A DNA stretch of 64,000 bases. Origin: Nitrospinales bacterium (lineage in GTDB: Bacteria > Nitrospinota > Nitrospinia > Nitrospinales > VA-1). The DNA lies in NCBI GenBank assembly GCA_965262115.1, contig OZ253496.1:384001-448000 (forward strand), given 5' to 3'. The notes below the pieces were generated by a model. That model saw nothing but the letters and a program-made list of their open reading frames with translations, did no database searches and had not been told where the DNA came from. This document shows positions 1 through 64,000 of the stretch, piece by piece. How positions within the stretch are numbered: position 1 is the stretch's first letter; each line of letters opens with the position of its first letter. The position numbers and the translations under genes were made by a program.

Positions 1-60
1 ACCCATGTATTGCACCAGGTTATAGGTGAACGAATCATAATTGTCGATCATAAGAATCAT
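1..60 (-). CDS. trpG: Anthranilate/aminodeoxychorismate synthase component II, 5' part (runs off window edge)
   Basis: Reverse complement reads MILMIDNYDSFTYNLVQYMG, the TrpG/PabA N-terminus; ATGA overlap with trpE stop. Confidence 0.9.
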   Translation of the reverse strand, partial: MILMIDNYDSFTYNLVQYMG

Positions 61-1544
61 ACCACCCATCCCTTCTCAGCCAACTCTATGGCTTTCAACA
101 AAGCCCGCCCTTTGTTCATGGTCTCTTCAAATTCACTTTGTGGAACCGAGTCGGCAACAATCCCGCCACCCACTCCAAGATACGCCGTTTTCCCTTTAAT
201 CAACAAAGTCCTGATGGCTATTGCGGTATCCATATTTCCGTTGAAACTGATATAGCCGACTGCCCCACCATAAAGTCCGCGCAGGGTCGGTTCCAACTCA
301 TCAATGATTTCCATGGCCCTTATCTTTGGAGCCCCGGAAAGAGTTCCAGCGGGGAACGCCGCTTCCAGAACATCAAAACAGTCCAAGCCCTTTTTCAGGA
401 TTCCCTTCACATTAGAAACAATATGCATGACGTGGGAGTAGCGCTCGATAGTGAACCGCTCATCCACTTCCACCGTATTGATTTCAGCCACCCTTCCGAT
501 ATCGTTCCTGCCCAGATCGACCAGCATGATGTGTTCTGCCAGTTCTTTTTCATCGCTTAACAAGTCCTGCTCCAGTTCTAAATCTTCTTCCTCGTTTCTC
601 CCCCTTTTGCGGGTTCCAGCTATCGGTCGGACCTCTACCTTGTCATCCTCCAACCGCACTAAGACTTCCGGTGAAGACCCGACCACCTGAAGCTCGCCGA
701 ATTTCAGATAATACATGTAAGGAGAAGGGTTTATGGTTCGCAGAGCCCTGTATATATCAAACGGATCGCGGTTAATGGAAAACTTCAACCGCTGGGAAAA
801 CACCACCTGAATGACATCTCCCTCCTGAATATATTGTTTGATCCTAGTCACCGCCTGTTTGTGTTCTTCCTCTTTCATATTAGAGTCAAAACTCAATGGC
901 GAATCCTCTTCCGCATCAGGCGCTGATCCTCTGGCAAGAGGTGTTTTTAATTTTTCTTCCAGGGCAGAAATTTTTCGGATTGTGTTTTCATACACCGCAG
1001 TCAGATCATCACCCTCGACAAATGCGTTGGATACAATTTTAATGGTTTGTGAAACATTATCGAATACCAGCATTGTATCGGTGATGACAAACTGCGAGTC
1101 CGGGACATCGAGGTCATCCACCGTTTGTTCGGGGAGGTCCTCAAAAAATCGGACCATATCATAGCTGACAAACCCCACCGCTCCGCCTGAAAACCGGGGT
1201 AGTCCGGCAGAGGGCACGGGCTGGTAACGGGCCATGATTTCCTTCACCGCTGAAAGAGGACTTCCTGATTTAATCTCCCGCTGTTCCTGCTTGCCATTTT
1301 CGATTAAAGTCAAATTTCGGCCCTTGGTGCTGACCACCATCGATGGATCACAACCCAGGAAACAATAACGAGCCCATTTTTCTCCCCCTTCAATGCTTTC
1401 CAGTAGAAAAGAATATTCCCCTCCGCTGATTTTCATATAAGCGGATACCGGAGTATCGAGATCGGCCAGAATTTCCTTATAAACAGGAATCAGGTTTCCC
1501 GATTTAGCTTTCTGTTTGAACTCTTCTAAAGAAGGTTTGAACAT
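57..1544 (-). CDS. trpE: Anthranilate synthase component I
   Basis: LLESIEGG, NPSPYMYY, SSPE, PIAGT, EHIMLVDLGRND, FPAGTLSGAPK motifs. Confidence 0.95.
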   Translation of the reverse strand: MFKPSLEEFKQKAKSGNLIPVYKEILADLDTPVSAYMKISGGEYSFLLESIEGGEKWARYCFLGCDPSMVVSTKGRNLTLIENGKQEQREIKSGSPLSAVKEIMARYQPVPSAGLPRFSGGAVGFVSYDMVRFFEDLPEQTVDDLDVPDSQFVITDTMLVFDNVSQTIKIVSNAFVEGDDLTAVYENTIRKISALEEKLKTPLARGSAPDAEEDSPLSFDSNMKEEEHKQAVTRIKQYIQEGDVIQVVFSQRLKFSINRDPFDIYRALRTINPSPYMYYLKFGELQVVGSSPEVLVRLEDDKVEVRPIAGTRKRGRNEEEDLELEQDLLSDEKELAEHIMLVDLGRNDIGRVAEINTVEVDERFTIERYSHVMHIVSNVKGILKKGLDCFDVLEAAFPAGTLSGAPKIRAMEIIDELEPTLRGLYGGAVGYISFNGNMDTAIAIRTLLIKGKTAYLGVGGGIVADSVPQSEFEETMNKGRALLKAIELAEKGWVV

Positions 1545-1570
1545 AACGATTTATAAAACTCATCCTTATC

Positions 1571-1599
1571 AAAAATAAAAAAGCACAGGAAACCTGTGC
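1571..1599 (-). terminator. Intrinsic terminator/attenuator-like hairpin just upstream of trpE
   Basis: Minus strand GCACAGG-TTT-CCTGTGC followed by TTTTTTATTTTT. Confidence 0.65.
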
Positions 1600-1656
1600 C
1601 ATTGCGACCCCATTATCCTTGCCCTGTAACAGATGGGTTAGAAAAATCAATAGATA

Positions 1657-2574
1657 TTAATGTTCAAATAGATCAGATTGTTTATTAGTATCGTCTTTGC
1701 CATATAATTCTTTCAAACGTAATTCAAAATTTTTCAATGATGTTTCATGGTTTTTTAAAAACCACGCTCTATGGTTTTGAACATATTCATCCCTTACCTT
1801 AGGTTTTCTTAAGTCCAATGGAACTCTTTCCATCCTAGGATCAATACTGTCAAAACCAAGGAACGGCTCCTTAAGTCTATTCTCGGCAATCTCTACATAT
1901 TCGGGGTTTAACTCAAAACCAATAACATCTCTATTCCATTGTTGGCAAACTCTTGCCGTTGTTCCACTTCCCAAAAAAGGATCTAAAATCAAACTACCTT
2001 CATCGGACGATGCCAATACCATTCTTTCAATTAACCCTTCTGGTTTTTGAGTAGGATGATTTTTCCTGTTTTCGTTACAGTAATGAACATGTGAAAACTC
2101 CCAAACATCACCCGGATTAGCCCCACGCATATTATTTCTTTCTCTAAAATATTTTTGAGGAATACGAACATCATCCAAATTAAAAATATATTCCTTACTT
2201 TTATTAAACATTAAAATATCGTCATGTCTTGGAGAAAAACCCCTTGTTTTTCCCATTCCTTGAGTATAATTCCAACAAATCCAACTATTAAAAAAGAGGC
2301 CTAATTCCCTGTCTAAAATATCAAACAAATAGGAAACAAATCTAACTCCCATAAAAACATAGATTGTTCCATTTTCTTTAAGAACTCTATGAGATTCTGA
2401 CAACCATTTTCCTGAAAACTCAAGATACTCATCAAAACCTTTAATATCATGGTTATTTCCGTAGTTCTTCCCAAGGTTATAGGGAGGATCAGCGATTACA
2501 ACATTAACAGAACTATCTTCAATCGACCGAAAAAGTTCTATTGCATCACCTTGTAAAATTTTAATGTTTTTCAT
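1657..2574 (-). CDS. Beta-class N6A/N4C DNA methyltransferase (M.HpaI-like)
   Basis: DPPY (motif IV) precedes HPTQKP and DPFLGSGTT (motif I); ATGA overlap with upstream nuclease; AT-rich. Confidence 0.92.
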   Translation of the reverse strand: MKNIKILQGDAIELFRSIEDSSVNVVIADPPYNLGKNYGNNHDIKGFDEYLEFSGKWLSESHRVLKENGTIYVFMGVRFVSYLFDILDRELGLFFNSWICWNYTQGMGKTRGFSPRHDDILMFNKSKEYIFNLDDVRIPQKYFRERNNMRGANPGDVWEFSHVHYCNENRKNHPTQKPEGLIERMVLASSDEGSLILDPFLGSGTTARVCQQWNRDVIGFELNPEYVEIAENRLKEPFLGFDSIDPRMERVPLDLRKPKVRDEYVQNHRAWFLKNHETSLKNFELRLKELYGKDDTNKQSDLFEH

Positions 2575-3350
2575 TCTTTTAACCACTCGTTTTGCTTAGC
2601 ATAATCAAGCCACCCTTCAAATCCCTTTTTAGAACTAATACATTTCGAATCCAATAATTGGCAGAATTCCCAGACATTTCGATACTCTATCGAGACATAA
2701 TGAATATCTCTTATTTGAATTTGTCCAGTACCTAAAGCTGGGTTGTAACTAATATCGCTTGTGGACAAATACTTTAAGTCGTAAACATTATGATCAACAA
2801 TCTCCATAACACCCATGATTAATTTAGACTCATTATCTCTTTTACTAAAAACTTTATGTTTAATTGAAAGAATTAAGAATATGTAATCAGAATCTTGTAT
2901 ATACATGGATCTTATTCGAGAAAATGAGGCAATGTTTGGAGATTTACCACTATTTTTAATATCTTGGCTAGTTGCCTTAACATCGACAAATCCAGTTACA
3001 GAACTTTGATTTTTCCTTTCTCTTCTAAACTGTAATATTACATCGGCCATATCTAACCGCTCACCAGCTTCAACATTAATCAGAAGATATTCATTGTTCT
3101 CATCCTCCAAAACATCCAAAAATGTTTCATGAGCCCAGGCTTCCACAAAAGGACCTGCAATCTTGTTAACATTTTCCATCGGAATTCCAAATCTCAAGCT
3201 GGTATTAATCTGGATCTTGTTTCTACCCTTATCTATGGCATCTTTAATTATATTGGATACGGATGAAATTACAAAATCCGAACATTCCCGATAATCACCT
3301 GATTCCGTTGGTACCTTAAAATTTAAGGACTCATAATCCACTGTAGTCAT
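2571..3350 (-). CDS. Type II restriction endonuclease, HpaI/HincII-like (predicted GTTAAC)
   Basis: D...DVK catalytic motif; SGKSPNI and YNPALGTGQIQI segments recalled from R.HpaI; coupled to an MTase. Confidence 0.8.
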   Translation of the reverse strand: MTTVDYESLNFKVPTESGDYRECSDFVISSVSNIIKDAIDKGRNKIQINTSLRFGIPMENVNKIAGPFVEAWAHETFLDVLEDENNEYLLINVEAGERLDMADVILQFRRERKNQSSVTGFVDVKATSQDIKNSGKSPNIASFSRIRSMYIQDSDYIFLILSIKHKVFSKRDNESKLIMGVMEIVDHNVYDLKYLSTSDISYNPALGTGQIQIRDIHYVSIEYRNVWEFCQLLDSKCISSKKGFEGWLDYAKQNEWLKE

Positions 3351-3616
3351 TCAACTCTCCAAGCATGAATAATATCTTTTACTTCCTTTTCATATTCAGT
3401 AAGGGGGATTTCGATTAATTTTTTTTGTCCAAAATAATTATATGCTTTGGATCCTCCCTCAAATTTAAATAAAATAAAGTAACGTTGTTGACCTTGCCCA
3501 GGTAGAGGTCTAGGTGATAAAAATTTTTCGCTTTTTGTTTTTTTGGATTCAAATTGAGTCATATGTTTTTTAACAGTAACTCTATTTGTCGTGATTTTTC
3601 CGTATATAAATCCCAT
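3347..3616 (-). CDS. Small basic hypothetical protein coupled to the R-M genes
   Basis: 89-aa ORF with GAGGT RBS and ATGA overlap with the nuclease start. Confidence 0.6.
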   Translation of the reverse strand: MGFIYGKITTNRVTVKKHMTQFESKKTKSEKFLSPRPLPGQGQQRYFILFKFEGGSKAYNYFGQKKLIEIPLTEYEKEVKDIIHAWRVE

Positions 3617-3843
3617 TTCAACCTACCTCTACAAATGATATTTAATTTCTGCCGAAACATTCATTTTCCAGCTTGTTTCAAAAAGAGTAGATTATAGATG
3701 AATAAAAAGTAACTATCGCTAACTAATTGAAATAGTATATAACAAATTTCCTTAGGCTAAAGACCCCAATAATGAAGGGGGCGAGTCTTTGCTTAACTAC
3801 AGGTTGTTAGGGAATATTGGTGAAGCCTGGAACCGAAGGGTAA

Positions 3844-4674
3844 TCAGCCTTCTACAGCTTTCCAGTCTTCACCGTTCCAGTGCAGGATCAGCCCATTATC
3901 TCCAACGGCATAGATATTTTCATCACTACTGCCCCAGATGGCGGTGAGATATTCCTTGGTGTTCGATTCTATCCGGGTCCATTCATTGTCATCAAGATAA
4001 AGGATCATCCCCTCATCCCCAATCGCAAACACCATTTCCCGGGAGGGACCCCAGACATCGAGAAAAAATTCCAGGGTCTGGGAAGGCATTTCGGTGAACT
4101 CAACGCCGTTGTATTTGAAAATGGCGCCATCAGACCCAACCATATAAATCTCATCAGGACCGAACCCATAAACGCCGTAAAACTCGGCATTCGAGTTAAA
4201 AGTTTGGCGGATCCAACGTTCTCCATCCTGCTTGAGCACCAGGCCATCGTAACCCACGGCCAGCATGCCGCCTTCTTTGCAGCCCCATAACCGAGTCACG
4301 TCAGTATCGGTTCCCGTCTGGGCAAACTTCCAGGAACTTCCATCGTAGCGAAGGATTTTACCCAATCTGGAGCAGGCATAGATTTCATCCGGGCCAAGAC
4401 CAAAAATCCCGGTCATGGGCGGAAGTTTTTCCGTATCCTCAGGCGACCAGGTTTTACCGTCATAGTGCAAGATTCTGCCATCGGTCACCACTGCAAAAAC
4501 ATTATCCGGCGCACTGCCCCAGATATTCTTGAAAGTCCAACGCCCCCCTGTTTCCATGGTCGACCATTGACTGCCATCATAATGCAGCAGGGTGCCCTCG
4601 GCACCTCCGACAAAAATATCGTTTTCGCTGAATCCAAAAATGGATAAAAGGTGGCTGGAGGTCAAAGCAGACAT
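3844..4674 (-). CDS. WG-repeat beta-propeller-like protein
   Basis: About 7 repeats of ~39 aa (IWG..xAVG..G..L.YDG..W); no signal peptide. Confidence 0.8.
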   Translation of the reverse strand: MSALTSSHLLSIFGFSENDIFVGGAEGTLLHYDGSQWSTMETGGRWTFKNIWGSAPDNVFAVVTDGRILHYDGKTWSPEDTEKLPPMTGIFGLGPDEIYACSRLGKILRYDGSSWKFAQTGTDTDVTRLWGCKEGGMLAVGYDGLVLKQDGERWIRQTFNSNAEFYGVYGFGPDEIYMVGSDGAIFKYNGVEFTEMPSQTLEFFLDVWGPSREMVFAIGDEGMILYLDDNEWTRIESNTKEYLTAIWGSSDENIYAVGDNGLILHWNGEDWKAVEG

Positions 4675-4720
4675 AATTGCTCCCCAAGGTTATCGCTGTT
4701 TTCTAAATGGTGTTTAGCAA

Positions 4721-5557
4721 TCATAACGACATATCGCTCCATTCCTTGCCATCATATTTAATCACCGTTCCGTTTTCACCTGCCACATATACCTGATCCG
4801 GCCCAAGCCCTTTGACTTTTGTAAAGTACTCATCCTTGAGCGGCTCAATGGGAGACCATTTTTTGCCATCGTAATGAAGCATGGCCGCGTTATCCCCGAC
4901 CACATAGATATTCTCCGCCGAAGTTCCCCAGATACTCAAGAGGTATTCTTTGGTCCCCGACTGCATCGGTTTCCAGTCCGTTCCGTCAAAATGCAAAATC
5001 GTCCCGTGGGAACCGCAAATATAAATATTGTCATTGCGAGTGCCCCAGATACCGAAGAGAGAAACTTCTTCATCTGTCAAATCTTCACGACGATGAAATT
5101 CTTTGCCATCATAAAACCGATAAACCCCTTCACCGCCTACCGCGTGAATATGTTGCATATCTTCGCCCCACATGCCGAACAAGTCATGAATAGTGTTGGG
5201 TTCGCGGTAGTCCCATTTCTCGCCATTCCAATACAGCATCCGGCCGCCAACTCCATAAAGGAAAACGTTGTTTTCATCCAAGCCGTAGACGGAGTTGAGC
5301 GAGTCGTAACTCCCTGTATCCACCTGCTTCCATCCCTTACCATTATATTGAAGGACAACCCCTCCGATACCCACGGCATACACACATTGTTCATGCGGTC
5401 CCCAAATACCCATCAGTGGATTGGTATTCTCGGTACGAACGGGCAACCACTCCTGTCCATCCCAGTGCTGGGGGATGCCATCCTTCCCCACGACATAAAT
5501 ATAGTCCTCCCGGAAAGGCATGATATCGAGTAGATCTGGTTTTTCACCTGTAAACAT
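4721..5557 (-). CDS. WG-repeat beta-propeller-like protein (paralog)
   Basis: Same ~39-aa repeat about 7 times; no signal peptide. Confidence 0.8.
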   Translation of the reverse strand: MFTGEKPDLLDIMPFREDYIYVVGKDGIPQHWDGQEWLPVRTENTNPLMGIWGPHEQCVYAVGIGGVVLQYNGKGWKQVDTGSYDSLNSVYGLDENNVFLYGVGGRMLYWNGEKWDYREPNTIHDLFGMWGEDMQHIHAVGGEGVYRFYDGKEFHRREDLTDEEVSLFGIWGTRNDNIYICGSHGTILHFDGTDWKPMQSGTKEYLLSIWGTSAENIYVVGDNAAMLHYDGKKWSPIEPLKDEYFTKVKGLGPDQVYVAGENGTVIKYDGKEWSDMSL

Positions 5558-5635
5558 ATTATGAGTCCGCTATTAAAAGGGAAAATGCCATTTTATAATT
5601 ATTATTCACCTACCCGAAAAGAATAAAGGCCATCC

Positions 5636-5675
5636 AAAAACAGAAGGGGCTCCCGGTTCGAAATCCGGGAACCCC
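5636..5675 (-). terminator. Intrinsic terminator after LRR gene
   Basis: GGGGTTCCCGG-loop-CCGGGAGCCCC then TTCTGTTTTT on minus strand. Confidence 0.6.
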
Positions 5676-5698
5676 TGATTCATCAAACCAGCGCCGAA

Positions 5699-6607
5699 TT
5701 ATTCCTCGGCTTTAGCTTTATAAAAATAAACATCCTTCAACTTCGGGAAATTTTTATTATCCTTGAATAAGGCCTGCACCCCGTCCCCAACATCATTGTG
5801 GATCAAGACCAGTGTTTGCAGGTTGGGAAGACACGTCGATTGGGCCAGGGCTCTGGCACCCATATCTCCCACCTCCGCCTCATACAAATCTATCAAAGTG
5901 AGTTCTCTAAAATTGGCAGAACCTGCAATAGCCTCAGCACCTCGGAGACCAATAGGATTAAAAGTCAGTGTCAATTGGGTCAAGTTGCTCAAAGTCTCTG
6001 ATCCCGCAAGTGCCTCCACGCCTTCACCCTCAATGAAGTTCCAATTCAGATTTAATTCCGTCAGATTGCTCAAGTTTTTAGAATTGGCAATCGCAAGCGC
6101 GCCTTCATTTCCTATATTGTTCCGATATAAAGAAAGCTGCGTAATATGGGTTAGGGTTTCAGAAGTAGCCAGAGCTTCGACACCTTCATCGCCAATCTTG
6201 TCGCCCAACCATAAGGAAACCAGACTCCCCAGAATATTAGAGCTCGCCACCGCTTTAGCACCTTCAACACCAACTTCATTATCAGCCAATATCAACTCAG
6301 AAAGGTTGAGCATGTTTTTGGACTTGGTCAACGCCTGGACACTTTCGTCAGTCGCCTTATTTTTAAACAGGTTCAAAGCGGTCAAAAACTTCAATTTATC
6401 GCAGTCCACCAAAGCCTTGATACCTTCATCGCCGATTTCGTTAAACTCCAGAAACAGTGCCGTGATTCCTTTAACCTTGTCCGATTCCAGGATTTTTATC
6501 AAATCCTCATCATCCAGTTCCTTTTCCCTCAAATCCAGTTCACTTTTATCTTCACTCAGTCCATGGTCAATGAGGCTATCAATATCCTTGACTTCTTTTT
6601 CAGCCAT
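5699..6607 (-). CDS. Leucine-rich repeat protein (RI/GALA-like, 28-aa LRRs)
   Basis: LxxLxLxxNxIGxEGAxALA repeats about 9 times; start could be 6622. Confidence 0.9.
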   Translation of the reverse strand: MAEKEVKDIDSLIDHGLSEDKSELDLREKELDDEDLIKILESDKVKGITALFLEFNEIGDEGIKALVDCDKLKFLTALNLFKNKATDESVQALTKSKNMLNLSELILADNEVGVEGAKAVASSNILGSLVSLWLGDKIGDEGVEALATSETLTHITQLSLYRNNIGNEGALAIANSKNLSNLTELNLNWNFIEGEGVEALAGSETLSNLTQLTLTFNPIGLRGAEAIAGSANFRELTLIDLYEAEVGDMGARALAQSTCLPNLQTLVLIHNDVGDGVQALFKDNKNFPKLKDVYFYKAKAEE

Positions 6608-6747
6608 CCGTACGCGCTCCACAATAAAAACAATATTTTGGGGAATATGAGTAGTCCGCTATTCTAAGGCAGTATCCGCACTTGTAAAGCTTAAAATCCG
6701 ACTTTTGCTCATCATTGGCCAAATTTTACATTATTTGCGGAGCACCT

Positions 6748-6909
6748 CCACTGGGCGGGTCACGCCCGGTGGCTGCTCGCCGCAGGGGCAACTGGCAAAA
6801 GCTCGTCAGGCCGAGACAACTTTTTCTTGCCAAATAACGCTATTGCACACTGGCAGCATGTTATGACCCCTCATTAGTCTTCATGCCCCGAAAGGGGTAC
6901 GCCGAGTGG
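6748..6909. repeat. Interspersed repeat family A, copy 1 (contains element B1)
   Basis: About 100 bp nearly identical to 12681-12780. Confidence 0.85.
6859..6899 (+). mobile_element. Micro-element B, copy 1
   Basis: tgttatga...cttcatgccccgaaaggggta inserted in repeat A. Confidence 0.7.
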
Positions 6910-7023
6910 AAGATTAAAAAAAATTAATTTCATTCTTCTGAAATTTGGACTACATTTTCAAAGTTCGAACAATCTTCGCAGTTCCTCGTGATAATCAACT
7001 CAACTTTGCCAAAGGTTTTTCTG

Positions 7024-8016
7024 ATGGTACAAAAGATCGATGAAATAACGGAACATGTCAATCAGGCCAGCGTATTTATCCCCTCCCTTTTGCATGAGTT
7101 GGAGCAAATCATGGTCGGGCAAAAATATCTGACCGAGCGGTTGATACTGGGACTGCTGACCGGAGAACATGTTCTGGTCGAAGGGGTGCCGGGGCTGGCC
7201 AAGACCACGGCGGTGAAAACCCTGGCCCAATCGGTGAAGGCCGATTTCAAGCGCATCCAGTTCACCCCCGATTTGTTACCAGCCGATTTACTGGGAACCC
7301 AGGTGTACCAGCCCAAAACCGGCGAGTTTGATATTAAAAAAGGACCTCTTTTCGCCAACATCATTCTCGCGGATGAAATCAACCGGGCTCCGGCCAAGGT
7401 TCAAAGCGCCCTGCTCGAAGCCATGCAGGAAAGGCAGATCACCATTGCTGGCACAACTTTCAAGCTCGAAGAACCTTTCATGGTGATTGCCACCCAAAAT
7501 CCTATTGAGCAGGAGGGCACCTATCCTCTTCCCGAAGCCCAGGTGGACCGGTTCATGTTGAAACTCCATATCGATTACCCCACCCAGGAAGAGGAAAAGC
7601 TTATCATGCAACGGATGTCCACCTGCAATAACGCTTATCAGGTTAAGCAGGTGGTGTCGCCTGCGGAAATTTTGCAGGCCCGAAAAGTGTTTGACGAAAT
7701 ATATATCGATGAAAACCTGCAGGACTATATCATCGACCTCGTTGCAGCGACACGCGACCCGGAAAACCATCAATTGTCTTCCCTGAAAGGAATGATCCAG
7801 TTTGGTGCTTCCCCTAGGGCATCCATCTTTTTAAACCGGGCCGCGAAAGCCTATGCCTTTTTGCAACGCCGAGGGTATGTCGTTCCGCATGACATTAAAA
7901 GTATCGGAATGGATGTGCTCAGGCACCGAATCATCCTTACATATGAAGCCGAGGCCGAGAATGTGACGGCGGATGATATTATCAAGAAAATATTCGACAC
8001 CCTGGAAGTTCCCTAA
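7024..8016 (+). CDS. moxR: MoxR-family AAA+ ATPase
   Basis: GVPGLAKT, RIQFTPDLLPAD, ADEINRAPAKVQSALLEAM, ATQNPIEQEGTYPLPEAQ. Confidence 0.95.
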   Translation: MVQKIDEITEHVNQASVFIPSLLHELEQIMVGQKYLTERLILGLLTGEHVLVEGVPGLAKTTAVKTLAQSVKADFKRIQFTPDLLPADLLGTQVYQPKTGEFDIKKGPLFANIILADEINRAPAKVQSALLEAMQERQITIAGTTFKLEEPFMVIATQNPIEQEGTYPLPEAQVDRFMLKLHIDYPTQEEEKLIMQRMSTCNNAYQVKQVVSPAEILQARKVFDEIYIDENLQDYIIDLVAATRDPENHQLSSLKGMIQFGASPRASIFLNRAAKAYAFLQRRGYVVPHDIKSIGMDVLRHRIILTYEAEAENVTADDIIKKIFDTLEVP

Positions 8017-8018
8017 TC

Positions 8019-8966
8019 ATGCTTAAAACCCTGACTCATACAATTCGGGATTGGTTTCAGGAACCAGACCTTGCGCCTGAGCCGGATAAAGACCTGTCCC
8101 CGGAATTATTGCAACGCATCAAAGCCATTCAGGTGAAGACCAATTATCTGGTCAATGACATCATGGCGGGGGAATATGTCTCTGCATTTAAAGGGCGGGG
8201 AATGGAGTTCAGCGAGGTGCGGGAATATCAGCCCGGTGACGATGTCCGGCTGATCGACTGGAACGTGACCGCCAGAATGAATCAACCCTTCATTAAAGAG
8301 TTCAAGGAAGAACGGGAGTTGACCCTCATGCTTCTGGTTGATGTGAGTTCTTCGGGCGGATTCGGCTCAGCCAAGAAACTTAAAAACGAAGTTTCTGCCG
8401 AGATTGCTTCTATTCTCGCTTTCGCCGCCATCAAAAACAACGACAAGATCGGACTGGTCGTGTTCTCGGACAAAATCGAGCGCACGATACCGCCCAAAAA
8501 AGGCAAAGCCCATATCTGGAATATCATACGAACCATTCTGAATTTCCAACCGGAAGGAAAAGGCACAAACCTCTGCCTGCCATTGGAATATCTTTTAAAT
8601 ATCCAGAAACGAAAAACCACCGCTTTTTTGATTTCTGATTTCCAGGATGACGACTATGAGACAACATTAAAACTGGCAAAACAAAAACATGATCTGGTCG
8701 CCATCAGCATCACCGATCCACGCGAGGAAACCATTCCTGATGTCGGCTTGATCCAGCTTGAAGATGCAGAGTCTGGAGAAACCTTGCTGGTGGATACCAG
8801 TGATCAAGAGATGACCGAGCAATACGCCAAACAGTTCCAGGAAAAAATGGGGAAACGAAAAAATTATTTTCATTCCATAGGTATCGACACCATCGAAATT
8901 CAGACAAACCGGTCTTTGACCGAACCCATCATCCGCTATTTTAAAATGCGAGAGAAGAAACATTAA
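8019..8966 (+). CDS. DUF58 / vWA-associated protein
   Basis: GMEFSEVREYQPGDDVRLIDWNVTAR. Confidence 0.92.
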   Translation: MLKTLTHTIRDWFQEPDLAPEPDKDLSPELLQRIKAIQVKTNYLVNDIMAGEYVSAFKGRGMEFSEVREYQPGDDVRLIDWNVTARMNQPFIKEFKEERELTLMLLVDVSSSGGFGSAKKLKNEVSAEIASILAFAAIKNNDKIGLVVFSDKIERTIPPKKGKAHIWNIIRTILNFQPEGKGTNLCLPLEYLLNIQKRKTTAFLISDFQDDDYETTLKLAKQKHDLVAISITDPREETIPDVGLIQLEDAESGETLLVDTSDQEMTEQYAKQFQEKMGKRKNYFHSIGIDTIEIQTNRSLTEPIIRYFKMREKKH

Positions 8967-9433
8967 TGACAAACCAAAATCCTGAAATAATCCCGACCGA
9001 AGGGGTCAGCAAAAAGCTAAAAGCCGTTGTCATAATTCTTACAGTAGCCACCCTTATTGCTTTTGTGGCGTTATTCACCAAGCTTGCAGACAAGCAGAGT
9101 GGCCCAACAAAAATCCGATCGACTATCCAAGAACCCGACCAGTATTTGAGCGAGGAGTATAAAGAGGTTGGAACACGCCTGATGAATTCCGGTTTGAAAG
9201 AACAGGCCATCGACCAGTTCATAAAAGTCTGGGAGATACAAAAAACCGGGAGCGTGGAAAGGGCAAAAGCCGCCCAGGCAGTCAGCGGTTTATATGCAGA
9301 CCTTGGAAATTGCCAGGAAGCCCTTATATGGCTGTTTCGGGCTGAGGTTTCGGATGAAGGCAAAACCCTGCCTTTGCAACCGCTCATCGACTCGTGCCTT
9401 GCAAAAGTCAGGAGTATTCATTCCGGCCGATGA
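8966..9433 (+). CDS. Membrane-anchored TPR-like hypothetical protein
   Basis: N-terminal TM, helical repeats, overlapping stop/start within the operon. Confidence 0.65.
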   Translation: MTNQNPEIIPTEGVSKKLKAVVIILTVATLIAFVALFTKLADKQSGPTKIRSTIQEPDQYLSEEYKEVGTRLMNSGLKEQAIDQFIKVWEIQKTGSVERAKAAQAVSGLYADLGNCQEALIWLFRAEVSDEGKTLPLQPLIDSCLAKVRSIHSGR

Positions 9434-10410
9434 TGAAAGCAACCATTCCGGTAAAATTTGCTGTAGGTTTTTTTCTCTTTCTAATTATTTTATTTTGCTT
9501 GGCCCCATTTTCCATCGCTGGGAAAATTTCAAACCCGGTTTCTGTCACCACCCGAATCACCCCCAGCACTTTCACTCTTGGCGATATCGCGACTTATACC
9601 ATTACCATCCAGCATGACCTGGACATCCACCCTGCCGCTCCCGATATTGAACCGCCAAAAGGTCTGGAGTTTATCGAAAAAGGGAAAAACCCGCCTCAAG
9701 AAATAAACGGACAAACCATCGATGAATACTGGTACAAATTTCGCATCGATGACGTTGGCAAATTGAGCCTCCCTTCCGTCCCGGTATCTTTTAACGCTCC
9801 AGACCAAAAGGAAGCGGGAAAAAATATTCAGGGGACCATTCTGGCCCCTGAAGTGAACCTTGAAGTGCAGTCTCTTCTAAACGTACTGGGAAGCCAGGAA
9901 GAGATTCACGATATCAAACCACTGGAGGACTATCCCCTACCCTGGATGAATTATTTTTGGATAGCTCTGGGAGCGCTCGCCCTTTTCGGATTGCTCTACT
10001 TCTTATGGCGCAAATGGAAGTCACGGCCCACCTCTTTGACCCTTCCTTCACCCACTTCAGCCTTGACGGCGGAACAGTTGGCTTTCAAAGAGCTTGAGGA
10101 ACTCAAAAATAAGGGATGGCTTCAGCTTGGACGGATTCAAGATCATTTTTTTGAGTTGTCTGAAATTTTTCGCAGGTATCTGGAAAACCGTTACCAATTT
10201 CCAGCGCGGGAATGGACCACGGAAGAAATCACGGCGCATTTTAAACATTTTCCCAGCCTCAGCGAAAACCTGAGGCTTCAGGCGCGATCCATCCTGACTC
10301 AAACAGACCGTGTCAAGTTTGCCAAGGTGGAACAAACGGAAGATGAGATGCAACCCATCATCAACTTTATCCGAGAGGCCCGACCCCCTGAAGCAGTAAA
10401 CCAACCATGA
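9430..10410 (+). CDS. Bat-operon membrane protein (DUF4381/BatD-like N-domain)
   Basis: Signal peptide, DIKP + TM, LSEIFRRYLE..TTEE; typical position before batA. Confidence 0.8.
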   Translation: MMKATIPVKFAVGFFLFLIILFCLAPFSIAGKISNPVSVTTRITPSTFTLGDIATYTITIQHDLDIHPAAPDIEPPKGLEFIEKGKNPPQEINGQTIDEYWYKFRIDDVGKLSLPSVPVSFNAPDQKEAGKNIQGTILAPEVNLEVQSLLNVLGSQEEIHDIKPLEDYPLPWMNYFWIALGALALFGLLYFLWRKWKSRPTSLTLPSPTSALTAEQLAFKELEELKNKGWLQLGRIQDHFFELSEIFRRYLENRYQFPAREWTTEEITAHFKHFPSLSENLRLQARSILTQTDRVKFAKVEQTEDEMQPIINFIREARPPEAVNQP

Positions 10411-11405
10411 TTTTTTTCCAGTTTCAAAATCCCTGGCTATTGCTATTCCTGTTGGCACTGCCCCTGCTTGCCTTTCAAGTGAGCAAAGGCCAGCGGACAA
10501 CCGTGCATTTTTCATCCCTCGCTACTCTCAAAGCCCTGCATACAGATCGGGTCGATCTGTATGCAGGGCTACCGTTTATAATCCGTTTTTTAGCGTTGGC
10601 ACTTTTGATCATCGCCCTGGCCCGGCCACAAGAAGGACACAAGAGCACGGAAATTCTTTCAGTCGGGGTCGATATCATGCTGGCCTTGGACACCTCTGGA
10701 AGCATGTGGGCACTGGACTTCATAGAAGAAGAAAATCGCATCACCCGGCTCGCTGTGGTGAAAGGAGTGGTCTCCGAATTCATCGACAACCGGCCCAACG
10801 ACCGCATAGGCATGGTGGTGTTTGGCGAGCAGGCCTACACGCAATGCCCGTTGACCCTCGATCAAGGCATCCTGCAATCATTTTTAAGCAAGCTGGAAAT
10901 TGGCATGGCCGGAGACTCGACAGCCATTGGCTCAGCTATTGGTATCGCCGTGAAGCGGCTCAAGGATCTGGACTCCGAATCCAAAGTCATCATTCTATTG
11001 ACCGATGGCAGGAACAATGCCGGAACGCTGGCCCCGCTCCAAGCCGCCCAGACGGCCAAGACCTTCGGGATAAAAATTCACACCATTGGTGTCGGCACTA
11101 AAGGCAAGGCACCCTTTTTAGTCAACTCTATTTTTGGCCAACGCTATGTCTATCAGGAAGTGGATATCGATGAAACAACACTTCAGGAAATATCAAAAAT
11201 TACCGGCGGCCAATATTTCCGAGCCACCGATCTGGAGTCCCTTAAAAATATTTATAAGCAGATTGATGAAATGGAAAAGTCAGAAGTCAAAGTGATCGAC
11301 CATTCGGAGTACAAGGAGCTGCTCCACTATTTTCTGGTGCCGGGACTGGCGCTGCTTTTAATGGAAATCGGTCTTTCCAATACCCTTTTACGAAGGATCC
11401 CCTAA
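10407..11405 (+). CDS. batA: vWA domain protein BatA
   Basis: ALARPQ, DTSGSM MIDAS, LTDGRNNAG. Confidence 0.88.
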   Translation: MIFFQFQNPWLLLFLLALPLLAFQVSKGQRTTVHFSSLATLKALHTDRVDLYAGLPFIIRFLALALLIIALARPQEGHKSTEILSVGVDIMLALDTSGSMWALDFIEEENRITRLAVVKGVVSEFIDNRPNDRIGMVVFGEQAYTQCPLTLDQGILQSFLSKLEIGMAGDSTAIGSAIGIAVKRLKDLDSESKVIILLTDGRNNAGTLAPLQAAQTAKTFGIKIHTIGVGTKGKAPFLVNSIFGQRYVYQEVDIDETTLQEISKITGGQYFRATDLESLKNIYKQIDEMEKSEVKVIDHSEYKELLHYFLVPGLALLLMEIGLSNTLLRRIP

Positions 11406-11408
11406 ATC

Positions 11409-12416
11409 ATGCGATTTGGCGAGCCCGGTTATTTTTATTTATTGTGGAGCCTGATCCCGTTGATCTTTTTCATGGCATGGGGCATGAAAAAGAAACACCA
11501 ACTCACGCTGAAATTTTGCGGCAATCCTTTACTATCGAAGTTGGTCCATCCCGGAGTGGAAAAACGGCATCACAGCAAAACCGTTTTCATCGTTCTGGCT
11601 ATCCTTTTTCTTATGCTTTCCCTGACTCAACCACGCTGGGGTTATCACTGGGAAGACCTGCACCAACGCGGGGTCGATGTCATCGTCGCGCTGGATGTTT
11701 CAAGCAGCATGCTGGCGGAAGATATTAAACCCAATCGCCTTGAGAGGGCCAAACGAAAAATCTCCGATCTTCTGGATATGATGGAGGGAGATCGAATCGG
11801 GCTGGTTGCCTTTGCCGGTACTTCATTCGTCCAGTGTCCCCTGACTCTCGACTATGGTGCCGCCAGAATATTTCTTTCCGCCATTGATACGCAATTGATT
11901 CCCGTACAGGGAACTGACCTAGGAAATGCCATCAAGACTTCCGTCAAAGCGTTTCGCACTCAGGAGAAAAAATCCAAGGCCCTGATCTTAATCACTGACG
12001 GAGAGGATCAAACAGGAAAGGCTCTCTCAGCCGCAAAGTCGGCAGGCGATCAGGGCGTTAAAATTTATACGATCGGAATCGGCGGGGAATTAGGTGCCCC
12101 CCTGCCTGACCTTTCCGGCAATGGTGGATTCAGAAAAAATCAACAGGGAGAAGTCATTCTCTCAAAACTGGACGAGACCACATTGCAGCAGATTGCCCTA
12201 GAGACAGGCGGAAGCTATGTCCGCTCCGTCACCGGAGACATTGACTTAAAAACCATTTATCAAGACCAGATCAAAAAGCATATCGAGAAAAAAGAATTGA
12301 AATCAGAGCGTCGCAAAATCTGGCAGGAGCGGTTCCAGTGGTTCATTTTTATAGCACTCATTTTCCTGGTCATAGAAACCAGTTTATCTGAAAGAAAGCC
12401 CTTGAAAAATTCATAA
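11409..12416 (+). CDS. batB: vWA domain protein BatB
   Basis: DVSSSMLAEDIKPNRLERAK, ITDGED. Confidence 0.88.
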   Translation: MRFGEPGYFYLLWSLIPLIFFMAWGMKKKHQLTLKFCGNPLLSKLVHPGVEKRHHSKTVFIVLAILFLMLSLTQPRWGYHWEDLHQRGVDVIVALDVSSSMLAEDIKPNRLERAKRKISDLLDMMEGDRIGLVAFAGTSFVQCPLTLDYGAARIFLSAIDTQLIPVQGTDLGNAIKTSVKAFRTQEKKSKALILITDGEDQTGKALSAAKSAGDQGVKIYTIGIGGELGAPLPDLSGNGGFRKNQQGEVILSKLDETTLQQIALETGGSYVRSVTGDIDLKTIYQDQIKKHIEKKELKSERRKIWQERFQWFIFIALIFLVIETSLSERKPLKNS

Positions 12417-12475
12417 AATTAGCCTGCACTCCCCTGCCAGATTTGGTAAAATATCACTAAGCGGCCCCTTAACAG

Positions 12476-12643
12476 GAGACCTTTGCGTAAGTCGATAAAG
12501 CAGAAAAGCGAGATGCTTCGACATACCCCTCCGGGGCAAGAAGGCAAAGGTCGAGTATCACTAGCTCAGCATGACAATAAAAGGCTGTTTTGTCATTCTG
12601 AGGAACAACGTGACGAAGAATCTCGGGGTTATGCAAAGGTTTC
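12476..12643 (+). mobile_element. MITE C, copy 1
   Basis: TIRs GAGACCTTTGCGTAA / TTATGCAAAGGTTTC; flanking direct repeat CCTTAACAG (12467-12475, 12644-12652). Confidence 0.85.
12524..12562 (-). mobile_element. Micro-element B, copy 2
   Basis: Removal restores GAGATGCTTCGACAAGCTCAGCATGACA. Confidence 0.72.
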
Positions 12644-12658
12644 CCTTAACAGGGAAGG

Positions 12659-12780
12659 CCACTGGGCAAGTGATCATTGCGCCGAGAAAACTTTTTTCTT
12701 GCCAAATAACGCTATTGCACACTGGCAGCATGTTATGACCCCTCATTAGTCTTCATGCCCCGAAGGGGTACGCCGAGTGG
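12659..12780. repeat. Repeat family A, copy 2 (contains B3)
   Basis: Near-identical to 6810-6909; ends CCACTGGGC...GCCGAGTGG. Confidence 0.85.
12731..12770 (+). mobile_element. Micro-element B, copy 3
   Basis: Same sequence and site as B1. Confidence 0.7.
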
Positions 12781-12863
12781 CTTGACAAACTGAGTTCGCG
12801 ATTTTATTTGATACAGAAGCCGACATAAATTGCTACGTTTAAACATACGAAAGGAAAAAAATA

Positions 12864-13565
12864 ATGGAAAGTTTTTCTAGACCCATGAGCGTGGATGCCA
12901 TTGCCGCAGAACAACAGCGGTTCATGGTGCGTGTCTATAACTGGATGACTGCCGGACTGGCCATAACCGGTTTCATGGCTTTTTATATTTCCAGCAGCCC
13001 GGCAATAATGAATATCATTTTCGGCAATGCCATTATACCGATTGTCCTCATCATTGCACAGATAGGACTTGTTTTCTGGCTGGCGTCAAGAGTCATGCAA
13101 ATGAGTGCAAGCCAGGCGACCGGTGTTTTCATGCTCTATGCGGGCCTGACGGGTATTACTTTTTCCGCAATATTCGCGGTTTATACAGCGTCATCCATTA
13201 CCTCCACATTTTTGGTCACAGCGGGCACCTTTGGCGCCATGAGCCTGTACGGTTATACGACCAAAAAGGACCTGACTTCTTGGGGAAGTTTTCTCTTTAT
13301 GGGATTGATCGGAATCATCATTGCTTCGGTGGTGAATATGTTCATGCAAAGCTCCATGATGCACACAATCATCACCTATGCCGGAGTGCTGATCTTTGTC
13401 GGGCTGACTGCCTATGACACACAGAAGATCAAAGAGATGAATATTCTCGGCAATGAAGGCACCGATGAAGACACAAAAGAAGCCATCTCAGGGGCATTAA
13501 CTCTATATTTAGACTTCATCAACCTGTTCCTCATGCTCCTCAGGCTTATGGGAGACCGAAGGTAA
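12864..13565 (+). CDS. Bax inhibitor-1/YccA family membrane protein
   Basis: 7 TM; LTAYDTQKIK, ALTLYLDFINLF. Confidence 0.93.
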   Translation: MESFSRPMSVDAIAAEQQRFMVRVYNWMTAGLAITGFMAFYISSSPAIMNIIFGNAIIPIVLIIAQIGLVFWLASRVMQMSASQATGVFMLYAGLTGITFSAIFAVYTASSITSTFLVTAGTFGAMSLYGYTTKKDLTSWGSFLFMGLIGIIIASVVNMFMQSSMMHTIITYAGVLIFVGLTAYDTQKIKEMNILGNEGTDEDTKEAISGALTLYLDFINLFLMLLRLMGDRR

Positions 13566-13637
13566 GCCTATTATTTCAACTTGAAAAACTCCCGGCTCCC
13601 TCGGGCCGGGAGCATCTATTCTCCAGTTTCTAAAATT

Positions 13638-14396
13638 ATGGTTTGGAATCTTCCGACCAAAAACTTTATCCCTGCCGTCTTTTTTCTTGCCCTCGCTCTA
13701 CCTGCGATCGGTTTCGCCGAATCGGTCAATTCAAAAATGCGGGAAGGTATTTCCCAATATCACGAAGGGGCGTTTAAGGAATCCGTTGAGAATTTCTCTT
13801 CGGCCCACGCCGGTCGCCCGGAAGATTCGCGCATCGCCTATAACCTTGGCAACGCGCATTATAAGGAAGGAAAATTTGAGGAAGCGCTTCAGGCCTACAC
13901 CCAATCTACTTTAGACGAAAAGAATCCGGACATCAGGAAAAATTCGATCTACAACACCGGCAACACCATGGCAAATCTGGGGAAACTGGAAGAAGCCGAA
14001 TCGGCTTATAAAAAAGTTCTGGCGCTTGATCCCACCGATATGGATGCCAAGTACAATTTAGAATACGTCCGCCAGCAATTAAAAGATAAAGAAAATCAAA
14101 AACAGGATTCCAGGCAAGACCCGCAGGAAGGCGACCCCTCTGAAAAAGAGCAGACCGAAAACCAGCAACCAAAAAATGAAAACGACCAACAGGAAAGGGA
14201 TCACCTTCCCCCACCTAACAATGCCGATTCTGAAAACCAGGAAAATTCTGGCCCGCCCGGGGAGCCCACAATGGAAGCAGAACTTTCTAAAGACGAAGCC
14301 GAACGGATGTTGGAAGGACTCACCGAAGATTTAAAAAGTATCAGCCGCATGCAGGCCGGAAAAACGAAGTCCAAATATCAGGGAAACGACTGGTAA
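13638..14396 (+). CDS. batC: TPR protein, BatC-like
   Basis: Signal peptide, YNLGNAHY TPRs, Q/E-rich linker, terminal DW. Confidence 0.78.
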   Translation: MVWNLPTKNFIPAVFFLALALPAIGFAESVNSKMREGISQYHEGAFKESVENFSSAHAGRPEDSRIAYNLGNAHYKEGKFEEALQAYTQSTLDEKNPDIRKNSIYNTGNTMANLGKLEEAESAYKKVLALDPTDMDAKYNLEYVRQQLKDKENQKQDSRQDPQEGDPSEKEQTENQQPKNENDQQERDHLPPPNNADSENQENSGPPGEPTMEAELSKDEAERMLEGLTEDLKSISRMQAGKTKSKYQGNDW

Positions 14397-14398
14397 AA

Positions 14399-16201
14399 AT
14401 GAAAATGTGCACGTTCAGAAAAGTCGTGTTGCTCTCGCTTTTCCTGATCCCCATGCTCAGCACCGTGAGCTTTGGACAGAATATTTCCGTCACGGCAACG
14501 GTCGACAAGAACCGTTTGACGTTAGAAGACGTCCTGCAACTTTCCATTGTCATTCAGGGAACCCAGAACACGCCCCCTCCCGAACTGCCGTCTTTGCCGG
14601 ATTTCAGAATTACTTCGGCAGGCACATCTTCCTCCACCCAGTACATCAATACCCAGCGAAGTGTTTCCATCACCTATAAATACCGGCTGACTCCTATGAA
14701 CACCGGGACTATCGTTATCGGTTCGGCACGGGTGCGGGCAAATGGAAAAACTTATTCCACCCAACCCATAACGATTGAAGTGCTAAAACCGTCCAAGGGT
14801 CAATTTGCTGAAAGCAAAGCCGCGTTTGCTGAAGCCACTCTGTCGAGCAAGAAAGTCTATATAGGAGAGCAACTGGTCTATACCTTCCGGTTATTTCATC
14901 GTGTTGAAGCCAAAAATCTGGATTTAAAACTGCCTTTTGATAAAACCTGGTTCAACAAAGAAGAACTTGGAGAACCCAAATCATATTTAAAAGTCGTGAA
15001 TGGACTTCAGTATCATGTGCAAGAGCTATCCATAACCCTCTTCCCCCTAAAAAAGGGAAGACTCGAAATTCCAGCCGCCACTGTCGAACTGGATCTTTTG
15101 CATAAGGCACAAAGTCGTTCCCGCCAGGACCCCTTCAGCCATTTTTTTAATGATCCATTTTTTGGCCGACGTACCCAGGTCGAGCATAAGGTTCTGCGAT
15201 CGCAACCTGTTTCGATTGAGGTTCTACCTCTGCCTGATGGAGCACCAAATGGATTTAAAAATTTAATCGGACAATTTAGGATTTCAGCAGAACTTGGGAA
15301 AAGAGACCTTGAAGTCGGGGACACCACCACTCTGACGGTGACCGTTTCGGGAAAAGGAAATGTCCGGGGTATATCCTTTGAGGAACCGGATTTAAAAAAA
15401 TATTTCAAAATTTATCCGGACAAACCCGAATTCAGCCAAACCGTTCTGAACAACCAGATCAGGGGAGAAAAGGTTTTTAAATTTGCTCTGGTGCCTCTTA
15501 AGGCAGGAAGCAGAACCCTGCCAAAATTTTTCCTGGCCTATTTTGATTCAGCAAACGCCCAATACCGTATCACCGAAACCCGGCCTATTTCTTTAACCAT
15601 AAGACCCTCTTCCATAAAAGAAGAACTCAATCTGGTTCAGTCCGGACAACAAAACCTGCCGTTGAACAAACCTGAAATTGAAACTCTTGGTACAGATATC
15701 TTGCCCATCTACACCGAACTGGATAAATTTCAAAATAGCGGTTCTTACTCTTCCGCATTCATTGGAGCCGGTTTTGGGTCGCCGGTGATTCTTTTCATCA
15801 TTTCAGCGTTCTTGATAAAACGACAGAATCGGATGAAGTATGACATGGCTTTTTACCGGCGTCGCAATGCCTATAAAAACGCCAGCCAACGCTTAAAACA
15901 AATGTCGAAACTTTCCGACCTTTCCGATTCTTCCGCCCCCAAAGAGTTTGGCAGGGAGTTATCAGAAATTTTACGTGAATACATCGGAGACAAACTGAAT
16001 CTGCAGGGCAAAGCCATCACTGCCGAAGAAGTGGAGATTCGCCTGAAAGAATCGAATTACGAACCTGGGCAAGCCGAAGGCGCGCGAAAACTTCTTGAAA
16101 AATGTGAGACCCTACAATATGCCCCCATGACCCGTGGCAGCACAAAGGAACTACTCGGCGAATCTGAAAATATCCTCAAAGTGTTGGAGAAGCAATCATG
16201 A
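14399..16201 (+). CDS. batD: BatD family protein
   Basis: Signal peptide, Ig-like domains, DPFF motif, C-terminal TM. Confidence 0.85.
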   Translation: MKMCTFRKVVLLSLFLIPMLSTVSFGQNISVTATVDKNRLTLEDVLQLSIVIQGTQNTPPPELPSLPDFRITSAGTSSSTQYINTQRSVSITYKYRLTPMNTGTIVIGSARVRANGKTYSTQPITIEVLKPSKGQFAESKAAFAEATLSSKKVYIGEQLVYTFRLFHRVEAKNLDLKLPFDKTWFNKEELGEPKSYLKVVNGLQYHVQELSITLFPLKKGRLEIPAATVELDLLHKAQSRSRQDPFSHFFNDPFFGRRTQVEHKVLRSQPVSIEVLPLPDGAPNGFKNLIGQFRISAELGKRDLEVGDTTTLTVTVSGKGNVRGISFEEPDLKKYFKIYPDKPEFSQTVLNNQIRGEKVFKFALVPLKAGSRTLPKFFLAYFDSANAQYRITETRPISLTIRPSSIKEELNLVQSGQQNLPLNKPEIETLGTDILPIYTELDKFQNSGSYSSAFIGAGFGSPVILFIISAFLIKRQNRMKYDMAFYRRRNAYKNASQRLKQMSKLSDLSDSSAPKEFGRELSEILREYIGDKLNLQGKAITAEEVEIRLKESNYEPGQAEGARKLLEKCETLQYAPMTRGSTKELLGESENILKVLEKQS

Positions 16202-16941
16202 AACACGCTTTAGCGCTCTTTTTATTTCTTGTGCTGACGCTCTCTACCAGCCGGCCGACAGAAGCCTCTAACTATTTAAATGAGGTCATTCGCGCCAACG
16301 GCTTGTACGCTGAAAAACATTATGCCGGGTCTGCACAGGCTTATGAGTCTTTAATCGACAAAGGAGTGCAGAACGGATATCTGTATTACAACCTGGGCAA
16401 TGCCTATATCAGGATGGGAAAAACAGGGTCCGCTGTTTTAAATTATGTCCGTGCCCGAAAATGGATTCCGCGCGATGAGAATCTGGAAGCCAATTTAAAA
16501 TTTGCCATTCAACAAACCCGGGACAAAATAGAGCTCCCGCCTCTTGGAACGCTGAATGTCCTGCTGTTCTGGGTCAACGATTTAAATTTTAACGAACTGA
16601 TGGTTTTCACCATTGGCTTGAATTTAATTTTCTGGGTCAACCTGGCGCTGTGGATGTATTTTCCTTCCCTGAAAGTCGTTCACAACGCCCTTCTAGGTTT
16701 TCTTTTACTGTCATTTGTTTCAATTGGAGTTAAAATTAACAATGAATCCGATTTAAAACTGGGAGTGGTTCTGACTGAAAATGTCGAAGTGAAGTCCGGG
16801 CGCGCTGGAGATGCGGTGACTCTATTCCAGTTACACGAAGGCGCCCTGGTTACCGTCACCGGTAAAAGGGACAACTGGCTGGAAGTTCGCCTCAACGAGG
16901 AGCAAAAAGGCTGGGTTCCACAAAACTCCCTGGGAACCTGA
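16198..16941 (+). CDS. batE: TPR + SH3 protein, BatE-like
   Basis: YYNLGNAY, two TMs, LFQLHEG...GWV SH3b domain. Confidence 0.85.
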   Translation: MKHALALFLFLVLTLSTSRPTEASNYLNEVIRANGLYAEKHYAGSAQAYESLIDKGVQNGYLYYNLGNAYIRMGKTGSAVLNYVRARKWIPRDENLEANLKFAIQQTRDKIELPPLGTLNVLLFWVNDLNFNELMVFTIGLNLIFWVNLALWMYFPSLKVVHNALLGFLLLSFVSIGVKINNESDLKLGVVLTENVEVKSGRAGDAVTLFQLHEGALVTVTGKRDNWLEVRLNEEQKGWVPQNSLGT

Positions 16942-17208
16942 ACCCACGACATTCCGAGCAGTGAGCATGATAATCGCAAGGTCTCGGGTCTTATCATCTG
17001 ATCGGAGGGCTTTACAAACATCCATTCCATTCATCCGCAACATGTTCACGTCCGGAATGACCAGGTCCGGCAAACTGTCCCGTATTTTTTCGAGGGCCAC
17101 CTCACCATCAGGAGCAGTATCTATCTGGTAGCCTTCTTTGCGGAGTTTTAATTCCAACGCCGCTAAAAGTTCCTCATAATCATCGACTAAAAGGATTTGG
17201 TGAGCCAT
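16942..17208 (-). pseudogene. Truncated response-regulator receiver domain
   Basis: ILLVDD..PDLVIPDVNMLRMNG..IIMLTAR, then runs into antisense batE; conserved beta5 Lys absent. Confidence 0.7.
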
Positions 17209-17221
17209 CTTTTTTCCTGAT

Positions 17222-17935
17222 TTAAAAAGTCGAACCGTTTTCACTAGTAGTCGGCATGGTTCGACATGGGTTCCTTTTGCTATCTGTTAAATTTTCCGAC
17301 CGGAAAAATTCCATGCAGTCCGCGACAATCCAATCAATGCATGACAAAAGGCCATGGTCAGAATCCAGCTCTTTTAATTGACACCAGGGCCGCGATCTGG
17401 CGAAATCTCTGGATTCCTGAATACTAACTGTTTCATCATGAAGTCCATGGATCAAACGGGTAGGAATATTGCGGTTTAACGGCAAAGAATCCCAGTTCAT
17501 TGCGTCTCGAAATAAATCGGTCTTTAGATTTACCTCGGCATTGTAACTATAATGAAATACCCGGATCAAGTCTTGAATCGAATTAAGGTGGTTCTTATCC
17601 CAGCCCATGTTTTCCATCCAGCGATTGAGGAAATTGAAACCAGGGGCCATCAGGTATAGGGCTTTAATTTCTTTTCGGGTTTCTGCAATCAGTGCCGCGA
17701 TATAGGCCCCCATGCTACTCCCTATCAGAGCAAAGCGTGTGCCGGGTTTTCCATCAATAATACCTTGTACCAGTGAAACCTGTTTGGTCAGGGTCAGGTT
17801 TTCAAAATCGCTCTGTTGCAGGTCTGGAATCGTCAGGGGAAGCCGGGCTTTCTCGAAACGATCTTTGAACACACAGGCCTTTTGAGAACCCGGTCCCGAT
17901 GCAAATCCGTGCAGGTAAATGAATTCTGTCATCAC
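17222..17935 (-). CDS. YqiA/YcfP-family alpha/beta hydrolase
   Basis: YLHGFASGP, GSSMG, HG.HDE, DH. Confidence 0.88.
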   Translation of the reverse strand: MMTEFIYLHGFASGPGSQKACVFKDRFEKARLPLTIPDLQQSDFENLTLTKQVSLVQGIIDGKPGTRFALIGSSMGAYIAALIAETRKEIKALYLMAPGFNFLNRWMENMGWDKNHLNSIQDLIRVFHYSYNAEVNLKTDLFRDAMNWDSLPLNRNIPTRLIHGLHDETVSIQESRDFARSRPWCQLKELDSDHGLLSCIDWIVADCMEFFRSENLTDSKRNPCRTMPTTSENGSTF

Positions 17936-19179
17936 AAAACAGCCTTACCGTGAAGGCCATTTCCCTTTTCCAGAGCCTGGATTTTTTCACGCATTTTCCA
18001 TAAAAGTACCAGCCCCGGTAAAGCGGCAAAAAAGGTCACCAGGAAAAACAACAGCCAGCCAAACCCAGCCACCAGTTCCCCCGAAACGGGCCCGACATAC
18101 ACTCGGCCAAGAGAAGCTAAAGCCGATAACAGGGCAAATTGAGTTGCAGTAAAGTTATGGTGACATAATGTCATCAAGAAGGCCACAAAGGCCGCAGTTC
18201 CCATGCCCCCTGCCAGGTTTTCGAAGGCAATAGTGAAAACCAACATGGCATAATTCTTCCCCACCATAGCCAGAACCATGAATGACAAATTAGAAACGGC
18301 CTGCAAAATTCCAAAAAGTAAAAGAGAACGATAAAGACCCAGGTGGGCCATGAGCGCACCCCCAAACAGAGCCCCCACTATTGTTGCCGCGAGCCCCATC
18401 CCCTTGTTGATGGCACCCACTTCACCGACAGAAAATCCTACACCACGGATCAAAAAACTTGTGGTCAGGCTTCCCGCAAAAGCATCTCCCAGCTTATAGA
18501 GAACGATCAGGGCCAGCATCAGCCAGGCGCCATCCCGGGAAAAGAATTCGAGTAAAGGATCCCTAACAGCTTCCCTCATTGTCTTGGGTGGAGTTCCAGG
18601 ATCTTCCGGTTCGGGGCCCAGCCAGGCCGCCATCATACCTACAAACATCAGCCCAGCCATAATCATATACGTGGTACGCCATCCCAAAACTTCGGATAGA
18701 ATCAAAGCCAGCGCCCCGGAAACCAGCATCGCAATCCGGTAACCCGTTACCGAAACTGCTGCCCCGAATCCCCGTTCCTTTTCCCTCAGCACTTCTGTTC
18801 GGTAAGCATCAACGACAATATCCTGGGAGGACGAAGCAAAAGCCAAACCAAAGGCAAGAAAGGCAAGGACCCAAGGTACCTTGACAGGAGACACCATGCT
18901 CATGGCAAAAATCAAAATGAGCAATAGGGCTTGAAACACCCAAATCCAACCGCGTCTTCGTCCGAATAAAGGAACCGTAAATCGGTCAAGCAGTGGGGAC
19001 CAGAGAAACTTCAAGGTATACGGCAAACCCACTAAAGTGAACAGGCCAATAGTCTCAATATCGACCCCTTCCACCGTCAACCAAGCCTGCAAAGTTCCGC
19101 CTGATAACGCCAACGGAAGACCCGAGGAAAACCCTAAAAACAAAACAGTCGCTACCCTGACATTTAAAATAGAACCCAT
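17932..19179 (-). CDS. ampG: AmpG muropeptide MFS permease
   Basis: GFSSGLP, KFLWSPLLD, SQDIVVDAYR, ATQFALLS. Confidence 0.93.
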   Translation of the reverse strand: MGSILNVRVATVLFLGFSSGLPLALSGGTLQAWLTVEGVDIETIGLFTLVGLPYTLKFLWSPLLDRFTVPLFGRRRGWIWVFQALLLILIFAMSMVSPVKVPWVLAFLAFGLAFASSSQDIVVDAYRTEVLREKERGFGAAVSVTGYRIAMLVSGALALILSEVLGWRTTYMIMAGLMFVGMMAAWLGPEPEDPGTPPKTMREAVRDPLLEFFSRDGAWLMLALIVLYKLGDAFAGSLTTSFLIRGVGFSVGEVGAINKGMGLAATIVGALFGGALMAHLGLYRSLLLFGILQAVSNLSFMVLAMVGKNYAMLVFTIAFENLAGGMGTAAFVAFLMTLCHHNFTATQFALLSALASLGRVYVGPVSGELVAGFGWLLFFLVTFFAALPGLVLLWKMREKIQALEKGNGLHGKAVL

Positions 19180-19422
19180 AATTATCTATATTTATCAAAT
19201 AGTTATGTATCAAATCATAATATATAACATTAAATTAAAGCCGGGCTATATCATTGCGACGCAAACCCCTTATAACATTAACGCTAAGGAGTTTCAGGTA
19301 TTTTACTTGGGAAGCAGAAACTAATTTTGCCAGTATGGACAATTGACATCTGGCAGCATCATTAACTAGAATTGACTTGCAGGGGTACAATCTTAACTTG
19401 GCCAATGATTTTAAATTCTTGT

Positions 19423-19620
19423 CCTGGATTCAGTTTGCAAGTGCGACTCACTTGTCGGTAGAAGGGCAAACTGCAATAATATCGCGGTTTTTCTCACCGC
19501 AAAAAGTAAGAGGAGCACCGGTGAGCGGTTACACACAGCGGAACAATAATACCAGATTGAAGCACTCATAAAAACAGGGCATGACCAGAAAAGGACCGCC
19601 CATGTACAATCAACTCTCAT
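19423..19620 (+). mobile_element. IS30-family left-end remnant
   Basis: GGATTCAGTTTGCAAGTGCGAC end motif plus broken ORF (MSGYTQ / EQ*YQIEALIKTGHDQ) resembling the IS30 transposase HTH start. Confidence 0.6.
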
Positions 19621-20096
19621 GAATAAAATCATCAGGAAATGGGGGCTCAATAAGACAAAAAGCTTTTCAAATGAAAAGCTTCGCTTAGCATGGTTCGTTA
19701 GAGGAGATCAACATCAACATAGGGTCGGTAGCTTTCTATTTAGAGCCGCGATTAATTGGTGATTACAGTTTAGAAAGTCCTGCCAATTGGGTTTTCGAGA
19801 TTATTCATCCAGACTCATCCAATAAAAACCGGAGATAGTCTATCGAAGTAACATTATCACAGAAGGATGATTCTCTAATTAGGCTTGTTTGATCATCCCC
19901 CGTGTCCAGAGTCACGGGGGATGATCAGGTAACTTACCGTGGCAAAAAAGTCGATATAATTCCCCATGTAAAAGATGGTAATAAGTTCCCTAATATCATT
20001 CGAGTTCATTTTTACCCTGACCCGGAACGGCAGATCATCGTTGTTGGCCATTGCGGTGGGCATTTAGATAACTTTACCACAAAGGGACTGAATTAA
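19620..20096 (+). pseudogene. Fragmented cassette gene
   Basis: Pieces WVFEIIHPD..RR*SIEV and HVKDGNKFPNIIRVHFYPDPERQIIVVGHCGGHL; ends 1 nt before attC. Confidence 0.55.
19890..19927. repeat. 38-bp IS3-type IR-IR palindrome
   Basis: TGATCATCCCCCGTG-N8-CACGGGGGATGATCA, perfect 15-bp arms. Confidence 0.8.
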
Positions 20097-20097
20097 C

Positions 20098-20198
20098 GTT
20101 TAACAAGGCAAATGCACTCGGACAGTTAAAAACGGCACAGCTTTCCGCTATGCTACAGCCACACTGCCTTTTGCTGCCGATGATTTGCAACGTTATAT
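20098..20198 (+). other. Integron attC recombination site (solo)
   Basis: R'' GTTTAAC, R' GTTATAT; GCAAAT/ATTTGC and TCGG/CCGA stems with unpaired extra bases; directly after a stop codon. Confidence 0.8.
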
Positions 20199-20280
20199 TT
20201 CACTGGAGTATCGAAAATGGCTAAATCTGTAAAAATGCTTTTCGTTACTAATCCAGCTGATACTTTCCAGGCATTGATAC

Positions 20281-21180
20281 CTATTTGATCCCGAAATTTT
20301 CAGAGGCACCTTTTTCCGATATAACTTTTGACGCGCACCGGAATCCGACATTCTCAAAAAAATCATTAGGGCTGGCCTCGGTGCGGGTGAACGCATAGCG
20401 GTAAGCAGGCAAAAAATAATGCCCGGCCTTCTGGAACCCGTTTCCCCTTAACACTTTTAGTTCCTTGCCAAACTTGGGGTCCGATTTGGAATTTCCCGGG
20501 TAAGGAAGGTACCAGTCCTGAGTCCACTCCATAACATTGCCGGACAAACCATAAATTTTATAAGGGCTAACATCTTCGGGCCAGGCGGTGACCGGCGCTG
20601 TTTTGCGGTCTCCATCAATGCCTAGATTCGCCTTGCCTTTAACAAACTCCTTCCCCCATGGATACGGCAGGCCGTTTGGTCCTCGTGCTGACTTTTCCCA
20701 TTGCGCTTCGGTAGGAAGCTGTTTTCCTGCCCACATGCAATAGGACCAACCCTCCCACCAGGTGACCTGGGTGACAGGGTGTGAAGCCTGCTCTTCAGGA
20801 AAAACTCCGTCTACCCAATGGGCAGGCCGATCGGTGAACTGGGTGGCTTTTAGAAATCTTTGATACTCCTCATTGGTCACTTCATAACGGTCCATATAAA
20901 ACGGATCGAGAAACAGTTTCCTCTCCGGGTGCTGATCGAGATAAAGAGGTTTAACCGCGCCAATTTTTTTATGCGTACCCTCCGTATCAACCTTGTCCGT
21001 TCCCATGATAAATTCGCCGGAAGGAACCAAAACCATTTCTTTTTGATCCCTCTCGGAAACTTTTATCGGAGATAAAGGCCCCTCTTTATTTTCACAGTCG
21101 CAGGACCCGCATCCCGCAAGAAAAAACGAAAGCAATATGAAAACAGCTGGGGTATAGTAGCCAAACCAAAAACACCTCAC
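20281..21180 (-). CDS. FGE-sulfatase (SUMF1/PvdO) domain lipoprotein
   Basis: Lipobox LAGC; LPTEAQWEKSARG, GNVMEW, GFRC; catalytic Cys pair absent; start approximate. Confidence 0.85.
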   Translation of the reverse strand: MRCFWFGYYTPAVFILLSFFLAGCGSCDCENKEGPLSPIKVSERDQKEMVLVPSGEFIMGTDKVDTEGTHKKIGAVKPLYLDQHPERKLFLDPFYMDRYEVTNEEYQRFLKATQFTDRPAHWVDGVFPEEQASHPVTQVTWWEGWSYCMWAGKQLPTEAQWEKSARGPNGLPYPWGKEFVKGKANLGIDGDRKTAPVTAWPEDVSPYKIYGLSGNVMEWTQDWYLPYPGNSKSDPKFGKELKVLRGNGFQKAGHYFLPAYRYAFTRTEASPNDFFENVGFRCASKVISEKGASENFGIK

Positions 21181-21199
21181 CGTGCAACCTCTCAAGCTC

Positions 21200-22354
21200 A
21201 TGAATAAAATAAAAACCATTATATTCATTTTTTTCGCAGGTGCGAACTTTATCCCGGTAGATACTACCAACGCTTTCCCTGTGTCCGAAAAGACTTCAGC
21301 GATGCCCTGGCCGCATATCCTGAAAACACAAACCTTCTCCCTCAATACCAGAAATATTAAAGTGCTGACCTCTCATGACCGGCATCTATGGATGGGAACC
21401 GGACTGGGAGTCATCCGCTATGACACCCGCACCAGCGAGAACTATGAAATCTATGACAATCAGAACCATTTACTCAGCAATGGAATTTTCGCCATTAGTT
21501 TTGATTCCGAAAACCGGCCCTGGGTCGGAAGCTACGGCGGCGGACTCAGCCACTTTGATGGAAAGGAATGGAACCATTACAACACCCCCGAAGGGTTGAA
21601 CGATGCCTTTGTCTACGATATCGAATTCGATAAAAAATCCCTGTGGCTCGCAACCTGGAGCGGCGTGAACCGGGTGACCGGGAACCCCGCATCAAGAAAG
21701 AACTGGCAAAGTTTTACTGTCGAAAATACCGATGGCGGCCTGATCGATAACTGGGTCTATGCCATCGAAATTGAACCGTCTGGAAAAGTCTGGTTCGGCA
21801 CCTAATCTGGCATCTCCTCACTTCATAACGGCAAATGGAAAGCCCTCAATCATCGGGATGGACTCGGAGCCCCTCACGAAAAGGTGAGACAGGAAAACCA
21901 GGGGGCCATGCCGCTCTTTCAAGGCCAGCATCATTCAGCCTCGCCTTCCATTCCCAATTTGCAAAGCTCCGACTATCGACCCAACTACGTGATTTCCATG
22001 TTACTCGACCAGAAAAACCGCTTGTGGATCGGAACCTGGGGTGGAGGCTTGAGCCTGCTGGATACCGATACCTTAACATTTCGCAATTTCACCGCGAAGG
22101 ATGGACTGCCGGGAAACTTCATCCTTTCATTGGAAGCAGACGGGTCAGGAGGACTATGGATCGGCACCAATGACGGTTTGAGCCGATTTGACGGAAAAAC
22201 CTTTCAAAATTTTTCAGCGATCAACGGATTAAAATCAAAATTTATATTCAGTATTGAAGCAACCTCCGACCATTCCCTCTGGATGGGCAGCAACCGCTCG
22301 CTGACCAGGATGATTCTAGACCCTGAAACCGGTATCCCGCTGAATATCAATTAA
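21200..22354 (+). pseudogene. Two-component-regulator propeller repeat protein with internal TAA
   Basis: LWIGT.GGGL repeats; in-frame TAA at 21803-21805 (WFGT*SG) with the frame continuing to 22354. Confidence 0.8.
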
Positions 22355-22635
22355 AATTCCTCGTCATCAGGATCGTCCTCCACAAAGGCTTCATCCACCT
22401 GAGCCTGCTCGGCCTCATCCACCAGTGCCTTGATTTGTTCATAACCCGTTGCCAGCTTCTGAATATTGACCAATAAAGTTATCAATTCCGCATCCTTGCA
22501 TTCGCGCATTCCTGCCACAAGAGAACCCCGGTCGTCTTCTTCATATTTCTTATCCCATTTCTCAAAAACGCTGAGAATTTTGTTCTTACAATGAATCAAG
22601 TCATAAAAAAAGGTCTGAATTTCTATTTTTGGCAT
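22351..22635 (-). CDS. Hypothetical acidic protein
   Basis: 94-aa ORF with AGGA RBS and protein-like composition. Confidence 0.75.
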   Translation of the reverse strand: MPKIEIQTFFYDLIHCKNKILSVFEKWDKKYEEDDRGSLVAGMRECKDAELITLLVNIQKLATGYEQIKALVDEAEQAQVDEAFVEDDPDDEEF

Positions 22636-22832
22636 AACATTCCTAAATTAAAATATTGAACTGAGTTACACATTAAGAACCGATCTTTACACAAAGGACC
22701 CCAGAAAGGACCCACTAACTGCAAAGTCGTTCCGCTTTTTTATTTACACATTTTACAACCCTGATATTATAGGCGGAGTGCCTCCGCAGGCAAATAGCAA
22801 TATCTCCAACTTTAACTATTTTTTAGAGGCTT

Positions 22833-23315
22833 ATGTCAGAAGAAGACCGATTCAAAGACAACGAAAATGGCACCCTGATCGACACCAAGTATAACTTGAC
22901 CTGGACCAAGGAAGACAGCTATCAAATGCGCAACAAGTGGTGCTCCTGGAAAGGTGCCAACAATTATATAGACTGGCTCAACGAACAAAAATTTGCCGGC
23001 TACGATGACTGGAGACTGCCTAAAAGCCAGGAATGCAGAAACCTGTATGATCATGAATGCAAGAATACCGATTTTAATGGCGACATTGTTCATCTCGACT
23101 ATAAATTCCCTGAAGGCTGCGGCTCCACATACTGGTGCCAGGAAGAACATGGAACCAACGCCATGGCCTATAATTTTTACAGCGACCGGGCCTATCAGGT
23201 GAGGAAAAAAGCAAAGGATGAGGAAAACATGTGTTGCCGGGCTATCCGCACCTCCGGGCCAGCGGTGAAAAAGAGCGGTCGATTATCCAGCACGGGACGG
23301 TCACGAAAAGAGTAA
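22833..23315 (+). CDS. DUF1566/Lcl domain protein
   Basis: RFKDNENGTLID..LTW, FAGYDDWRLP. Confidence 0.85.
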   Translation: MSEEDRFKDNENGTLIDTKYNLTWTKEDSYQMRNKWCSWKGANNYIDWLNEQKFAGYDDWRLPKSQECRNLYDHECKNTDFNGDIVHLDYKFPEGCGSTYWCQEEHGTNAMAYNFYSDRAYQVRKKAKDEENMCCRAIRTSGPAVKKSGRLSSTGRSRKE

Positions 23316-23455
23316 CCGGGCCCCGCCCGGTGGGAACTAGCAATAACTCGTTGCGCCGAGAAAATGATTGCCCATAAAATAAACACAATGCTAATTCCCT
23401 CCCACGGGAGTGGGGCCGGGCCACGCCCGGTAGGAACAAGCTCTACGCCTTTGGC
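23316..23455. repeat. Repeat family A, copy 3, mosaic with CCGGGC..GCCCGG hairpins
   Basis: GCGCCGAGAAAA..TTGCCC..TAAA core plus CTCTACGCC end. Confidence 0.65.
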
Positions 23456-23526
23456 TGTCGCATTAAGGTTTCACCAGGCCCTTAACCGAATAATAACTCA
23501 GTATTGCATTCTGATAACACCTATTC

Positions 23527-24672
23527 ATGGCACACCATCGCGCGACTCGCGCTGAAATTGATCTGCAGGCCTTTCGCCACAATTTTCAAAACCTGAGAAA
23601 CTATCTAGCCCCTCAAATCCGTATCATGGCGGTCGTCAAAGCCGATGCTTACGGCCATGGCGCCATACCTTGTGCGCGGATCGCGGTTGACAGCGGCGCA
23701 GACTATCTCGGAGCCGGAGTGATTGAAGAAGGTATCGAGTTCAGGGAAAGTGGCCTTGATGCCCCTATCCTGATACTGGGTAGTATTTTCCCCGATGAGG
23801 CGAAAGATTTGGTCCGTCACGATCTTGCCACCATACTTTGCACCCTGCCCCTGGCCCAGGCTCTTTCAAAGGAAGCCAGAAAACAGGACAAAACAGTATC
23901 GGTTCACATCAAGGTGGACACCGGAATGAACCGTCTGGGAGTCTCTCCAGAAAATTTGCCCGGACTTCTGGATCAAATTTACAACTTACCAAATCTAAAA
24001 ATTGAAGGCATCTCCACCCATTTTTCCTCTGCCGATGATGAAGACCTTCCCATCACTCAGGCACAGCTAGAAAAATTTCAAACCGCCCTTGCTATTTTGC
24101 AAAAGCGAGGTGTGTCCGCACCGTTGCTCCATTGCGCCAACACTTCCGCCTTGTTCAAGTTTCCGGAAAGCCGTTTCAATATGGTCCGCCCGGGGCTCAT
24201 CCTTTATGGTGCTCTTCCCTCCCCGTCCCTGCAGGCGGTCCTCGACCGGGAAAAAAGACTGACTCCGTTTCAGCCAGTCATGCAGTGGAAAAGCCAGATC
24301 ATTCTGGTCAAGTCGATTGCCAAAGGCCAACCTGTCAGCTATTCAGGAAGTTTCACGACTCAAAGAAACAGCATCATCGCAACCCTGCCCATCGGTTATG
24401 CAGACGGACTCCACCGCAACCTGTCGAACAAAATGGAAGTCCTTATCCGAGGCAAGCGTGTGCCTCAAATTGGAAATATCTGCATGGATATGACGGTTAT
24501 CGATGTCACTAGGATTACTGATGTTCAGGCAGGAGATGAAGTCGTCTTGTTCGGAAGACAGGAAAACCAGGTGATATCGGTGGAGGAACTTGCAGTGAAA
24601 GGAGAAACCATTCCTTACGAAATTCTCTGCAATGTCGGCAAACGAGTACCTCGGGTTTATCTCAATGGATAA
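23527..24672 (+). CDS. alr: Alanine racemase
   Basis: AVVKADAYGHG, HIKVDTGMNRLG, GYADG, CMD. Confidence 0.97.
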   Translation: MAHHRATRAEIDLQAFRHNFQNLRNYLAPQIRIMAVVKADAYGHGAIPCARIAVDSGADYLGAGVIEEGIEFRESGLDAPILILGSIFPDEAKDLVRHDLATILCTLPLAQALSKEARKQDKTVSVHIKVDTGMNRLGVSPENLPGLLDQIYNLPNLKIEGISTHFSSADDEDLPITQAQLEKFQTALAILQKRGVSAPLLHCANTSALFKFPESRFNMVRPGLILYGALPSPSLQAVLDREKRLTPFQPVMQWKSQIILVKSIAKGQPVSYSGSFTTQRNSIIATLPIGYADGLHRNLSNKMEVLIRGKRVPQIGNICMDMTVIDVTRITDVQAGDEVVLFGRQENQVISVEELAVKGETIPYEILCNVGKRVPRVYLNG

Positions 24673-25572
24673 TCAGTCCATTTTTAATTCGGAAAGATTC
24701 TTCACCCCATTCGACAAACAATACTGGCGGATTCCATCAATAACGTGAAGGGTGGAAGCCGGGTCGATAAAGTTGGCGGTTCCTATTTGCACCGCTTTGG
24801 CCCCCGCCAGTAAAAACTCCACTGCATCTTCACCGCCCGTTATTCCGCCAATCCCAATAACAGGAATTTTCACCGTCCGCACTGTCTGATATACCAGATT
24901 TAAGGCCAGGGGTTTGATGGCAGGCCCCGAAAGCCCCCCCGTTCTATTAGCCAAATGAGGCTTTCTGGTTTTCAAATCAATCGACATTCCCACAAAAGTA
25001 TTGCACACCGACAAAGCATCGGCTCCGGCATTTTCTGCGGCCTTGGCCAGCAAGGTGATATCCGTAACGTTGGGAGACAATTTGACAATCAAATACTTTC
25101 CCGTCACTTTTCTAACTGATGAGACCACTTCTTCCAAAACTTCCGGGTCGGAACTGAATTGCAAGCCTCCCTGTTCCACATTAGGACAGGAAACATTCAT
25201 CTCCAGAGCATCCAACCGTTCCACATTCGACAAGGCCTGGGCCATCTCTATATATTCCTGGGTAGTGTCGCCGAAAAAATTAACGATAATACGGGTGTTT
25301 AAATTTTCCAGCTGCGGGAGCTTCTCGGATAAAAAAACCTCCAGCCCGATATTCTCCAATCCTATTGCGTTGAGCATACCGGAAGAGGTTTCAATCACCC
25401 TAGGTACGGGGTTACCGGTTTTCGGTTTCAAAGAAAGCCCCTTTGTGGAAAACCCGCCCAGAGCATTCAAATCCACAAGCTCACGGTACTCCAAACCATA
25501 GCCAAAGGTTCCAGAAGCCGCAATGACCGGATTATTCAAACGCAAACTGCCTAAATTGACCGACAGATCCAT
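24673..25572 (-). CDS. pyrD: Dihydroorotate dehydrogenase class 1B catalytic subunit
   Basis: ASGTFGYG, NAIGL, NVSCPNV, VKLSPNV, GGLSGPAIKP. Confidence 0.95.
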   Translation of the reverse strand: MDLSVNLGSLRLNNPVIAASGTFGYGLEYRELVDLNALGGFSTKGLSLKPKTGNPVPRVIETSSGMLNAIGLENIGLEVFLSEKLPQLENLNTRIIVNFFGDTTQEYIEMAQALSNVERLDALEMNVSCPNVEQGGLQFSSDPEVLEEVVSSVRKVTGKYLIVKLSPNVTDITLLAKAAENAGADALSVCNTFVGMSIDLKTRKPHLANRTGGLSGPAIKPLALNLVYQTVRTVKIPVIGIGGITGGEDAVEFLLAGAKAVQIGTANFIDPASTLHVIDGIRQYCLSNGVKNLSELKMD

Positions 25573-25593
25573 GGCGGACTCTTCCTTATCTTA

Positions 25594-25622
25594 TTGACAA
25601 TTAAGGACTTATCAGATATATT
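25594..25622 (+). promoter_or_regulatory. Sigma70-type promoter for SPOR gene
   Basis: TTGACA-N17-TATATT. Confidence 0.55.
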
Positions 25623-25752
25623 TTTCAATATATGAGGTGGACAGGGTTAAACACTCCCTGTGTTTTTATATCCTAACATTCGTAACTGGAGTTGTCCCCA
25701 ATAATTAAAACAGCAATATATTTATAAAACCATTTAACAGGGGCCCCCGATC

Positions 25753-26769
25753 ATGCTGGAAATTAAAGAACAGGAAACATTACCTTTCGAAGAGAACAAC
25801 CAACCTCCAGAAGAAATAAATAAATACAACAAACGAATTGATGACCTCATTGAAGACGCCGAAATTGAAGCAGAAATGGAAGCGGAAAAAAATATCAGGT
25901 CAAAAAATTCACGCATGTTTTCCATTTCCATGATCGGCATCGGACTGTTAGGACTGGTTTATTCCCAAGTCAATCATCAAACCCCTGTTACTCCGGTCGA
26001 ATCGGAAAAAGAAGCCCAAGCAAAAAAACCTGAAACCGCAGAAGAGAGTTTGGCCAAGCAGGTTCCTGTGGTAGAAGATGGGTCAAGCGGCTCCAATATA
26101 CCAATTGCGCAACCTTCCGGTCCGGTAACGCCTATAGTGGGACCCAATCCGTTCCTCACCCCGTCAAAAACCAAAAGTACACCAACAAGGGCAAAAGGCA
26201 CCAAGTCCCCGGCAAAGATTCAGCAAACAAAAAAAACAACTCAGGTAGATAAAGTATCCACAAGCGCTAAACCAAAATCCATATCTAAAAACACACCCTC
26301 GGTAACAAAAAGTGAAAGCTCAAGGTTCTATATTCAGGCGGGCGCGTTCGGCGTCAGGAAAAATGCTGAATCGCTTGTAAAACAACTTAAGGGCAAAGGT
26401 TTTTCACCCTCGATTCAGACGCGTTCGCAAAAATTAAATTGGCATGTTGTGACAGTTGGAAGCTTCACCAACAAAAAGGCTGGAAGCGGTACGTTAAAAG
26501 AACTGACCCGCAATGGATTCGAAGCCTCCTATTACAAAAGCAGCAAAAACTCCTTCAACCTCAAAGTCGGCCAATTCAAAAACCTTCAAGATGCTCAGAA
26601 AGTGCAGGATCGCCTGAGCATAAAGGGGTTTTTATCCGAATCGCACAAGGCGAATGTACCTGTTAAAACTTATATGGTGCAACTGGGAGTTTTCCCCAGC
26701 CGCGAAAAAGCTCGGCTCACCCAGGAAAAACTGGCCCGGGCAGGATATCCAAAAACATTCCTACGCTAA
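25753..26769 (+). CDS. SPOR-domain cell-division protein
   Basis: TM, P/K/T-rich linker, repeated (I/V)QxG(A/V)F SPOR motifs. Confidence 0.85.
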   Translation: MLEIKEQETLPFEENNQPPEEINKYNKRIDDLIEDAEIEAEMEAEKNIRSKNSRMFSISMIGIGLLGLVYSQVNHQTPVTPVESEKEAQAKKPETAEESLAKQVPVVEDGSSGSNIPIAQPSGPVTPIVGPNPFLTPSKTKSTPTRAKGTKSPAKIQQTKKTTQVDKVSTSAKPKSISKNTPSVTKSESSRFYIQAGAFGVRKNAESLVKQLKGKGFSPSIQTRSQKLNWHVVTVGSFTNKKAGSGTLKELTRNGFEASYYKSSKNSFNLKVGQFKNLQDAQKVQDRLSIKGFLSESHKANVPVKTYMVQLGVFPSREKARLTQEKLARAGYPKTFLR

Positions 26770-26770
26770 C

Positions 26771-26849
26771 CTACCAGGCGTAGGGCCAGCGTGCAATATC
26801 TTTATCTTGCAAACAAATGTTTTCTCGGCACAAGGAGTCCTTGCCCAGT
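26771..26849 (+). repeat. Repeat family A, copy 4
   Basis: GGCGTAGGGCCAG..TGCAAT..TTCTCGGC..TTGCCCAGT right after stop. Confidence 0.7.
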
Positions 26850-26887
26850 CAGCCCCCTGCTAAGGAGACCTTTGCATAACCCCGGAT

Positions 26888-26906
26888 TACCCCTGCGGGG
26901 CACGAA
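26888..26906 (-). mobile_element. Micro-element B, copy 4 (truncated)
   Basis: TACCCCTGCGGGGCACGAA at the same site in C as B9. Confidence 0.6.
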
Positions 26907-27185
26907 TTGATCTTCCCCTCTCATGAGGGGAGGCAAGGCGTAGCCGCGGAGGGGTGTGGATTATTTTTACGGAATTCATAATCCAACCCTCCCCTGGCCC
27001 CTCCCTATGAAGGGAGGGGAAATTTCTGCTTCCGCATTTTCTACTTACGCAAAGGTCTCCCTCGGAGGGGAGAGGAACTTAATAGTTGAGGAGGACATCC
27101 ACCTACGGAAAAATATAACATGATCTTCCCCTGAATTGGTGGACACATCGAAAAGTGTGGATAATACACTTTTGGAGGTGTTTTT

Positions 27186-27520
27186 ATGGGAACCAAACGC
27201 AGGAGTTTCAGTAAAGAATTCAAGTTAGAAGCGGTTCGATTGGTTATTGAAGTAGGCGATAGCATTGCCCGGGTGTCCCGGGATCTGGGAATCCGTTCTG
27301 CCCTTCTGGGTCGCTGGAAACAGGAGTATGAGGAGGATCAGGGGAATGCGTTTCCCGGCAAAGGACAGCTTAAGCCGGGAGATGAGTTGCAGCAGTTGCG
27401 GCGAGAAAACGCTCGCCTTCGTATGGAGCGGGACATATTAAAAAAGGCGGCAGTTATCTTTGTGATGTCCTCTTCATTTGTCTTCATGCCACGAAGGGGT
27501 ACTCGAAGGGTTCCCAATGA
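27186..27520 (+). pseudogene. IS3 OrfA (HTH), 3' end disrupted by a 41-bp insertion
   Basis: RRSFSKEFKLEAV...ERDILKKAA; removing 27461-27501 restores IFSKGSQ* overlapping the orfB ATG. Confidence 0.85.
27461..27501 (+). mobile_element. Micro-element B, copy 5 (in IS3 frameshift window)
   Basis: tgtgatgtcc...cttcatgccacgaaggggta, no TSD. Confidence 0.8.
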
Positions 27521-28380
27521 GATATCGGTTTATACGGGATCATCGAGAAGCATTTCCGGTAAGCCCGATGTGCCGGGTTCTGGAAGTGGGACGAAGTGGG
27601 TTCTATGCCTGGCTGAGCCGCCCCGAGAGCCTGAGGAGCCGTGAGAAGCAGCGATGGGTTGATGAGATCAAAACCGTTTATAAGAAGAGTCGCCAGACTT
27701 ATGGCAGTCCCAGAATTCATGAGGACTTGAAAGACAAGGGATATGCCATTGGCAGGCATCGTATTGCCTGTCTTATGCGCGAGCATGGAATCGTTGCCAA
27801 GCACAAAAGAAAGTTTAGGGTGACAACCGATTCCAAACATAATCACCCGGTGGCAAAAAACAAACTGCAACGGCGGTTTAATGTTGCTGAGCCCGGTCAA
27901 TGCTGGGTTTCGGATATCACCTATATCCCGACTCAAGAGGGCTGGTTATACCTTGCGGTGACGCTGGATTTATTCCACCGTAAAGTTATTGGTTGGGCCA
28001 TGGATCGTTGGATAACCCGTTGGTTGGTAATGAGAGCTTTAAATATGGCAATGAAGAACGGCGGCATGAAACCGGGATTGATTCACCATTCTGACCGGGG
28101 GGTTCAATATGCCTGCAACGATTTTCAAGCCTTGCTCAATGTTCATGGGATAGAGTGCAGTATGAGCCGGAAGGGCGATTGCTGGGATAACGCCGTGGCG
28201 GAGAGTTTTTTCCATACTCTCAAAGTGGAACTCATTCATAACCGGAACTACAAAACCCGTCAGCAAGCAAAGAAGGATATTTTTGAATATATCGAAGTGT
28301 TTTATAATCGGCAACGCCGTCACTAATATCTCGGCTATCTCAGCCCTGCCGAATTCGAGAAACAGGCCTATGCCTCTTAA
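27517..28380 (+). pseudogene. IS3 OrfB DDE transposase with late nonsense codon
   Basis: [36 protein letters not shown] with TAA at 28324-28326. Confidence 0.9.
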
Positions 28381-28470
28381 CTAACTGTCCACTAAAACAG
28401 GGGAAGATCATCTCGCTTTTCTGCTTTATAGACTTACGCAAAGGTCTCCCTGCTAAGGGGCGGAGTAACT

Positions 28471-28532
28471 CCGCTGGTAAATTGCAATGGCCTACTGGCG
28501 AATTATCTCAGCACAAAGAGTCCTTGCCCAGT
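28471..28532 (+). repeat. Repeat family A, copy 5 (partial)
   Basis: TTGCAAT..TCTCAGCACAAAGAGTCCTTGCCCAGT, similar to copy 4. Confidence 0.6.
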
Positions 28533-28596
28533 TACCTCCCCTCTTATTCCTGTGATATGATGGCGCGCTATTATCGTATTTCACTTAGGGCTTAAA

Positions 28597-29538
28597 TTGC
28601 TTGACCTTATACAGATCATTGCCGGGCTGGCACTTTTATATTATGGAGGCAACTTTCTGGTAACAGGCAGTGTTCGTCTTGCCCGTTCTCTGAAAATCAG
28701 TCCCTTCATAATTGGCGCCACCGTCATCGCGTTTGGAACCTCCGCACCTGAACTGGCCGTTGCTCTTCTCGCCGCCCTCGGCGGCACCCCCGAACTGGCT
28801 ATGGGTAATGTCATCGGTAGTAATATCGCTAATATTGGCCTCGTTCTCGGATTAACCGCTATCATTAGTTCCATGTCGATCGCACCCGATCGTCTCAAGC
28901 GGGAATCCCCTCCACTGGTGTTGGCCTCACTTCTCATTCTGGTTATCGCCTGGGATCTTGAAATCAACCGCTATGAAGGGCTTTTTATGGTTTGCCTTTT
29001 AGGCGTGTACGTTTGGAGATCATTCAGCCATAAAGAGGATTTTGCTGAGGAACCGGAGGAGGAAGCCCATCTTTTTGAGAGGAAAGGCCCCGCCTTTCAA
29101 GTTATGCTGATCGTCGTAGGACTAGTGCTTTTGGTTGGAGGTGCCAAATTGCTGGTCGTGGGTGGCGTGAGCATCGCCCGTAACCTGGGAATCAGCGAAT
29201 GGTTAATTGGTATTACCATCGTCGCTATAGGAACCAGCCTCCCCGAAATTGTTTCCTCCCTAATCGCCGCAAAACGAGGCCATGGAGAAATGGCAATCGG
29301 CAATATTTTTGGCAGCAATATCTTCAACATCTTGATGGTTCTGGGCCTCACCGCTACCATTCATCCTTTACATATCCAGGAACCCATCCAACCGGATTTG
29401 ATCATCACCACCGCCATCACCGGACTCTTACTGGCAATGATAGGGTATGGGAACCATTCATTAGGAAAACAAAAGGGCACCCTCTTGCTCCTGGCTTATT
29501 TTTTATATATAGGACTGAAAGCAACCGGCAATCTTTAG
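28597..29538 (+). CDS. Ca2+/Na+ antiporter (YrbG/CaCA family)
   Basis: GTSAPE/GTSLPE alpha-1 and GNVIGSN/GNIFGSN alpha-2 repeats. Confidence 0.93.
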   Translation: MLDLIQIIAGLALLYYGGNFLVTGSVRLARSLKISPFIIGATVIAFGTSAPELAVALLAALGGTPELAMGNVIGSNIANIGLVLGLTAIISSMSIAPDRLKRESPPLVLASLLILVIAWDLEINRYEGLFMVCLLGVYVWRSFSHKEDFAEEPEEEAHLFERKGPAFQVMLIVVGLVLLVGGAKLLVVGGVSIARNLGISEWLIGITIVAIGTSLPEIVSSLIAAKRGHGEMAIGNIFGSNIFNILMVLGLTATIHPLHIQEPIQPDLIITTAITGLLLAMIGYGNHSLGKQKGTLLLLAYFLYIGLKATGNL

Positions 29539-29544
29539 ACTCTA

Positions 29545-31545
29545 TCAGGCAGGGGGGTTCAGCTTTACATTCTTAAACTTCCATAATTGTTGCTTGTAAT
29601 AAGAATCGTTGGGCACCAGTTTAATGGCTTCTTGAATTTTTTTCACAGCCCTTTCAGGATTTCCCTGAACATAAAGGATTTCTGAAAGTGTGTCGATGAA
29701 TTCGGGCTTATTGGGAAAAGCTTTCAGAGTCTGACTTGAAAGTGCAAAAGCCTTATTAAGCTTGACGCTTTTTTTTGCGTACAACCAAGCCAGGCGATTC
29801 ATGGTCTCATAATTGCTCTTGTTCAATTCAAAAGATTTTTCACAATGCCCGGTTGCAACCGTAAAATAGCCTTTCTTCGTATAAACATTGCAGATCGCGA
29901 AAAAGATTTTAGGATTATTCACCTCGTTTCTGGAAACGGGAAGAAGCAACTCCAGCGCACTATCCAGTTCCCTTGTTTCAACCAGCGCCAGAACCAGCCC
30001 CATAATAAAATCTGAGTTTTGGGGCTCCAGATCTAAAGCTTTTTTGAATTCGTCTATAGCCAGATCCACCTGCTCTCTGCCCAACAATACAATTCCGAGC
30101 TCATGATGGGAAGGCGCGTGCCTGGCATTCAGGGCAATGGCATTGGACAATAAAGATTGCGCGCGACCCCATTTTTTTTCACTGGAAACCAGTTTTCCTA
30201 ATTGATAATGGCTTTGGGCATCCTTCGGGTTGAGCTTGATGGCCTTTTCCAGCGCTTCCTGGGCTTTTTTATTCTGGTTTTTGTCTGCGTAAATTTTCCC
30301 CAGCCGGGCCTGAACCACGGGGTTCCCGGAGTCAAGTGTTTCTGCAACTTTGTAGGTTTCGAGAGACTCCTCAAGCATTCCCTTGGTGTAATACCAATCA
30401 GCAATACGAATTTGCGCAGGGAAGTTTTGCGGGAACAAGTCTGCCGCTTTTTTGAAAGCCTTCACGGCCTCATTTTCCTTACCACTTTGAAGAAGAAGTT
30501 TCCCTAAAGTTAAGTGCAAGCTGGGTTTATCATTCTCAAGCTTTACCGCCTTGGTAATCTCTGCAACGGCTTTGTCATATGCTTTTTTCTGAGAATAAAG
30601 CAGGCTCAATGCTTCATGAGGCTCAAAGGAATCCGCGTCCAACTCCACACTCATATTAAGAGCTTCACGGGCTTTGTCCAACTCCTTCTGTTCCAGATAT
30701 AAAAGGCCCAGGTTGTAGAAAGTGGCTCCACTCTCGGGATCAATTTCCACCGCCTGTTTATAGGACTCCACCGCTTCCTTCATTTGTCCCTTGGAGAAAT
30801 AAGTTTTTGCCTCCTTGACACGGTATTCCCCATTGGCAGGGTTTAAATCAATGGCCCTCTGAAACTGGGCCAGCGCATCGTTGTAACGTTTGTCCTCAAA
30901 ATAAATATCTCCGAGTCCGGCATACACTTTGGACTCGACTCGTGAAATAGTCAGGGCTTTTTTAAAGATGGCTTCCGCGTCGGTATAACGTTTTTCAGCG
31001 ACAAGCTCGTAACCTTTTTCAACCAGAGGCTCCAGTTCATTATCCTCTCTCGGGTAAAGCCAGGTCACCCCGGCAATGACCAGAACTACAACTGCTATTC
31101 CGGCGGCCTTTTTCAATAGGAAAATCGACTTACTGTCAGAGGCCTTCGGATCATTAGAAGCCCTGGAAACTTTCGCCGTTTTGGGAACAGGTCGTTCCAA
31201 CGTTTCCATTTCCTCCTTGACCGTTGTGGGAGCCTCATCGATCATCTTGCAACGGCCCTCGAAGCTGGAACCTTCATCAATGACCAAATGGTAGGTAGAG
31301 ATATCTCCTGCTAACCGGCTGTCGTTCATCAGGGCAACCTTGTTCTCCGCAAACAGGTTTCCCTGAATAAAACCCATATTGGTTACATCATGGGTTTTAA
31401 TATTGCCTAAGATTTTGCCCGACTTCCCCACAACAAAATGACTGGAGGAGTGTATTTCTCCCTCAAAATCCCCATCAAAATGAACCGCATCCTTCACCCA
31501 CAAAGTGCCTTTGAGCCTGATTCCTTTTTCAAAGTAGGAGTCCAT
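29545..31545 (-). CDS. Bactofilin domain + TM + long TPR array protein
   Basis: N-terminal G..LKG..FDGDFEG..VGKSG..IDEGSSFEGRC beta-helix pattern; TM near aa 146-163; many TPRs. Confidence 0.85.
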   Translation of the reverse strand: MDSYFEKGIRLKGTLWVKDAVHFDGDFEGEIHSSSHFVVGKSGKILGNIKTHDVTNMGFIQGNLFAENKVALMNDSRLAGDISTYHLVIDEGSSFEGRCKMIDEAPTTVKEEMETLERPVPKTAKVSRASNDPKASDSKSIFLLKKAAGIAVVVLVIAGVTWLYPREDNELEPLVEKGYELVAEKRYTDAEAIFKKALTISRVESKVYAGLGDIYFEDKRYNDALAQFQRAIDLNPANGEYRVKEAKTYFSKGQMKEAVESYKQAVEIDPESGATFYNLGLLYLEQKELDKAREALNMSVELDADSFEPHEALSLLYSQKKAYDKAVAEITKAVKLENDKPSLHLTLGKLLLQSGKENEAVKAFKKAADLFPQNFPAQIRIADWYYTKGMLEESLETYKVAETLDSGNPVVQARLGKIYADKNQNKKAQEALEKAIKLNPKDAQSHYQLGKLVSSEKKWGRAQSLLSNAIALNARHAPSHHELGIVLLGREQVDLAIDEFKKALDLEPQNSDFIMGLVLALVETRELDSALELLLPVSRNEVNNPKIFFAICNVYTKKGYFTVATGHCEKSFELNKSNYETMNRLAWLYAKKSVKLNKAFALSSQTLKAFPNKPEFIDTLSEILYVQGNPERAVKKIQEAIKLVPNDSYYKQQLWKFKNVKLNPPA

Positions 31546-31806
31546 AAACCTGCGAAAAAAATCCGAAAAATTTTAAAAATCTGGAATGGTCTGAATAGTA
31601 CCAAATAATTGAATAAGTTACAAGCTAGAACACACGGAACGTCTGATGCAACCCAGCATTCCGAACGAATGTTTACAGGACAAGATTCCTGTACAATGAT
31701 TGGCAACGCATGTGACGGTTGAAAAGTCGGTTCATAACTGCTAATTTGAGCCTTTTTTTACATTTTTTAGCCCCAAAAACTCATCATTATTTTTTCAAGG
31801 AATATC

Positions 31807-32523
31807 ATGTCCAGAGATCAAGGCAGAGCCTTCAATGTATGCAGAAAAATCAAAGTCATAAAAAACTACATCATGCACCCGGCGGGCTCTGTTCTCGTTC
31901 AGATGGGAAACACCAAAGTCATTTGTGCCGCCACTGTGGAAGAAAAAGTTCCTTCCTTTCTCAGAGGCAAAAACAGCGGCTGGGTCACTGCGGAATATTC
32001 CATGCTCCCATCTTCCACTAATACTCGAAGTCCCCGTGAAGCGTCCCGCGGTAAACTGTCAGGGAGGACTCAGGAAATCCAAAGACTCATCGGCCGCTCA
32101 CTGCGTACGGTCATCGACCTTGAGAAACTGGGTGAGCGCACCATCTGGCTCGACTGCGATGTCATTCAGGCGGATGGCGGCACCCGTTGTGCTTCCATTA
32201 CAGGAGCCTTCATGGCAACCGTTCTGGCCTTGAAAAAATTGAAAAAGGAAAAGTTGATCGACGAACTTCCGATCAAAGATTATGTCGCCGCGATCAGTGT
32301 CGGCATCGTCAATGAGAAAAAAATGCTCGACCTGGATTACTCGGAAGACTCCACCGCTGAGGTCGACCTCAATATCGTCAAAACCGGGTCCGGAGGATAT
32401 GTCGAAATTCAGGGAACTGCTGAACAGGAACCCTTCGACGATAAACAATTGGAGGGCCTTCTCAAACTCGCCGATAAAGGCATCAAAGAACTCATTGCCC
32501 TCCAGAAAAAAACCGTTGGCTAG
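31807..32523 (+). CDS. rph: Ribonuclease PH
   Basis: [36 protein letters not shown]. Confidence 0.97.
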
Positions 32524-32817
32524 CCACCACTAGGCGTGGAGCCAATGAGCCATAGCGTTAATGATCTGGCAAAGAATTGTCTCGGCTTAACCGGCGATCC
32601 ACTAGGGGAAGATCATCCTCTCCCCTCATGGGGAGAGGTAAGGCGTAGCCGCGGTGAGGGGTTGCTATTATCCCCCATTCATCTTCCAGCCATCGCCCAC
32701 AAGGCCGGGCTACTCCCTCTACTCGCCGTAGCGATAGTGTTCATTTCCTTGGCCCAGGCAATCCAACATCCTCACATAGTTAACTTCCCCTGGTTGAGTG
32801 GACAGTTAGTTAAGAGG

Positions 32818-32844
32818 CATTAGCCTTCATGCCCGGAACGGGTA
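32818..32844 (+). mobile_element. Micro-element B, copy 6 (partial)
   Basis: cattagccttcatgcccggaacgggta. Confidence 0.6.
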
Positions 32845-32933
32845 CTTCGTAGAATGGGGAGCAAACCACCCCCTCTCAAAAACAGTGAGTTTTATTAAGC
32901 CGAGACAACTCTTGCCAGCCAATAAAGGCTATT

Positions 32934-32972
32934 TACCCCTGCGGGGCACGAAGTTTAAGGAAGAATATTACG
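32934..32972 (-). mobile_element. Micro-element B, copy 7
   Basis: Removal restores the A consensus GCCAGTAGC|AATAGC. Confidence 0.72.
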
Positions 32973-32998
32973 GCTACTGGCCCCACGCCGAGTGGCGC

Positions 32999-33649
32999 CT
33001 AGCGGTGTTTGACCACACCAATTTTCGGGCAGGTGTCGGCAATGGTGCAGGACCCGCAAAACGGCGAGACCGGTTTGCAGATGTTCTGGCCAAAGGTCAC
33101 CAGCAAATCGTTATAGCCTTTCCAGTAGCGCCGGGGTAGTTTGTTTCTCAATACCATTTCGGTTTCGTCTGGTGATTTAGTTTTGACATAACCCCAGCGG
33201 TTGGAAATGCGGTGGACGTGGATGTCCACGCAGATTCCCGGTTTGTTGTGTCCCAGAATCAAAGTCAGGTTGGCGGTTTTGCGCCCCACCCCATTCAGCT
33301 TTAAAAGCTCTTCCAATTTATCGGGAACCTTCCCTTCGTAATTGTCCACCAGGTCTTTACAAAGTTCCTTTAACGATTGAGACTTGTTGCGAAAAAATGC
33401 CGCCGGATAAATGGCCTTTTCTATTTTTGCGTTGGAAAGCTTCATCAATTGGGCCGGATTTTTCGCTAGTTTAAATAACCGGGCCGAGGCGGGTTCGGTG
33501 ACCTCATCCCGGGTCCTCAGGCTGATGATGCAACTGACCAGCACCGTAAAAGGATCGTTCTTCTGGCTGATGACGGTTACACTTGGAGTTCGAAAATCAC
33601 GAACTGCCTTCTTCACCCTGACTAAAACCTCGCTGATGGGAAATTCCAT
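32999..33649 (-). CDS. nth: Endonuclease III (HhH-GPD, 4Fe-4S)
   Basis: GVGRKTANL, VDIHVHR, C-x6-C-x2-C-x5-C. Confidence 0.92.
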   Translation of the reverse strand: MEFPISEVLVRVKKAVRDFRTPSVTVISQKNDPFTVLVSCIISLRTRDEVTEPASARLFKLAKNPAQLMKLSNAKIEKAIYPAAFFRNKSQSLKELCKDLVDNYEGKVPDKLEELLKLNGVGRKTANLTLILGHNKPGICVDIHVHRISNRWGYVKTKSPDETEMVLRNKLPRRYWKGYNDLLVTFGQNICKPVSPFCGSCTIADTCPKIGVVKHR

Positions 33650-33795
33650 GAGTATCCTCGCAGGCCCACTGTTTTTGCCCTGAAAAGCAATTCTTATTAG
33701 TAAAAAAGCGTTGATTTTGCTAGTATAAGAGCTTTTAAAAAACCCATCCCCCCACAAGCGGTTAGGGTGAACCTTTAAACCCGGATTTTAAGAAA

Positions 33796-34284
33796 ATGCA
33801 GCATACCATTTCTGTGTTATTGAACAACCGTTTCGGTGTTTTGTCTCGCGTGTCAGGTCTTTTCAGTAGCCGTGGTTTCAATATAGAAAGCCTGAATGTC
33901 GCAGAAACTTCCGATCCAACAGTTTCCCGCATGACCATAGTTACCATCGGTGATAATGCCAAGATTGAGCAGGTCACCAAACAACTTAACAAACTCGTTG
34001 ATGTAATAAAGGTCATTGACCTGACCGAGGAAAGTTTTGTTGATCGGGAATTATTGCTGATCAAGATGAACGCGGAAGTCCGGGTCAGGGAAGAGATCCT
34101 CATAATCGTGGATCTGTTTCGGGCCAAAGTTGTCGATGTGAGCCCCAGCACCTACACCATTGAGATCACCGGCGACGAAGGAAAACTAACTGGCTTTCTG
34201 GATATGTTGAGTCCTTTGGGAATCAAAGAAATCGTCCGGTCTGGAAGAATTGCTATCGGTCGGGGAAACAAATCGATCAATTAA
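33796..34284 (+). CDS. ilvH: Acetolactate synthase small subunit
   Basis: GVLSRVSGLFS.RGFNIESL, KQLNKLVDV. Confidence 0.95.
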   Translation: MQHTISVLLNNRFGVLSRVSGLFSSRGFNIESLNVAETSDPTVSRMTIVTIGDNAKIEQVTKQLNKLVDVIKVIDLTEESFVDRELLLIKMNAEVRVREEILIIVDLFRAKVVDVSPSTYTIEITGDEGKLTGFLDMLSPLGIKEIVRSGRIAIGRGNKSIN

Positions 34285-34311
34285 TTTTGCACTAAGATAA
34301 GGAGAACCGTT

Positions 34312-35313
34312 TTGTCTAAGATTTTTTATAACAAAGATGCGGACATCAAAATCTTAAAGAAGAAAACCATTGCCATCATTGGTTACGGCAGCCAGGGGCA
34401 CGCCCATGCCAGAAACCTCCACGATAGTGGAATGAAAGTGATCGTTGGCCTGAGAAAAGGTAGCGCTTTCTGGAAGAGAGCCCAAAAGGATGGCCTGAAT
34501 GTCATGACCGTCGCCGAGGCCACTAAAAAAGCCGATATCATGATGATCCTGATTCCCGATGACAAACAAAAAGCCATGTATGAAAAAGATATTGAGCCTA
34601 ACTTAACAAAAGGTATGTCTCTGGCGTGGGGACATGGATTCAATATCCACTTTGGACAAATTGTTCCGCCGAAAGATGTCGATGTATTCATGATCGCCCC
34701 AAAAGGTCCTGGTCATCTGGTCAGGAGAACCTTTGAGCAGGGCGCAGGCGTTCCCTGCCTGATGGCGGTTCACCAGAACGTTACCAAAAATGCGAGAAAG
34801 ATAGCCCTCGCCTATGCCAAGGGCATCGGCGGGACCCGTGCAGGTGTTCTGGAAACTGATTTCAGGGAAGAAACCGAAACCGACCTGTTTGGAGAACAGG
34901 CCGTATTGTGCGGAGGTGTTTCCGAATTGATCCGCGCCGGTTACGACACTCTGGTCGATGCCGGATACAATCCGGATCTTGCTTATTTTGAATGCCTCCA
35001 TGAACTAAAACTGATTGTCGACCTTATCTACGAAGGTGGTATCGGCAATATGCGTTATTCCATCAGCACCACCGCCGCCTATGGCGACGTGACCCGCGGA
35101 CCACGAATCATCACTCAGGAAACCCGTGCGGAAATGAAGCGGATTCTGGGCGAGATTCAGAGCGGAGCCTTCGCCAAAGAGTTTATTCTGGAAAACCTGG
35201 CCAACCGCCCACTGTTTAATGCACGACTGGCACAGGATAAAAAACATCGTATCGAGCAGGTCGGAGAAAAGCTCAGGAAAATGATGCCTTTCGTTGGCAA
35301 GAAGGTGCAGTAG
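34312..35313 (+). CDS. ilvC: Ketol-acid reductoisomerase
   Basis: [27 protein letters not shown]. Confidence 0.97.
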
Positions 35314-35319
35314 AAACCC

Positions 35320-35952
35320 ATGCACATTCCTATTGCTAAAGAGGGGTACATGTTCATCCTTCCCCTCGCTGTTTTAACGGGTGTTTTCTGGGCTTTGTCC
35401 TGGTTGTGGGCCGCCGGACTTTTTGGTGGACTCTTCCTCTTCGTCACCTGGTTTTTTCGTGACCCTGAAAGAACTATTCCCGAAGACCATAATGCCATCG
35501 TTTCACCGGGGGATGGCAGGATCGTCGAAATTGTGCCAGAAAAGGACCCGCTACTTGAGAAAGACGGCTATACACGAATCAGTGTTTTCCTGAATGTGTT
35601 TAACGTTCATGTCAATCGGGTACCCATCGCCGGGAAAATTCAAGCCTATCGCTATAACAAAGGAAAGTTTTTCAACGCCGCCAGCCACAAGGCTTCTATG
35701 GATAACGAACAAAGCGCTATCCTATTGAATAATGGTCATGTTACAATTTTAGTGAAGCAAATCGCCGGATTGATCGCCCGTAGAATTGTATGCTGGGCAA
35801 AAGAGGGCGATGAGTATCAACGCGGACAACGCTACGGCTTAATCCGTTTCGGCTCACGCATGGATGTTTTTGTGCCCGAAGGCACTGACATTAAAGTCAC
35901 AGTTGGCGATATTGTCAGCGGTGGAAGCTCCGTCATTGGATATTTAAAGTAG
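35320..35952 (+). CDS. psd: Phosphatidylserine decarboxylase
   Basis: FFRDP, NVHVNR, IRFGSR. Confidence 0.93.
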   Translation: MHIPIAKEGYMFILPLAVLTGVFWALSWLWAAGLFGGLFLFVTWFFRDPERTIPEDHNAIVSPGDGRIVEIVPEKDPLLEKDGYTRISVFLNVFNVHVNRVPIAGKIQAYRYNKGKFFNAASHKASMDNEQSAILLNNGHVTILVKQIAGLIARRIVCWAKEGDEYQRGQRYGLIRFGSRMDVFVPEGTDIKVTVGDIVSGGSSVIGYLK

Positions 35953-35959
35953 GAAAGGC

Positions 35960-36703
35960 ATGGAACCTAAAAAAGGCATTCATATCCTCCCCAGTTTGTT
36001 CACCACGGGAAATGTATTCTGTGGATTCTACGCCTTTGTCGCGGTACTGAATGAGCAGTTTTATTACGCCGCCTGGGCCATCGCGGTAGGAATGATTTTT
36101 GACGGACTCGATGGCCGCATCGCCCGGCTGACTAAAACCACCAGCGCTTTCGGCGAACAATACGATTCTTTGGCAGACATCATCACCTTTGGCATGGCCC
36201 CTGCCTTCCTTGCCTACTCATGGGTATTAAAACCATTCGGTCGGTTGGGTTGGATGGCAGCTTTCCTGTTTCTGCTTTGTGCCGCTCTAAGACTGGCCCG
36301 GTTCAATGTGACCAAACCAGAAATTCGCAGTCATCATTTCATCGGCTTGCCAAGTCCGGCGGCAGCGGTGGTGATCGCATCTATCGTTATTGCTTTTGAA
36401 GACCTGTTTGCCACACGCATGAATCCGTTCATCATGGTGATGGTGGTTTATACTCTGGCGTTTCTTATGGTCAGCAATATTAAATACCCCGCCTTCAAAC
36501 AGTTTGACTTTAAAAAACGGGTGGTGTTTCCCCGTTTCCTGTTCGTGATTTTATTCATTTATGTTCTGGCAACCATACCGCGGGTTGCATTGTTCATTCT
36601 TGGTATCAGCTACGCCGTTATGGGCCCGATTAGCTTATTGTTAACAAATAGAAAACTGGCGGCGGAGTCCAATGAAACTTCTCCTCCTGTTAACAACCAT
36701 TAG
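35960..36703 (+). CDS. pssA: CDP-diacylglycerol-serine O-phosphatidyltransferase
   Basis: DGLDGRIAR..G...DSLAD, RLARFN. Confidence 0.93.
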   Translation: MEPKKGIHILPSLFTTGNVFCGFYAFVAVLNEQFYYAAWAIAVGMIFDGLDGRIARLTKTTSAFGEQYDSLADIITFGMAPAFLAYSWVLKPFGRLGWMAAFLFLLCAALRLARFNVTKPEIRSHHFIGLPSPAAAVVIASIVIAFEDLFATRMNPFIMVMVVYTLAFLMVSNIKYPAFKQFDFKKRVVFPRFLFVILFIYVLATIPRVALFILGISYAVMGPISLLLTNRKLAAESNETSPPVNNH

Positions 36704-36704
36704 T

Positions 36705-36780
36705 CCACTGGCGTGGAGCCAGTTGCAATCACTTTATCTGGCTAGCAAAGAGTTTTGGCGGCCAATAAGCTCTTGCTAGT
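36705..36780 (+). repeat. Repeat family A, copy 8
   Basis: CCACTGGCGTGGAGCCAGTTGCAAT..TTATCTGGC right after pssA stop. Confidence 0.7.
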
Positions 36781-36808
36781 TCCCTCTCTCGAGAGTGAGG
36801 ATTTGTAG

Positions 36809-37705
36809 ATGTCATGGATAGATAAAATCAAAGCCGGGATCGGCGGAAAAAAAACCGCCAAGAACGAAGATCTCTGGGCCGAGTGCAAAAAATGCAAGGG
36901 GCAGATCTATATTGCCGAACTGGAAACCAACTTGAAGGTCTGCCCCCACTGCGATTGCCATTTTCGTCTGGAAACCCGCCAACGTATCCATCAACTCATA
37001 GACCATGAATCGTTTAAAGAACACGATCAGAGTCTGACCGCCTCTGATCCGTTAAAATTCAAAGACACAAAAAAATATAAGGACCGTATCAAATCATCAG
37101 CTAAAAAAGGCCTTTCCAGCGATGCGGTGATCACCGGATCTGGAACTATTGAAGGTCTACCCATCGAACTCTGCGTCTTCGACTTCAGTTTCATGGGAGG
37201 AAGCATGGGTTCGGTAGTGGGAGAAAAAATCACCCGCGCCATCGAACGCGCCATTGAAAATAAATCAGCCCTGATTATTGCAAGCTCTTCCGGCGGCGCA
37301 AGAATGCAAGAGGGCATTTTTTCTCTTATGCAGATGGCTAAAACTTCTTCGGCTCTCAGCAAGCTGAGCAGCCAGAAAATTCCTTATATCTCCATCTTGA
37401 CAGACCCCACCATGGGCGGTGTCTCGGCCAGTTTTTCCATGTTGGGGGATATCATCCTCGCCGAACCGGGCGCACTGATCGGGTTTGCCGGACCGCGTGT
37501 CATCGAACAAACCATCAAACAGAAACTCCCTGAAGGATTCCAAACCGCCGAGTTTCTACTGGACCACGGTCTCATCGATAACGTCGTCCATCGTAAAGAC
37601 CTGAAATCCAGTCTCGCACTATTGCTCAAGATGCTGAAAAACAACCCCGCCGAAGAGTATGAAGAACCCACTCTCACTAAACCCCATGAATTCCTCGGCG
37701 CCTAG
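36809..37705 (+). CDS. accD: Acetyl-CoA carboxylase carboxyltransferase beta
   Basis: C4 zinc finger, GGSMGSVVGEK, SGGARMQE, FAGPRVIEQT. Confidence 0.97.
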   Translation: MSWIDKIKAGIGGKKTAKNEDLWAECKKCKGQIYIAELETNLKVCPHCDCHFRLETRQRIHQLIDHESFKEHDQSLTASDPLKFKDTKKYKDRIKSSAKKGLSSDAVITGSGTIEGLPIELCVFDFSFMGGSMGSVVGEKITRAIERAIENKSALIIASSSGGARMQEGIFSLMQMAKTSSALSKLSSQKIPYISILTDPTMGGVSASFSMLGDIILAEPGALIGFAGPRVIEQTIKQKLPEGFQTAEFLLDHGLIDNVVHRKDLKSSLALLLKMLKNNPAEEYEEPTLTKPHEFLGA

Positions 37706-37760
37706 CTACTAGCCGTAGGGAATGGCTTTTATTGGCTGACAAATAGTCATCTCGGCTTAA
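37706..37760 (+). repeat. Repeat family A, copy 9 (degenerate)
   Basis: TTTATTGGCTGACAAA..TCTCGGCTTAAT, as in A7. Confidence 0.55.
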
Positions 37761-37767
37761 TACAGCC

Positions 37768-37920
37768 TTACTGAAAAGCAGGGGTCGCATCGTAGTCAGC
37801 AAGTAATCTGGTGATTTCGTTTTGGAAGGTCACAAATGGCCGGGTACCGCTGATGAGCATTCCAGTCACGGAGTTATCGGTGGTGTAACCCAATACAAAA
37901 GCCGGGGTACCCCTTCCTGC
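37768..37920 (-). pseudogene. DsbA/thioredoxin-fold C-terminal remnant
   Basis: GTPAFVLG..ISGTRPFVTFQNEITRLL* with no start or CxxC. Confidence 0.65.
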
Positions 37921-37928
37921 GTTCGCGG

Positions 37929-38888
37929 TTAGCAGCCGAGGCTTTTGATGGTATCTTCGATCGACATGGCGATACAGGTGAAGATGGGGGTATCCTCTTT
38001 CACATACCGGCTTCCTTCCGTTTCTCGCAACTCCTGAACCAGGTCTAGGAAATCGTCCGGAGAATCCGATTCGAAAGCCACCACGAACTCATAGTCATCG
38101 ATGCCAAAACTGTAGGTCGTGTTCAATTTGACGGTGGGATATTTGTTGCCAATATAAATATGCTCGTCCATGATCCCCTGACGGGTGAACTGAGTCAGCA
38201 GATACCACTCGCGCGTCTTGACGAAAGGATAGATGAAAAGATATTTCGCCTTGCCCGGAATGATATGCGTACGGTCTTCTTCATGCTCCGGATTGATGAA
38301 GTCCATATACATCGATCGCTTGGTCATGGAAAGATAGCTGTACTGAACATTCAAATATTTCCCCAATCCGGTCTGCAATATCCGGGTGGTCATTTTCTGG
38401 AACTCTTCCATGCTGTAGCAGATGCGCCATATCATGATATCGACATCACCACGAATTCCGACCATGGAATAACACAGTAGAATCATGTCTGAACTGTTGT
38501 CATATTCCTCAAGAATATCGATGAACTCCTTCACACCTTTATCGCGCTCTTCCTGAGGCAATCTGCGAAAAGCAGGGTCGAGCTTGTAAAACGTGAAACT
38601 AACGTATTGACGTTGGACGGGTGGTTCACCACCATTAGCTTTCTGTGCTTCTTCTCGCTTTTTGCGAGCGGCTTCCATGGCTTCGCCTTCGCGTTCCTGA
38701 CGGGCACGCGAAACCACTCCATCATCCACCACCGCGATGCTCTTGTCCTTGGCATACTGCTCGATACCGCGCACCACACTCTTGCGGACAAAAAACGGAA
38801 CATTCTTCATGCGGGTCTGGGCCTCATCGGTCCATTCCAGCTCCAACTCAGGCATGAATTCTTCTAATTCTTTATCGTCAATACTCAT
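37929..38888 (-). CDS. PCP_red domain fused to chlorite-dismutase-family (ChdC/HemQ-like) domain
   Basis: WTDEA..RMKNVPFFVRK N-domain; YPFVK, WY.L, proximal His in MDEH, SFGIDD. Confidence 0.88.
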   Translation of the reverse strand: MSIDDKELEEFMPELELEWTDEAQTRMKNVPFFVRKSVVRGIEQYAKDKSIAVVDDGVVSRARQEREGEAMEAARKKREEAQKANGGEPPVQRQYVSFTFYKLDPAFRRLPQEERDKGVKEFIDILEEYDNSSDMILLCYSMVGIRGDVDIMIWRICYSMEEFQKMTTRILQTGLGKYLNVQYSYLSMTKRSMYMDFINPEHEEDRTHIIPGKAKYLFIYPFVKTREWYLLTQFTRQGIMDEHIYIGNKYPTVKLNTTYSFGIDDYEFVVAFESDSPDDFLDLVQELRETEGSRYVKEDTPIFTCIAMSIEDTIKSLGC

Positions 38889-39067
38889 AGTTTGTTCTCA
38901 ATATAAATGGGTTTCGGAAGCCGACATTATATCTAAAACTCCATGAAAATAAAAGCCCTATTCCCCACCCCTCAAGGTGGCACTATTTCAAGGTTGCACC
39001 TAGCGAAAGCGCTTTTTAAGGCCTAAGTTAGTAGTGAGTAAATATCAGGATAAATGAGGGATTTTAT

Positions 39068-40303
39068 ATGGACTCTACCACTACCTCTTCGAGTGCACAA
39101 AGCTTTATCGACCTCGAAAATGAGTTTGGGGCAAACAACTACAGGCCTCTTGATGTCGTATTAGCCCGGGGCCAGGGCGTCTGGGTCTGGGATGTGGAAG
39201 GTAAAAGATACATGGATATGCTGGCATCGTATTCCGCCCTCAACCAGGGGCACTGCCATCCCCGCATCCTGAATGCCCTCACCGAACAAGCCAAAAAGCT
39301 TACCCTGGTTTCCCGGGCTTTCCGTAACGATCAGTTGGGTCCCTTCTATATAGAAATCTGCGAGATGACCAACTCACACAGCGTTTTGCCGATGAACAGC
39401 GGTGCCGAGGCCGTCGAAACCGCCCTCAAAGCCGCCCGCAAGTGGGGCTATAGGATTAAAGAAATCCCCGACGACATGGCCGAGATCATCGTCTGCGCCA
39501 ATAATTTTCATGGCCGGACCACCACCATCGTCGGCTTCAGCTCCGAACATCAATACCGGGACGGGTTCGGCCCCTTCGCGCCCGGATTCATCACCATCCC
39601 CTTCGGGGATGCGGAAGCCCTGGAATGGGCCATCACCCCCAATACTGTAGCCTTTCTGGTGGAACCCATTCAGGGCGAAGGCGGTATCATCATCCCACCC
39701 CACGGTTATTTGAAAAAAGTACGCGAAATCTGTGACCGCAATAACGTTTTGCTCATCCTCGACGAGATCCAGACAGTGCTCGGCAGAACGGGCAAACTTT
39801 TCGCCGAAGAACACGAGGGCATCGAGTCCGACCTTACACTGGTAGGCAAAGCGCTCTCGGGTGGAGTCTACCACGTCTCCGCCGTGCTCTCTAATAAGGA
39901 GGCCCTGGCCGTTTTCGAGCCCGGGGACCACGGCAGCACCTTCGGCGGCAACCCCCTCGCGTGCGCCGTGGCACGCGAAGCATTGGCAGTCATAGAAGAT
40001 GAAAATCTCGTTGAAAGATCCCTATTTATGGGGCATTACCTTAAGGAATCTCTCAGGAATATTATCTCACCTTACGTCAAAGAAGTGCGCGGCATGGGAC
40101 TTCTGATCGGGGTCGAACTGAAGAAATCCGCTGGCGGTGCAAGGAAGTTCTGCGAAGCGCTGATGGAGAAAGGCATCCTCTGCAAAGAGACGCAGAAACA
40201 CGTGATCCGTTTCGCCCCACCACTCACCATCACCAAAGAAGAACTCGACTGGGCCCTCGAACGCATCGAGAGTGTATTGACCCCCATCAATAAACACCGA
40301 TAA
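39068..40303 (+). CDS. rocD: Ornithine aminotransferase
   Basis: [46 protein letters not shown]. Confidence 0.93.
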
Positions 40304-40378
40304 CAAAGAATAAATCCCTCCCTTGGTAAGGAGACCTTTGCGTAAGTCAAAAAATCGAAGAATCGAGATGCTTCGACA

Positions 40379-40417
40379 TACCCCTCCGGGGCAAGAAAGC
40401 AATGGTTAAATATCACT
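40379..40417 (-). mobile_element. Micro-element B, copy 8
   Basis: Same site as B2. Confidence 0.72.
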
Positions 40418-40475
40418 AGCTCAGCATGACAATACTGGGCCATTTTGTCATTCTGAAGAGCGTACGCGATGAAGA

Positions 40476-40514
40476 CGTGATATTTTTCCCTAACCTTCGT
40501 GCCCCGGAGGGGTA
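40476..40514 (+). mobile_element. Micro-element B, copy 9
   Basis: Absent from C1; removal restores GAAGA|ATCTC. Confidence 0.78.
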
Positions 40515-40627
40515 ATCTCGGGTTATGCAAAGCTCTCCTTGTCAGGGGAGGAGCTTTTTAAATTATCCCAATTCGTACTTGTGGTCAATCATCCCGGCCC
40601 ATGCTTGAGGTAAATCACCCCAGCCCT

Positions 40628-40667
40628 TGTGATATTCCTTCACCAGTTCTCATGCCCGGTACGGGTA
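40628..40667 (+). mobile_element. Micro-element B, copy 10
   Basis: tgtgatattcc...catgcccggtacgggta inside a CCCT..CTTTTAAAAGAAGGG palindrome. Confidence 0.7.
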
Positions 40668-40687
40668 CTTTTAAAAGAAGGGTTTTT

Positions 40688-40715
40688 ATCTGTGTCTATC
40701 TGTGTTCATCGGTGG
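40688..40715. repeat. ATCTGTGT(C/T)(T/C) 10-mer tandem (GxxExxY-locus-type repeat)
   Basis: ATCTGTGTCT ATCTGTGTTC ATCGGTGG overlapping the SBP stop. Confidence 0.6.
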
Positions 40716-42820
40716 CTGAATTGCGGTATTTGTGGCAGTTTTTTCCATTTGTTGAAGTAGTAGCGGATTCTGCCGTCTTTGGTGGGGTAAATCCTTTCAT
40801 ACCTTTTCTCACCACCCTCTTCTGCCTCAACTATCACGATCTTTTTGTCGAGAAGTTGGGTGGATTTCGCCACATAAAGAAACGTATAAGGCTGATCGTG
40901 GGCGATCATGCGATGCAGTTCCCGCGCCATGGTGATTTGCTTAGTCCGGTCATATTCCCGGCGGATTCTTGTGATCAGCCTGTCCGCCTCCTCATTCTTA
41001 TAACCGACAAAATTCAACTGGCGGGGTCCCGCCTGGCTCGAATGCCAGATCTGGTACAGATCCGGATCGATGCCCATGCTCCACCCTAAAACCAGTGCAT
41101 CGTATTTGAGGGCATTCACAAAATCTTTGAGGAACACGGCCCACTCGAAAAGCTGGGTGTTGCATTTGATACCGATCTTGCGCCAGCTTTCCTGCACGAT
41201 GGTAAGGATATTTTTGCGCACCGGGTTGCCGCTGTTGGTGATGAGGTTGAACTCGAAGATTTTACCGTCTTTTTCCAACCATCCCTCTGCATTCTTCTTC
41301 CACCCTTTATTGTTGAGGATCGCCAGTGCCCCTTCGGGGTCGTACGCAAGTGGTTTTACTTCGGCGTCATACCAGTCGGTGATTTTCGGGTAAGGTCCGG
41401 TCACCCTCTCGCCTTCGCCGTAAAGGATGTATTGTATGATCGGGTCAATGTCTATCGCCATACCGAGGGCCACGCGTATATCTCTATCCGCAAACAAGGG
41501 ATTGCGCAGGTTATACCCTATATAGGAATAGAAATAGCCGAGGCTGGAAAAGCTCTGGTATTTGTCTTCTTTGGAAAACCGCGCCACCTGATGCGGCTGC
41601 ACGGAGTAGTTATCGACCGCCCCGGCATAGAACTCCATCTCGGACGTCAAACTATCAGGAATGATGCGCATGACATATTCTTGGTATTCGGGTGCGCCGT
41701 CCCAATAGTTATCATTGCGGGTCAGACGTATCTGCTCGTCAGACTGCCACTCGGCGAACTTGAAGGGTCCGGTTCCTATTGGATGTCGGCCAAAGTTGCT
41801 GTCCCTCATGATGAAGGCTTCGGCATCGCGCCCTCTTTCGTTGGCTTCGGCGAGGAGTTTTTGTGGGTTGAGCAGATGTTCGGGCAGGATGCCCATGCTC
41901 CACGAGTTGATCGCCGGTGAGAACAGGCGTTTGTAAGTGAAGCGGATTTTATACGGTCCCAGCACCGTGGCATTTTTTACCGGTTCGTAATCGGATTTCC
42001 GTGGCGAGGTTCCCTTTGGGTTCATGATTGAATTATAGGTGAACAACACATCGCCGGAATCGAACGGGTGGCCGTCGTGAAAGGTGACGTCTTTTCTGAG
42101 CTCGAAAACGATGACCGGGTTGTGTTCGGTGAGCGGCAGTATTTCTTTGTAATGGGCTTGCAGTTTTTCCTGGTTGGCCGGTTCGTCAGCGCGGATGAAT
42201 TTATCGTAAGGAAACTTATTGAAATAGTCTTCGCTCAACCATTGCTGGATGGGAGTGAAGAAATCCTGATCGATTTTTTCGAGGGTGAATTTCAGTCGCG
42301 GCGGCTGGTGCACGGTGTAGGGGATTTTGCCCGGCTCAGCTTTTGGGTCCGATTGAGGCAGTTTAATTTCTCCCTGCACAATTTTTCCGGGGATGACTTC
42401 GATGGAGCGCAGGTTTTTGGTCCATGCCTTGTTGTGCTGAAGTGCGGCAAGCAGGGTGTTGGGCCAGTCTGCCACGGTGTCGTCGATAGTGCCTCCGGGT
42501 AAAAAGGTGGATGTGTTGAGTGTCAGGGTGGCTTCTTCGAATTGGGTCCATGATTTGGCAAGCCGGGGGCGATATTTCAGGTTTTGGTCGAGGTCAATGA
42601 GTCCGTCAAAAACCAGATCATTGATGGAACTGGAGGAGGTATCGGCGCTTAAAATCGGGTTTAATAGATGCGCATCGCCGCTGGAGCCCTGGACATATTT
42701 GACCAGCCGGGCCGGGTTGCCCACTGCCTGTTTATCGTATGTGGGCACCCAGAAAAAGGATTGCAGGAGAAACAGGACCAGCGCAATGGGGAGATAGATA
42801 AGAATTCTTTTGACAATCAT
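40706..42820 (-). CDS. ABC peptide/nickel-family substrate-binding protein (SBP family 5) with large insertion
   Basis: LNPIL, LAKSW, LRKDVTFHDG.PF, PIGTGPF, YIGYNL. Confidence 0.9.
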   Translation of the reverse strand: MIVKRILIYLPIALVLFLLQSFFWVPTYDKQAVGNPARLVKYVQGSSGDAHLLNPILSADTSSSSINDLVFDGLIDLDQNLKYRPRLAKSWTQFEEATLTLNTSTFLPGGTIDDTVADWPNTLLAALQHNKAWTKNLRSIEVIPGKIVQGEIKLPQSDPKAEPGKIPYTVHQPPRLKFTLEKIDQDFFTPIQQWLSEDYFNKFPYDKFIRADEPANQEKLQAHYKEILPLTEHNPVIVFELRKDVTFHDGHPFDSGDVLFTYNSIMNPKGTSPRKSDYEPVKNATVLGPYKIRFTYKRLFSPAINSWSMGILPEHLLNPQKLLAEANERGRDAEAFIMRDSNFGRHPIGTGPFKFAEWQSDEQIRLTRNDNYWDGAPEYQEYVMRIIPDSLTSEMEFYAGAVDNYSVQPHQVARFSKEDKYQSFSSLGYFYSYIGYNLRNPLFADRDIRVALGMAIDIDPIIQYILYGEGERVTGPYPKITDWYDAEVKPLAYDPEGALAILNNKGWKKNAEGWLEKDGKIFEFNLITNSGNPVRKNILTIVQESWRKIGIKCNTQLFEWAVFLKDFVNALKYDALVLGWSMGIDPDLYQIWHSSQAGPRQLNFVGYKNEEADRLITRIRREYDRTKQITMARELHRMIAHDQPYTFLYVAKSTQLLDKKIVIVEAEEGGEKRYERIYPTKDGRIRYYFNKWKKLPQIPQFSHR

Positions 42821-43117
42821 AATGAAATCATATCAAATCAATGGAGGAAACAGGGTTAATTTTCGCCAGAAAGCGCCGATAAAGGAGACAAGTTAGTTTC
42901 TTGTAAAGCTTTGTGGATCAATGGTGAACCTGTGGTTTTTCAAGGGCATTTCCAATTCGGGCTGTTTTCCAAAAAAAACTTGACTTGCTCTGAAATTGAC
43001 TATAGTTTGGAGCACCTTTAAGAAAACGGTTGCACTTTAAATTTAAAACGTAATTTTGCGGTTAACTATATAATTCAGTTCTTTTGAGATCACTAACCAC
43101 TTAGAAGGAAAAACAAG

Positions 43118-43444
43118 ATGTCGACACTTATCACTGACGAATGTATCAATTGTGGCGTATGCGAACCAGAATGTCCTAACACGGCGATCAGCGAAGGCGA
43201 AGATTTTTATGAAATCGAAGCGGATCTTTGTACCGAGTGTGTAGGGTTTCATGGCGAAGAAGCCTGCCAGGAGGTTTGTCCGGTTGACTGTTGTATTCCC
43301 AATGAGGAACATAAAGAGACAGAAGAAGATCTGTTGGAAAAAGCGAGGAAAATTCATCCTGATGAAACTTTTCCGTCAACTGATGAACTGACCAACGAGA
43401 CTTCTCTTTTCCGCAATCCAGATCGGAAAAACGCAAACCTGTAG
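43118..43444 (+). CDS. YfhL-family 2x[4Fe-4S] ferredoxin
   Basis: CINCGVCEPECP, CTECVG...CQEVCPVDC. Confidence 0.93.
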   Translation: MSTLITDECINCGVCEPECPNTAISEGEDFYEIEADLCTECVGFHGEEACQEVCPVDCCIPNEEHKETEEDLLEKARKIHPDETFPSTDELTNETSLFRNPDRKNANL

Positions 43445-43583
43445 TTCTCAAACATGCGGGCTCTGGGCTTGGGCAAGTCCCCCAAAAGGCCCGTTTCTTT
43501 TCTTCAGAAGATGCAGTGTTGGGCCTCTGGCGCTTGACAACGCGTCTCACATCAGTAATAGTTCAATAATTATTCAGTATCGT

Positions 43584-43660
<77 letters not shown>

Positions 43661-43671
43661 ATATTATGAGG

Positions 43672-43704
43672 CATCTATGGGAATCAACCCGTAGGTGATT
43701 TTTT
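43672..43704 (+). terminator. Terminator after tRNA
   Basis: CATCTATGGG-AATCAA-CCCGTAGGTG then ATTTTTT. Confidence 0.65.
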
Positions 43705-43803
43705 GCTTTCGGATTCTACTTGCCAACTTGTTGCTAAAGTTTTTGAAACAGAAATAAGGCAAATAATATGTGATAGGCTATTTAAAAAAGACGGTTTTTT
43801 ATT

Positions 43804-44157
43804 ATGACAGAAATAATAACTTCATTATCTTTAGCTGAACTGATTGCTTCATTGGCTTTACTTGTTGCGCTAAGTTCATTTTCTTATACGCGACGTGCCA
43901 TTAAAACCTCGTTAAAGCCCGATCTGGTTTTGGAGCATGACTTTAAATCGCCGGAAAAAATGCGAATCCGGGTAAGAAATGATGGCATAGGGCCAGCAAA
44001 AATTATTAAAGTTAAAGTTTCTTTAAAGGGGTTTTCAAAAAACATAATCATGATACCGGGTGGAAATATGTTACATACCAACGGAAGCCCTTGGGAGTTG
44101 AGTTTGACAACTATGGGCTTAAACCGGGAGACACTCTCATTTCCAGAAAAGAAATAA
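43804..44157 (+). CDS. AT-rich hypothetical membrane protein (possibly truncated)
   Basis: N-terminal TM, RNDGIGPA motif. Confidence 0.55.
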   Translation: MTEIITSLSLAELIASLALLVALSSFSYTRRAIKTSLKPDLVLEHDFKSPEKMRIRVRNDGIGPAKIIKVKVSLKGFSKNIIMIPGGNMLHTNGSPWELSLTTMGLNRETLSFPEKK

Positions 44158-44319
44158 GTTTAATAAAGTTAAGCACCAGTGGTGCCCTGGGGAAGATTGA
44201 GAAGGAAGTGAAGAACTTTCTCCTATATGCAAGCGATCTAAAGTTTGAAATAAAATATTAATCCTACGACAAGGGAATGCAGGAATCCGTAACGTGGGAT
44301 GGCCCAAAAAAAAACCTGT

Positions 44320-44564
44320 TTGGTAAATTTTGATCTCCGTTTCGATGTAGTTATATAAGTAACCCTTTATATTAAAGGCCAAAAAGAGGACGATAAGGAT
44401 ATAGAGATTACCGACCTCGAAGGCTTCTCTCCCCGCACATGGACAACCGTGGATTATGAAGCAGGAGGCAGATACTCGGCCTATTACCTCCCCCACCTGA
44501 ATTTCAAGGCTCTCATCACATCCATACAATGGGGAAAAGGCCCACAATCGGGAAGCAGTCCATG
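44320..44564 (+). pseudogene. Degraded gene fragment
   Basis: LVNFDLRFDVVI*VTLYIKGQKEDDKDIEITDLEGFSPRTWTTVDYEAGG reads protein-like across a stop. Confidence 0.4.
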
Positions 44565-44654
44565 AAATTCACTATATGGGAATAAACCTGTTTAAATTCC
44601 TATCATTTTATTGAGAGATATTTAAGGAGCGGCGCATGGCTCGTATAGTTGCGA

Positions 44655-44912
44655 TTATGAGTCAAACTTTAGTTTCATAACCAGAATTGTTAAAGCTAAA
44701 ACCAAAGTGACCGCGTTCCAGAATATCATGGGAGTTTCCTGAAGTAAAAACCCATAAACCAGCCAGCACATTACCCCCGCACTAAAAACAGAAAACATCC
44801 CTAAAGAAAGGTCAGAGGCCGATCTGCTTTTCCATGTCTTCATCACCTGTGGCAGAAAAGAAATAGTCGTTAAAAATCCTGCGAAATACCCCAATATAGT
44901 GGTCGTTCTCAT
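44655..44912 (-). CDS. SemiSWEET/PQ-loop transporter
   Basis: TTISFLPQV.KTW, WLVYG, N. Confidence 0.9.
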   Translation of the reverse strand: MRTTTILGYFAGFLTTISFLPQVMKTWKSRSASDLSLGMFSVFSAGVMCWLVYGFLLQETPMIFWNAVTLVLALTILVMKLKFDS

Positions 44913-44936
44913 TTCATTAAGCCTCAAAATTTCAAG

Positions 44937-45380
44937 TTAATTTCTTCGAATCAAAAAGAATCCGCCAACCAGCAAAAAGACACCAAGCAGTCGGACTGCA
45001 TTCATTTTTTGTACGGGAAAACCGAGCCATCCATAATGGTCGATCAAGACCGAAGCGATTAACTGGCCAGCAAGCAGTATTCCGATCAGAGCGAGCGCTC
45101 CAATTTTTGGACCAGCAATTATGGAACCCAAAACCACCGCGGCACCTATGAGGCCTCCTGTCCATAGCCAGACAGGCATGGCGGCAATTGGCCCAACCGC
45201 TGGGAAAGGGACTCTTAAAAACACGACACTTGCTAAAAGGCATATTGCTCCCACAGCGAATGAAATCAATGCCGCCAGCACCGGGCTGTTGACAAACCGA
45301 GCCAGTTCCGCATTAATGCCGACTTGTACGGGCAACAGGAACCCCACAAAAAATGCCAGCGAAGTATAAAGATAATTCAT
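44937..45380 (-). CDS. DMT family transporter (YdcZ/DUF606)
   Basis: Q.GINA.L, WTGGLIGA, GQL.ASVLIDHYG. Confidence 0.9.
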   Translation of the reverse strand: MNYLYTSLAFFVGFLLPVQVGINAELARFVNSPVLAALISFAVGAICLLASVVFLRVPFPAVGPIAAMPVWLWTGGLIGAAVVLGSIIAGPKIGALALIGILLAGQLIASVLIDHYGWLGFPVQKMNAVRLLGVFLLVGGFFLIRRN

Positions 45381-45408
45381 AGTGCCTCCGTCAAAAAAAC
45401 CAGTTTTG

Positions 45409-45732
45409 CTATTCTTCCGCCAACTCTTCTGCCAGCTCAATGATCAGCTTGAGGAAACCTATAAGGCGCAGTCGATCATCATCACCCTCGTCATTGTCAT
45501 CGTCATCCATATCCTTCAGCCAGTTTTCATAACCATATTGCACCAGTTGAGTTCTTCCTGAGAATCCATTTCCCCGGTCAGCCTGAAGATCGCTCAGGCA
45601 TAAAAATTCTTCCTTAGCCTGGTTACTGACTTCGGAAAAACTTTCAGGGCCATGGATATATCTATAAACCGTAGAGGTTTTGGGCAAGTGTTGTGACAAT
45701 TCAATTAAAATGGGATGCGTTTGAGAATTCAT
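45409..45732 (-). CDS. Hypothetical protein
   Basis: 107-aa ORF with acidic tract. Confidence 0.65.
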   Translation of the reverse strand: MNSQTHPILIELSQHLPKTSTVYRYIHGPESFSEVSNQAKEEFLCLSDLQADRGNGFSGRTQLVQYGYENWLKDMDDDDNDEGDDDRLRLIGFLKLIIELAEELAEE

Positions 45733-45864
45733 GATATATAAAGGTAATAGGTTGTAATGAGTTAAGGTATTCTTCGACTTAAGTTGCAAGAAAAAAAATT
45801 TAAACCATTATAGGGCACTTTTATTTCCAAGGCCTTCCTATATTTCAATGAAAGGGCTAAAAAT

Positions 45865-47217
45865 ATGCTGGCACGAAACAGAACCTTGAATCACGACGAA
45901 TTTATGGAAGGATTGATCAAAAGAAATCCTGGAGAAATTGAATTCCATCAGGCAGTTGAAGAAGTTGCCGCCAGCGTTATTCCTTTCATCAATGATCACC
46001 CTAAATACATCGAAAATCAAATTCTCGAGCGAATGACCGAGCCGGACCGGACGATCATTTTCCGGGTTTCTTGGGAAGATGATGAAGGGCATATCCGTAC
46101 CAACCACGGTTACCGAGTACAATTCAACAACGCCATTGGACCTTATAAGGGCGGCCTCCGCTTTCACCCCTCTGTCAACTTAAGCATCCTCAAGTTTCTG
46201 GGTTTTGAACAAACATTCAAAAACAGCCTGACCACTCTTCCCATGGGCTCAGGAAAAGGCGGGTCGGATTTTAACCCCAAGGGGAAGTCCGAGCGGGAAA
46301 TCATGCGCTTTTGTCAGGCATTTATGACAGAACTCTCCAAGCATATCGGTGAAAACGTGGATGTTCCTGCCGGAGATATTGGGGTGGGTGCAAGGGAAAT
46401 CAGTTTTATGTTTGGTCAATATAAGCGTCTGCAAAATGAGTTCACAGGGACTTTGACCGGAAAGGCCCTTGAATTCGGAGGAAGCCTGATACGAAAAGAA
46501 GCCACGGGCTATGGTTGTGCCTATTTCATGGAGGAAATGCTGAAACATCAGGGCGACTCCATCGAAGGAAAAACCTGTCTGGTCTCAGGCTCCGGTAATG
46601 TCGCACAATTTGCTGCTCAGAAAATAATGCATTTGGGAGGAAAAGTCGTAACCCTTTCCGACTCCTTGGGGTTTATTCACGATCCTGATGGGCTCAATGA
46701 AGAAAAGCTGGAATACATCATCGATTTAAAAACCAACCGCCGGGGAAGAATCTCTGAATACGCTGAAAAGTTCAAATGCAAATTCTATAAAGATAAAAGA
46801 CCTTGGTCCTTAAAGGGAGACCTGGCATTTCCTTGTGCCACTCAAAACGAAATCGAATTAGAGGATGCCAAACATCTGGTAAAAAATGGTTTTAAGGCCC
46901 TCTCGGAAGGTGCTAACATGCCCACCACTCATGAAGCGGTTAAGGCCTTGCTTAAAGCTAAAATCATCTTCGCGCCGGGAAAAGCCGCCAATGCGGGAGG
47001 CGTTTCAGTATCCGGACTCGAAATGACGCAAAACAGCATTCGCCTGGCATGGGAACGGGAAGAACTGGAGGAACGCTTGAGAACTATCATGCATGCTATC
47101 CACCAGCAATGCATTGACTATGGAACCGAAAAAGATCACGTTGATTATGTTAAAGGAGCCAACCTTGCAGGCTTTGTAAAAGTCGCCGACGCAATGGTTG
47201 CTTATGGCGTGATCTAG
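45865..47217 (+). CDS. gdhA: NADP-specific glutamate dehydrogenase
   Basis: GPYKGGLRFHP, DVPAGDIGVG, GSGNVA, EGANMP. Confidence 0.97.
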   Translation: MLARNRTLNHDEFMEGLIKRNPGEIEFHQAVEEVAASVIPFINDHPKYIENQILERMTEPDRTIIFRVSWEDDEGHIRTNHGYRVQFNNAIGPYKGGLRFHPSVNLSILKFLGFEQTFKNSLTTLPMGSGKGGSDFNPKGKSEREIMRFCQAFMTELSKHIGENVDVPAGDIGVGAREISFMFGQYKRLQNEFTGTLTGKALEFGGSLIRKEATGYGCAYFMEEMLKHQGDSIEGKTCLVSGSGNVAQFAAQKIMHLGGKVVTLSDSLGFIHDPDGLNEEKLEYIIDLKTNRRGRISEYAEKFKCKFYKDKRPWSLKGDLAFPCATQNEIELEDAKHLVKNGFKALSEGANMPTTHEAVKALLKAKIIFAPGKAANAGGVSVSGLEMTQNSIRLAWEREELEERLRTIMHAIHQQCIDYGTEKDHVDYVKGANLAGFVKVADAMVAYGVI

Positions 47218-47288
47218 TTGTAAAACCGTAACCCAATTCATTAAGCCACGTTTCAGCTATTCAAACATCAAAATCAGGACTATCACCT

Positions 47289-47792
47289 ATGGCCTCCAAA
47301 AGTTCATCTTTTGACATTGTTTCCACAACCGATATGGCAGAGGTTCAAAACGCCTGCAACCAGACCATGCTTGAAATTAGACAGCGATTTGATTTCAAGG
47401 GAAGCAAAAGCAAGGTCGACCTGGATATGAAAAAGGCCCAGGTCACCATTCTTGCAGATGATGGCCACAAACTTAAATCTGTCATCGATATTTTGCAAAG
47501 CAAGCTGATCAAAAGAAAGGTATCGATTAAAGCATTGGAATATGGAAATGTTGAACCCGCTTCAGGAGATACCGTCCGACAGGTCATTACTATCCAACAG
47601 GGAATTCCTCAGGATAAGGGAAAGGAAATCATGAAATTTATAAAAGGCCTGGGCTTAAAAAAAATCCAAGCTCAGATAACGGATGATCAGGTTCGTGTGT
47701 CTGGAAAGGATAAAGATGACCTGCAATCGGTCATAGCAAATCTGAAGGAGAAAGACTTCGGAATCGATATGTCATTCACGAACTACCGATAA
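47289..47792 (+). CDS. yajQ: YajQ nucleotide-binding protein
   Basis: SFDIVS, RFDFKG, VRVSGK..DDLQ, FTNYR. Confidence 0.95.
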
Positions 47793-47800
47793 AGCGCAGT

Positions 47801-48370
47801 TCAAACAAAACCTAAAAGTTCCAGGATTTTTTTGCCAAAAATTTTTCCACCGGAATCCTCCCCAGCAGTCACAATTTGATTTGAAAAAATAAGTGGTTCT
47901 TCAACAGCAACAACCCCCGCATCTTCCAGTTCTCGGATACAACCTTCGTGGGCTGGGGCCGATGCCTCTTGGCGGGTAAGCAATCCAGCCCGAGCCAAAG
48001 AAACGACTGATAGGCCTAAGGCACCCACCACTTTACCAGCCCGAAAATGATCGGTTAAAATTTGCGGAAGAATCGGGTCATTCCATATTGAATTTTTAGC
48101 ACCCTTCCCTCCCACCACCACCACAGCATCGTATTTTTTATTTGGCAAATATCTTTTATCCCAATCCGCTAAAATCCCATCGGGAATCAACCTTGTTTTC
48201 ATTTCCCCGACAGCCTCCTTTCCCGATTTTGAAAGGATAACCGTTTTCAGCGGTATCTCTTCAAAAACAGCTTTTAAGTCTAATAATTGCTGATCACAAA
48301 AACGATTTTGAGGAATAACCAGCAGGATAATTTTGGATTCTGGATGCACCACTTCCGTTCTAATCTCCAT
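47801..48370 (-). CDS. DJ-1/PfpI-family protein lacking the nucleophile Cys
   Basis: YDAVVVVGGKGA, GKVVGALGLS (no ICHG), LARAGLL. Confidence 0.8.
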   Translation of the reverse strand: MEIRTEVVHPESKIILLVIPQNRFCDQQLLDLKAVFEEIPLKTVILSKSGKEAVGEMKTRLIPDGILADWDKRYLPNKKYDAVVVVGGKGAKNSIWNDPILPQILTDHFRAGKVVGALGLSVVSLARAGLLTRQEASAPAHEGCIRELEDAGVVAVEEPLIFSNQIVTAGEDSGGKIFGKKILELLGFV

Positions 48371-48550
48371 CCATACTGCAATAATTAATTAATTTACTTG
48401 GAGTTACGATTCTAGGTCCAATTTGATCATAAAACTTGCACACCAGAGTAGTCATTTAAAAGACAGCACTTGCATCTTTGTTGAGTCTTGACAAGATTTT
48501 TAAACCTATGTTAAAGAACGATTGCTTACCATTCTTGGAAAGGGCGCACG

Positions 48551-48751
48551 ATGTCAAATGGAAAAGTAAAATGGTTCAGCAACCAAAAGGGTTATGGCTT
48601 CATCCAAACCAGTGAAGGAGAAGATGTGTTTGTGCATTTTTCCGCAATTCAATCTGAAGGATTCAAAACTTTGGGCCAAGGACAGGAAGTAGAGTTTGAA
48701 ATCGGAACGGGTCCCAAAGGCCCACAGGCTGAAAATGTTGTCGCCAAGTAA
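48551..48751 (+). CDS. cspA: Cold-shock protein
   Basis: [21 protein letters not shown]. Confidence 0.95.
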
Positions 48752-48771
48752 ATCGGCAGTTCCTCTATAAC

Positions 48772-48797
48772 CCGGCAGAGTCCTCTGCCGGTTTTTT
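48772..48797 (+). terminator. Intrinsic terminator after csp
   Basis: CCGGCAGA-GTCC-TCTGCCGG then TTTTTT. Confidence 0.8.
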
Positions 48798-48848
48798 CAT
48801 TTTTGTCCTATAATCCAGATACCATTCCCCATTTTCTAAGGAGCCTTT

Positions 48849-49157
48849 ATGCCAATTCTAATGACAGCTCGCTACCAGGTCCGGCCTCATGCTGTTGACC
48901 GTTGTAAAAAAGCGATTCAGCTTTTAGCTGACCATGTTAAGGAAAATGAGGAAGAAACCCTCTTCTATATGGCGCAACAAGAAGTATTAAACCCCTATGC
49001 CTTTTTACACATTATGGTATTCAAGGATGAAGTGGCTTTGACCATGCACCGTTCTTCGAAAGCGGCCGAACATTTTGTCAACGTCCTATATCCTGAAACG
49101 ATAGACCCTCTTGAATTCAAGGAATATAATATGGTTGGCACAAACTTCAATTTTTAA
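48849..49157 (+). CDS. ABM-family (dimeric alpha/beta barrel) protein
   Basis: V.ENE..TL.Y, F.D..A..HR.S pattern. Confidence 0.75.
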   Translation: MPILMTARYQVRPHAVDRCKKAIQLLADHVKENEEETLFYMAQQEVLNPYAFLHIMVFKDEVALTMHRSSKAAEHFVNVLYPETIDPLEFKEYNMVGTNFNF

Positions 49158-49432
49158 ATATCATTAATATCTTTTAGAAGGCCTGCCAATTCTTCAAGGT
49201 TGCCTTCAAGACCGGGAGGAAGATTCATTTCACCCGGTTCCATATCCAAAAAATATTCACGTAGCTGATAATGCCGGTCAACCCGAATCCATCTTTTTCC
49301 GTCACCGGAAAGCTCGTCGGTTCCAAGCAGAACTTTTTTCCTGATGAAGGTGATCAGGTTCTCCGAGGACACATTAGAGACTTTGCTTGTGCCTCGACGA
49401 ATCATTACTACTTTTAGAGGTTTAGCGGACAT
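49154..49432 (-). CDS. Hypothetical protein
   Basis: Last gene of the ileS-lspA run; DELS.DG..W motif. Confidence 0.55.
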   Translation of the reverse strand: MSAKPLKVVMIRRGTSKVSNVSSENLITFIRKKVLLGTDELSGDGKRWIRVDRHYQLREYFLDMEPGEMNLPPGLEGNLEELAGLLKDINDI

Positions 49433-49457
49433 GGACAGAGAATTAAAAAACAGAGGA

Positions 49458-49970
49458 TTAAATAATATTAACCGAGGAGTCAGGGCGTGACTCCCCACGA
49501 AACAAGTCGGCGACCATTAAGGCTACGCCAATGGTTATGCAGGAATCGGCAACATTAAAAGCCGGAAAGTGATGTCCATTAATGAAAAAATCAACAAAAT
49601 CGATCACTTCACCGTGAAGAGTTCTATCGATCAGGTTGCCAATCGCTCCACTAAATATCAAAATCAACCCGGTTTGGACCAATTTTTTTTCTTTGGGTGT
49701 CTGGTGAAATATTACGAGGATCGCTATAATCGCAATAGTAGATATGGCTATGAACATCAGGACTTTGTACTCGAATTGCCGGCTCGCAAACAACCCAAAC
49801 GCCACCCCGGAATTTCGGATATGGGTCAGGTTAAAAAAGTCTTCAACCACCTGTATCGAATAATTGAGCGGAATATGAAGTGAAACCATGAACTTGGTAT
49901 ATTGATCCACTACGATCAAGGCACCGGATACAAAAAATAGCACAAAGTATTTATTTCTCAAACCTCTCAA
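49458..49970 (-). CDS. lspA: Lipoprotein signal peptidase II
   Basis: DQYTK, NSGVAFG, GAIGNLIDR, VIDF, FNVAD. Confidence 0.96.
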   Translation of the reverse strand: MRGLRNKYFVLFFVSGALIVVDQYTKFMVSLHIPLNYSIQVVEDFFNLTHIRNSGVAFGLFASRQFEYKVLMFIAISTIAIIAILVIFHQTPKEKKLVQTGLILIFSGAIGNLIDRTLHGEVIDFVDFFINGHHFPAFNVADSCITIGVALMVADLFRGESRPDSSVNII

Positions 49971-52756
49971 GCTCCTGCGGCCTGAAGGTGATCCTCACAA
50001 CGCAGGCAAATTTCACCATTGGCTTTACCTGCCTGAACATCAGGTGCATAGTAATGCCAGCAACGTTCGCACTTTTTCCCTGGATGCATTTTTGAAAAAA
50101 CTTTTACCCCCGGCATGGAATCACTCTCATAGACATTCTCTTCCGCACTCAGGTTATCGACCAACTCCACTTCGGAAACGATAAAGATATATTTCAATTC
50201 ATCACTTTTAACAAGGCTCTGGTATTTTTCAGGCAACTCCAGTTTAACAATGGAGTCCAGGGAGTGACCAATCACCTTTTCTCGTCGACTCGTTTCCAGG
50301 GCTTTGCTCACTTCTCCTTTCAAACCCACGAGAAACTCCCACTTTCCAACAAAGGCATCATCAAAACCCACGTTCTCGGGTTCCGAAAATTGGGAAAGGT
50401 GAACACTTTCTTCATCCACGCTTTTTCTGGGAAGGTGTGACCAAATCTCCTCAGAGGTGAAGCTTAGAATGGGTGCCATCAATCGCACCATCCCCATCAT
50501 AAGAATATGCAGGGCAGTTTGGCCCGAGCGCCTTCCATGCGACTTAACCGGATAGGTATAGAGCCTGTCTTTGATAATATCCAGATAGAATGCACTCAAT
50601 TCAACAATACAAAAGTTTGAGAACGAATGATAAAACACATGAAATTCATAGTTCTCATAAGCGGTTAATATTTTTTCCCGCAAAACATTAAAGCGATAAA
50701 GAATATACCTATCCAACTCGAACATTTCATCAACAGGCACCCGGTCTTCCTTGTAATCGAAGTCATGAAGATTTCCCAACAGATACCGGAAGGTATTGCG
50801 GATTTTCCTATATGACTCCGTCAAGCGCTTTAAAATCTCATTGGAGATTCGGATGTCTTCGCGGTAATTTTCCGAGGCGACCCAAAGGCGGAGTATTTCC
50901 GCCCCATACTGATCGATGATTTTTTCAGGAGCGATCACGTTGCCAGCAGACTTGGACATTTTCTTACCCTTCCCGTCCACCACATAACCATGTGTCAGCA
51001 CCGCTTTATAAGGTTCTTTGCCTCTTGTCCCGATTGATTCCAACAATGAACTGTGAAACCATCCCCGGTGCTGGTCACTGCCTTCAAGGTAGAGATCGGC
51101 TGGCCAGTGAAGTTCTGAGTCGTTCTCGATAACAGCTACATGGCTGACGCCGGAATCGAACCAGACATCAAGAATATCGTTCTCCTTAGAAAATTCTTTC
51201 CCTCCACATTGACAGACCGTTCCTTGCGGCAGGAGGTCTTCAGCGTCAAACCAGAAGTCCGCCCCGTGCTTTTCCACCCCTTCGGTAATGCGTTCAAACA
51301 ATTCGCTGGAATTTACAAACTCCCCACAGGCATTACAGGTAAACAAAGTGATTGGAACTCCCCAGGCTCTTTGCCGAGAAACACACCAGTCGGGCCGGTT
51401 TTCCACCATGCTGTAAATCCGCTCCCTGCCCCATTGAGGGATCCACTTGGTGCGGTCAATACCTGCCAGGGCATTTTTACGTAAATCTTTTTTGTCCATC
51501 GAAATGAACCACTGGTTTGTTGCCCTGAAAATAATGGGCTGATGGCAGCGCCAGCAATGCGGATAGGAATGTTTAATCTTCACATCGAGAATTAAAAAAC
51601 CATCCTGCCTGAGTTTTTCTATGATCTCCGGATCGGCCTTCCTGACAAACATTCCACCAAAATGTTCCACCTCCGAGACAAACACACCACCATTATTCAC
51701 CGGATTATAAGGCTCCAGTCCATATTTTAGCCCAACGATATAATCGTCCTGCCCATGCCCCGGCGCGGTGTGGACACAGCCTGTGCCCTGCTCAAGAGTA
51801 ACGTGCTCACCGAGAATGACTTTAGACTCTTGATCTATGAAAGGATGATGGCAAACTGAATTTTCCCAGTCCGCACCTTTACAGGATGCTAATATTTTAT
51901 AATCCTTCAGTTCCCATTCCGATACCAGGGTCGATAAGCGGTCTTCCGCCACAATATAAGTATCACCAGCGTGACTAACCGCAACATAAGTAAACTCGGG
52001 ATGCAAGCAGATAGCAAGATTGGCCGGGAGGGTCCAGGGTGTCGTGGTCCAAATAACCATATAGAGGTTTTCTGGACCCACCCCTGCCATACCTTGGGGA
52101 ATTCCCGAATCAACCGGGAACTTGACATAAATCGATGGCGAAGTGTGATCGGCATGTTCAACCTCGGCTTCTGCCAAAGCAGTCTGGCAGGAAGTACACC
52201 AATGAACCGGTTTCAGACCTTTATACACCAATCCGTTTTCGACAAACTTTCCAAACTCCCGCACAATAGTCGCTTCATAGGAGTAGTTCATCGTCAGATA
52301 AGGGTTCTCCCAATCTGCAAACACTCCCAGCCTTTTAAATTCCTCCCTCTGAATCTCGACAAATTCCTGCGCATAAATCCTGCATTGTTTGCGGATTTCT
52401 GACTTTTCCAAACTCTGTTTTTTTTCTTTAAGCTTTTTGCCTACCTGGTGTTCAATGGGCAGGCCGTGGCAATCCCATCCAGGTATAAATCCCGAATCAA
52501 ACCCTTTCATGTTCATGGTTTTGACAATAAAATCCTTCAGGAGTTTGTTTAAAGCATGGCCCATGTGAATATGACCGTTGGCATAAGGCGGCCCATCATG
52601 AAAAACAAATTTGGGTTTGCCTTTGGCCGACTGGCGGATTTTTTTATAAAGTCCTTCCTTTTCCCAATGAGCCAACATTTCCGGCTCACGCTGGGTCAGG
52701 CTGGCCTTCATGGGAAAATCCGTGATGGGCAAATTAAGTGTGTCTTTCATTTCCAT
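49967..52756 (-). CDS. ileS: Isoleucine-tRNA ligase (type 1)
   Basis: HMGH, KMSKS, GWDCHGLPIE, C-terminal CERCW zinc finger. Confidence 0.98.
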   Translation of the reverse strand: MEMKDTLNLPITDFPMKASLTQREPEMLAHWEKEGLYKKIRQSAKGKPKFVFHDGPPYANGHIHMGHALNKLLKDFIVKTMNMKGFDSGFIPGWDCHGLPIEHQVGKKLKEKKQSLEKSEIRKQCRIYAQEFVEIQREEFKRLGVFADWENPYLTMNYSYEATIVREFGKFVENGLVYKGLKPVHWCTSCQTALAEAEVEHADHTSPSIYVKFPVDSGIPQGMAGVGPENLYMVIWTTTPWTLPANLAICLHPEFTYVAVSHAGDTYIVAEDRLSTLVSEWELKDYKILASCKGADWENSVCHHPFIDQESKVILGEHVTLEQGTGCVHTAPGHGQDDYIVGLKYGLEPYNPVNNGGVFVSEVEHFGGMFVRKADPEIIEKLRQDGFLILDVKIKHSYPHCWRCHQPIIFRATNQWFISMDKKDLRKNALAGIDRTKWIPQWGRERIYSMVENRPDWCVSRQRAWGVPITLFTCNACGEFVNSSELFERITEGVEKHGADFWFDAEDLLPQGTVCQCGGKEFSKENDILDVWFDSGVSHVAVIENDSELHWPADLYLEGSDQHRGWFHSSLLESIGTRGKEPYKAVLTHGYVVDGKGKKMSKSAGNVIAPEKIIDQYGAEILRLWVASENYREDIRISNEILKRLTESYRKIRNTFRYLLGNLHDFDYKEDRVPVDEMFELDRYILYRFNVLREKILTAYENYEFHVFYHSFSNFCIVELSAFYLDIIKDRLYTYPVKSHGRRSGQTALHILMMGMVRLMAPILSFTSEEIWSHLPRKSVDEESVHLSQFSEPENVGFDDAFVGKWEFLVGLKGEVSKALETSRREKVIGHSLDSIVKLELPEKYQSLVKSDELKYIFIVSEVELVDNLSAEENVYESDSMPGVKVFSKMHPGKKCERCWHYYAPDVQAGKANGEICLRCEDHLQAAGA

Positions 52757-52770
52757 AAGGACAAAAATTC

Positions 52771-53760
52771 CTACTTCAACTTCATGGCTTGTTTCGCCTG
52801 CTCCAAGGTGGCCTTGGCTACGGCATGGGCCTTGAGTGTACCTTCGCGCAGAATCTCTTTCACTCCATCGGGCCGGGTGAGAATCTCCTGCCTTTTTTCC
52901 ATCATCGGCCTCATGCCTTCAAGCATGGTTTGTGTAAGCATCTTTTTGCAATCTCCACAGCCTATTTTTGCTGTCCTGCAATCGGAGTCTATATCATCCT
53001 GCATCGTTTTGGGAGAATAGATTTTATGAAACGGATACAGGTTGCACACATCGGGATCACCCGGATCCTCGCGCCGGGCGCGGGCGGGATCTGTAAGCAT
53101 GGACTGAACTTTTTTGCTAATCTCCTTTTCGCTATCTGAAAGAAAAATGGCGTTGTTATAAGTTTTGCTCATTTTTCTCCCATCCAGACCGCTCAACTTG
53201 GGAGTATCAGAAATTTTCGCGCCAGGTTCGATGAAGACCTTCTTCTTATAGAGCTTGTTAAATCGACGGACGATTTCCCGGGATAGTTCAAGATGCGGCG
53301 CCTGGTCTATGCCAACGGGCACGTAATCCGCTTTATATAAGACGATATCCGCAGTTTGCAGAACCGGATAGCCCAAAAACCCGTAAGAACTCATATCCAC
53401 ATTTTTAATTTCATCCCGCTTTTCCTTGTAGGTCGGGTTCCTCTCCAACCAGGGCACAGGAACCATCATGGATAGAATCAGGTGGAGTTCGGCGTGTTCG
53501 GGAATTTCCGACTGGACAAACATCGTGCTTTTTTCTGGATCCAACCCAGCGCTCAACCAGTCTACCGCCACTTCAAAAGAATATTCTTTAATACGGTGTG
53601 GGTCTTCATAAAGGGAGCTGAGCGCATGCCAATCCGCTATAAAAAAATAGCATTCAAACTCATCCTGCAGACTCACCCAGTTTTTCAGCGCTCCAAAATA
53701 GTTCCCCAGATGCAGTTTCCCTGAAGGCTGCATTCCGCTTAAAATTCTTTTAGTTTTCAT
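52771..53760 (-). CDS. trpS: Tryptophan-tRNA ligase
   Basis: SGMQPSG.LHLGN, YPVLQTAD, VGIDQ, KMSK. Confidence 0.97.
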   Translation of the reverse strand: MKTKRILSGMQPSGKLHLGNYFGALKNWVSLQDEFECYFFIADWHALSSLYEDPHRIKEYSFEVAVDWLSAGLDPEKSTMFVQSEIPEHAELHLILSMMVPVPWLERNPTYKEKRDEIKNVDMSSYGFLGYPVLQTADIVLYKADYVPVGIDQAPHLELSREIVRRFNKLYKKKVFIEPGAKISDTPKLSGLDGRKMSKTYNNAIFLSDSEKEISKKVQSMLTDPARARREDPGDPDVCNLYPFHKIYSPKTMQDDIDSDCRTAKIGCGDCKKMLTQTMLEGMRPMMEKRQEILTRPDGVKEILREGTLKAHAVAKATLEQAKQAMKLK

Positions 53761-53779
53761 TGAAAATTTTCCATCCAAA

Positions 53780-54433
53780 TCAGGCAAAGCTCGCTCTTAA
53801 CACTTCAATAATCAGAGGGAAAGTTTCCTGACTCAGGAATAAAACCGAGTAATTAATAGGTAACATTAAAACGGTACCGAGAATCCCCGTGTGGGCAAAA
53901 TGATCCAGCAAAAAAATGCCTAAAATCAGAAAAGCCCCGAACCGGTCAAGGTGGGTGAGTTGTTCAGCCACTTTATGAGAAACCATGCCTTTCAGCACAC
54001 TAGACCCATCCAAAGGGTACATCGGCAACATATTGAAGATTGCCAAAGCAACATTGATCCATATGCCATAAGCTAAAACAATAAACAAATAAGAAAACTC
54101 AGGTGATATCAGCCGGATAAAAAAACTACAACCCACCGCCATGGCCACATTGGACAAGGGTCCCGCCATAGCCACATACATCATATCCTTGCGGGGATTT
54201 TCAAAGTTCCGCCAATCCACCGGAACCGGTTTCGCCCAGCCAAATCCAACAAAATAGAAAAAAAGCACCCCAAGAATATCCAGGTGCCGTAGAGGATTGA
54301 ACGATAGCCTGCCAAGGCGCTGAGCGGTGTTATCACCGAGCAATAAGGCCATCCTGCCGTGGGAATATTCGTGCACCGTAAGGGAAAATAAAATGACCGG
54401 TGTCATTAATAACATTAATTGCATTTTATTCAA
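53780..54433 (-). CDS. Site-2 protease (M50 family)
   Basis: HEYSH, AGPLSN, FNMLP.YPLDG. Confidence 0.93.
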   Translation of the reverse strand: MNKMQLMLLMTPVILFSLTVHEYSHGRMALLLGDNTAQRLGRLSFNPLRHLDILGVLFFYFVGFGWAKPVPVDWRNFENPRKDMMYVAMAGPLSNVAMAVGCSFFIRLISPEFSYLFIVLAYGIWINVALAIFNMLPMYPLDGSSVLKGMVSHKVAEQLTHLDRFGAFLILGIFLLDHFAHTGILGTVLMLPINYSVLFLSQETFPLIIEVLRASFA

Positions 54434-54455
54434 GAAAAAAGCCTCTGGAATTCAT

Positions 54456-54575
54456 GGGTTGGCCTGATGGATTCATCAAGGTAAAACGGTAAACGCAAGG
54501 GGGGCCGAGTTGGGGATAGTTCCTGAAACGGCGAAACCTAAACGCAAGTTCATTTTATCCCAAACCCATCAACCC
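54456..54575 (-). ncRNA. Candidate structured leader RNA (unknown family)
   Basis: Long irregular hairpin with G-U pairs on the minus strand and two CUUGCGUUUA copies facing each other. Confidence 0.4.
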
Positions 54576-54625
54576 TGTCATATTTTAATACGCGAAAAGG
54601 AGGGAGAAAACCCGAATCAAAAATA

Positions 54626-55363
54626 TCAGATACTTTTGGTCTTGGCATATTTCAAAAAAGTATAAAACGCAAAAGCCATAGCTAGAAATAACCCTAAAAA
54701 ACCATCCCTAAACCCTTGTCTAATAATATAATTTTTAACAAATGCTGCTGGGGGACGGAGCACCAGATGAGACCAGCTCGCGCAGAATCCTTCGCTCATT
54801 TTCTCACGGGCATAGAGCGTGGAATAACGATTTTGCCGCTCTATATAGTCTTCCATCCCGGAAAATGAATAATGCAGAATCGGGTTTTTCAGGGAACCTG
54901 CATTCTCATCCGGAACCAGTCTTTCGTGCACCTGCGGTTCGGTAAAACTCACCTGCGTTTTGTCATAGAGTCGGCAGATTCGGTCCGGGTACCACCCGCC
55001 ATGGCGAACCCAACGCTGAGCAAAAAAGTTTTTGCGCGGAAATTGATAAACAGGATGCTTTGGCCCGTCCCGCAATACCGCCTTTATTTCTTCAGCGCCT
55101 TCCGGACTGATCTCTTCATCCGAGTCAATATTCAGGACCCAATTATGCCTGGTCCGGTCCGCACATAAATTTTTCTGCTTGCCGTACCCATGCCAGTCCA
55201 CACAAAAAACCTGATCGGTGAACTTCCGGCAAATTTCCACCGTGCGATCCGTACTGTTTGTATCCAGAACAACAATCTCATCGGCCCATTTTACACTCTC
55301 CAGGCTTCTTGCAATATTCTTCTCCTCATTCCGGGTAATGATAGTGACCGATAATTTTTCCAT
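54626..55363 (-). CDS. GT2 glycosyltransferase (WaaE/KdtX-like)
   Basis: ITRNEE, STDRT, IDSDE, VHE. Confidence 0.92.
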   Translation of the reverse strand: MEKLSVTIITRNEEKNIARSLESVKWADEIVVLDTNSTDRTVEICRKFTDQVFCVDWHGYGKQKNLCADRTRHNWVLNIDSDEEISPEGAEEIKAVLRDGPKHPVYQFPRKNFFAQRWVRHGGWYPDRICRLYDKTQVSFTEPQVHERLVPDENAGSLKNPILHYSFSGMEDYIERQNRYSTLYAREKMSEGFCASWSHLVLRPPAAFVKNYIIRQGFRDGFLGLFLAMAFAFYTFLKYAKTKSI

Positions 55364-55678
55364 TAATTATTGCCCAATAAGCTAAATATTTTAAAATGCC
55401 GTCCGATTATAACATCTAAGGAGCCTCACAAAAACCTCCCAAGTAATTAATTTTACTGGATTTCTGGATTTTTATGCTAATATTAGGGCCTGAATATAAC
55501 CATGGTGCGATCCTAAAATTTTCTTGTATCTTATCGAGGCTAAAATGCCAAAATGGAAAGTTTTTGACTCTAGTCAGGCAAACCCAACCCTGAATTTAGA
55601 GGAAGGGGCTCCTTATTTAGCAGATAGAAGTGTCTTGCATCACGTTTCTTTTCTTAAGCCCCAACTCACTAAAATAAA

Positions 55679-57178
55679 ATGATCGAGCAATTTTTGCAAA
55701 CTGCCAAAGAGTTTTTTAAAGAAATCTGGTTCCAACTGGATTCCCAATTCGGTCTGGAAAATACGGAAGCTTTTAAATTCCTCAAACCTTATCTCACTCA
55801 GCTTCAGGACAACCCTCTCTATATGTTAATTTCCCTGGCCGCACTCTTCCTGGTTCCCTATGCACTGATAAAAATCATGAGCATCTCCAAAGAACGCGAG
55901 CGCAAGCTCAATGAGATGATGGAGAAAATGGAGGATGACGAAGATGCCCCTCCTTCCTATATGAAAGTTCTCGATGAAATGAAAGGAAAGGATGTGGATG
56001 AGGACGATTTTGAGTCCGAACAGGAGGAGTTTGAACTGGAATCACCTTCATCTGACAATGAAGAAGCTATCGACCTTGAAGAAAACGCAGAGACTATCAG
56101 TTCACAGTTAACGGAAAATGAATTTGAAAAAGACCGGAATGAGTTCATGTCGGATGATATTGACATGGAAAAAGATGTCGAACTCCACCTCGATGACTTT
56201 GAACACGATCAAGCCATCAAAGAGCTCCAGGAGGACGGCGAATTGATGGAGCTGGATGAACCTATTTCCGACAACGATCCCTTCTCGAACTATTCCGAAC
56301 TCGATGATGATGAGCAAGACCAAGCCATCAAGGATCTTCAGGAAGAAATGGAGCGGACCATCAACAAATTGACCGAGCAAATTGAGGAGCCCGCCGAGCC
56401 CCCAAGCTCAATCAAGGATTTAAGCCAAATTCATATTGGCGGAGATGCCACCATTGATGACGATTACTCCCCTGAAACTGAATCTCCAGACAGTCAAAGC
56501 GAAGCACCTGCCCTTCAGGAAGAATCGCTTTCCATCTCCGAGCTTTCAGACTCTGAAACTCTGGCCTCTTTGGAACCGGAGAATGCTCTTGATCTTGAAT
56601 CAATGCTCGAACCAGAAGCTGAAGCAGAACTTGATTTAGAAACTGAAACAGAACCCGAAACAGAATCCGAAACAGAATCCGAAGCCATTCCCGATACCCG
56701 TGATTATGAACCAGAACCTTCTGGCTTCACCTTTGAAGCGGAGTCTGATATTGCGGAAGAACCGGAATCTGAAATCGCAGATTTAAAGCTTGAAGATGAC
56801 TTCAAACTTGAACCGGAAGTTTCTTCCGAGAATTTTTCTTTTGCGCCAGAATCGATGGCGCTTGAGGAAATCCAGGAACCAGAATCGGATGCCGAACTAC
56901 CGCCATTGACTGATGAATATGCTTCTCCAAGGAATACAGATAGCCTGATAGACCAACTCAAATTTTTGCAGACTCGTTTTGAAAACCGGTGCCAGCCGGT
57001 AGAACGTTCCCCATCACCCATTGAAAAAAATATTCCGGGGAAAAACTATATCTCAAAGAGCTTTATAGAACCCAGACGTTACTCAAGCCCATCAGCAGGT
57101 CTGCCCCCGGGCAGCAAAAAGTGTATGGATTTACTGGAATCGTTTATATTCCTGAAAAACCAGAAAAGGCATAAATAA
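55679..57178 (+). CDS. Membrane-anchored, highly acidic low-complexity protein
   Basis: TM near aa 48-66, about 350 aa E/D/S/P-rich region, duplicated DQAIK.LQE motif. Confidence 0.8.
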   Translation: MIEQFLQTAKEFFKEIWFQLDSQFGLENTEAFKFLKPYLTQLQDNPLYMLISLAALFLVPYALIKIMSISKERERKLNEMMEKMEDDEDAPPSYMKVLDEMKGKDVDEDDFESEQEEFELESPSSDNEEAIDLEENAETISSQLTENEFEKDRNEFMSDDIDMEKDVELHLDDFEHDQAIKELQEDGELMELDEPISDNDPFSNYSELDDDEQDQAIKDLQEEMERTINKLTEQIEEPAEPPSSIKDLSQIHIGGDATIDDDYSPETESPDSQSEAPALQEESLSISELSDSETLASLEPENALDLESMLEPEAEAELDLETETEPETESETESEAIPDTRDYEPEPSGFTFEAESDIAEEPESEIADLKLEDDFKLEPEVSSENFSFAPESMALEEIQEPESDAELPPLTDEYASPRNTDSLIDQLKFLQTRFENRCQPVERSPSPIEKNIPGKNYISKSFIEPRRYSSPSAGLPPGSKKCMDLLESFIFLKNQKRHK

Positions 57179-57216
57179 CCCGAATATGGAGCCCGGCTCA
57201 TTTAAAGCATAACACA

Positions 57217-58194
57217 ATGACAAAGCCAATTAACATAATCGCCGTAGGAGGCGGAAAAGGCGGCATAGGGAAAAGCGTTGTCTGCACCAATCTGGCGGCA
57301 GGAATGGCTTTGAGCGGTCAAAAAGTTATTCTCATGGACACCGATTTTGGCGCGTCCAATCTGCATGCCCTGCTGGGCATCAGCAACCCCGAGCACGGCT
57401 TCCAGGATTTTTTCAATGACGATATTATCGATCCTGAAACGCTACTTCTTGACACCGGCATCAGTAATCTGAAATTTGTCAGCGGGGCAGGAGACAACCC
57501 GGGAAACGCTAACATTGATACCGAGAGTATAGGCACCATAATTTCTTTTATAAAAAACCTGGAGGCAGACACCATCCTCCTTGATTTGGGTCCCGGAACC
57601 AACTACAACGTCATTGATTTTTTTAATATCAGCACCCAGAGCGTGGTCCTGACAACACCGGAAATGACTTCCATCATGAAGACTTTCAGCTTCATCCGGT
57701 CGGCCCTGTTTCGCAAAATATCGCTCACCTTTCAGGTTTATCCGGAAATACAGAAGATGGTGGGTCACTCCAACCCAAGCAACGCCAATATGGAAGCCTG
57801 CACCACCGGACTGTTGCGTTCAAAATTCAAGGAAGAGTTTCCCAACTACTCCGAACAACTCGACACATTAATCAGTGAGTTCAATCCCGGACTCGTGGTA
57901 AACCGCGTGAGAAACCGCAAAGACCTGATGGCCGGAGACAATCTTCTCAAGCTGGTCAAAAAATTTCTGGAGATTGATGTCACTTATCTCGGGTATATCA
58001 TTGAAAGCGACCAGGTGCGGGATTCCATTGATGAAATGATTCCTTTTTTAATCAAGGACCCGCAAAGCAAACCCTCGGAAAACCTCCAACAAATTATCGG
58101 GGCTTTGACCAACACCGACCTGCAGTTTGTGAAAAGAGACGGAAGAATATTTGTCTCAAAACAGGTCCGCCTCTCATCCGGCTGGGAATCCTGA
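57217..58194 (+). CDS. MinD/ParA-family ATPase (FlhG/FleN-like)
   Basis: GGKGGIGKS, D.DFGASN, DLGPG, TTPE. Confidence 0.9.
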   Translation: MTKPINIIAVGGGKGGIGKSVVCTNLAAGMALSGQKVILMDTDFGASNLHALLGISNPEHGFQDFFNDDIIDPETLLLDTGISNLKFVSGAGDNPGNANIDTESIGTIISFIKNLEADTILLDLGPGTNYNVIDFFNISTQSVVLTTPEMTSIMKTFSFIRSALFRKISLTFQVYPEIQKMVGHSNPSNANMEACTTGLLRSKFKEEFPNYSEQLDTLISEFNPGLVVNRVRNRKDLMAGDNLLKLVKKFLEIDVTYLGYIIESDQVRDSIDEMIPFLIKDPQSKPSENLQQIIGALTNTDLQFVKRDGRIFVSKQVRLSSGWES

Positions 58195-58323
58195 TTAAAT
58201 CATACCGGCCCGTTTCACCCCTTCCCATGGTTTCATAAGTATCCCTAACATATTTAGAAAACCTACCCACTCAATTTTCTGTACAATAAAATCCTCGTTG
58301 ACCAACAACTTATTTTTAAAACC

Positions 58324-59661
58324 ATGGATTCTTTGACCCAGTCCATCCTGTTAGAGCTTTTGAATTTTTCCTCCAGCCGAAATAAGAAACTTTTTGTGGT
58401 TGGAGGAACATTGAGGGATTACCTCTCCCGGAAACCCTGTTCAGACTTCGACCTGACCGGGAAAAATGCGGCCGACCTCGGAACCGATTTTGCCAATTTC
58501 CTGAGTTTCACCTACGTGTCTCTAGATAAAACCCCCGACCGAAAAACAGTCCGCGTTGTTCTGGACCAAAAACAACATCTCGACTTCACCGACCTGCAAG
58601 GAAGAAATATTGAGGAAGATCTATCGCAAAGGGATTTCACCATCAATGCTATGGGGCTACTCTTATCAGAATTTTTGTCCGGCAGAAAAATCCCCATTGA
58701 TCCTCATAAGGGGCAAGAAGATTTAGTAAATAGAAAGATTCGGGTGCTACCAGGCCCTATTATTTCGTCCGATCCGCTGCGCATGCTTCGGGCTTTCCGT
58801 TTAGCGGCAACTCTGGGTTTTGAAATTGATGAGGACACGTTAACCAAAATCTCTTTACATAAAACCGAATTGAACGAATCCGCTCCGGAACGAATCTGGC
58901 ACGAACTGACCCTGTTTTTTAAATCCCCAAGCACCCTTTTATTGCTGGAAATCATGCACGGCTGTGGGTTGTTGAACTGCCTTTTCCCAATACCTGATGA
59001 AGTCAAAACCCTCACCCAATATCAAAGACTGGAATCGCTCTTAAAAGACCCAGGTAAAATATTCCCCGAATATGCGGATAAGTTCAGCAATAACGCATTT
59101 CTCAGCAAGCATTATCTCTTAAAGCTCTCGGTCTTGCTGAAAGGGCTGAATCAAAGCCCGACATCAGGAGCTGAGACAACAGAGGGTTTTCCTGACATCC
59201 ATAAATTGAATCTCAAGCCCAGCAATGCGGAAATGAAGTCCATGAATCAGGCACTGAACGGGGCCAGATCTTTGGCAGAAATATATTTCAAGGGCAGTCA
59301 CGGACAAAACGAAACCTACGAATTGACCACAAAGATTCATGAAGAACTACTGGCTTCGATAATCTTATTTATCACGGACTTCTCTTTACAAGACAAGTCT
59401 GACGCTGAAAACAAGGTTCTTTTCTGCAGCCGCATGCTCAAATTCTATTATGATCAGTTTCTGCCGACAATAAATAAAAAACCCTTACTGAACGGAGAAG
59501 ATATTATTCATCAATTCAGCCTTTCTCCTTCCCCATTTTTTGGTAAAATTCTGAACTGCATCCAAAAAGCACAAGTGCTGGGCAATATAGCCACCCGGGA
59601 AGATGCGATCACGCTGGCCGGGGATATTATTCAATCACAAATAAAAAAATCAGATGGATGA
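58324..59661 (+). CDS. Class II tRNA nucleotidyltransferase (probably CC-adding)
   Basis: VGG.LRD..DFD, ED..QRDFTINAM, DPLRMLRA, ERIW.EL. Confidence 0.88.
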   Translation: MDSLTQSILLELLNFSSSRNKKLFVVGGTLRDYLSRKPCSDFDLTGKNAADLGTDFANFLSFTYVSLDKTPDRKTVRVVLDQKQHLDFTDLQGRNIEEDLSQRDFTINAMGLLLSEFLSGRKIPIDPHKGQEDLVNRKIRVLPGPIISSDPLRMLRAFRLAATLGFEIDEDTLTKISLHKTELNESAPERIWHELTLFFKSPSTLLLLEIMHGCGLLNCLFPIPDEVKTLTQYQRLESLLKDPGKIFPEYADKFSNNAFLSKHYLLKLSVLLKGLNQSPTSGAETTEGFPDIHKLNLKPSNAEMKSMNQALNGARSLAEIYFKGSHGQNETYELTTKIHEELLASIILFITDFSLQDKSDAENKVLFCSRMLKFYYDQFLPTINKKPLLNGEDIIHQFSLSPSPFFGKILNCIQKAQVLGNIATREDAITLAGDIIQSQIKKSDG

Positions 59662-60314
59662 CAACCCGATATTCAACCACTGAATGGAATAACAAGAAAG
59701 TCATATTGAGTGAAAGCGAAATCGATCCCGAAAAACCGGTCAACCTTTTAATCGGTTTCCATGGCGCGAGTTCGACTCCTGAAAATATGCTTGTTCAGGG
59801 AAACCGCTTAAAACTCCAGAATGCCCTGATGGTTTTTCCAGAAGGCCCGGTGAGCGCAGGGAACGGAATTTGGAGCTGGTGGGAAGACGGCCCCCGGCAA
59901 AGCGAAACGGTGAAAAGTTTTGTCAGCTATACTTCGCAAATCATCGGTTCCGCCTACAAACATTATTTAAGCAATAATCCTGAAAGAAAACTGAGAACCT
60001 GCTTATGGGGATTTTCCCAGGGAGGAGCCGCGTCCCTGACTTATACCCTTCTTGGAGAGCACACGCTGTTCAAAGTGGCCTCCATTTGTGGTTTTCTTCC
60101 GGAAATACAAGACCCGGTTATTGAGAAGAAAGAATCCCTTCCCATACTCGGAATATTCGGCAGTAACGATGAGGTGGTTCCTTCTTTCCTCGCTGATCAT
60201 GCTCTGGATGAAATGAAAAACCATGGCCATATGGTAAAATCCAAAGAAACCACTCAGTCTCATGAAGTTAATTCGGAAAATCTGCAGGACTTGTGCGACT
60301 TTTTTAATCCCTGA
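59658..60314 (+). CDS. Phospholipase/carboxylesterase-type alpha/beta hydrolase
   Basis: GFHG, GFSQGG, G.NDEVVP, H. Confidence 0.85.
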   Translation: MTTRYSTTEWNNKKVILSESEIDPEKPVNLLIGFHGASSTPENMLVQGNRLKLQNALMVFPEGPVSAGNGIWSWWEDGPRQSETVKSFVSYTSQIIGSAYKHYLSNNPERKLRTCLWGFSQGGAASLTYTLLGEHTLFKVASICGFLPEIQDPVIEKKESLPILGIFGSNDEVVPSFLADHALDEMKNHGHMVKSKETTQSHEVNSENLQDLCDFFNP

Positions 60315-60333
60315 AAGGGGCGGGTATGAATTT

Positions 60334-61836
60334 ATGAAAGCAAAAACATTGATGATTCAAGGAACCGGGTCCGGTGTCGGGAAAAGCCTTTTGACGGCCG
60401 CGTTCTGCCGGTATTTTTATCAGGCCGGATACAAAGTGGCCCCTTTCAAGGCCCAGAATATGGCTTTAAATTCTTTCGTGACAGAGCGTGGCGAAGAAAT
60501 GGGGCGAGCCCAAGCCTATCAGGCAGAGGCTTGTGGATTGAAACCGGAAGTTTTCATGAATCCTATTCTATTGAAACCTTCTGGGGATAATAATTCCCAG
60601 GTCATTTTGATGGGAAAGCCGGTTGGATCGCGGAACGCAAAAAATTATTATGCACAATATAAAAAACACCAGCAAATCGTGTTATCGGCTCTGGAAGAAC
60701 TGCGGAGCAGGTTTGACTTAATTATTATTGAAGGAGCGGGAAGTCCTGCGGAAATCAATTTAAAAAAAACCGATCTGGTCAATATGTTCATTGCCGAAAA
60801 GGCCGACGCACCGGTCCTCCTTGTAGGTGATATCGATCGGGGAGGAGTTTTTGCATGGCTGAAGGGAACCTATGACCTGCTCACCAATAAAGAGCAGGAA
60901 CGGATACTGGGCTTCATCATAAATAAATTTCGTGGGGATATTGATCTTTTGCAACCGGGTATCGAGCAGTTTAAGGAATTGGTACCCAAGCCGGTTTTAG
61001 GAGTCGTCCCCTATTGCAAGGATCTGGTTATTGACGAAGAAGATTCCCTTCCGCAGGCATCTTATTCGGCGGCACAAAATGCAGAAGGGGTTTTGAATGC
61101 CGTTGTTATCGAACTTCCGCGAATTTCCAATTTTACTGATCTATCCCCGCTTTCTTATGATCCTTCTATCTCAATTCGATATGTCAAGCACCCAGCGCAA
61201 ATGGGAAACCCCGATTTAATCATTCTGCCGGGCAGCAAGAATACCGTCGACGATATGAATTTTTTGAACCAGCAATGCATGACACGGGAAATCCTCAAGC
61301 GCCATGAAGCCGGAGCCATGATCTTGGGGATTTGTGGCGGATTCCAAATGCTGGGAAAAATAATCAGCGATCCTGAAAATCTTGAAAGCCGCGAAAAAGA
61401 AGCAGAAGGATTAGGTTTATTCGATTTTAAAACCACGCTCGTGGCCGAAAAATTAACGCGGCAGGTACAACTTGAAACTGTGAAAAGTAGCATGTTTCCT
61501 GAGGGAGTCTTGTGCGAGGGCTACGAAATTCATATGGGGCGAACCACGTTCGGAACCACTTATCCAACCCTCTTCTCCGCCCCCAATGAAGACAACCCCA
61601 TGAATTTCGGAATCACCAATCAGGATGGAACCGTTTTTGGCACTTACCTGCACGGATTTTTAGACAAAGACCTCTTCCGGGAAAATATATTGCGTTATAT
61701 AAGAAAGGAAAAAGGGCTGCCCGAACCCGCGAGCCAATTCGACTATGCGCAGTTTAGAAACCGTGAACTCGACAAACTTGCGGATTTAGTTAAATCTTCC
61801 ATCGACATGGAAGCGATTAAAAAAAGCCTTCGGTAA
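60334..61836 (+). CDS. cobQ: Cobyric acid synthase
   Basis: QGTGSGVGKS, PFKAQNM, EGAGSPAEINL, ICGGFQMLG, GYEIHMG. Confidence 0.97.
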   Translation: MKAKTLMIQGTGSGVGKSLLTAAFCRYFYQAGYKVAPFKAQNMALNSFVTERGEEMGRAQAYQAEACGLKPEVFMNPILLKPSGDNNSQVILMGKPVGSRNAKNYYAQYKKHQQIVLSALEELRSRFDLIIIEGAGSPAEINLKKTDLVNMFIAEKADAPVLLVGDIDRGGVFAWLKGTYDLLTNKEQERILGFIINKFRGDIDLLQPGIEQFKELVPKPVLGVVPYCKDLVIDEEDSLPQASYSAAQNAEGVLNAVVIELPRISNFTDLSPLSYDPSISIRYVKHPAQMGNPDLIILPGSKNTVDDMNFLNQQCMTREILKRHEAGAMILGICGGFQMLGKIISDPENLESREKEAEGLGLFDFKTTLVAEKLTRQVQLETVKSSMFPEGVLCEGYEIHMGRTTFGTTYPTLFSAPNEDNPMNFGITNQDGTVFGTYLHGFLDKDLFRENILRYIRKEKGLPEPASQFDYAQFRNRELDKLADLVKSSIDMEAIKKSLR

Positions 61837-61921
61837 CCCAGCGCTTACCACGCCAGCCAGAAAAATTAAAATCTTTTCATAAATTCCACCCTTGTAGCAT
61901 ATAAGCAGGGAATCAGGTATG

Positions 61922-62653
61922 CTACTCCCTTTTAACCAGGTCCACTTTCCCGTCATTGTTACGGTCCAGCTCTATTCGGTCAATTTCCCCGAATGAATTG
62001 AAATACTCCCAGCGATCCTTATTTCCATCAAAGTTGGTATCATGCTCAACCTTTTGCAATTGAGTGGAGTTCAAAAAGTACTGCCATTGATCTGGCTCCC
62101 CATCGTGATTGGTGTCAAAAGCGACTGACTCCAAGGACTCATTTTCCCCAAACATTTCCCAGCGGTTAATATTTCCATCACTGGAAATATCATATTCAAC
62201 CCTGTTAATTTTCCCTTCTTCAGAAAAGTATTGAAATACATCTATCTTTCCATCGCCATTTCGATCTATTTCCAATCGAATAATTTTTTTATCTGCATTA
62301 TAAAATTCTCGCCAATCGATCATCCCTGAAAACCGGGAATCCTTTTCAATTTTAATGAGCGAAAATTCCTGGGAATAATGCTGGGCCTGGTCAAAGCTTC
62401 CATCATAATTTCTGTCAAGTTCAACGCGGATCGGTTTTTCGTTGCCCTCATAAATGTCAACCTGATCTACTTTTCCGTCACCATTTCTATCGTATTCAAT
62501 TTTTTCCAGTTTATCGTCATCAGATTTATGATGCCACTGGTCTAGCTTGCCATCGAAGTCGCTGTCCAACTGAGTAACAGATCCTTCCGCGATAGAGGTA
62601 AAAATAAATAAGATTCCGATTAACATAAGCAATCCCGGTTTGATTCGGATCAC
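61922..62653 (-). CDS. Secreted protein with ~23-aa DxNxDG repeats
   Basis: Signal peptide, about 10 repeats of E.D.N.DG..D.W.Y. Confidence 0.8.
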   Translation of the reverse strand: MIRIKPGLLMLIGILFIFTSIAEGSVTQLDSDFDGKLDQWHHKSDDDKLEKIEYDRNGDGKVDQVDIYEGNEKPIRVELDRNYDGSFDQAQHYSQEFSLIKIEKDSRFSGMIDWREFYNADKKIIRLEIDRNGDGKIDVFQYFSEEGKINRVEYDISSDGNINRWEMFGENESLESVAFDTNHDGEPDQWQYFLNSTQLQKVEHDTNFDGNKDRWEYFNSFGEIDRIELDRNNDGKVDLVKRE

Positions 62654-63852
62654 GGTTCCTCCAGAATAAAAGAAATAGGGAGTTTGAAAATAATGGAATT
62701 CAACTGGAGAGGTTCCGGTATTTTTGGATAGGGACTGGCATTTCTCACAACATCTAAAGCCGCCTGATTCAAAACTTCATAAGGCGAAGCAACAGCAATT
62801 GAATAGCTCACCAAATTACCATTTTTCCCTACTTGAAATTCTATTACAGGCTTTCCCTCCCATCCTTGATCTTGGGCAATACGTGGGTAATACTTAGCTT
62901 TAGCAATTTTTTTCCAAACCCCCGATGAAAAACCTTTCCTTAGAGAATCTAAATCTATATCGGAAGAATCAACTCCAACTTTTGGTAGATCTGAACTAGT
63001 TGCAGGTTCCAGACTTTCTTCCAATTCCCCCTCTTTGGAAGATCCAACAAATTCTGTAGGTATTGAAGCTAATTGAACTGGTTGAATTTGGTTGTTCAAG
63101 GGAATCCTGGTTTCTCTCCGTACTTCTTGATTTGGCTTATCAGAAACTGCCCAGAAGTTACTGTCATTAGAAATATTTCTTGCTCCAATGTTTGGTCCAG
63201 GAATAGGCCCTTTATAAAATCGGCTAGAGACTTTTGTGATTGTGGCCCTTTGCAATAGCTCTCTATAAGAAACAACTTTTTCAAGCACACGAGCAGGTTC
63301 CACTGAACTGTGAGGTTGTCGAACTGTATAATCAAACATTTCTGTTTGAGCAGGTGAAGGAGAAAATTGTGTTGCGGCAAAATCCAGTTTGGCAACTTGA
63401 ATATATTGCACAGAGTTATTGGGTTGCTGGATTTCTTTTGCAAACATTCCTTTTTGGAAAAATGCTGGCTCAGTCGATTGAGCAATAAAAGGCTTAATGG
63501 GCCTAGGAGTATTAGTTGGCAAAGAGACTAGGGGCTTTGAGATTGATGCCATACTTTTAGCAATAGGTCGAAATCGACTTATTTCGCTACGAGGCTGTAT
63601 CGTTGTGCGCAGAGGTCTATTTACTTTTACAAAATTTTCTTCAACAGGCTGAATTAAATGTGCTTTTTCTACCTTTGGTTTAAGTGAAGATTCATAAATA
63701 ACAGTTTTGATATGAATCGTTTCAAGTTCTGGCACATGGGGTTTGTTGTTGGTTGTCCAATATGCCAGAAACAATAATCCCGCTCCATGTGCAAAGGCAG
63801 AGAGGATAAAGGCATTTTGAAAAAATATATTCTTTTGTGTTCTAAATTTCAT
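62650..63852 (-). CDS. TonB-family energy transducer
   Basis: S...H TM motif, long linker, YP..A...G.EG...LNQAA C-domain. Confidence 0.85.
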   Translation of the reverse strand: MKFRTQKNIFFQNAFILSAFAHGAGLLFLAYWTTNNKPHVPELETIHIKTVIYESSLKPKVEKAHLIQPVEENFVKVNRPLRTTIQPRSEISRFRPIAKSMASISKPLVSLPTNTPRPIKPFIAQSTEPAFFQKGMFAKEIQQPNNSVQYIQVAKLDFAATQFSPSPAQTEMFDYTVRQPHSSVEPARVLEKVVSYRELLQRATITKVSSRFYKGPIPGPNIGARNISNDSNFWAVSDKPNQEVRRETRIPLNNQIQPVQLASIPTEFVGSSKEGELEESLEPATSSDLPKVGVDSSDIDLDSLRKGFSSGVWKKIAKAKYYPRIAQDQGWEGKPVIEFQVGKNGNLVSYSIAVASPYEVLNQAALDVVRNASPYPKIPEPLQLNSIIFKLPISFILEEP

Positions 63853-64000
63853 TGATGATGCAATTTTATAGAAAATCAGTAAAACAAAAACAGAATAAAA
63901 AAATATCGAGCCAGTAAATTTATATATTGATCACTGAACCAAATTGGATTCAATGAAAATATAAGTTGGAAGCACAATTATAATATACTAATGATTTAAA

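Follow-up and report, generated by a model that had tools for sequence, protein, structure and literature searches.

A 39-41-base mobile element of one family of marine nitrite oxidisers, which inserts without duplicating its target and often with altered bases upstream

The window, that is, the whole 64,000-nucleotide stretch analysed here, harbors ten copies of a short hairpin-ended element (Table 1), all of which had been listed in a preliminary description of this DNA and all of which were confirmed, four of them on the minus strand. The two copies described there as partial are real, and they proved to be truncated remnants abutting IS3-type ends. The number of independent insertion events is smaller than the number of copies, since the filled sites at 6859 and 12731 share one 76-bp unit and the copy at 27461 rides in IS3. 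We surmise that 6859 and 12731 probably stem from a single event that was copied along with its flanks; the two empty alleles matching them in the related genome G013 are not identical to each other. Comparison with sequencing runs showed that the interval 12465..12641 is missing en bloc from run X9 (a 177-base skip), with its 138-bp host family also occurring with flanking direct repeats, and that the copy at 40476..40514 corresponds to an exact 39-base skip in X2 and X5 contigs, which may however represent further members of the host repeat family. The proposal that every copy sits inside another repeat held for most copies in the window, and some copies elsewhere (L087, L255 and L261) have no evident host repeat.

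Table 1. Element copies and associated features in the window (caret, insertion point)
Position	Strand	Feature	Remarks
6821..6896	+	76-bp unit, 99% identical to 12693-12768	
6855..6856	+	Rewritten flank: AG at -4/-3, empty allele CC	Comparison with G013 and run X9
6859..6899	+	Full copy, GAAA loop, in CCCA^CGCC-type host repeat	Empty allele in G013 and in 32-kb contig of run X9
12465..12641	.	138-bp inverted-repeat host element (SRM/CGTC-type hairpins within) plus 39-bp copy	
12524..12562	-	Full copy, A-type (first base A pairs with T), GGA loop	
12731..12770	+	Full copy, GAA loop	Upstream AG (12727-12728) not in empty allele
26888..26906	-	3' remnant (hairpin end), cut by IS3-end-like repeat	
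27120..28411	+	IS3-family element with one copy at orfA end	
27461..27501	+	Full copy within IS3	
32818..32844	+	3' remnant joined to IS3 right-end sequence	
32934..32972	-	Full copy, C-type	Filled in G019; empty in G013 and run X5, flanks altered
40379..40417	-	Full copy, A-type, first hairpin of host inverted-repeat element	
40476..40514	+	Full copy, C-type, at GAAGA^ATCTC	
40628..40667	+	Full copy, CCCG/CGGG stem, GTA loop	

Profile searching at a threshold of at least 14 bits yielded 381 matches in the 2.68-Mb genome vs. none in the reversed genome, and a strict end motif gave 223 matches vs. 0-1 in five block shuffles. The full pattern was present in 23 of the 74 genomes of the phylum, all 23 belonging to one family, which comprises marine nitrite-oxidising bacteria. 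Full copies of 39-41 bases consist of an unpaired 5' part of 24-26 bases and a hairpin at the 3' end, with the bases 5' of the hairpin reading TTC-N. In this genome, the stem covaries as first proposed from the window (C-G in 141 and G-C in 76 of 257), with a third type, T-A, in 15 of 257; the loop, already thought to keep to one strand, reads GNA or GNNA in every copy when taken in the orientation of the element, with 0 copies showing the complement. Triloops of the d(GNA) kind are very stable in DNA (PMC3201870). The terminal inverted repeats and target duplication that mark DDE-type MITEs are both absent from the element; it is unlike the CRISPR repeats of the arrays in G000 and G013, and an Rfam search of the window returned tRNA only, with no match to the element.

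Three features came to light beyond the first reading: a paired first base, rewriting of upstream bases and an IS110 element that targets the loop. With respect to the first, the first base of the element and the base 5' of the hairpin are Watson-Crick partners far more often than expected, namely in 119 of the 132 contexts of this genome (expectation 69) and in 318 of 363 distinct copies overall (expectation 169); 32 of the 45 exceptions are C..A or T..G, one transition short of a pair. Because of this pairing, joining the element's ends would make a single 8-bp stem, and folding of circularly permuted copies placed such a stem across the junction in 8 of the 8 shown. Based on the GNA loop, the covarying stem and this joined-end helix, handling of the element as single-stranded DNA, as the preliminary description had supposed, is most likely. 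Copies showed no replication-strand bias in G000; in G013, one replichore is skewed, perhaps owing to local arrays.

That the element is real and mobile is evident from a comparison of filled and empty orthologous loci. Among flank contexts with an empty look-alike, 123 of 132 displayed zero net length change; comparison between genomes yielded five clean indels of 39-41 bp; and empty alleles without duplication were found in relatives, including G013 and run X9. These data support the proposal of a minimal, non-autonomous element lacking both terminal inverted repeats and target duplication. The IS3 sites of the genome were nearly all occupied (13/15 filled, 2 unresolved, 0 empty), and many copies ride in IS3 and in the 138-bp element, as would be anticipated if copies were fixed parts of larger repeats that never move alone. 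We regard this as most improbable given 108 to 120 site families (by two countings), nesting of the element through up to three rounds of peeling and copies on viral contigs, and the lone 39-41-bp indels refute it. In addition, one identical copy was found in two unrelated flanks, implying that the element's ends must be set by an enzyme.

Contrary to the earlier view that insertion sites share no bases, 59% of 108 site families have G at -5 and 81% have G/C at -2. Of 120 families, 39 have an AG beginning at -4 or -3, against a background of 6% for each position, and 7 share the most frequent 4-mer at -4..-1. The suggestion that hairpin structure rather than sequence is targeted drew weak support from reconstructed empty sites, whose folds were marginally more stable than those of shuffles (-4.3 vs. 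-3.1 kcal/mol), and is weakened by this loose sequence bias and by an insertion point that is not fixed relative to target hairpins. A fixed-register internal DNA guide pairing with the target was rejected, as z did not exceed 2.7 in 116 register tests and no Watson-Crick pattern emerged from weighted covariation.

Insertion conserves the length of the host sequence, though often not its letters. Deleting a copy had been thought to restore the host cleanly, which holds for the normal IS3 orfA end, for GAAGA^ATCTC and for TTCGACA^AGCTCAG, and fails in the repeat that hosts 6859 and 12731, where the empty allele reads CCCA and the filled site AGCA at 6859, and the empty allele of 12731 likewise lacks AG. 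The same CC to AG change at -4/-3, carried by both of these window copies, set filled hairpin loops (20 of 27, with 14 inner types and 19 outer contexts) apart from empty ones (0 of 627), and AG occupied -4/-3 in 9 of 11 filled CCCA^CGCC sites. More broadly, upstream host bases were changed often, two to five per site: positions -5..-2 were unlike every empty allele in 53 of 130 events, most commonly reading GTAG (12) or GAGC (11). Across 11 cross-genome pairs, which represent few host families and so are not independent, 21 of 66 left-flank positions differed vs. 7 of 66 on the right (background 9.7%, p=0.005). This polarity is not absolute, since paralogue comparison revealed raised changes in the right flank as well (+5 in 14/94, +4 in 8 and +2 in 7, vs. 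a control of about 1%). The -1 base matched the empty allele in 38 of the 53 rewritten events, which counts against simple carry-over of a donor tail. Lastly, near-identical copies had like proximal flanks on either side (2.63 and 2.28 of 5 bases, vs. 1.69 and 1.45 in permutations).

Flank changes of this kind might alternatively arise if a hairpin-specific single-strand nuclease of the Ssn type (small GIY-YIG), or a similar nickase, freed the element with a few flank bases, and host annealing and repair then copied it into short-match sites, as in homing or oligonucleotide recombination. In keeping with such a route, both flanks follow the element subtype and both can change, the site at 12731 looks converted from 6859 with long flanks, small GIY-YIG genes were found in 5/5 rich genomes searched, and the SRM-type repeats of this genome are the main hosts of the element. 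SsnA is described as cutting single strands within the variable flank, a few bases ahead of its hairpin on the upstream side (PMC11893778), whereas insertion into SRM hosts takes place inside the 3' arm. The small GIY-YIG genes are bracketed by SRM-type host repeats rather than by the element, with nearby copies lying inside those repeats or farther off, and they also occur in genomes devoid of the element. Repair alone would also leave unexplained why the first-base pair is conserved and why the ends are exact even where flanks are unrelated. We consider this route unlikely.

We failed to find the mover, since no Y1 transposase, reverse transcriptase or IS110 tracks the element. The HUH families named in the preliminary description were not supported: Y1_Tnp (E<=0.001) had no match in G000, G013 and G007, which are among the four genomes richest in copies, the sole weak match being an Lcl-like gene. 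For Y2_Tnp, the transposase of IS91 and rolling-circle elements, G000 and the control genomes alike gave no match, so that this search says little either way. A conventional Y1 enzyme (RAYT or IS200 TnpA), since lost from the richest genomes or only visiting them, could account for the hairpin, the lack of duplication and a GT(A/G)G that 10 of 120 site families have just upstream of the element (p=4e-6) and that resembles the REP guide (PMC6006769), and Y1 genes do occur in 15 of 61 relatives, including G019. The GT(A/G)G tetramer nevertheless lies outside the element, at least 25 bases from the hairpin; none of 12 fetched Y1 loci had a copy nearby; G009 possesses Y1 and no copies; and G000 and G013, both lacking Y1, differ at many sites. 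We therefore hold a Y1 mover to be quite improbable. Even less probable, in our opinion, is transcription of the element followed by target-primed reverse transcription at a nick, which would convert the 5' flank while keeping the 3' end exact, and fits the polarity of the flank changes. RVT_1 had no match in G007, G019 and G018, and the one match in G000, located in the atypical first 100 kb, is a broken fragment of eukaryote-like sequence. A loop that tolerates any base in the middle of G and A suits DNA and not an RNA tetraloop, in line with the negative Rfam search. An RNA route has reportedly been suggested for the small dispersed repeats of Nostoc.

Among other candidates, we rejected tyrosine recombinases, with only an XerC/D-size pair common to five genomes, and DUF559, which had no match in G007 (80 copies) and is present in many element-free genomes. 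Pfam scanning of 263 of 401 basic non-membrane ORFs shared by G000 and 78% of G013 (a list without acidic, membrane and long proteins, from which rows of the ribosomal operon, rows of window orthologues and the final 101 rows were left aside) uncovered no HUH, relaxase or Rep domains; an NCBIfam scan of 57 family-less ORFs of this set disclosed nothing relevant, and a HUH-motif search gave 7 matches, none convincing. Genes with element copies on both sides were ordinary genes or IS3. An autonomous relative would be anticipated as a longer form in which the two ends of the element enclose an enzyme gene; a check of orphan right ends in G000, in 1.44 Mb of G013 and at the fetched loci revealed none.

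The loop of the element is itself the target of an IS110 element (26 end pairs), with the DEDD recombinase domain PF01548 (24 matches in G000), a two-base core and a non-coding end carrying target and donor guides that match the sites. Six other IS3 copies in the genome have an IS110 in the loop of their element copy, at a junction equivalent to window position 27494, where runs X2 and X4 show loose ends. Both guides follow a GCA-loop target together in 2 of 25 copies read, while the right guide of the G013 copy is off at two bases; the guides of this predicted bridge RNA covary with the element loop. IS621 (PMC11208160) and ISPpu10 (bioRxiv 10.64898/2026.03.19.712850) likewise combine a DEDD domain and a two-base core with left and right guides to a hairpin repeat, the REP. 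In contrast, the target here is a mobile micro-element, giving an IS3 > micro-element > IS110 nesting, and two natural copies have both guides altered to match a different loop. Could this recombinase also move the element? It seems to recognise the element specifically, and IS110 elements insert without inverted repeats (PMC11208160). We find this hardly credible: no IS110 match was found in G019, G022, G018, G004 and G031, each with 25 to 115 copies, a distribution that largely refutes it, and the element's ends lack a repeated core dinucleotide, with the IS110 site in the loop and not at the ends.

Literature searches, which did not reach most subscription papers, listed no account of this element. 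With regard to known systems, the closest kind is the SDR repeats of Nostoc. Repeats SDR1-8 are dispersed in Nostoc and its relatives, 21-27 bases long, with HIP1 as target. Shared features are tiny size, dispersal, precise insertion, nesting in themselves and in other repeats, structure backed by compensatory changes and the lack of a known mover; our element, too, is tiny and dispersed, inserts precisely and nests within itself. It is longer (39-41 bases), resides in another phylum and has no HIP1 target, and we know of no first-base pairing, flank rewriting or IS110 targeting among the Nostoc SDRs. The work on these repeats (Elhai et al. 2008, Genome Res 18:1484) is cited in PMC4390886, which mentions SDR5. 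REP/REPIN-RAYT systems (PMC3733652, PMC6006769, PMC3116915) resemble the element in being short extragenic hairpins in hundreds of non-autonomous copies targeted by IS110, whereas the element 1) has no GTAG/GTGG or CGTC tag at the hairpin foot, GTRG occurring only outside it; 2) has its long unpaired 5' part and moves singly rather than as an inverted pair; and 3) flanks no RAYT (Y1) gene. IS200/IS605 "peel and paste" elements (PMC6006769) share the lack of inverted repeats and duplication, a hairpin near the end and a probable joined-end single-strand route; in comparison, our element has one hairpin that ends at the terminal base and no fixed target tetramer, its upstream bases change, and neither Y1 genes (G000, G013, G007) nor strand bias (G000) accompany it. 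The NTS/SRM repeats of Ssn nucleases (PMC11893778) are also dispersed hairpins handled as single strands, and SRM-type repeats host the element here, which by inspection lacks the SRM tag and does not bracket nuclease genes.

Taken together, we favor, at about even odds (roughly 0.5), a non-autonomous element that inserts without duplication, changes upstream bases in register, and likely moves as a single strand with paired ends and carried flank bases. We postulate that the first base, pairing beside the terminal hairpin, would bring both ends into one helix in a joined-end (circular or tandem) intermediate; a trans-acting enzyme would recognise the hairpin, nick the strand and rejoin it, with the 3' end joined exactly and the 5' end resolved through short pairing with the target; and a few bases of the former flank would travel along and replace the matching bases at the new site, giving the rewritten bases a donor origin. 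Further spread may occur by riding in IS3 and inverted-repeat hosts and by copying between similar host repeats. For the enzyme, HUH-like chemistry is our best guess, a tentative one. A bolder and somewhat doubtful idea is a transposition chemistry not yet described, in which a self-closed 40-base strand is handled by an enzyme outside the Y1, Y2, RT, DDE and IS110 classes, with the target chosen through pairing of a short flank tail carried from the last site, and that tail written into the host.

How repeats of <50 bases move without a known transposase has been an open question since SDRs and CGTC-type REPs were described; CGTC repeats seem to be without a dedicated transposase (PMC3733652). 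The element offers two directly testable handles on this question, namely the base pair joining its ends and the footprint of changed bases upstream of new insertions. IS110 in the element in IS3 amounts to three-level nesting of mobile DNA, and a natural IS110 with guides tracking a mobile hairpin would represent bridge-RNA retargeting in the wild. The enzyme, if found, would insert a 40-base cargo without a length scar and edit the adjacent bases. Should the undescribed chemistry be true, it would constitute a natural few-base editing reaction, and the same chemistry may underlie SDR-like micro-elements of other phyla.

All ten copies of the micro-element in the window were found at the coordinates that the preliminary description had assigned to them, and a profile scan of the genome and its relatives, which it had proposed, yielded 381 matches in the source genome G000 vs. 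0 in the reversed genome; the strict right-end motif matched 223 times in G000 vs. 0-1 in shuffles. The window occupies positions 384,001-448,000 of a single 2.68-Mb contig. Of the 74 genomes examined in the phylum, 23 have the full two-ended pattern, and these carriers belong to one family and four genera; the right-end motif was found in 20 of the 22 other genomes of the genus; pattern matches in a public genome collection were mostly Nitrospina, Nitrospinaceae or Nitrospinota records. None of the 214 full G000 copies lies well within an ORF of at least 200 residues, such ORFs making up 68% of the genome. Three viral contigs hold full copies (among 18 pattern matches), and phages are thus a possible vehicle for its spread between hosts. 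The viral copies lie at loci L253, L254-256, L260, L261, L269 and L262; one 50-kb contig has six, and the L253 contig carries Mu-like genes by inspection. At L132-L134 in G055, a genome from another family, four copies have the hairpin end together with another type of left end, and the host repeat is the same for all four.

Read along its own strand, the element comprises a first base N, GT(G/T)AT, a pyrimidine-rich run that varies in length, TTC, the base N' and a terminal stem of six pairs that includes a G-T wobble and is closed by a GNA loop, the end of the hairpin being the last base of the element. PMC3201870 describes d(GNA) triloops as very stable in DNA. The loop-proximal pair covaries three ways (C-G in 141, G-C in 76 and T-A in 15 of 257 in G000). 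Empty sites do not contain N, which is therefore part of the element. N and N' are complementary in 119 of 132 G000 contexts (69 expected) and in 318 of the 363 distinct copies counted overall (169 expected). Joining of the two ends lets N and the next G extend the hairpin into an 8-bp stem that encloses the junction; head-to-tail tandems, which are common, include such junctions. We infer a joined-end, single-stranded state of the micro-element.

The micro-element is real and mobile. G000 and G013, another genome of the phylum, are ~93-95% identical, and the comparison of empty with filled sites that had been suggested revealed five lone 39-41-bp indels between them in the first 1.44 Mb compared. 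With 2.24 Mb compared, 20 of 214 G000 copies were scored as empty in G013 and 12 of 248 G013 copies as empty in G000, several of these 32 calls being weak alignments; 22 copies (G000 set) and 23 (G013 set) were common to both, and the remainder had no anchor or were not alignable. In addition, window sites 6859 and 12731 were both empty in one 32-kb contig of sequencing run X9, which has the same alleles as G013 and is possibly not independent of it. Net length change was zero in 123 of 132 contexts having an empty look-alike. Copies also nest in one another: the nested copy may follow base 9, precede the CTTC, occupy the loop, sit at the end or lie on the opposite strand. Near 53,000 in G013 (peeled coordinates), one copy holds ~490 bases between its TTA and AAC, resembling part of an ABC-transporter gene.

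Target sites are loosely biased (G at -5, G/C at -2, AG from -4 or -3, A-rich at +1 to +3), and some of this bias may be flank that was carried over instead of true preference. Many sites are situated a few bases 3' to a hairpin, at no fixed position. The main hosts are SRM/CGTC-type repeats within a 138-bp inverted-repeat element, IS3 and other copies. The 138-bp element has SRM/CGTC-type hairpins inside and flanking direct repeats of ~10 bases or more. Contigs of runs X5 and X7 lack the entire IS3 and nested-repeat block (window 26823-28505), with a 4-base overlap at the join. An X4 contig links 6820 to 12693 across window 6821-12768, without the MoxR/vWA operon between two 76-bp direct repeats; this join is either a real deletion or an assembly collapse.

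The length of the insertion is exact, but the letters of the flank are often altered. Among copies within the loop of another copy, AG occupies -4/-3 in 20 of 27 filled vs. 0 of 627 empty loops, the changed loops spanning 14 inner types and 19 outer contexts with N' of the outer copy preserved at -7. A second host, CCCA|CGCC, likewise has AG in 9 of 11 filled sites, and AG is absent from the ten commonest variants of its empty sites (n=111). Window copies 6859 and 12731 have this AG-type change, and the earlier view that deleting a copy cleanly restores repeat A is therefore wrong at two bases. Across genomes, 572 queries gave 21 rows, of which ten were removed (five as tandem artefacts, five as gapped); the remaining 11 pairs, drawn from few host families, differ at 21 of 66 positions from -6 to -1 vs. 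7 of 66 from +1 to +6 (background 9.7%, p=0.005). In 53 of 130 events, the bases at -5 to -2 (mostly GTAG, GAGC or CAGC) were absent from every empty allele, and the -1 base matched the empty allele in 38 of these 53. Paralogue comparison showed elevated change at +2, +4 and +5 as well. Near-identical copies have proximal flanks alike on both sides, exceeding all 500 permutations, and no fixed internal guide accounts for this sharing. These changes are most simply read as a few flank bases moving along with the element, a reading that does not account for the retained -1 base.

We postulate, at a probability of about 0.5, transfer of a single strand by a nicking-and-joining enzyme acting in trans, which would recognize the hairpin and paired ends of the single-stranded element and would join its 3' end exactly, with the 5' end being resolved via short pairing between carried flank and target. 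HUH enzymes of the IS200/IS605 TnpA or TnpA-REP kind had been put forward as the mover; Y1_Tnp had no match in G000, G013 or G007, was found in a genome without copies, and no copy lay near the Y1 genes at any Y1 locus examined. Reverse transcriptase had no match in G007, G019 or G018, and G000 has only one broken, eukaryote-like fragment. Tyrosine-type recombinases common to the genomes compared are of XerC/D size only, a Pfam scan of 263 of the 401 basic, non-membrane ORFs shared by G000 and 78% of G013, with an NCBIfam scan of 57 of those without a family, gave no candidate, and the longer elements with the same two ends around an enzyme gene, for which the preliminary description had suggested looking, were not seen. 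Since no mover emerged from the families and genes searched, to which this absence applies, we do not name the enzyme. The main rival, which we regard as rather unlikely, is that an Ssn-like nuclease releases the element and host annealing and repair insert it. According to PMC11893778, the cut made by SsnA falls upstream of its hairpin by a few bases, but no Ssn-like gene is tied to the micro-element. Small Ssn-like GIY-YIG genes and DUF559 genes are bracketed by other repeats. The DUF559 genes lie between ~24-bp inverted hairpin repeats, which provide the gene borders, like a minimal cassette. The GIY-YIG genes of the Ssn kind (95-116 residues) lie between inverted SRM-type repeats at L333 (G000), L335, L336, L340, L330 and L249, and one 95-residue form is 98-99% identical across G013, G019 and G007.

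The IS110 recombinase, the commonest multi-copy protein in G000, belongs to an element that lands in the micro-element loop, where its two-base core lies. All 26 right ends adjoin the stem; of the 26 left ends, 25 adjoin its other arm and the remaining one lies within another IS110 copy; six IS3 copies hold a micro-element with IS110 inside. The left non-coding end of IS110 folds so that two internal loops form, and the unpaired arms of these loops correspond to the target and donor sites, a layout like that of bridge RNAs, for which PMC11208160 describes guide loops matching target and donor. In two copies, both target guides are altered and the target is the GCA-loop form, not the GAA-loop form; the single G013 copy likewise adjoins a micro-element copy, with a less perfect right guide. 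IS110 itself was rejected as the mover because several copy-rich genomes have no IS110 match.

Elsewhere in G000, positions 1-100000 of C1 drop to a GC of 0.38, with zero copies of the micro-element, abundant tandem repeats and, at L001, a broken reverse transcriptase of LINE-like type, and are probably eukaryotic DNA joined to the assembly. Genes for cas1/cas2/cas4 and of the cas9 region are common to G000 and G013.

Coordinates of features in the window, in contig C1 of the source genome (G000:C1) and in G013
Feature	Position	Strand	Remark
138-bp inverted-repeat element	window 12465-12641 and 40329-40540; G000:C1 254324, 1107192		polymorphic G000 vs. G013
DUF559 genes	G000:C1:377367-377768 and four others; G013 16563-16958		G000 holds five near-full copies
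CRISPR arrays	G000:C1:765604-766272; G013 313360, 695263, 1701082		three repeat types
IS110 element in loop	G000:C1 e.g. 120394-121341	-	~1.2 kb
IS110 element in loop	G000:C1 e.g. 1213045-1213992	+	~1.2 kb
IS110 element in loop	G000:C1 1834691 and 1931302		~1.2 kb; variant
IS110 element in loop	G013 locus L280		~1.2 kb

Our literature search found no published account of the micro-element, and on their defining tests it is neither a REP with RAYT nor an IS200/IS605 derivative. The kind of element is already known from the small dispersed repeats (SDRs) of Nostoc, which reportedly insert precisely and nest, as the micro-element does here. SDR5 of Nostoc is mentioned in PMC4390886. The micro-element is a variant of a poorly understood kind, one that bears testable mechanistic marks.
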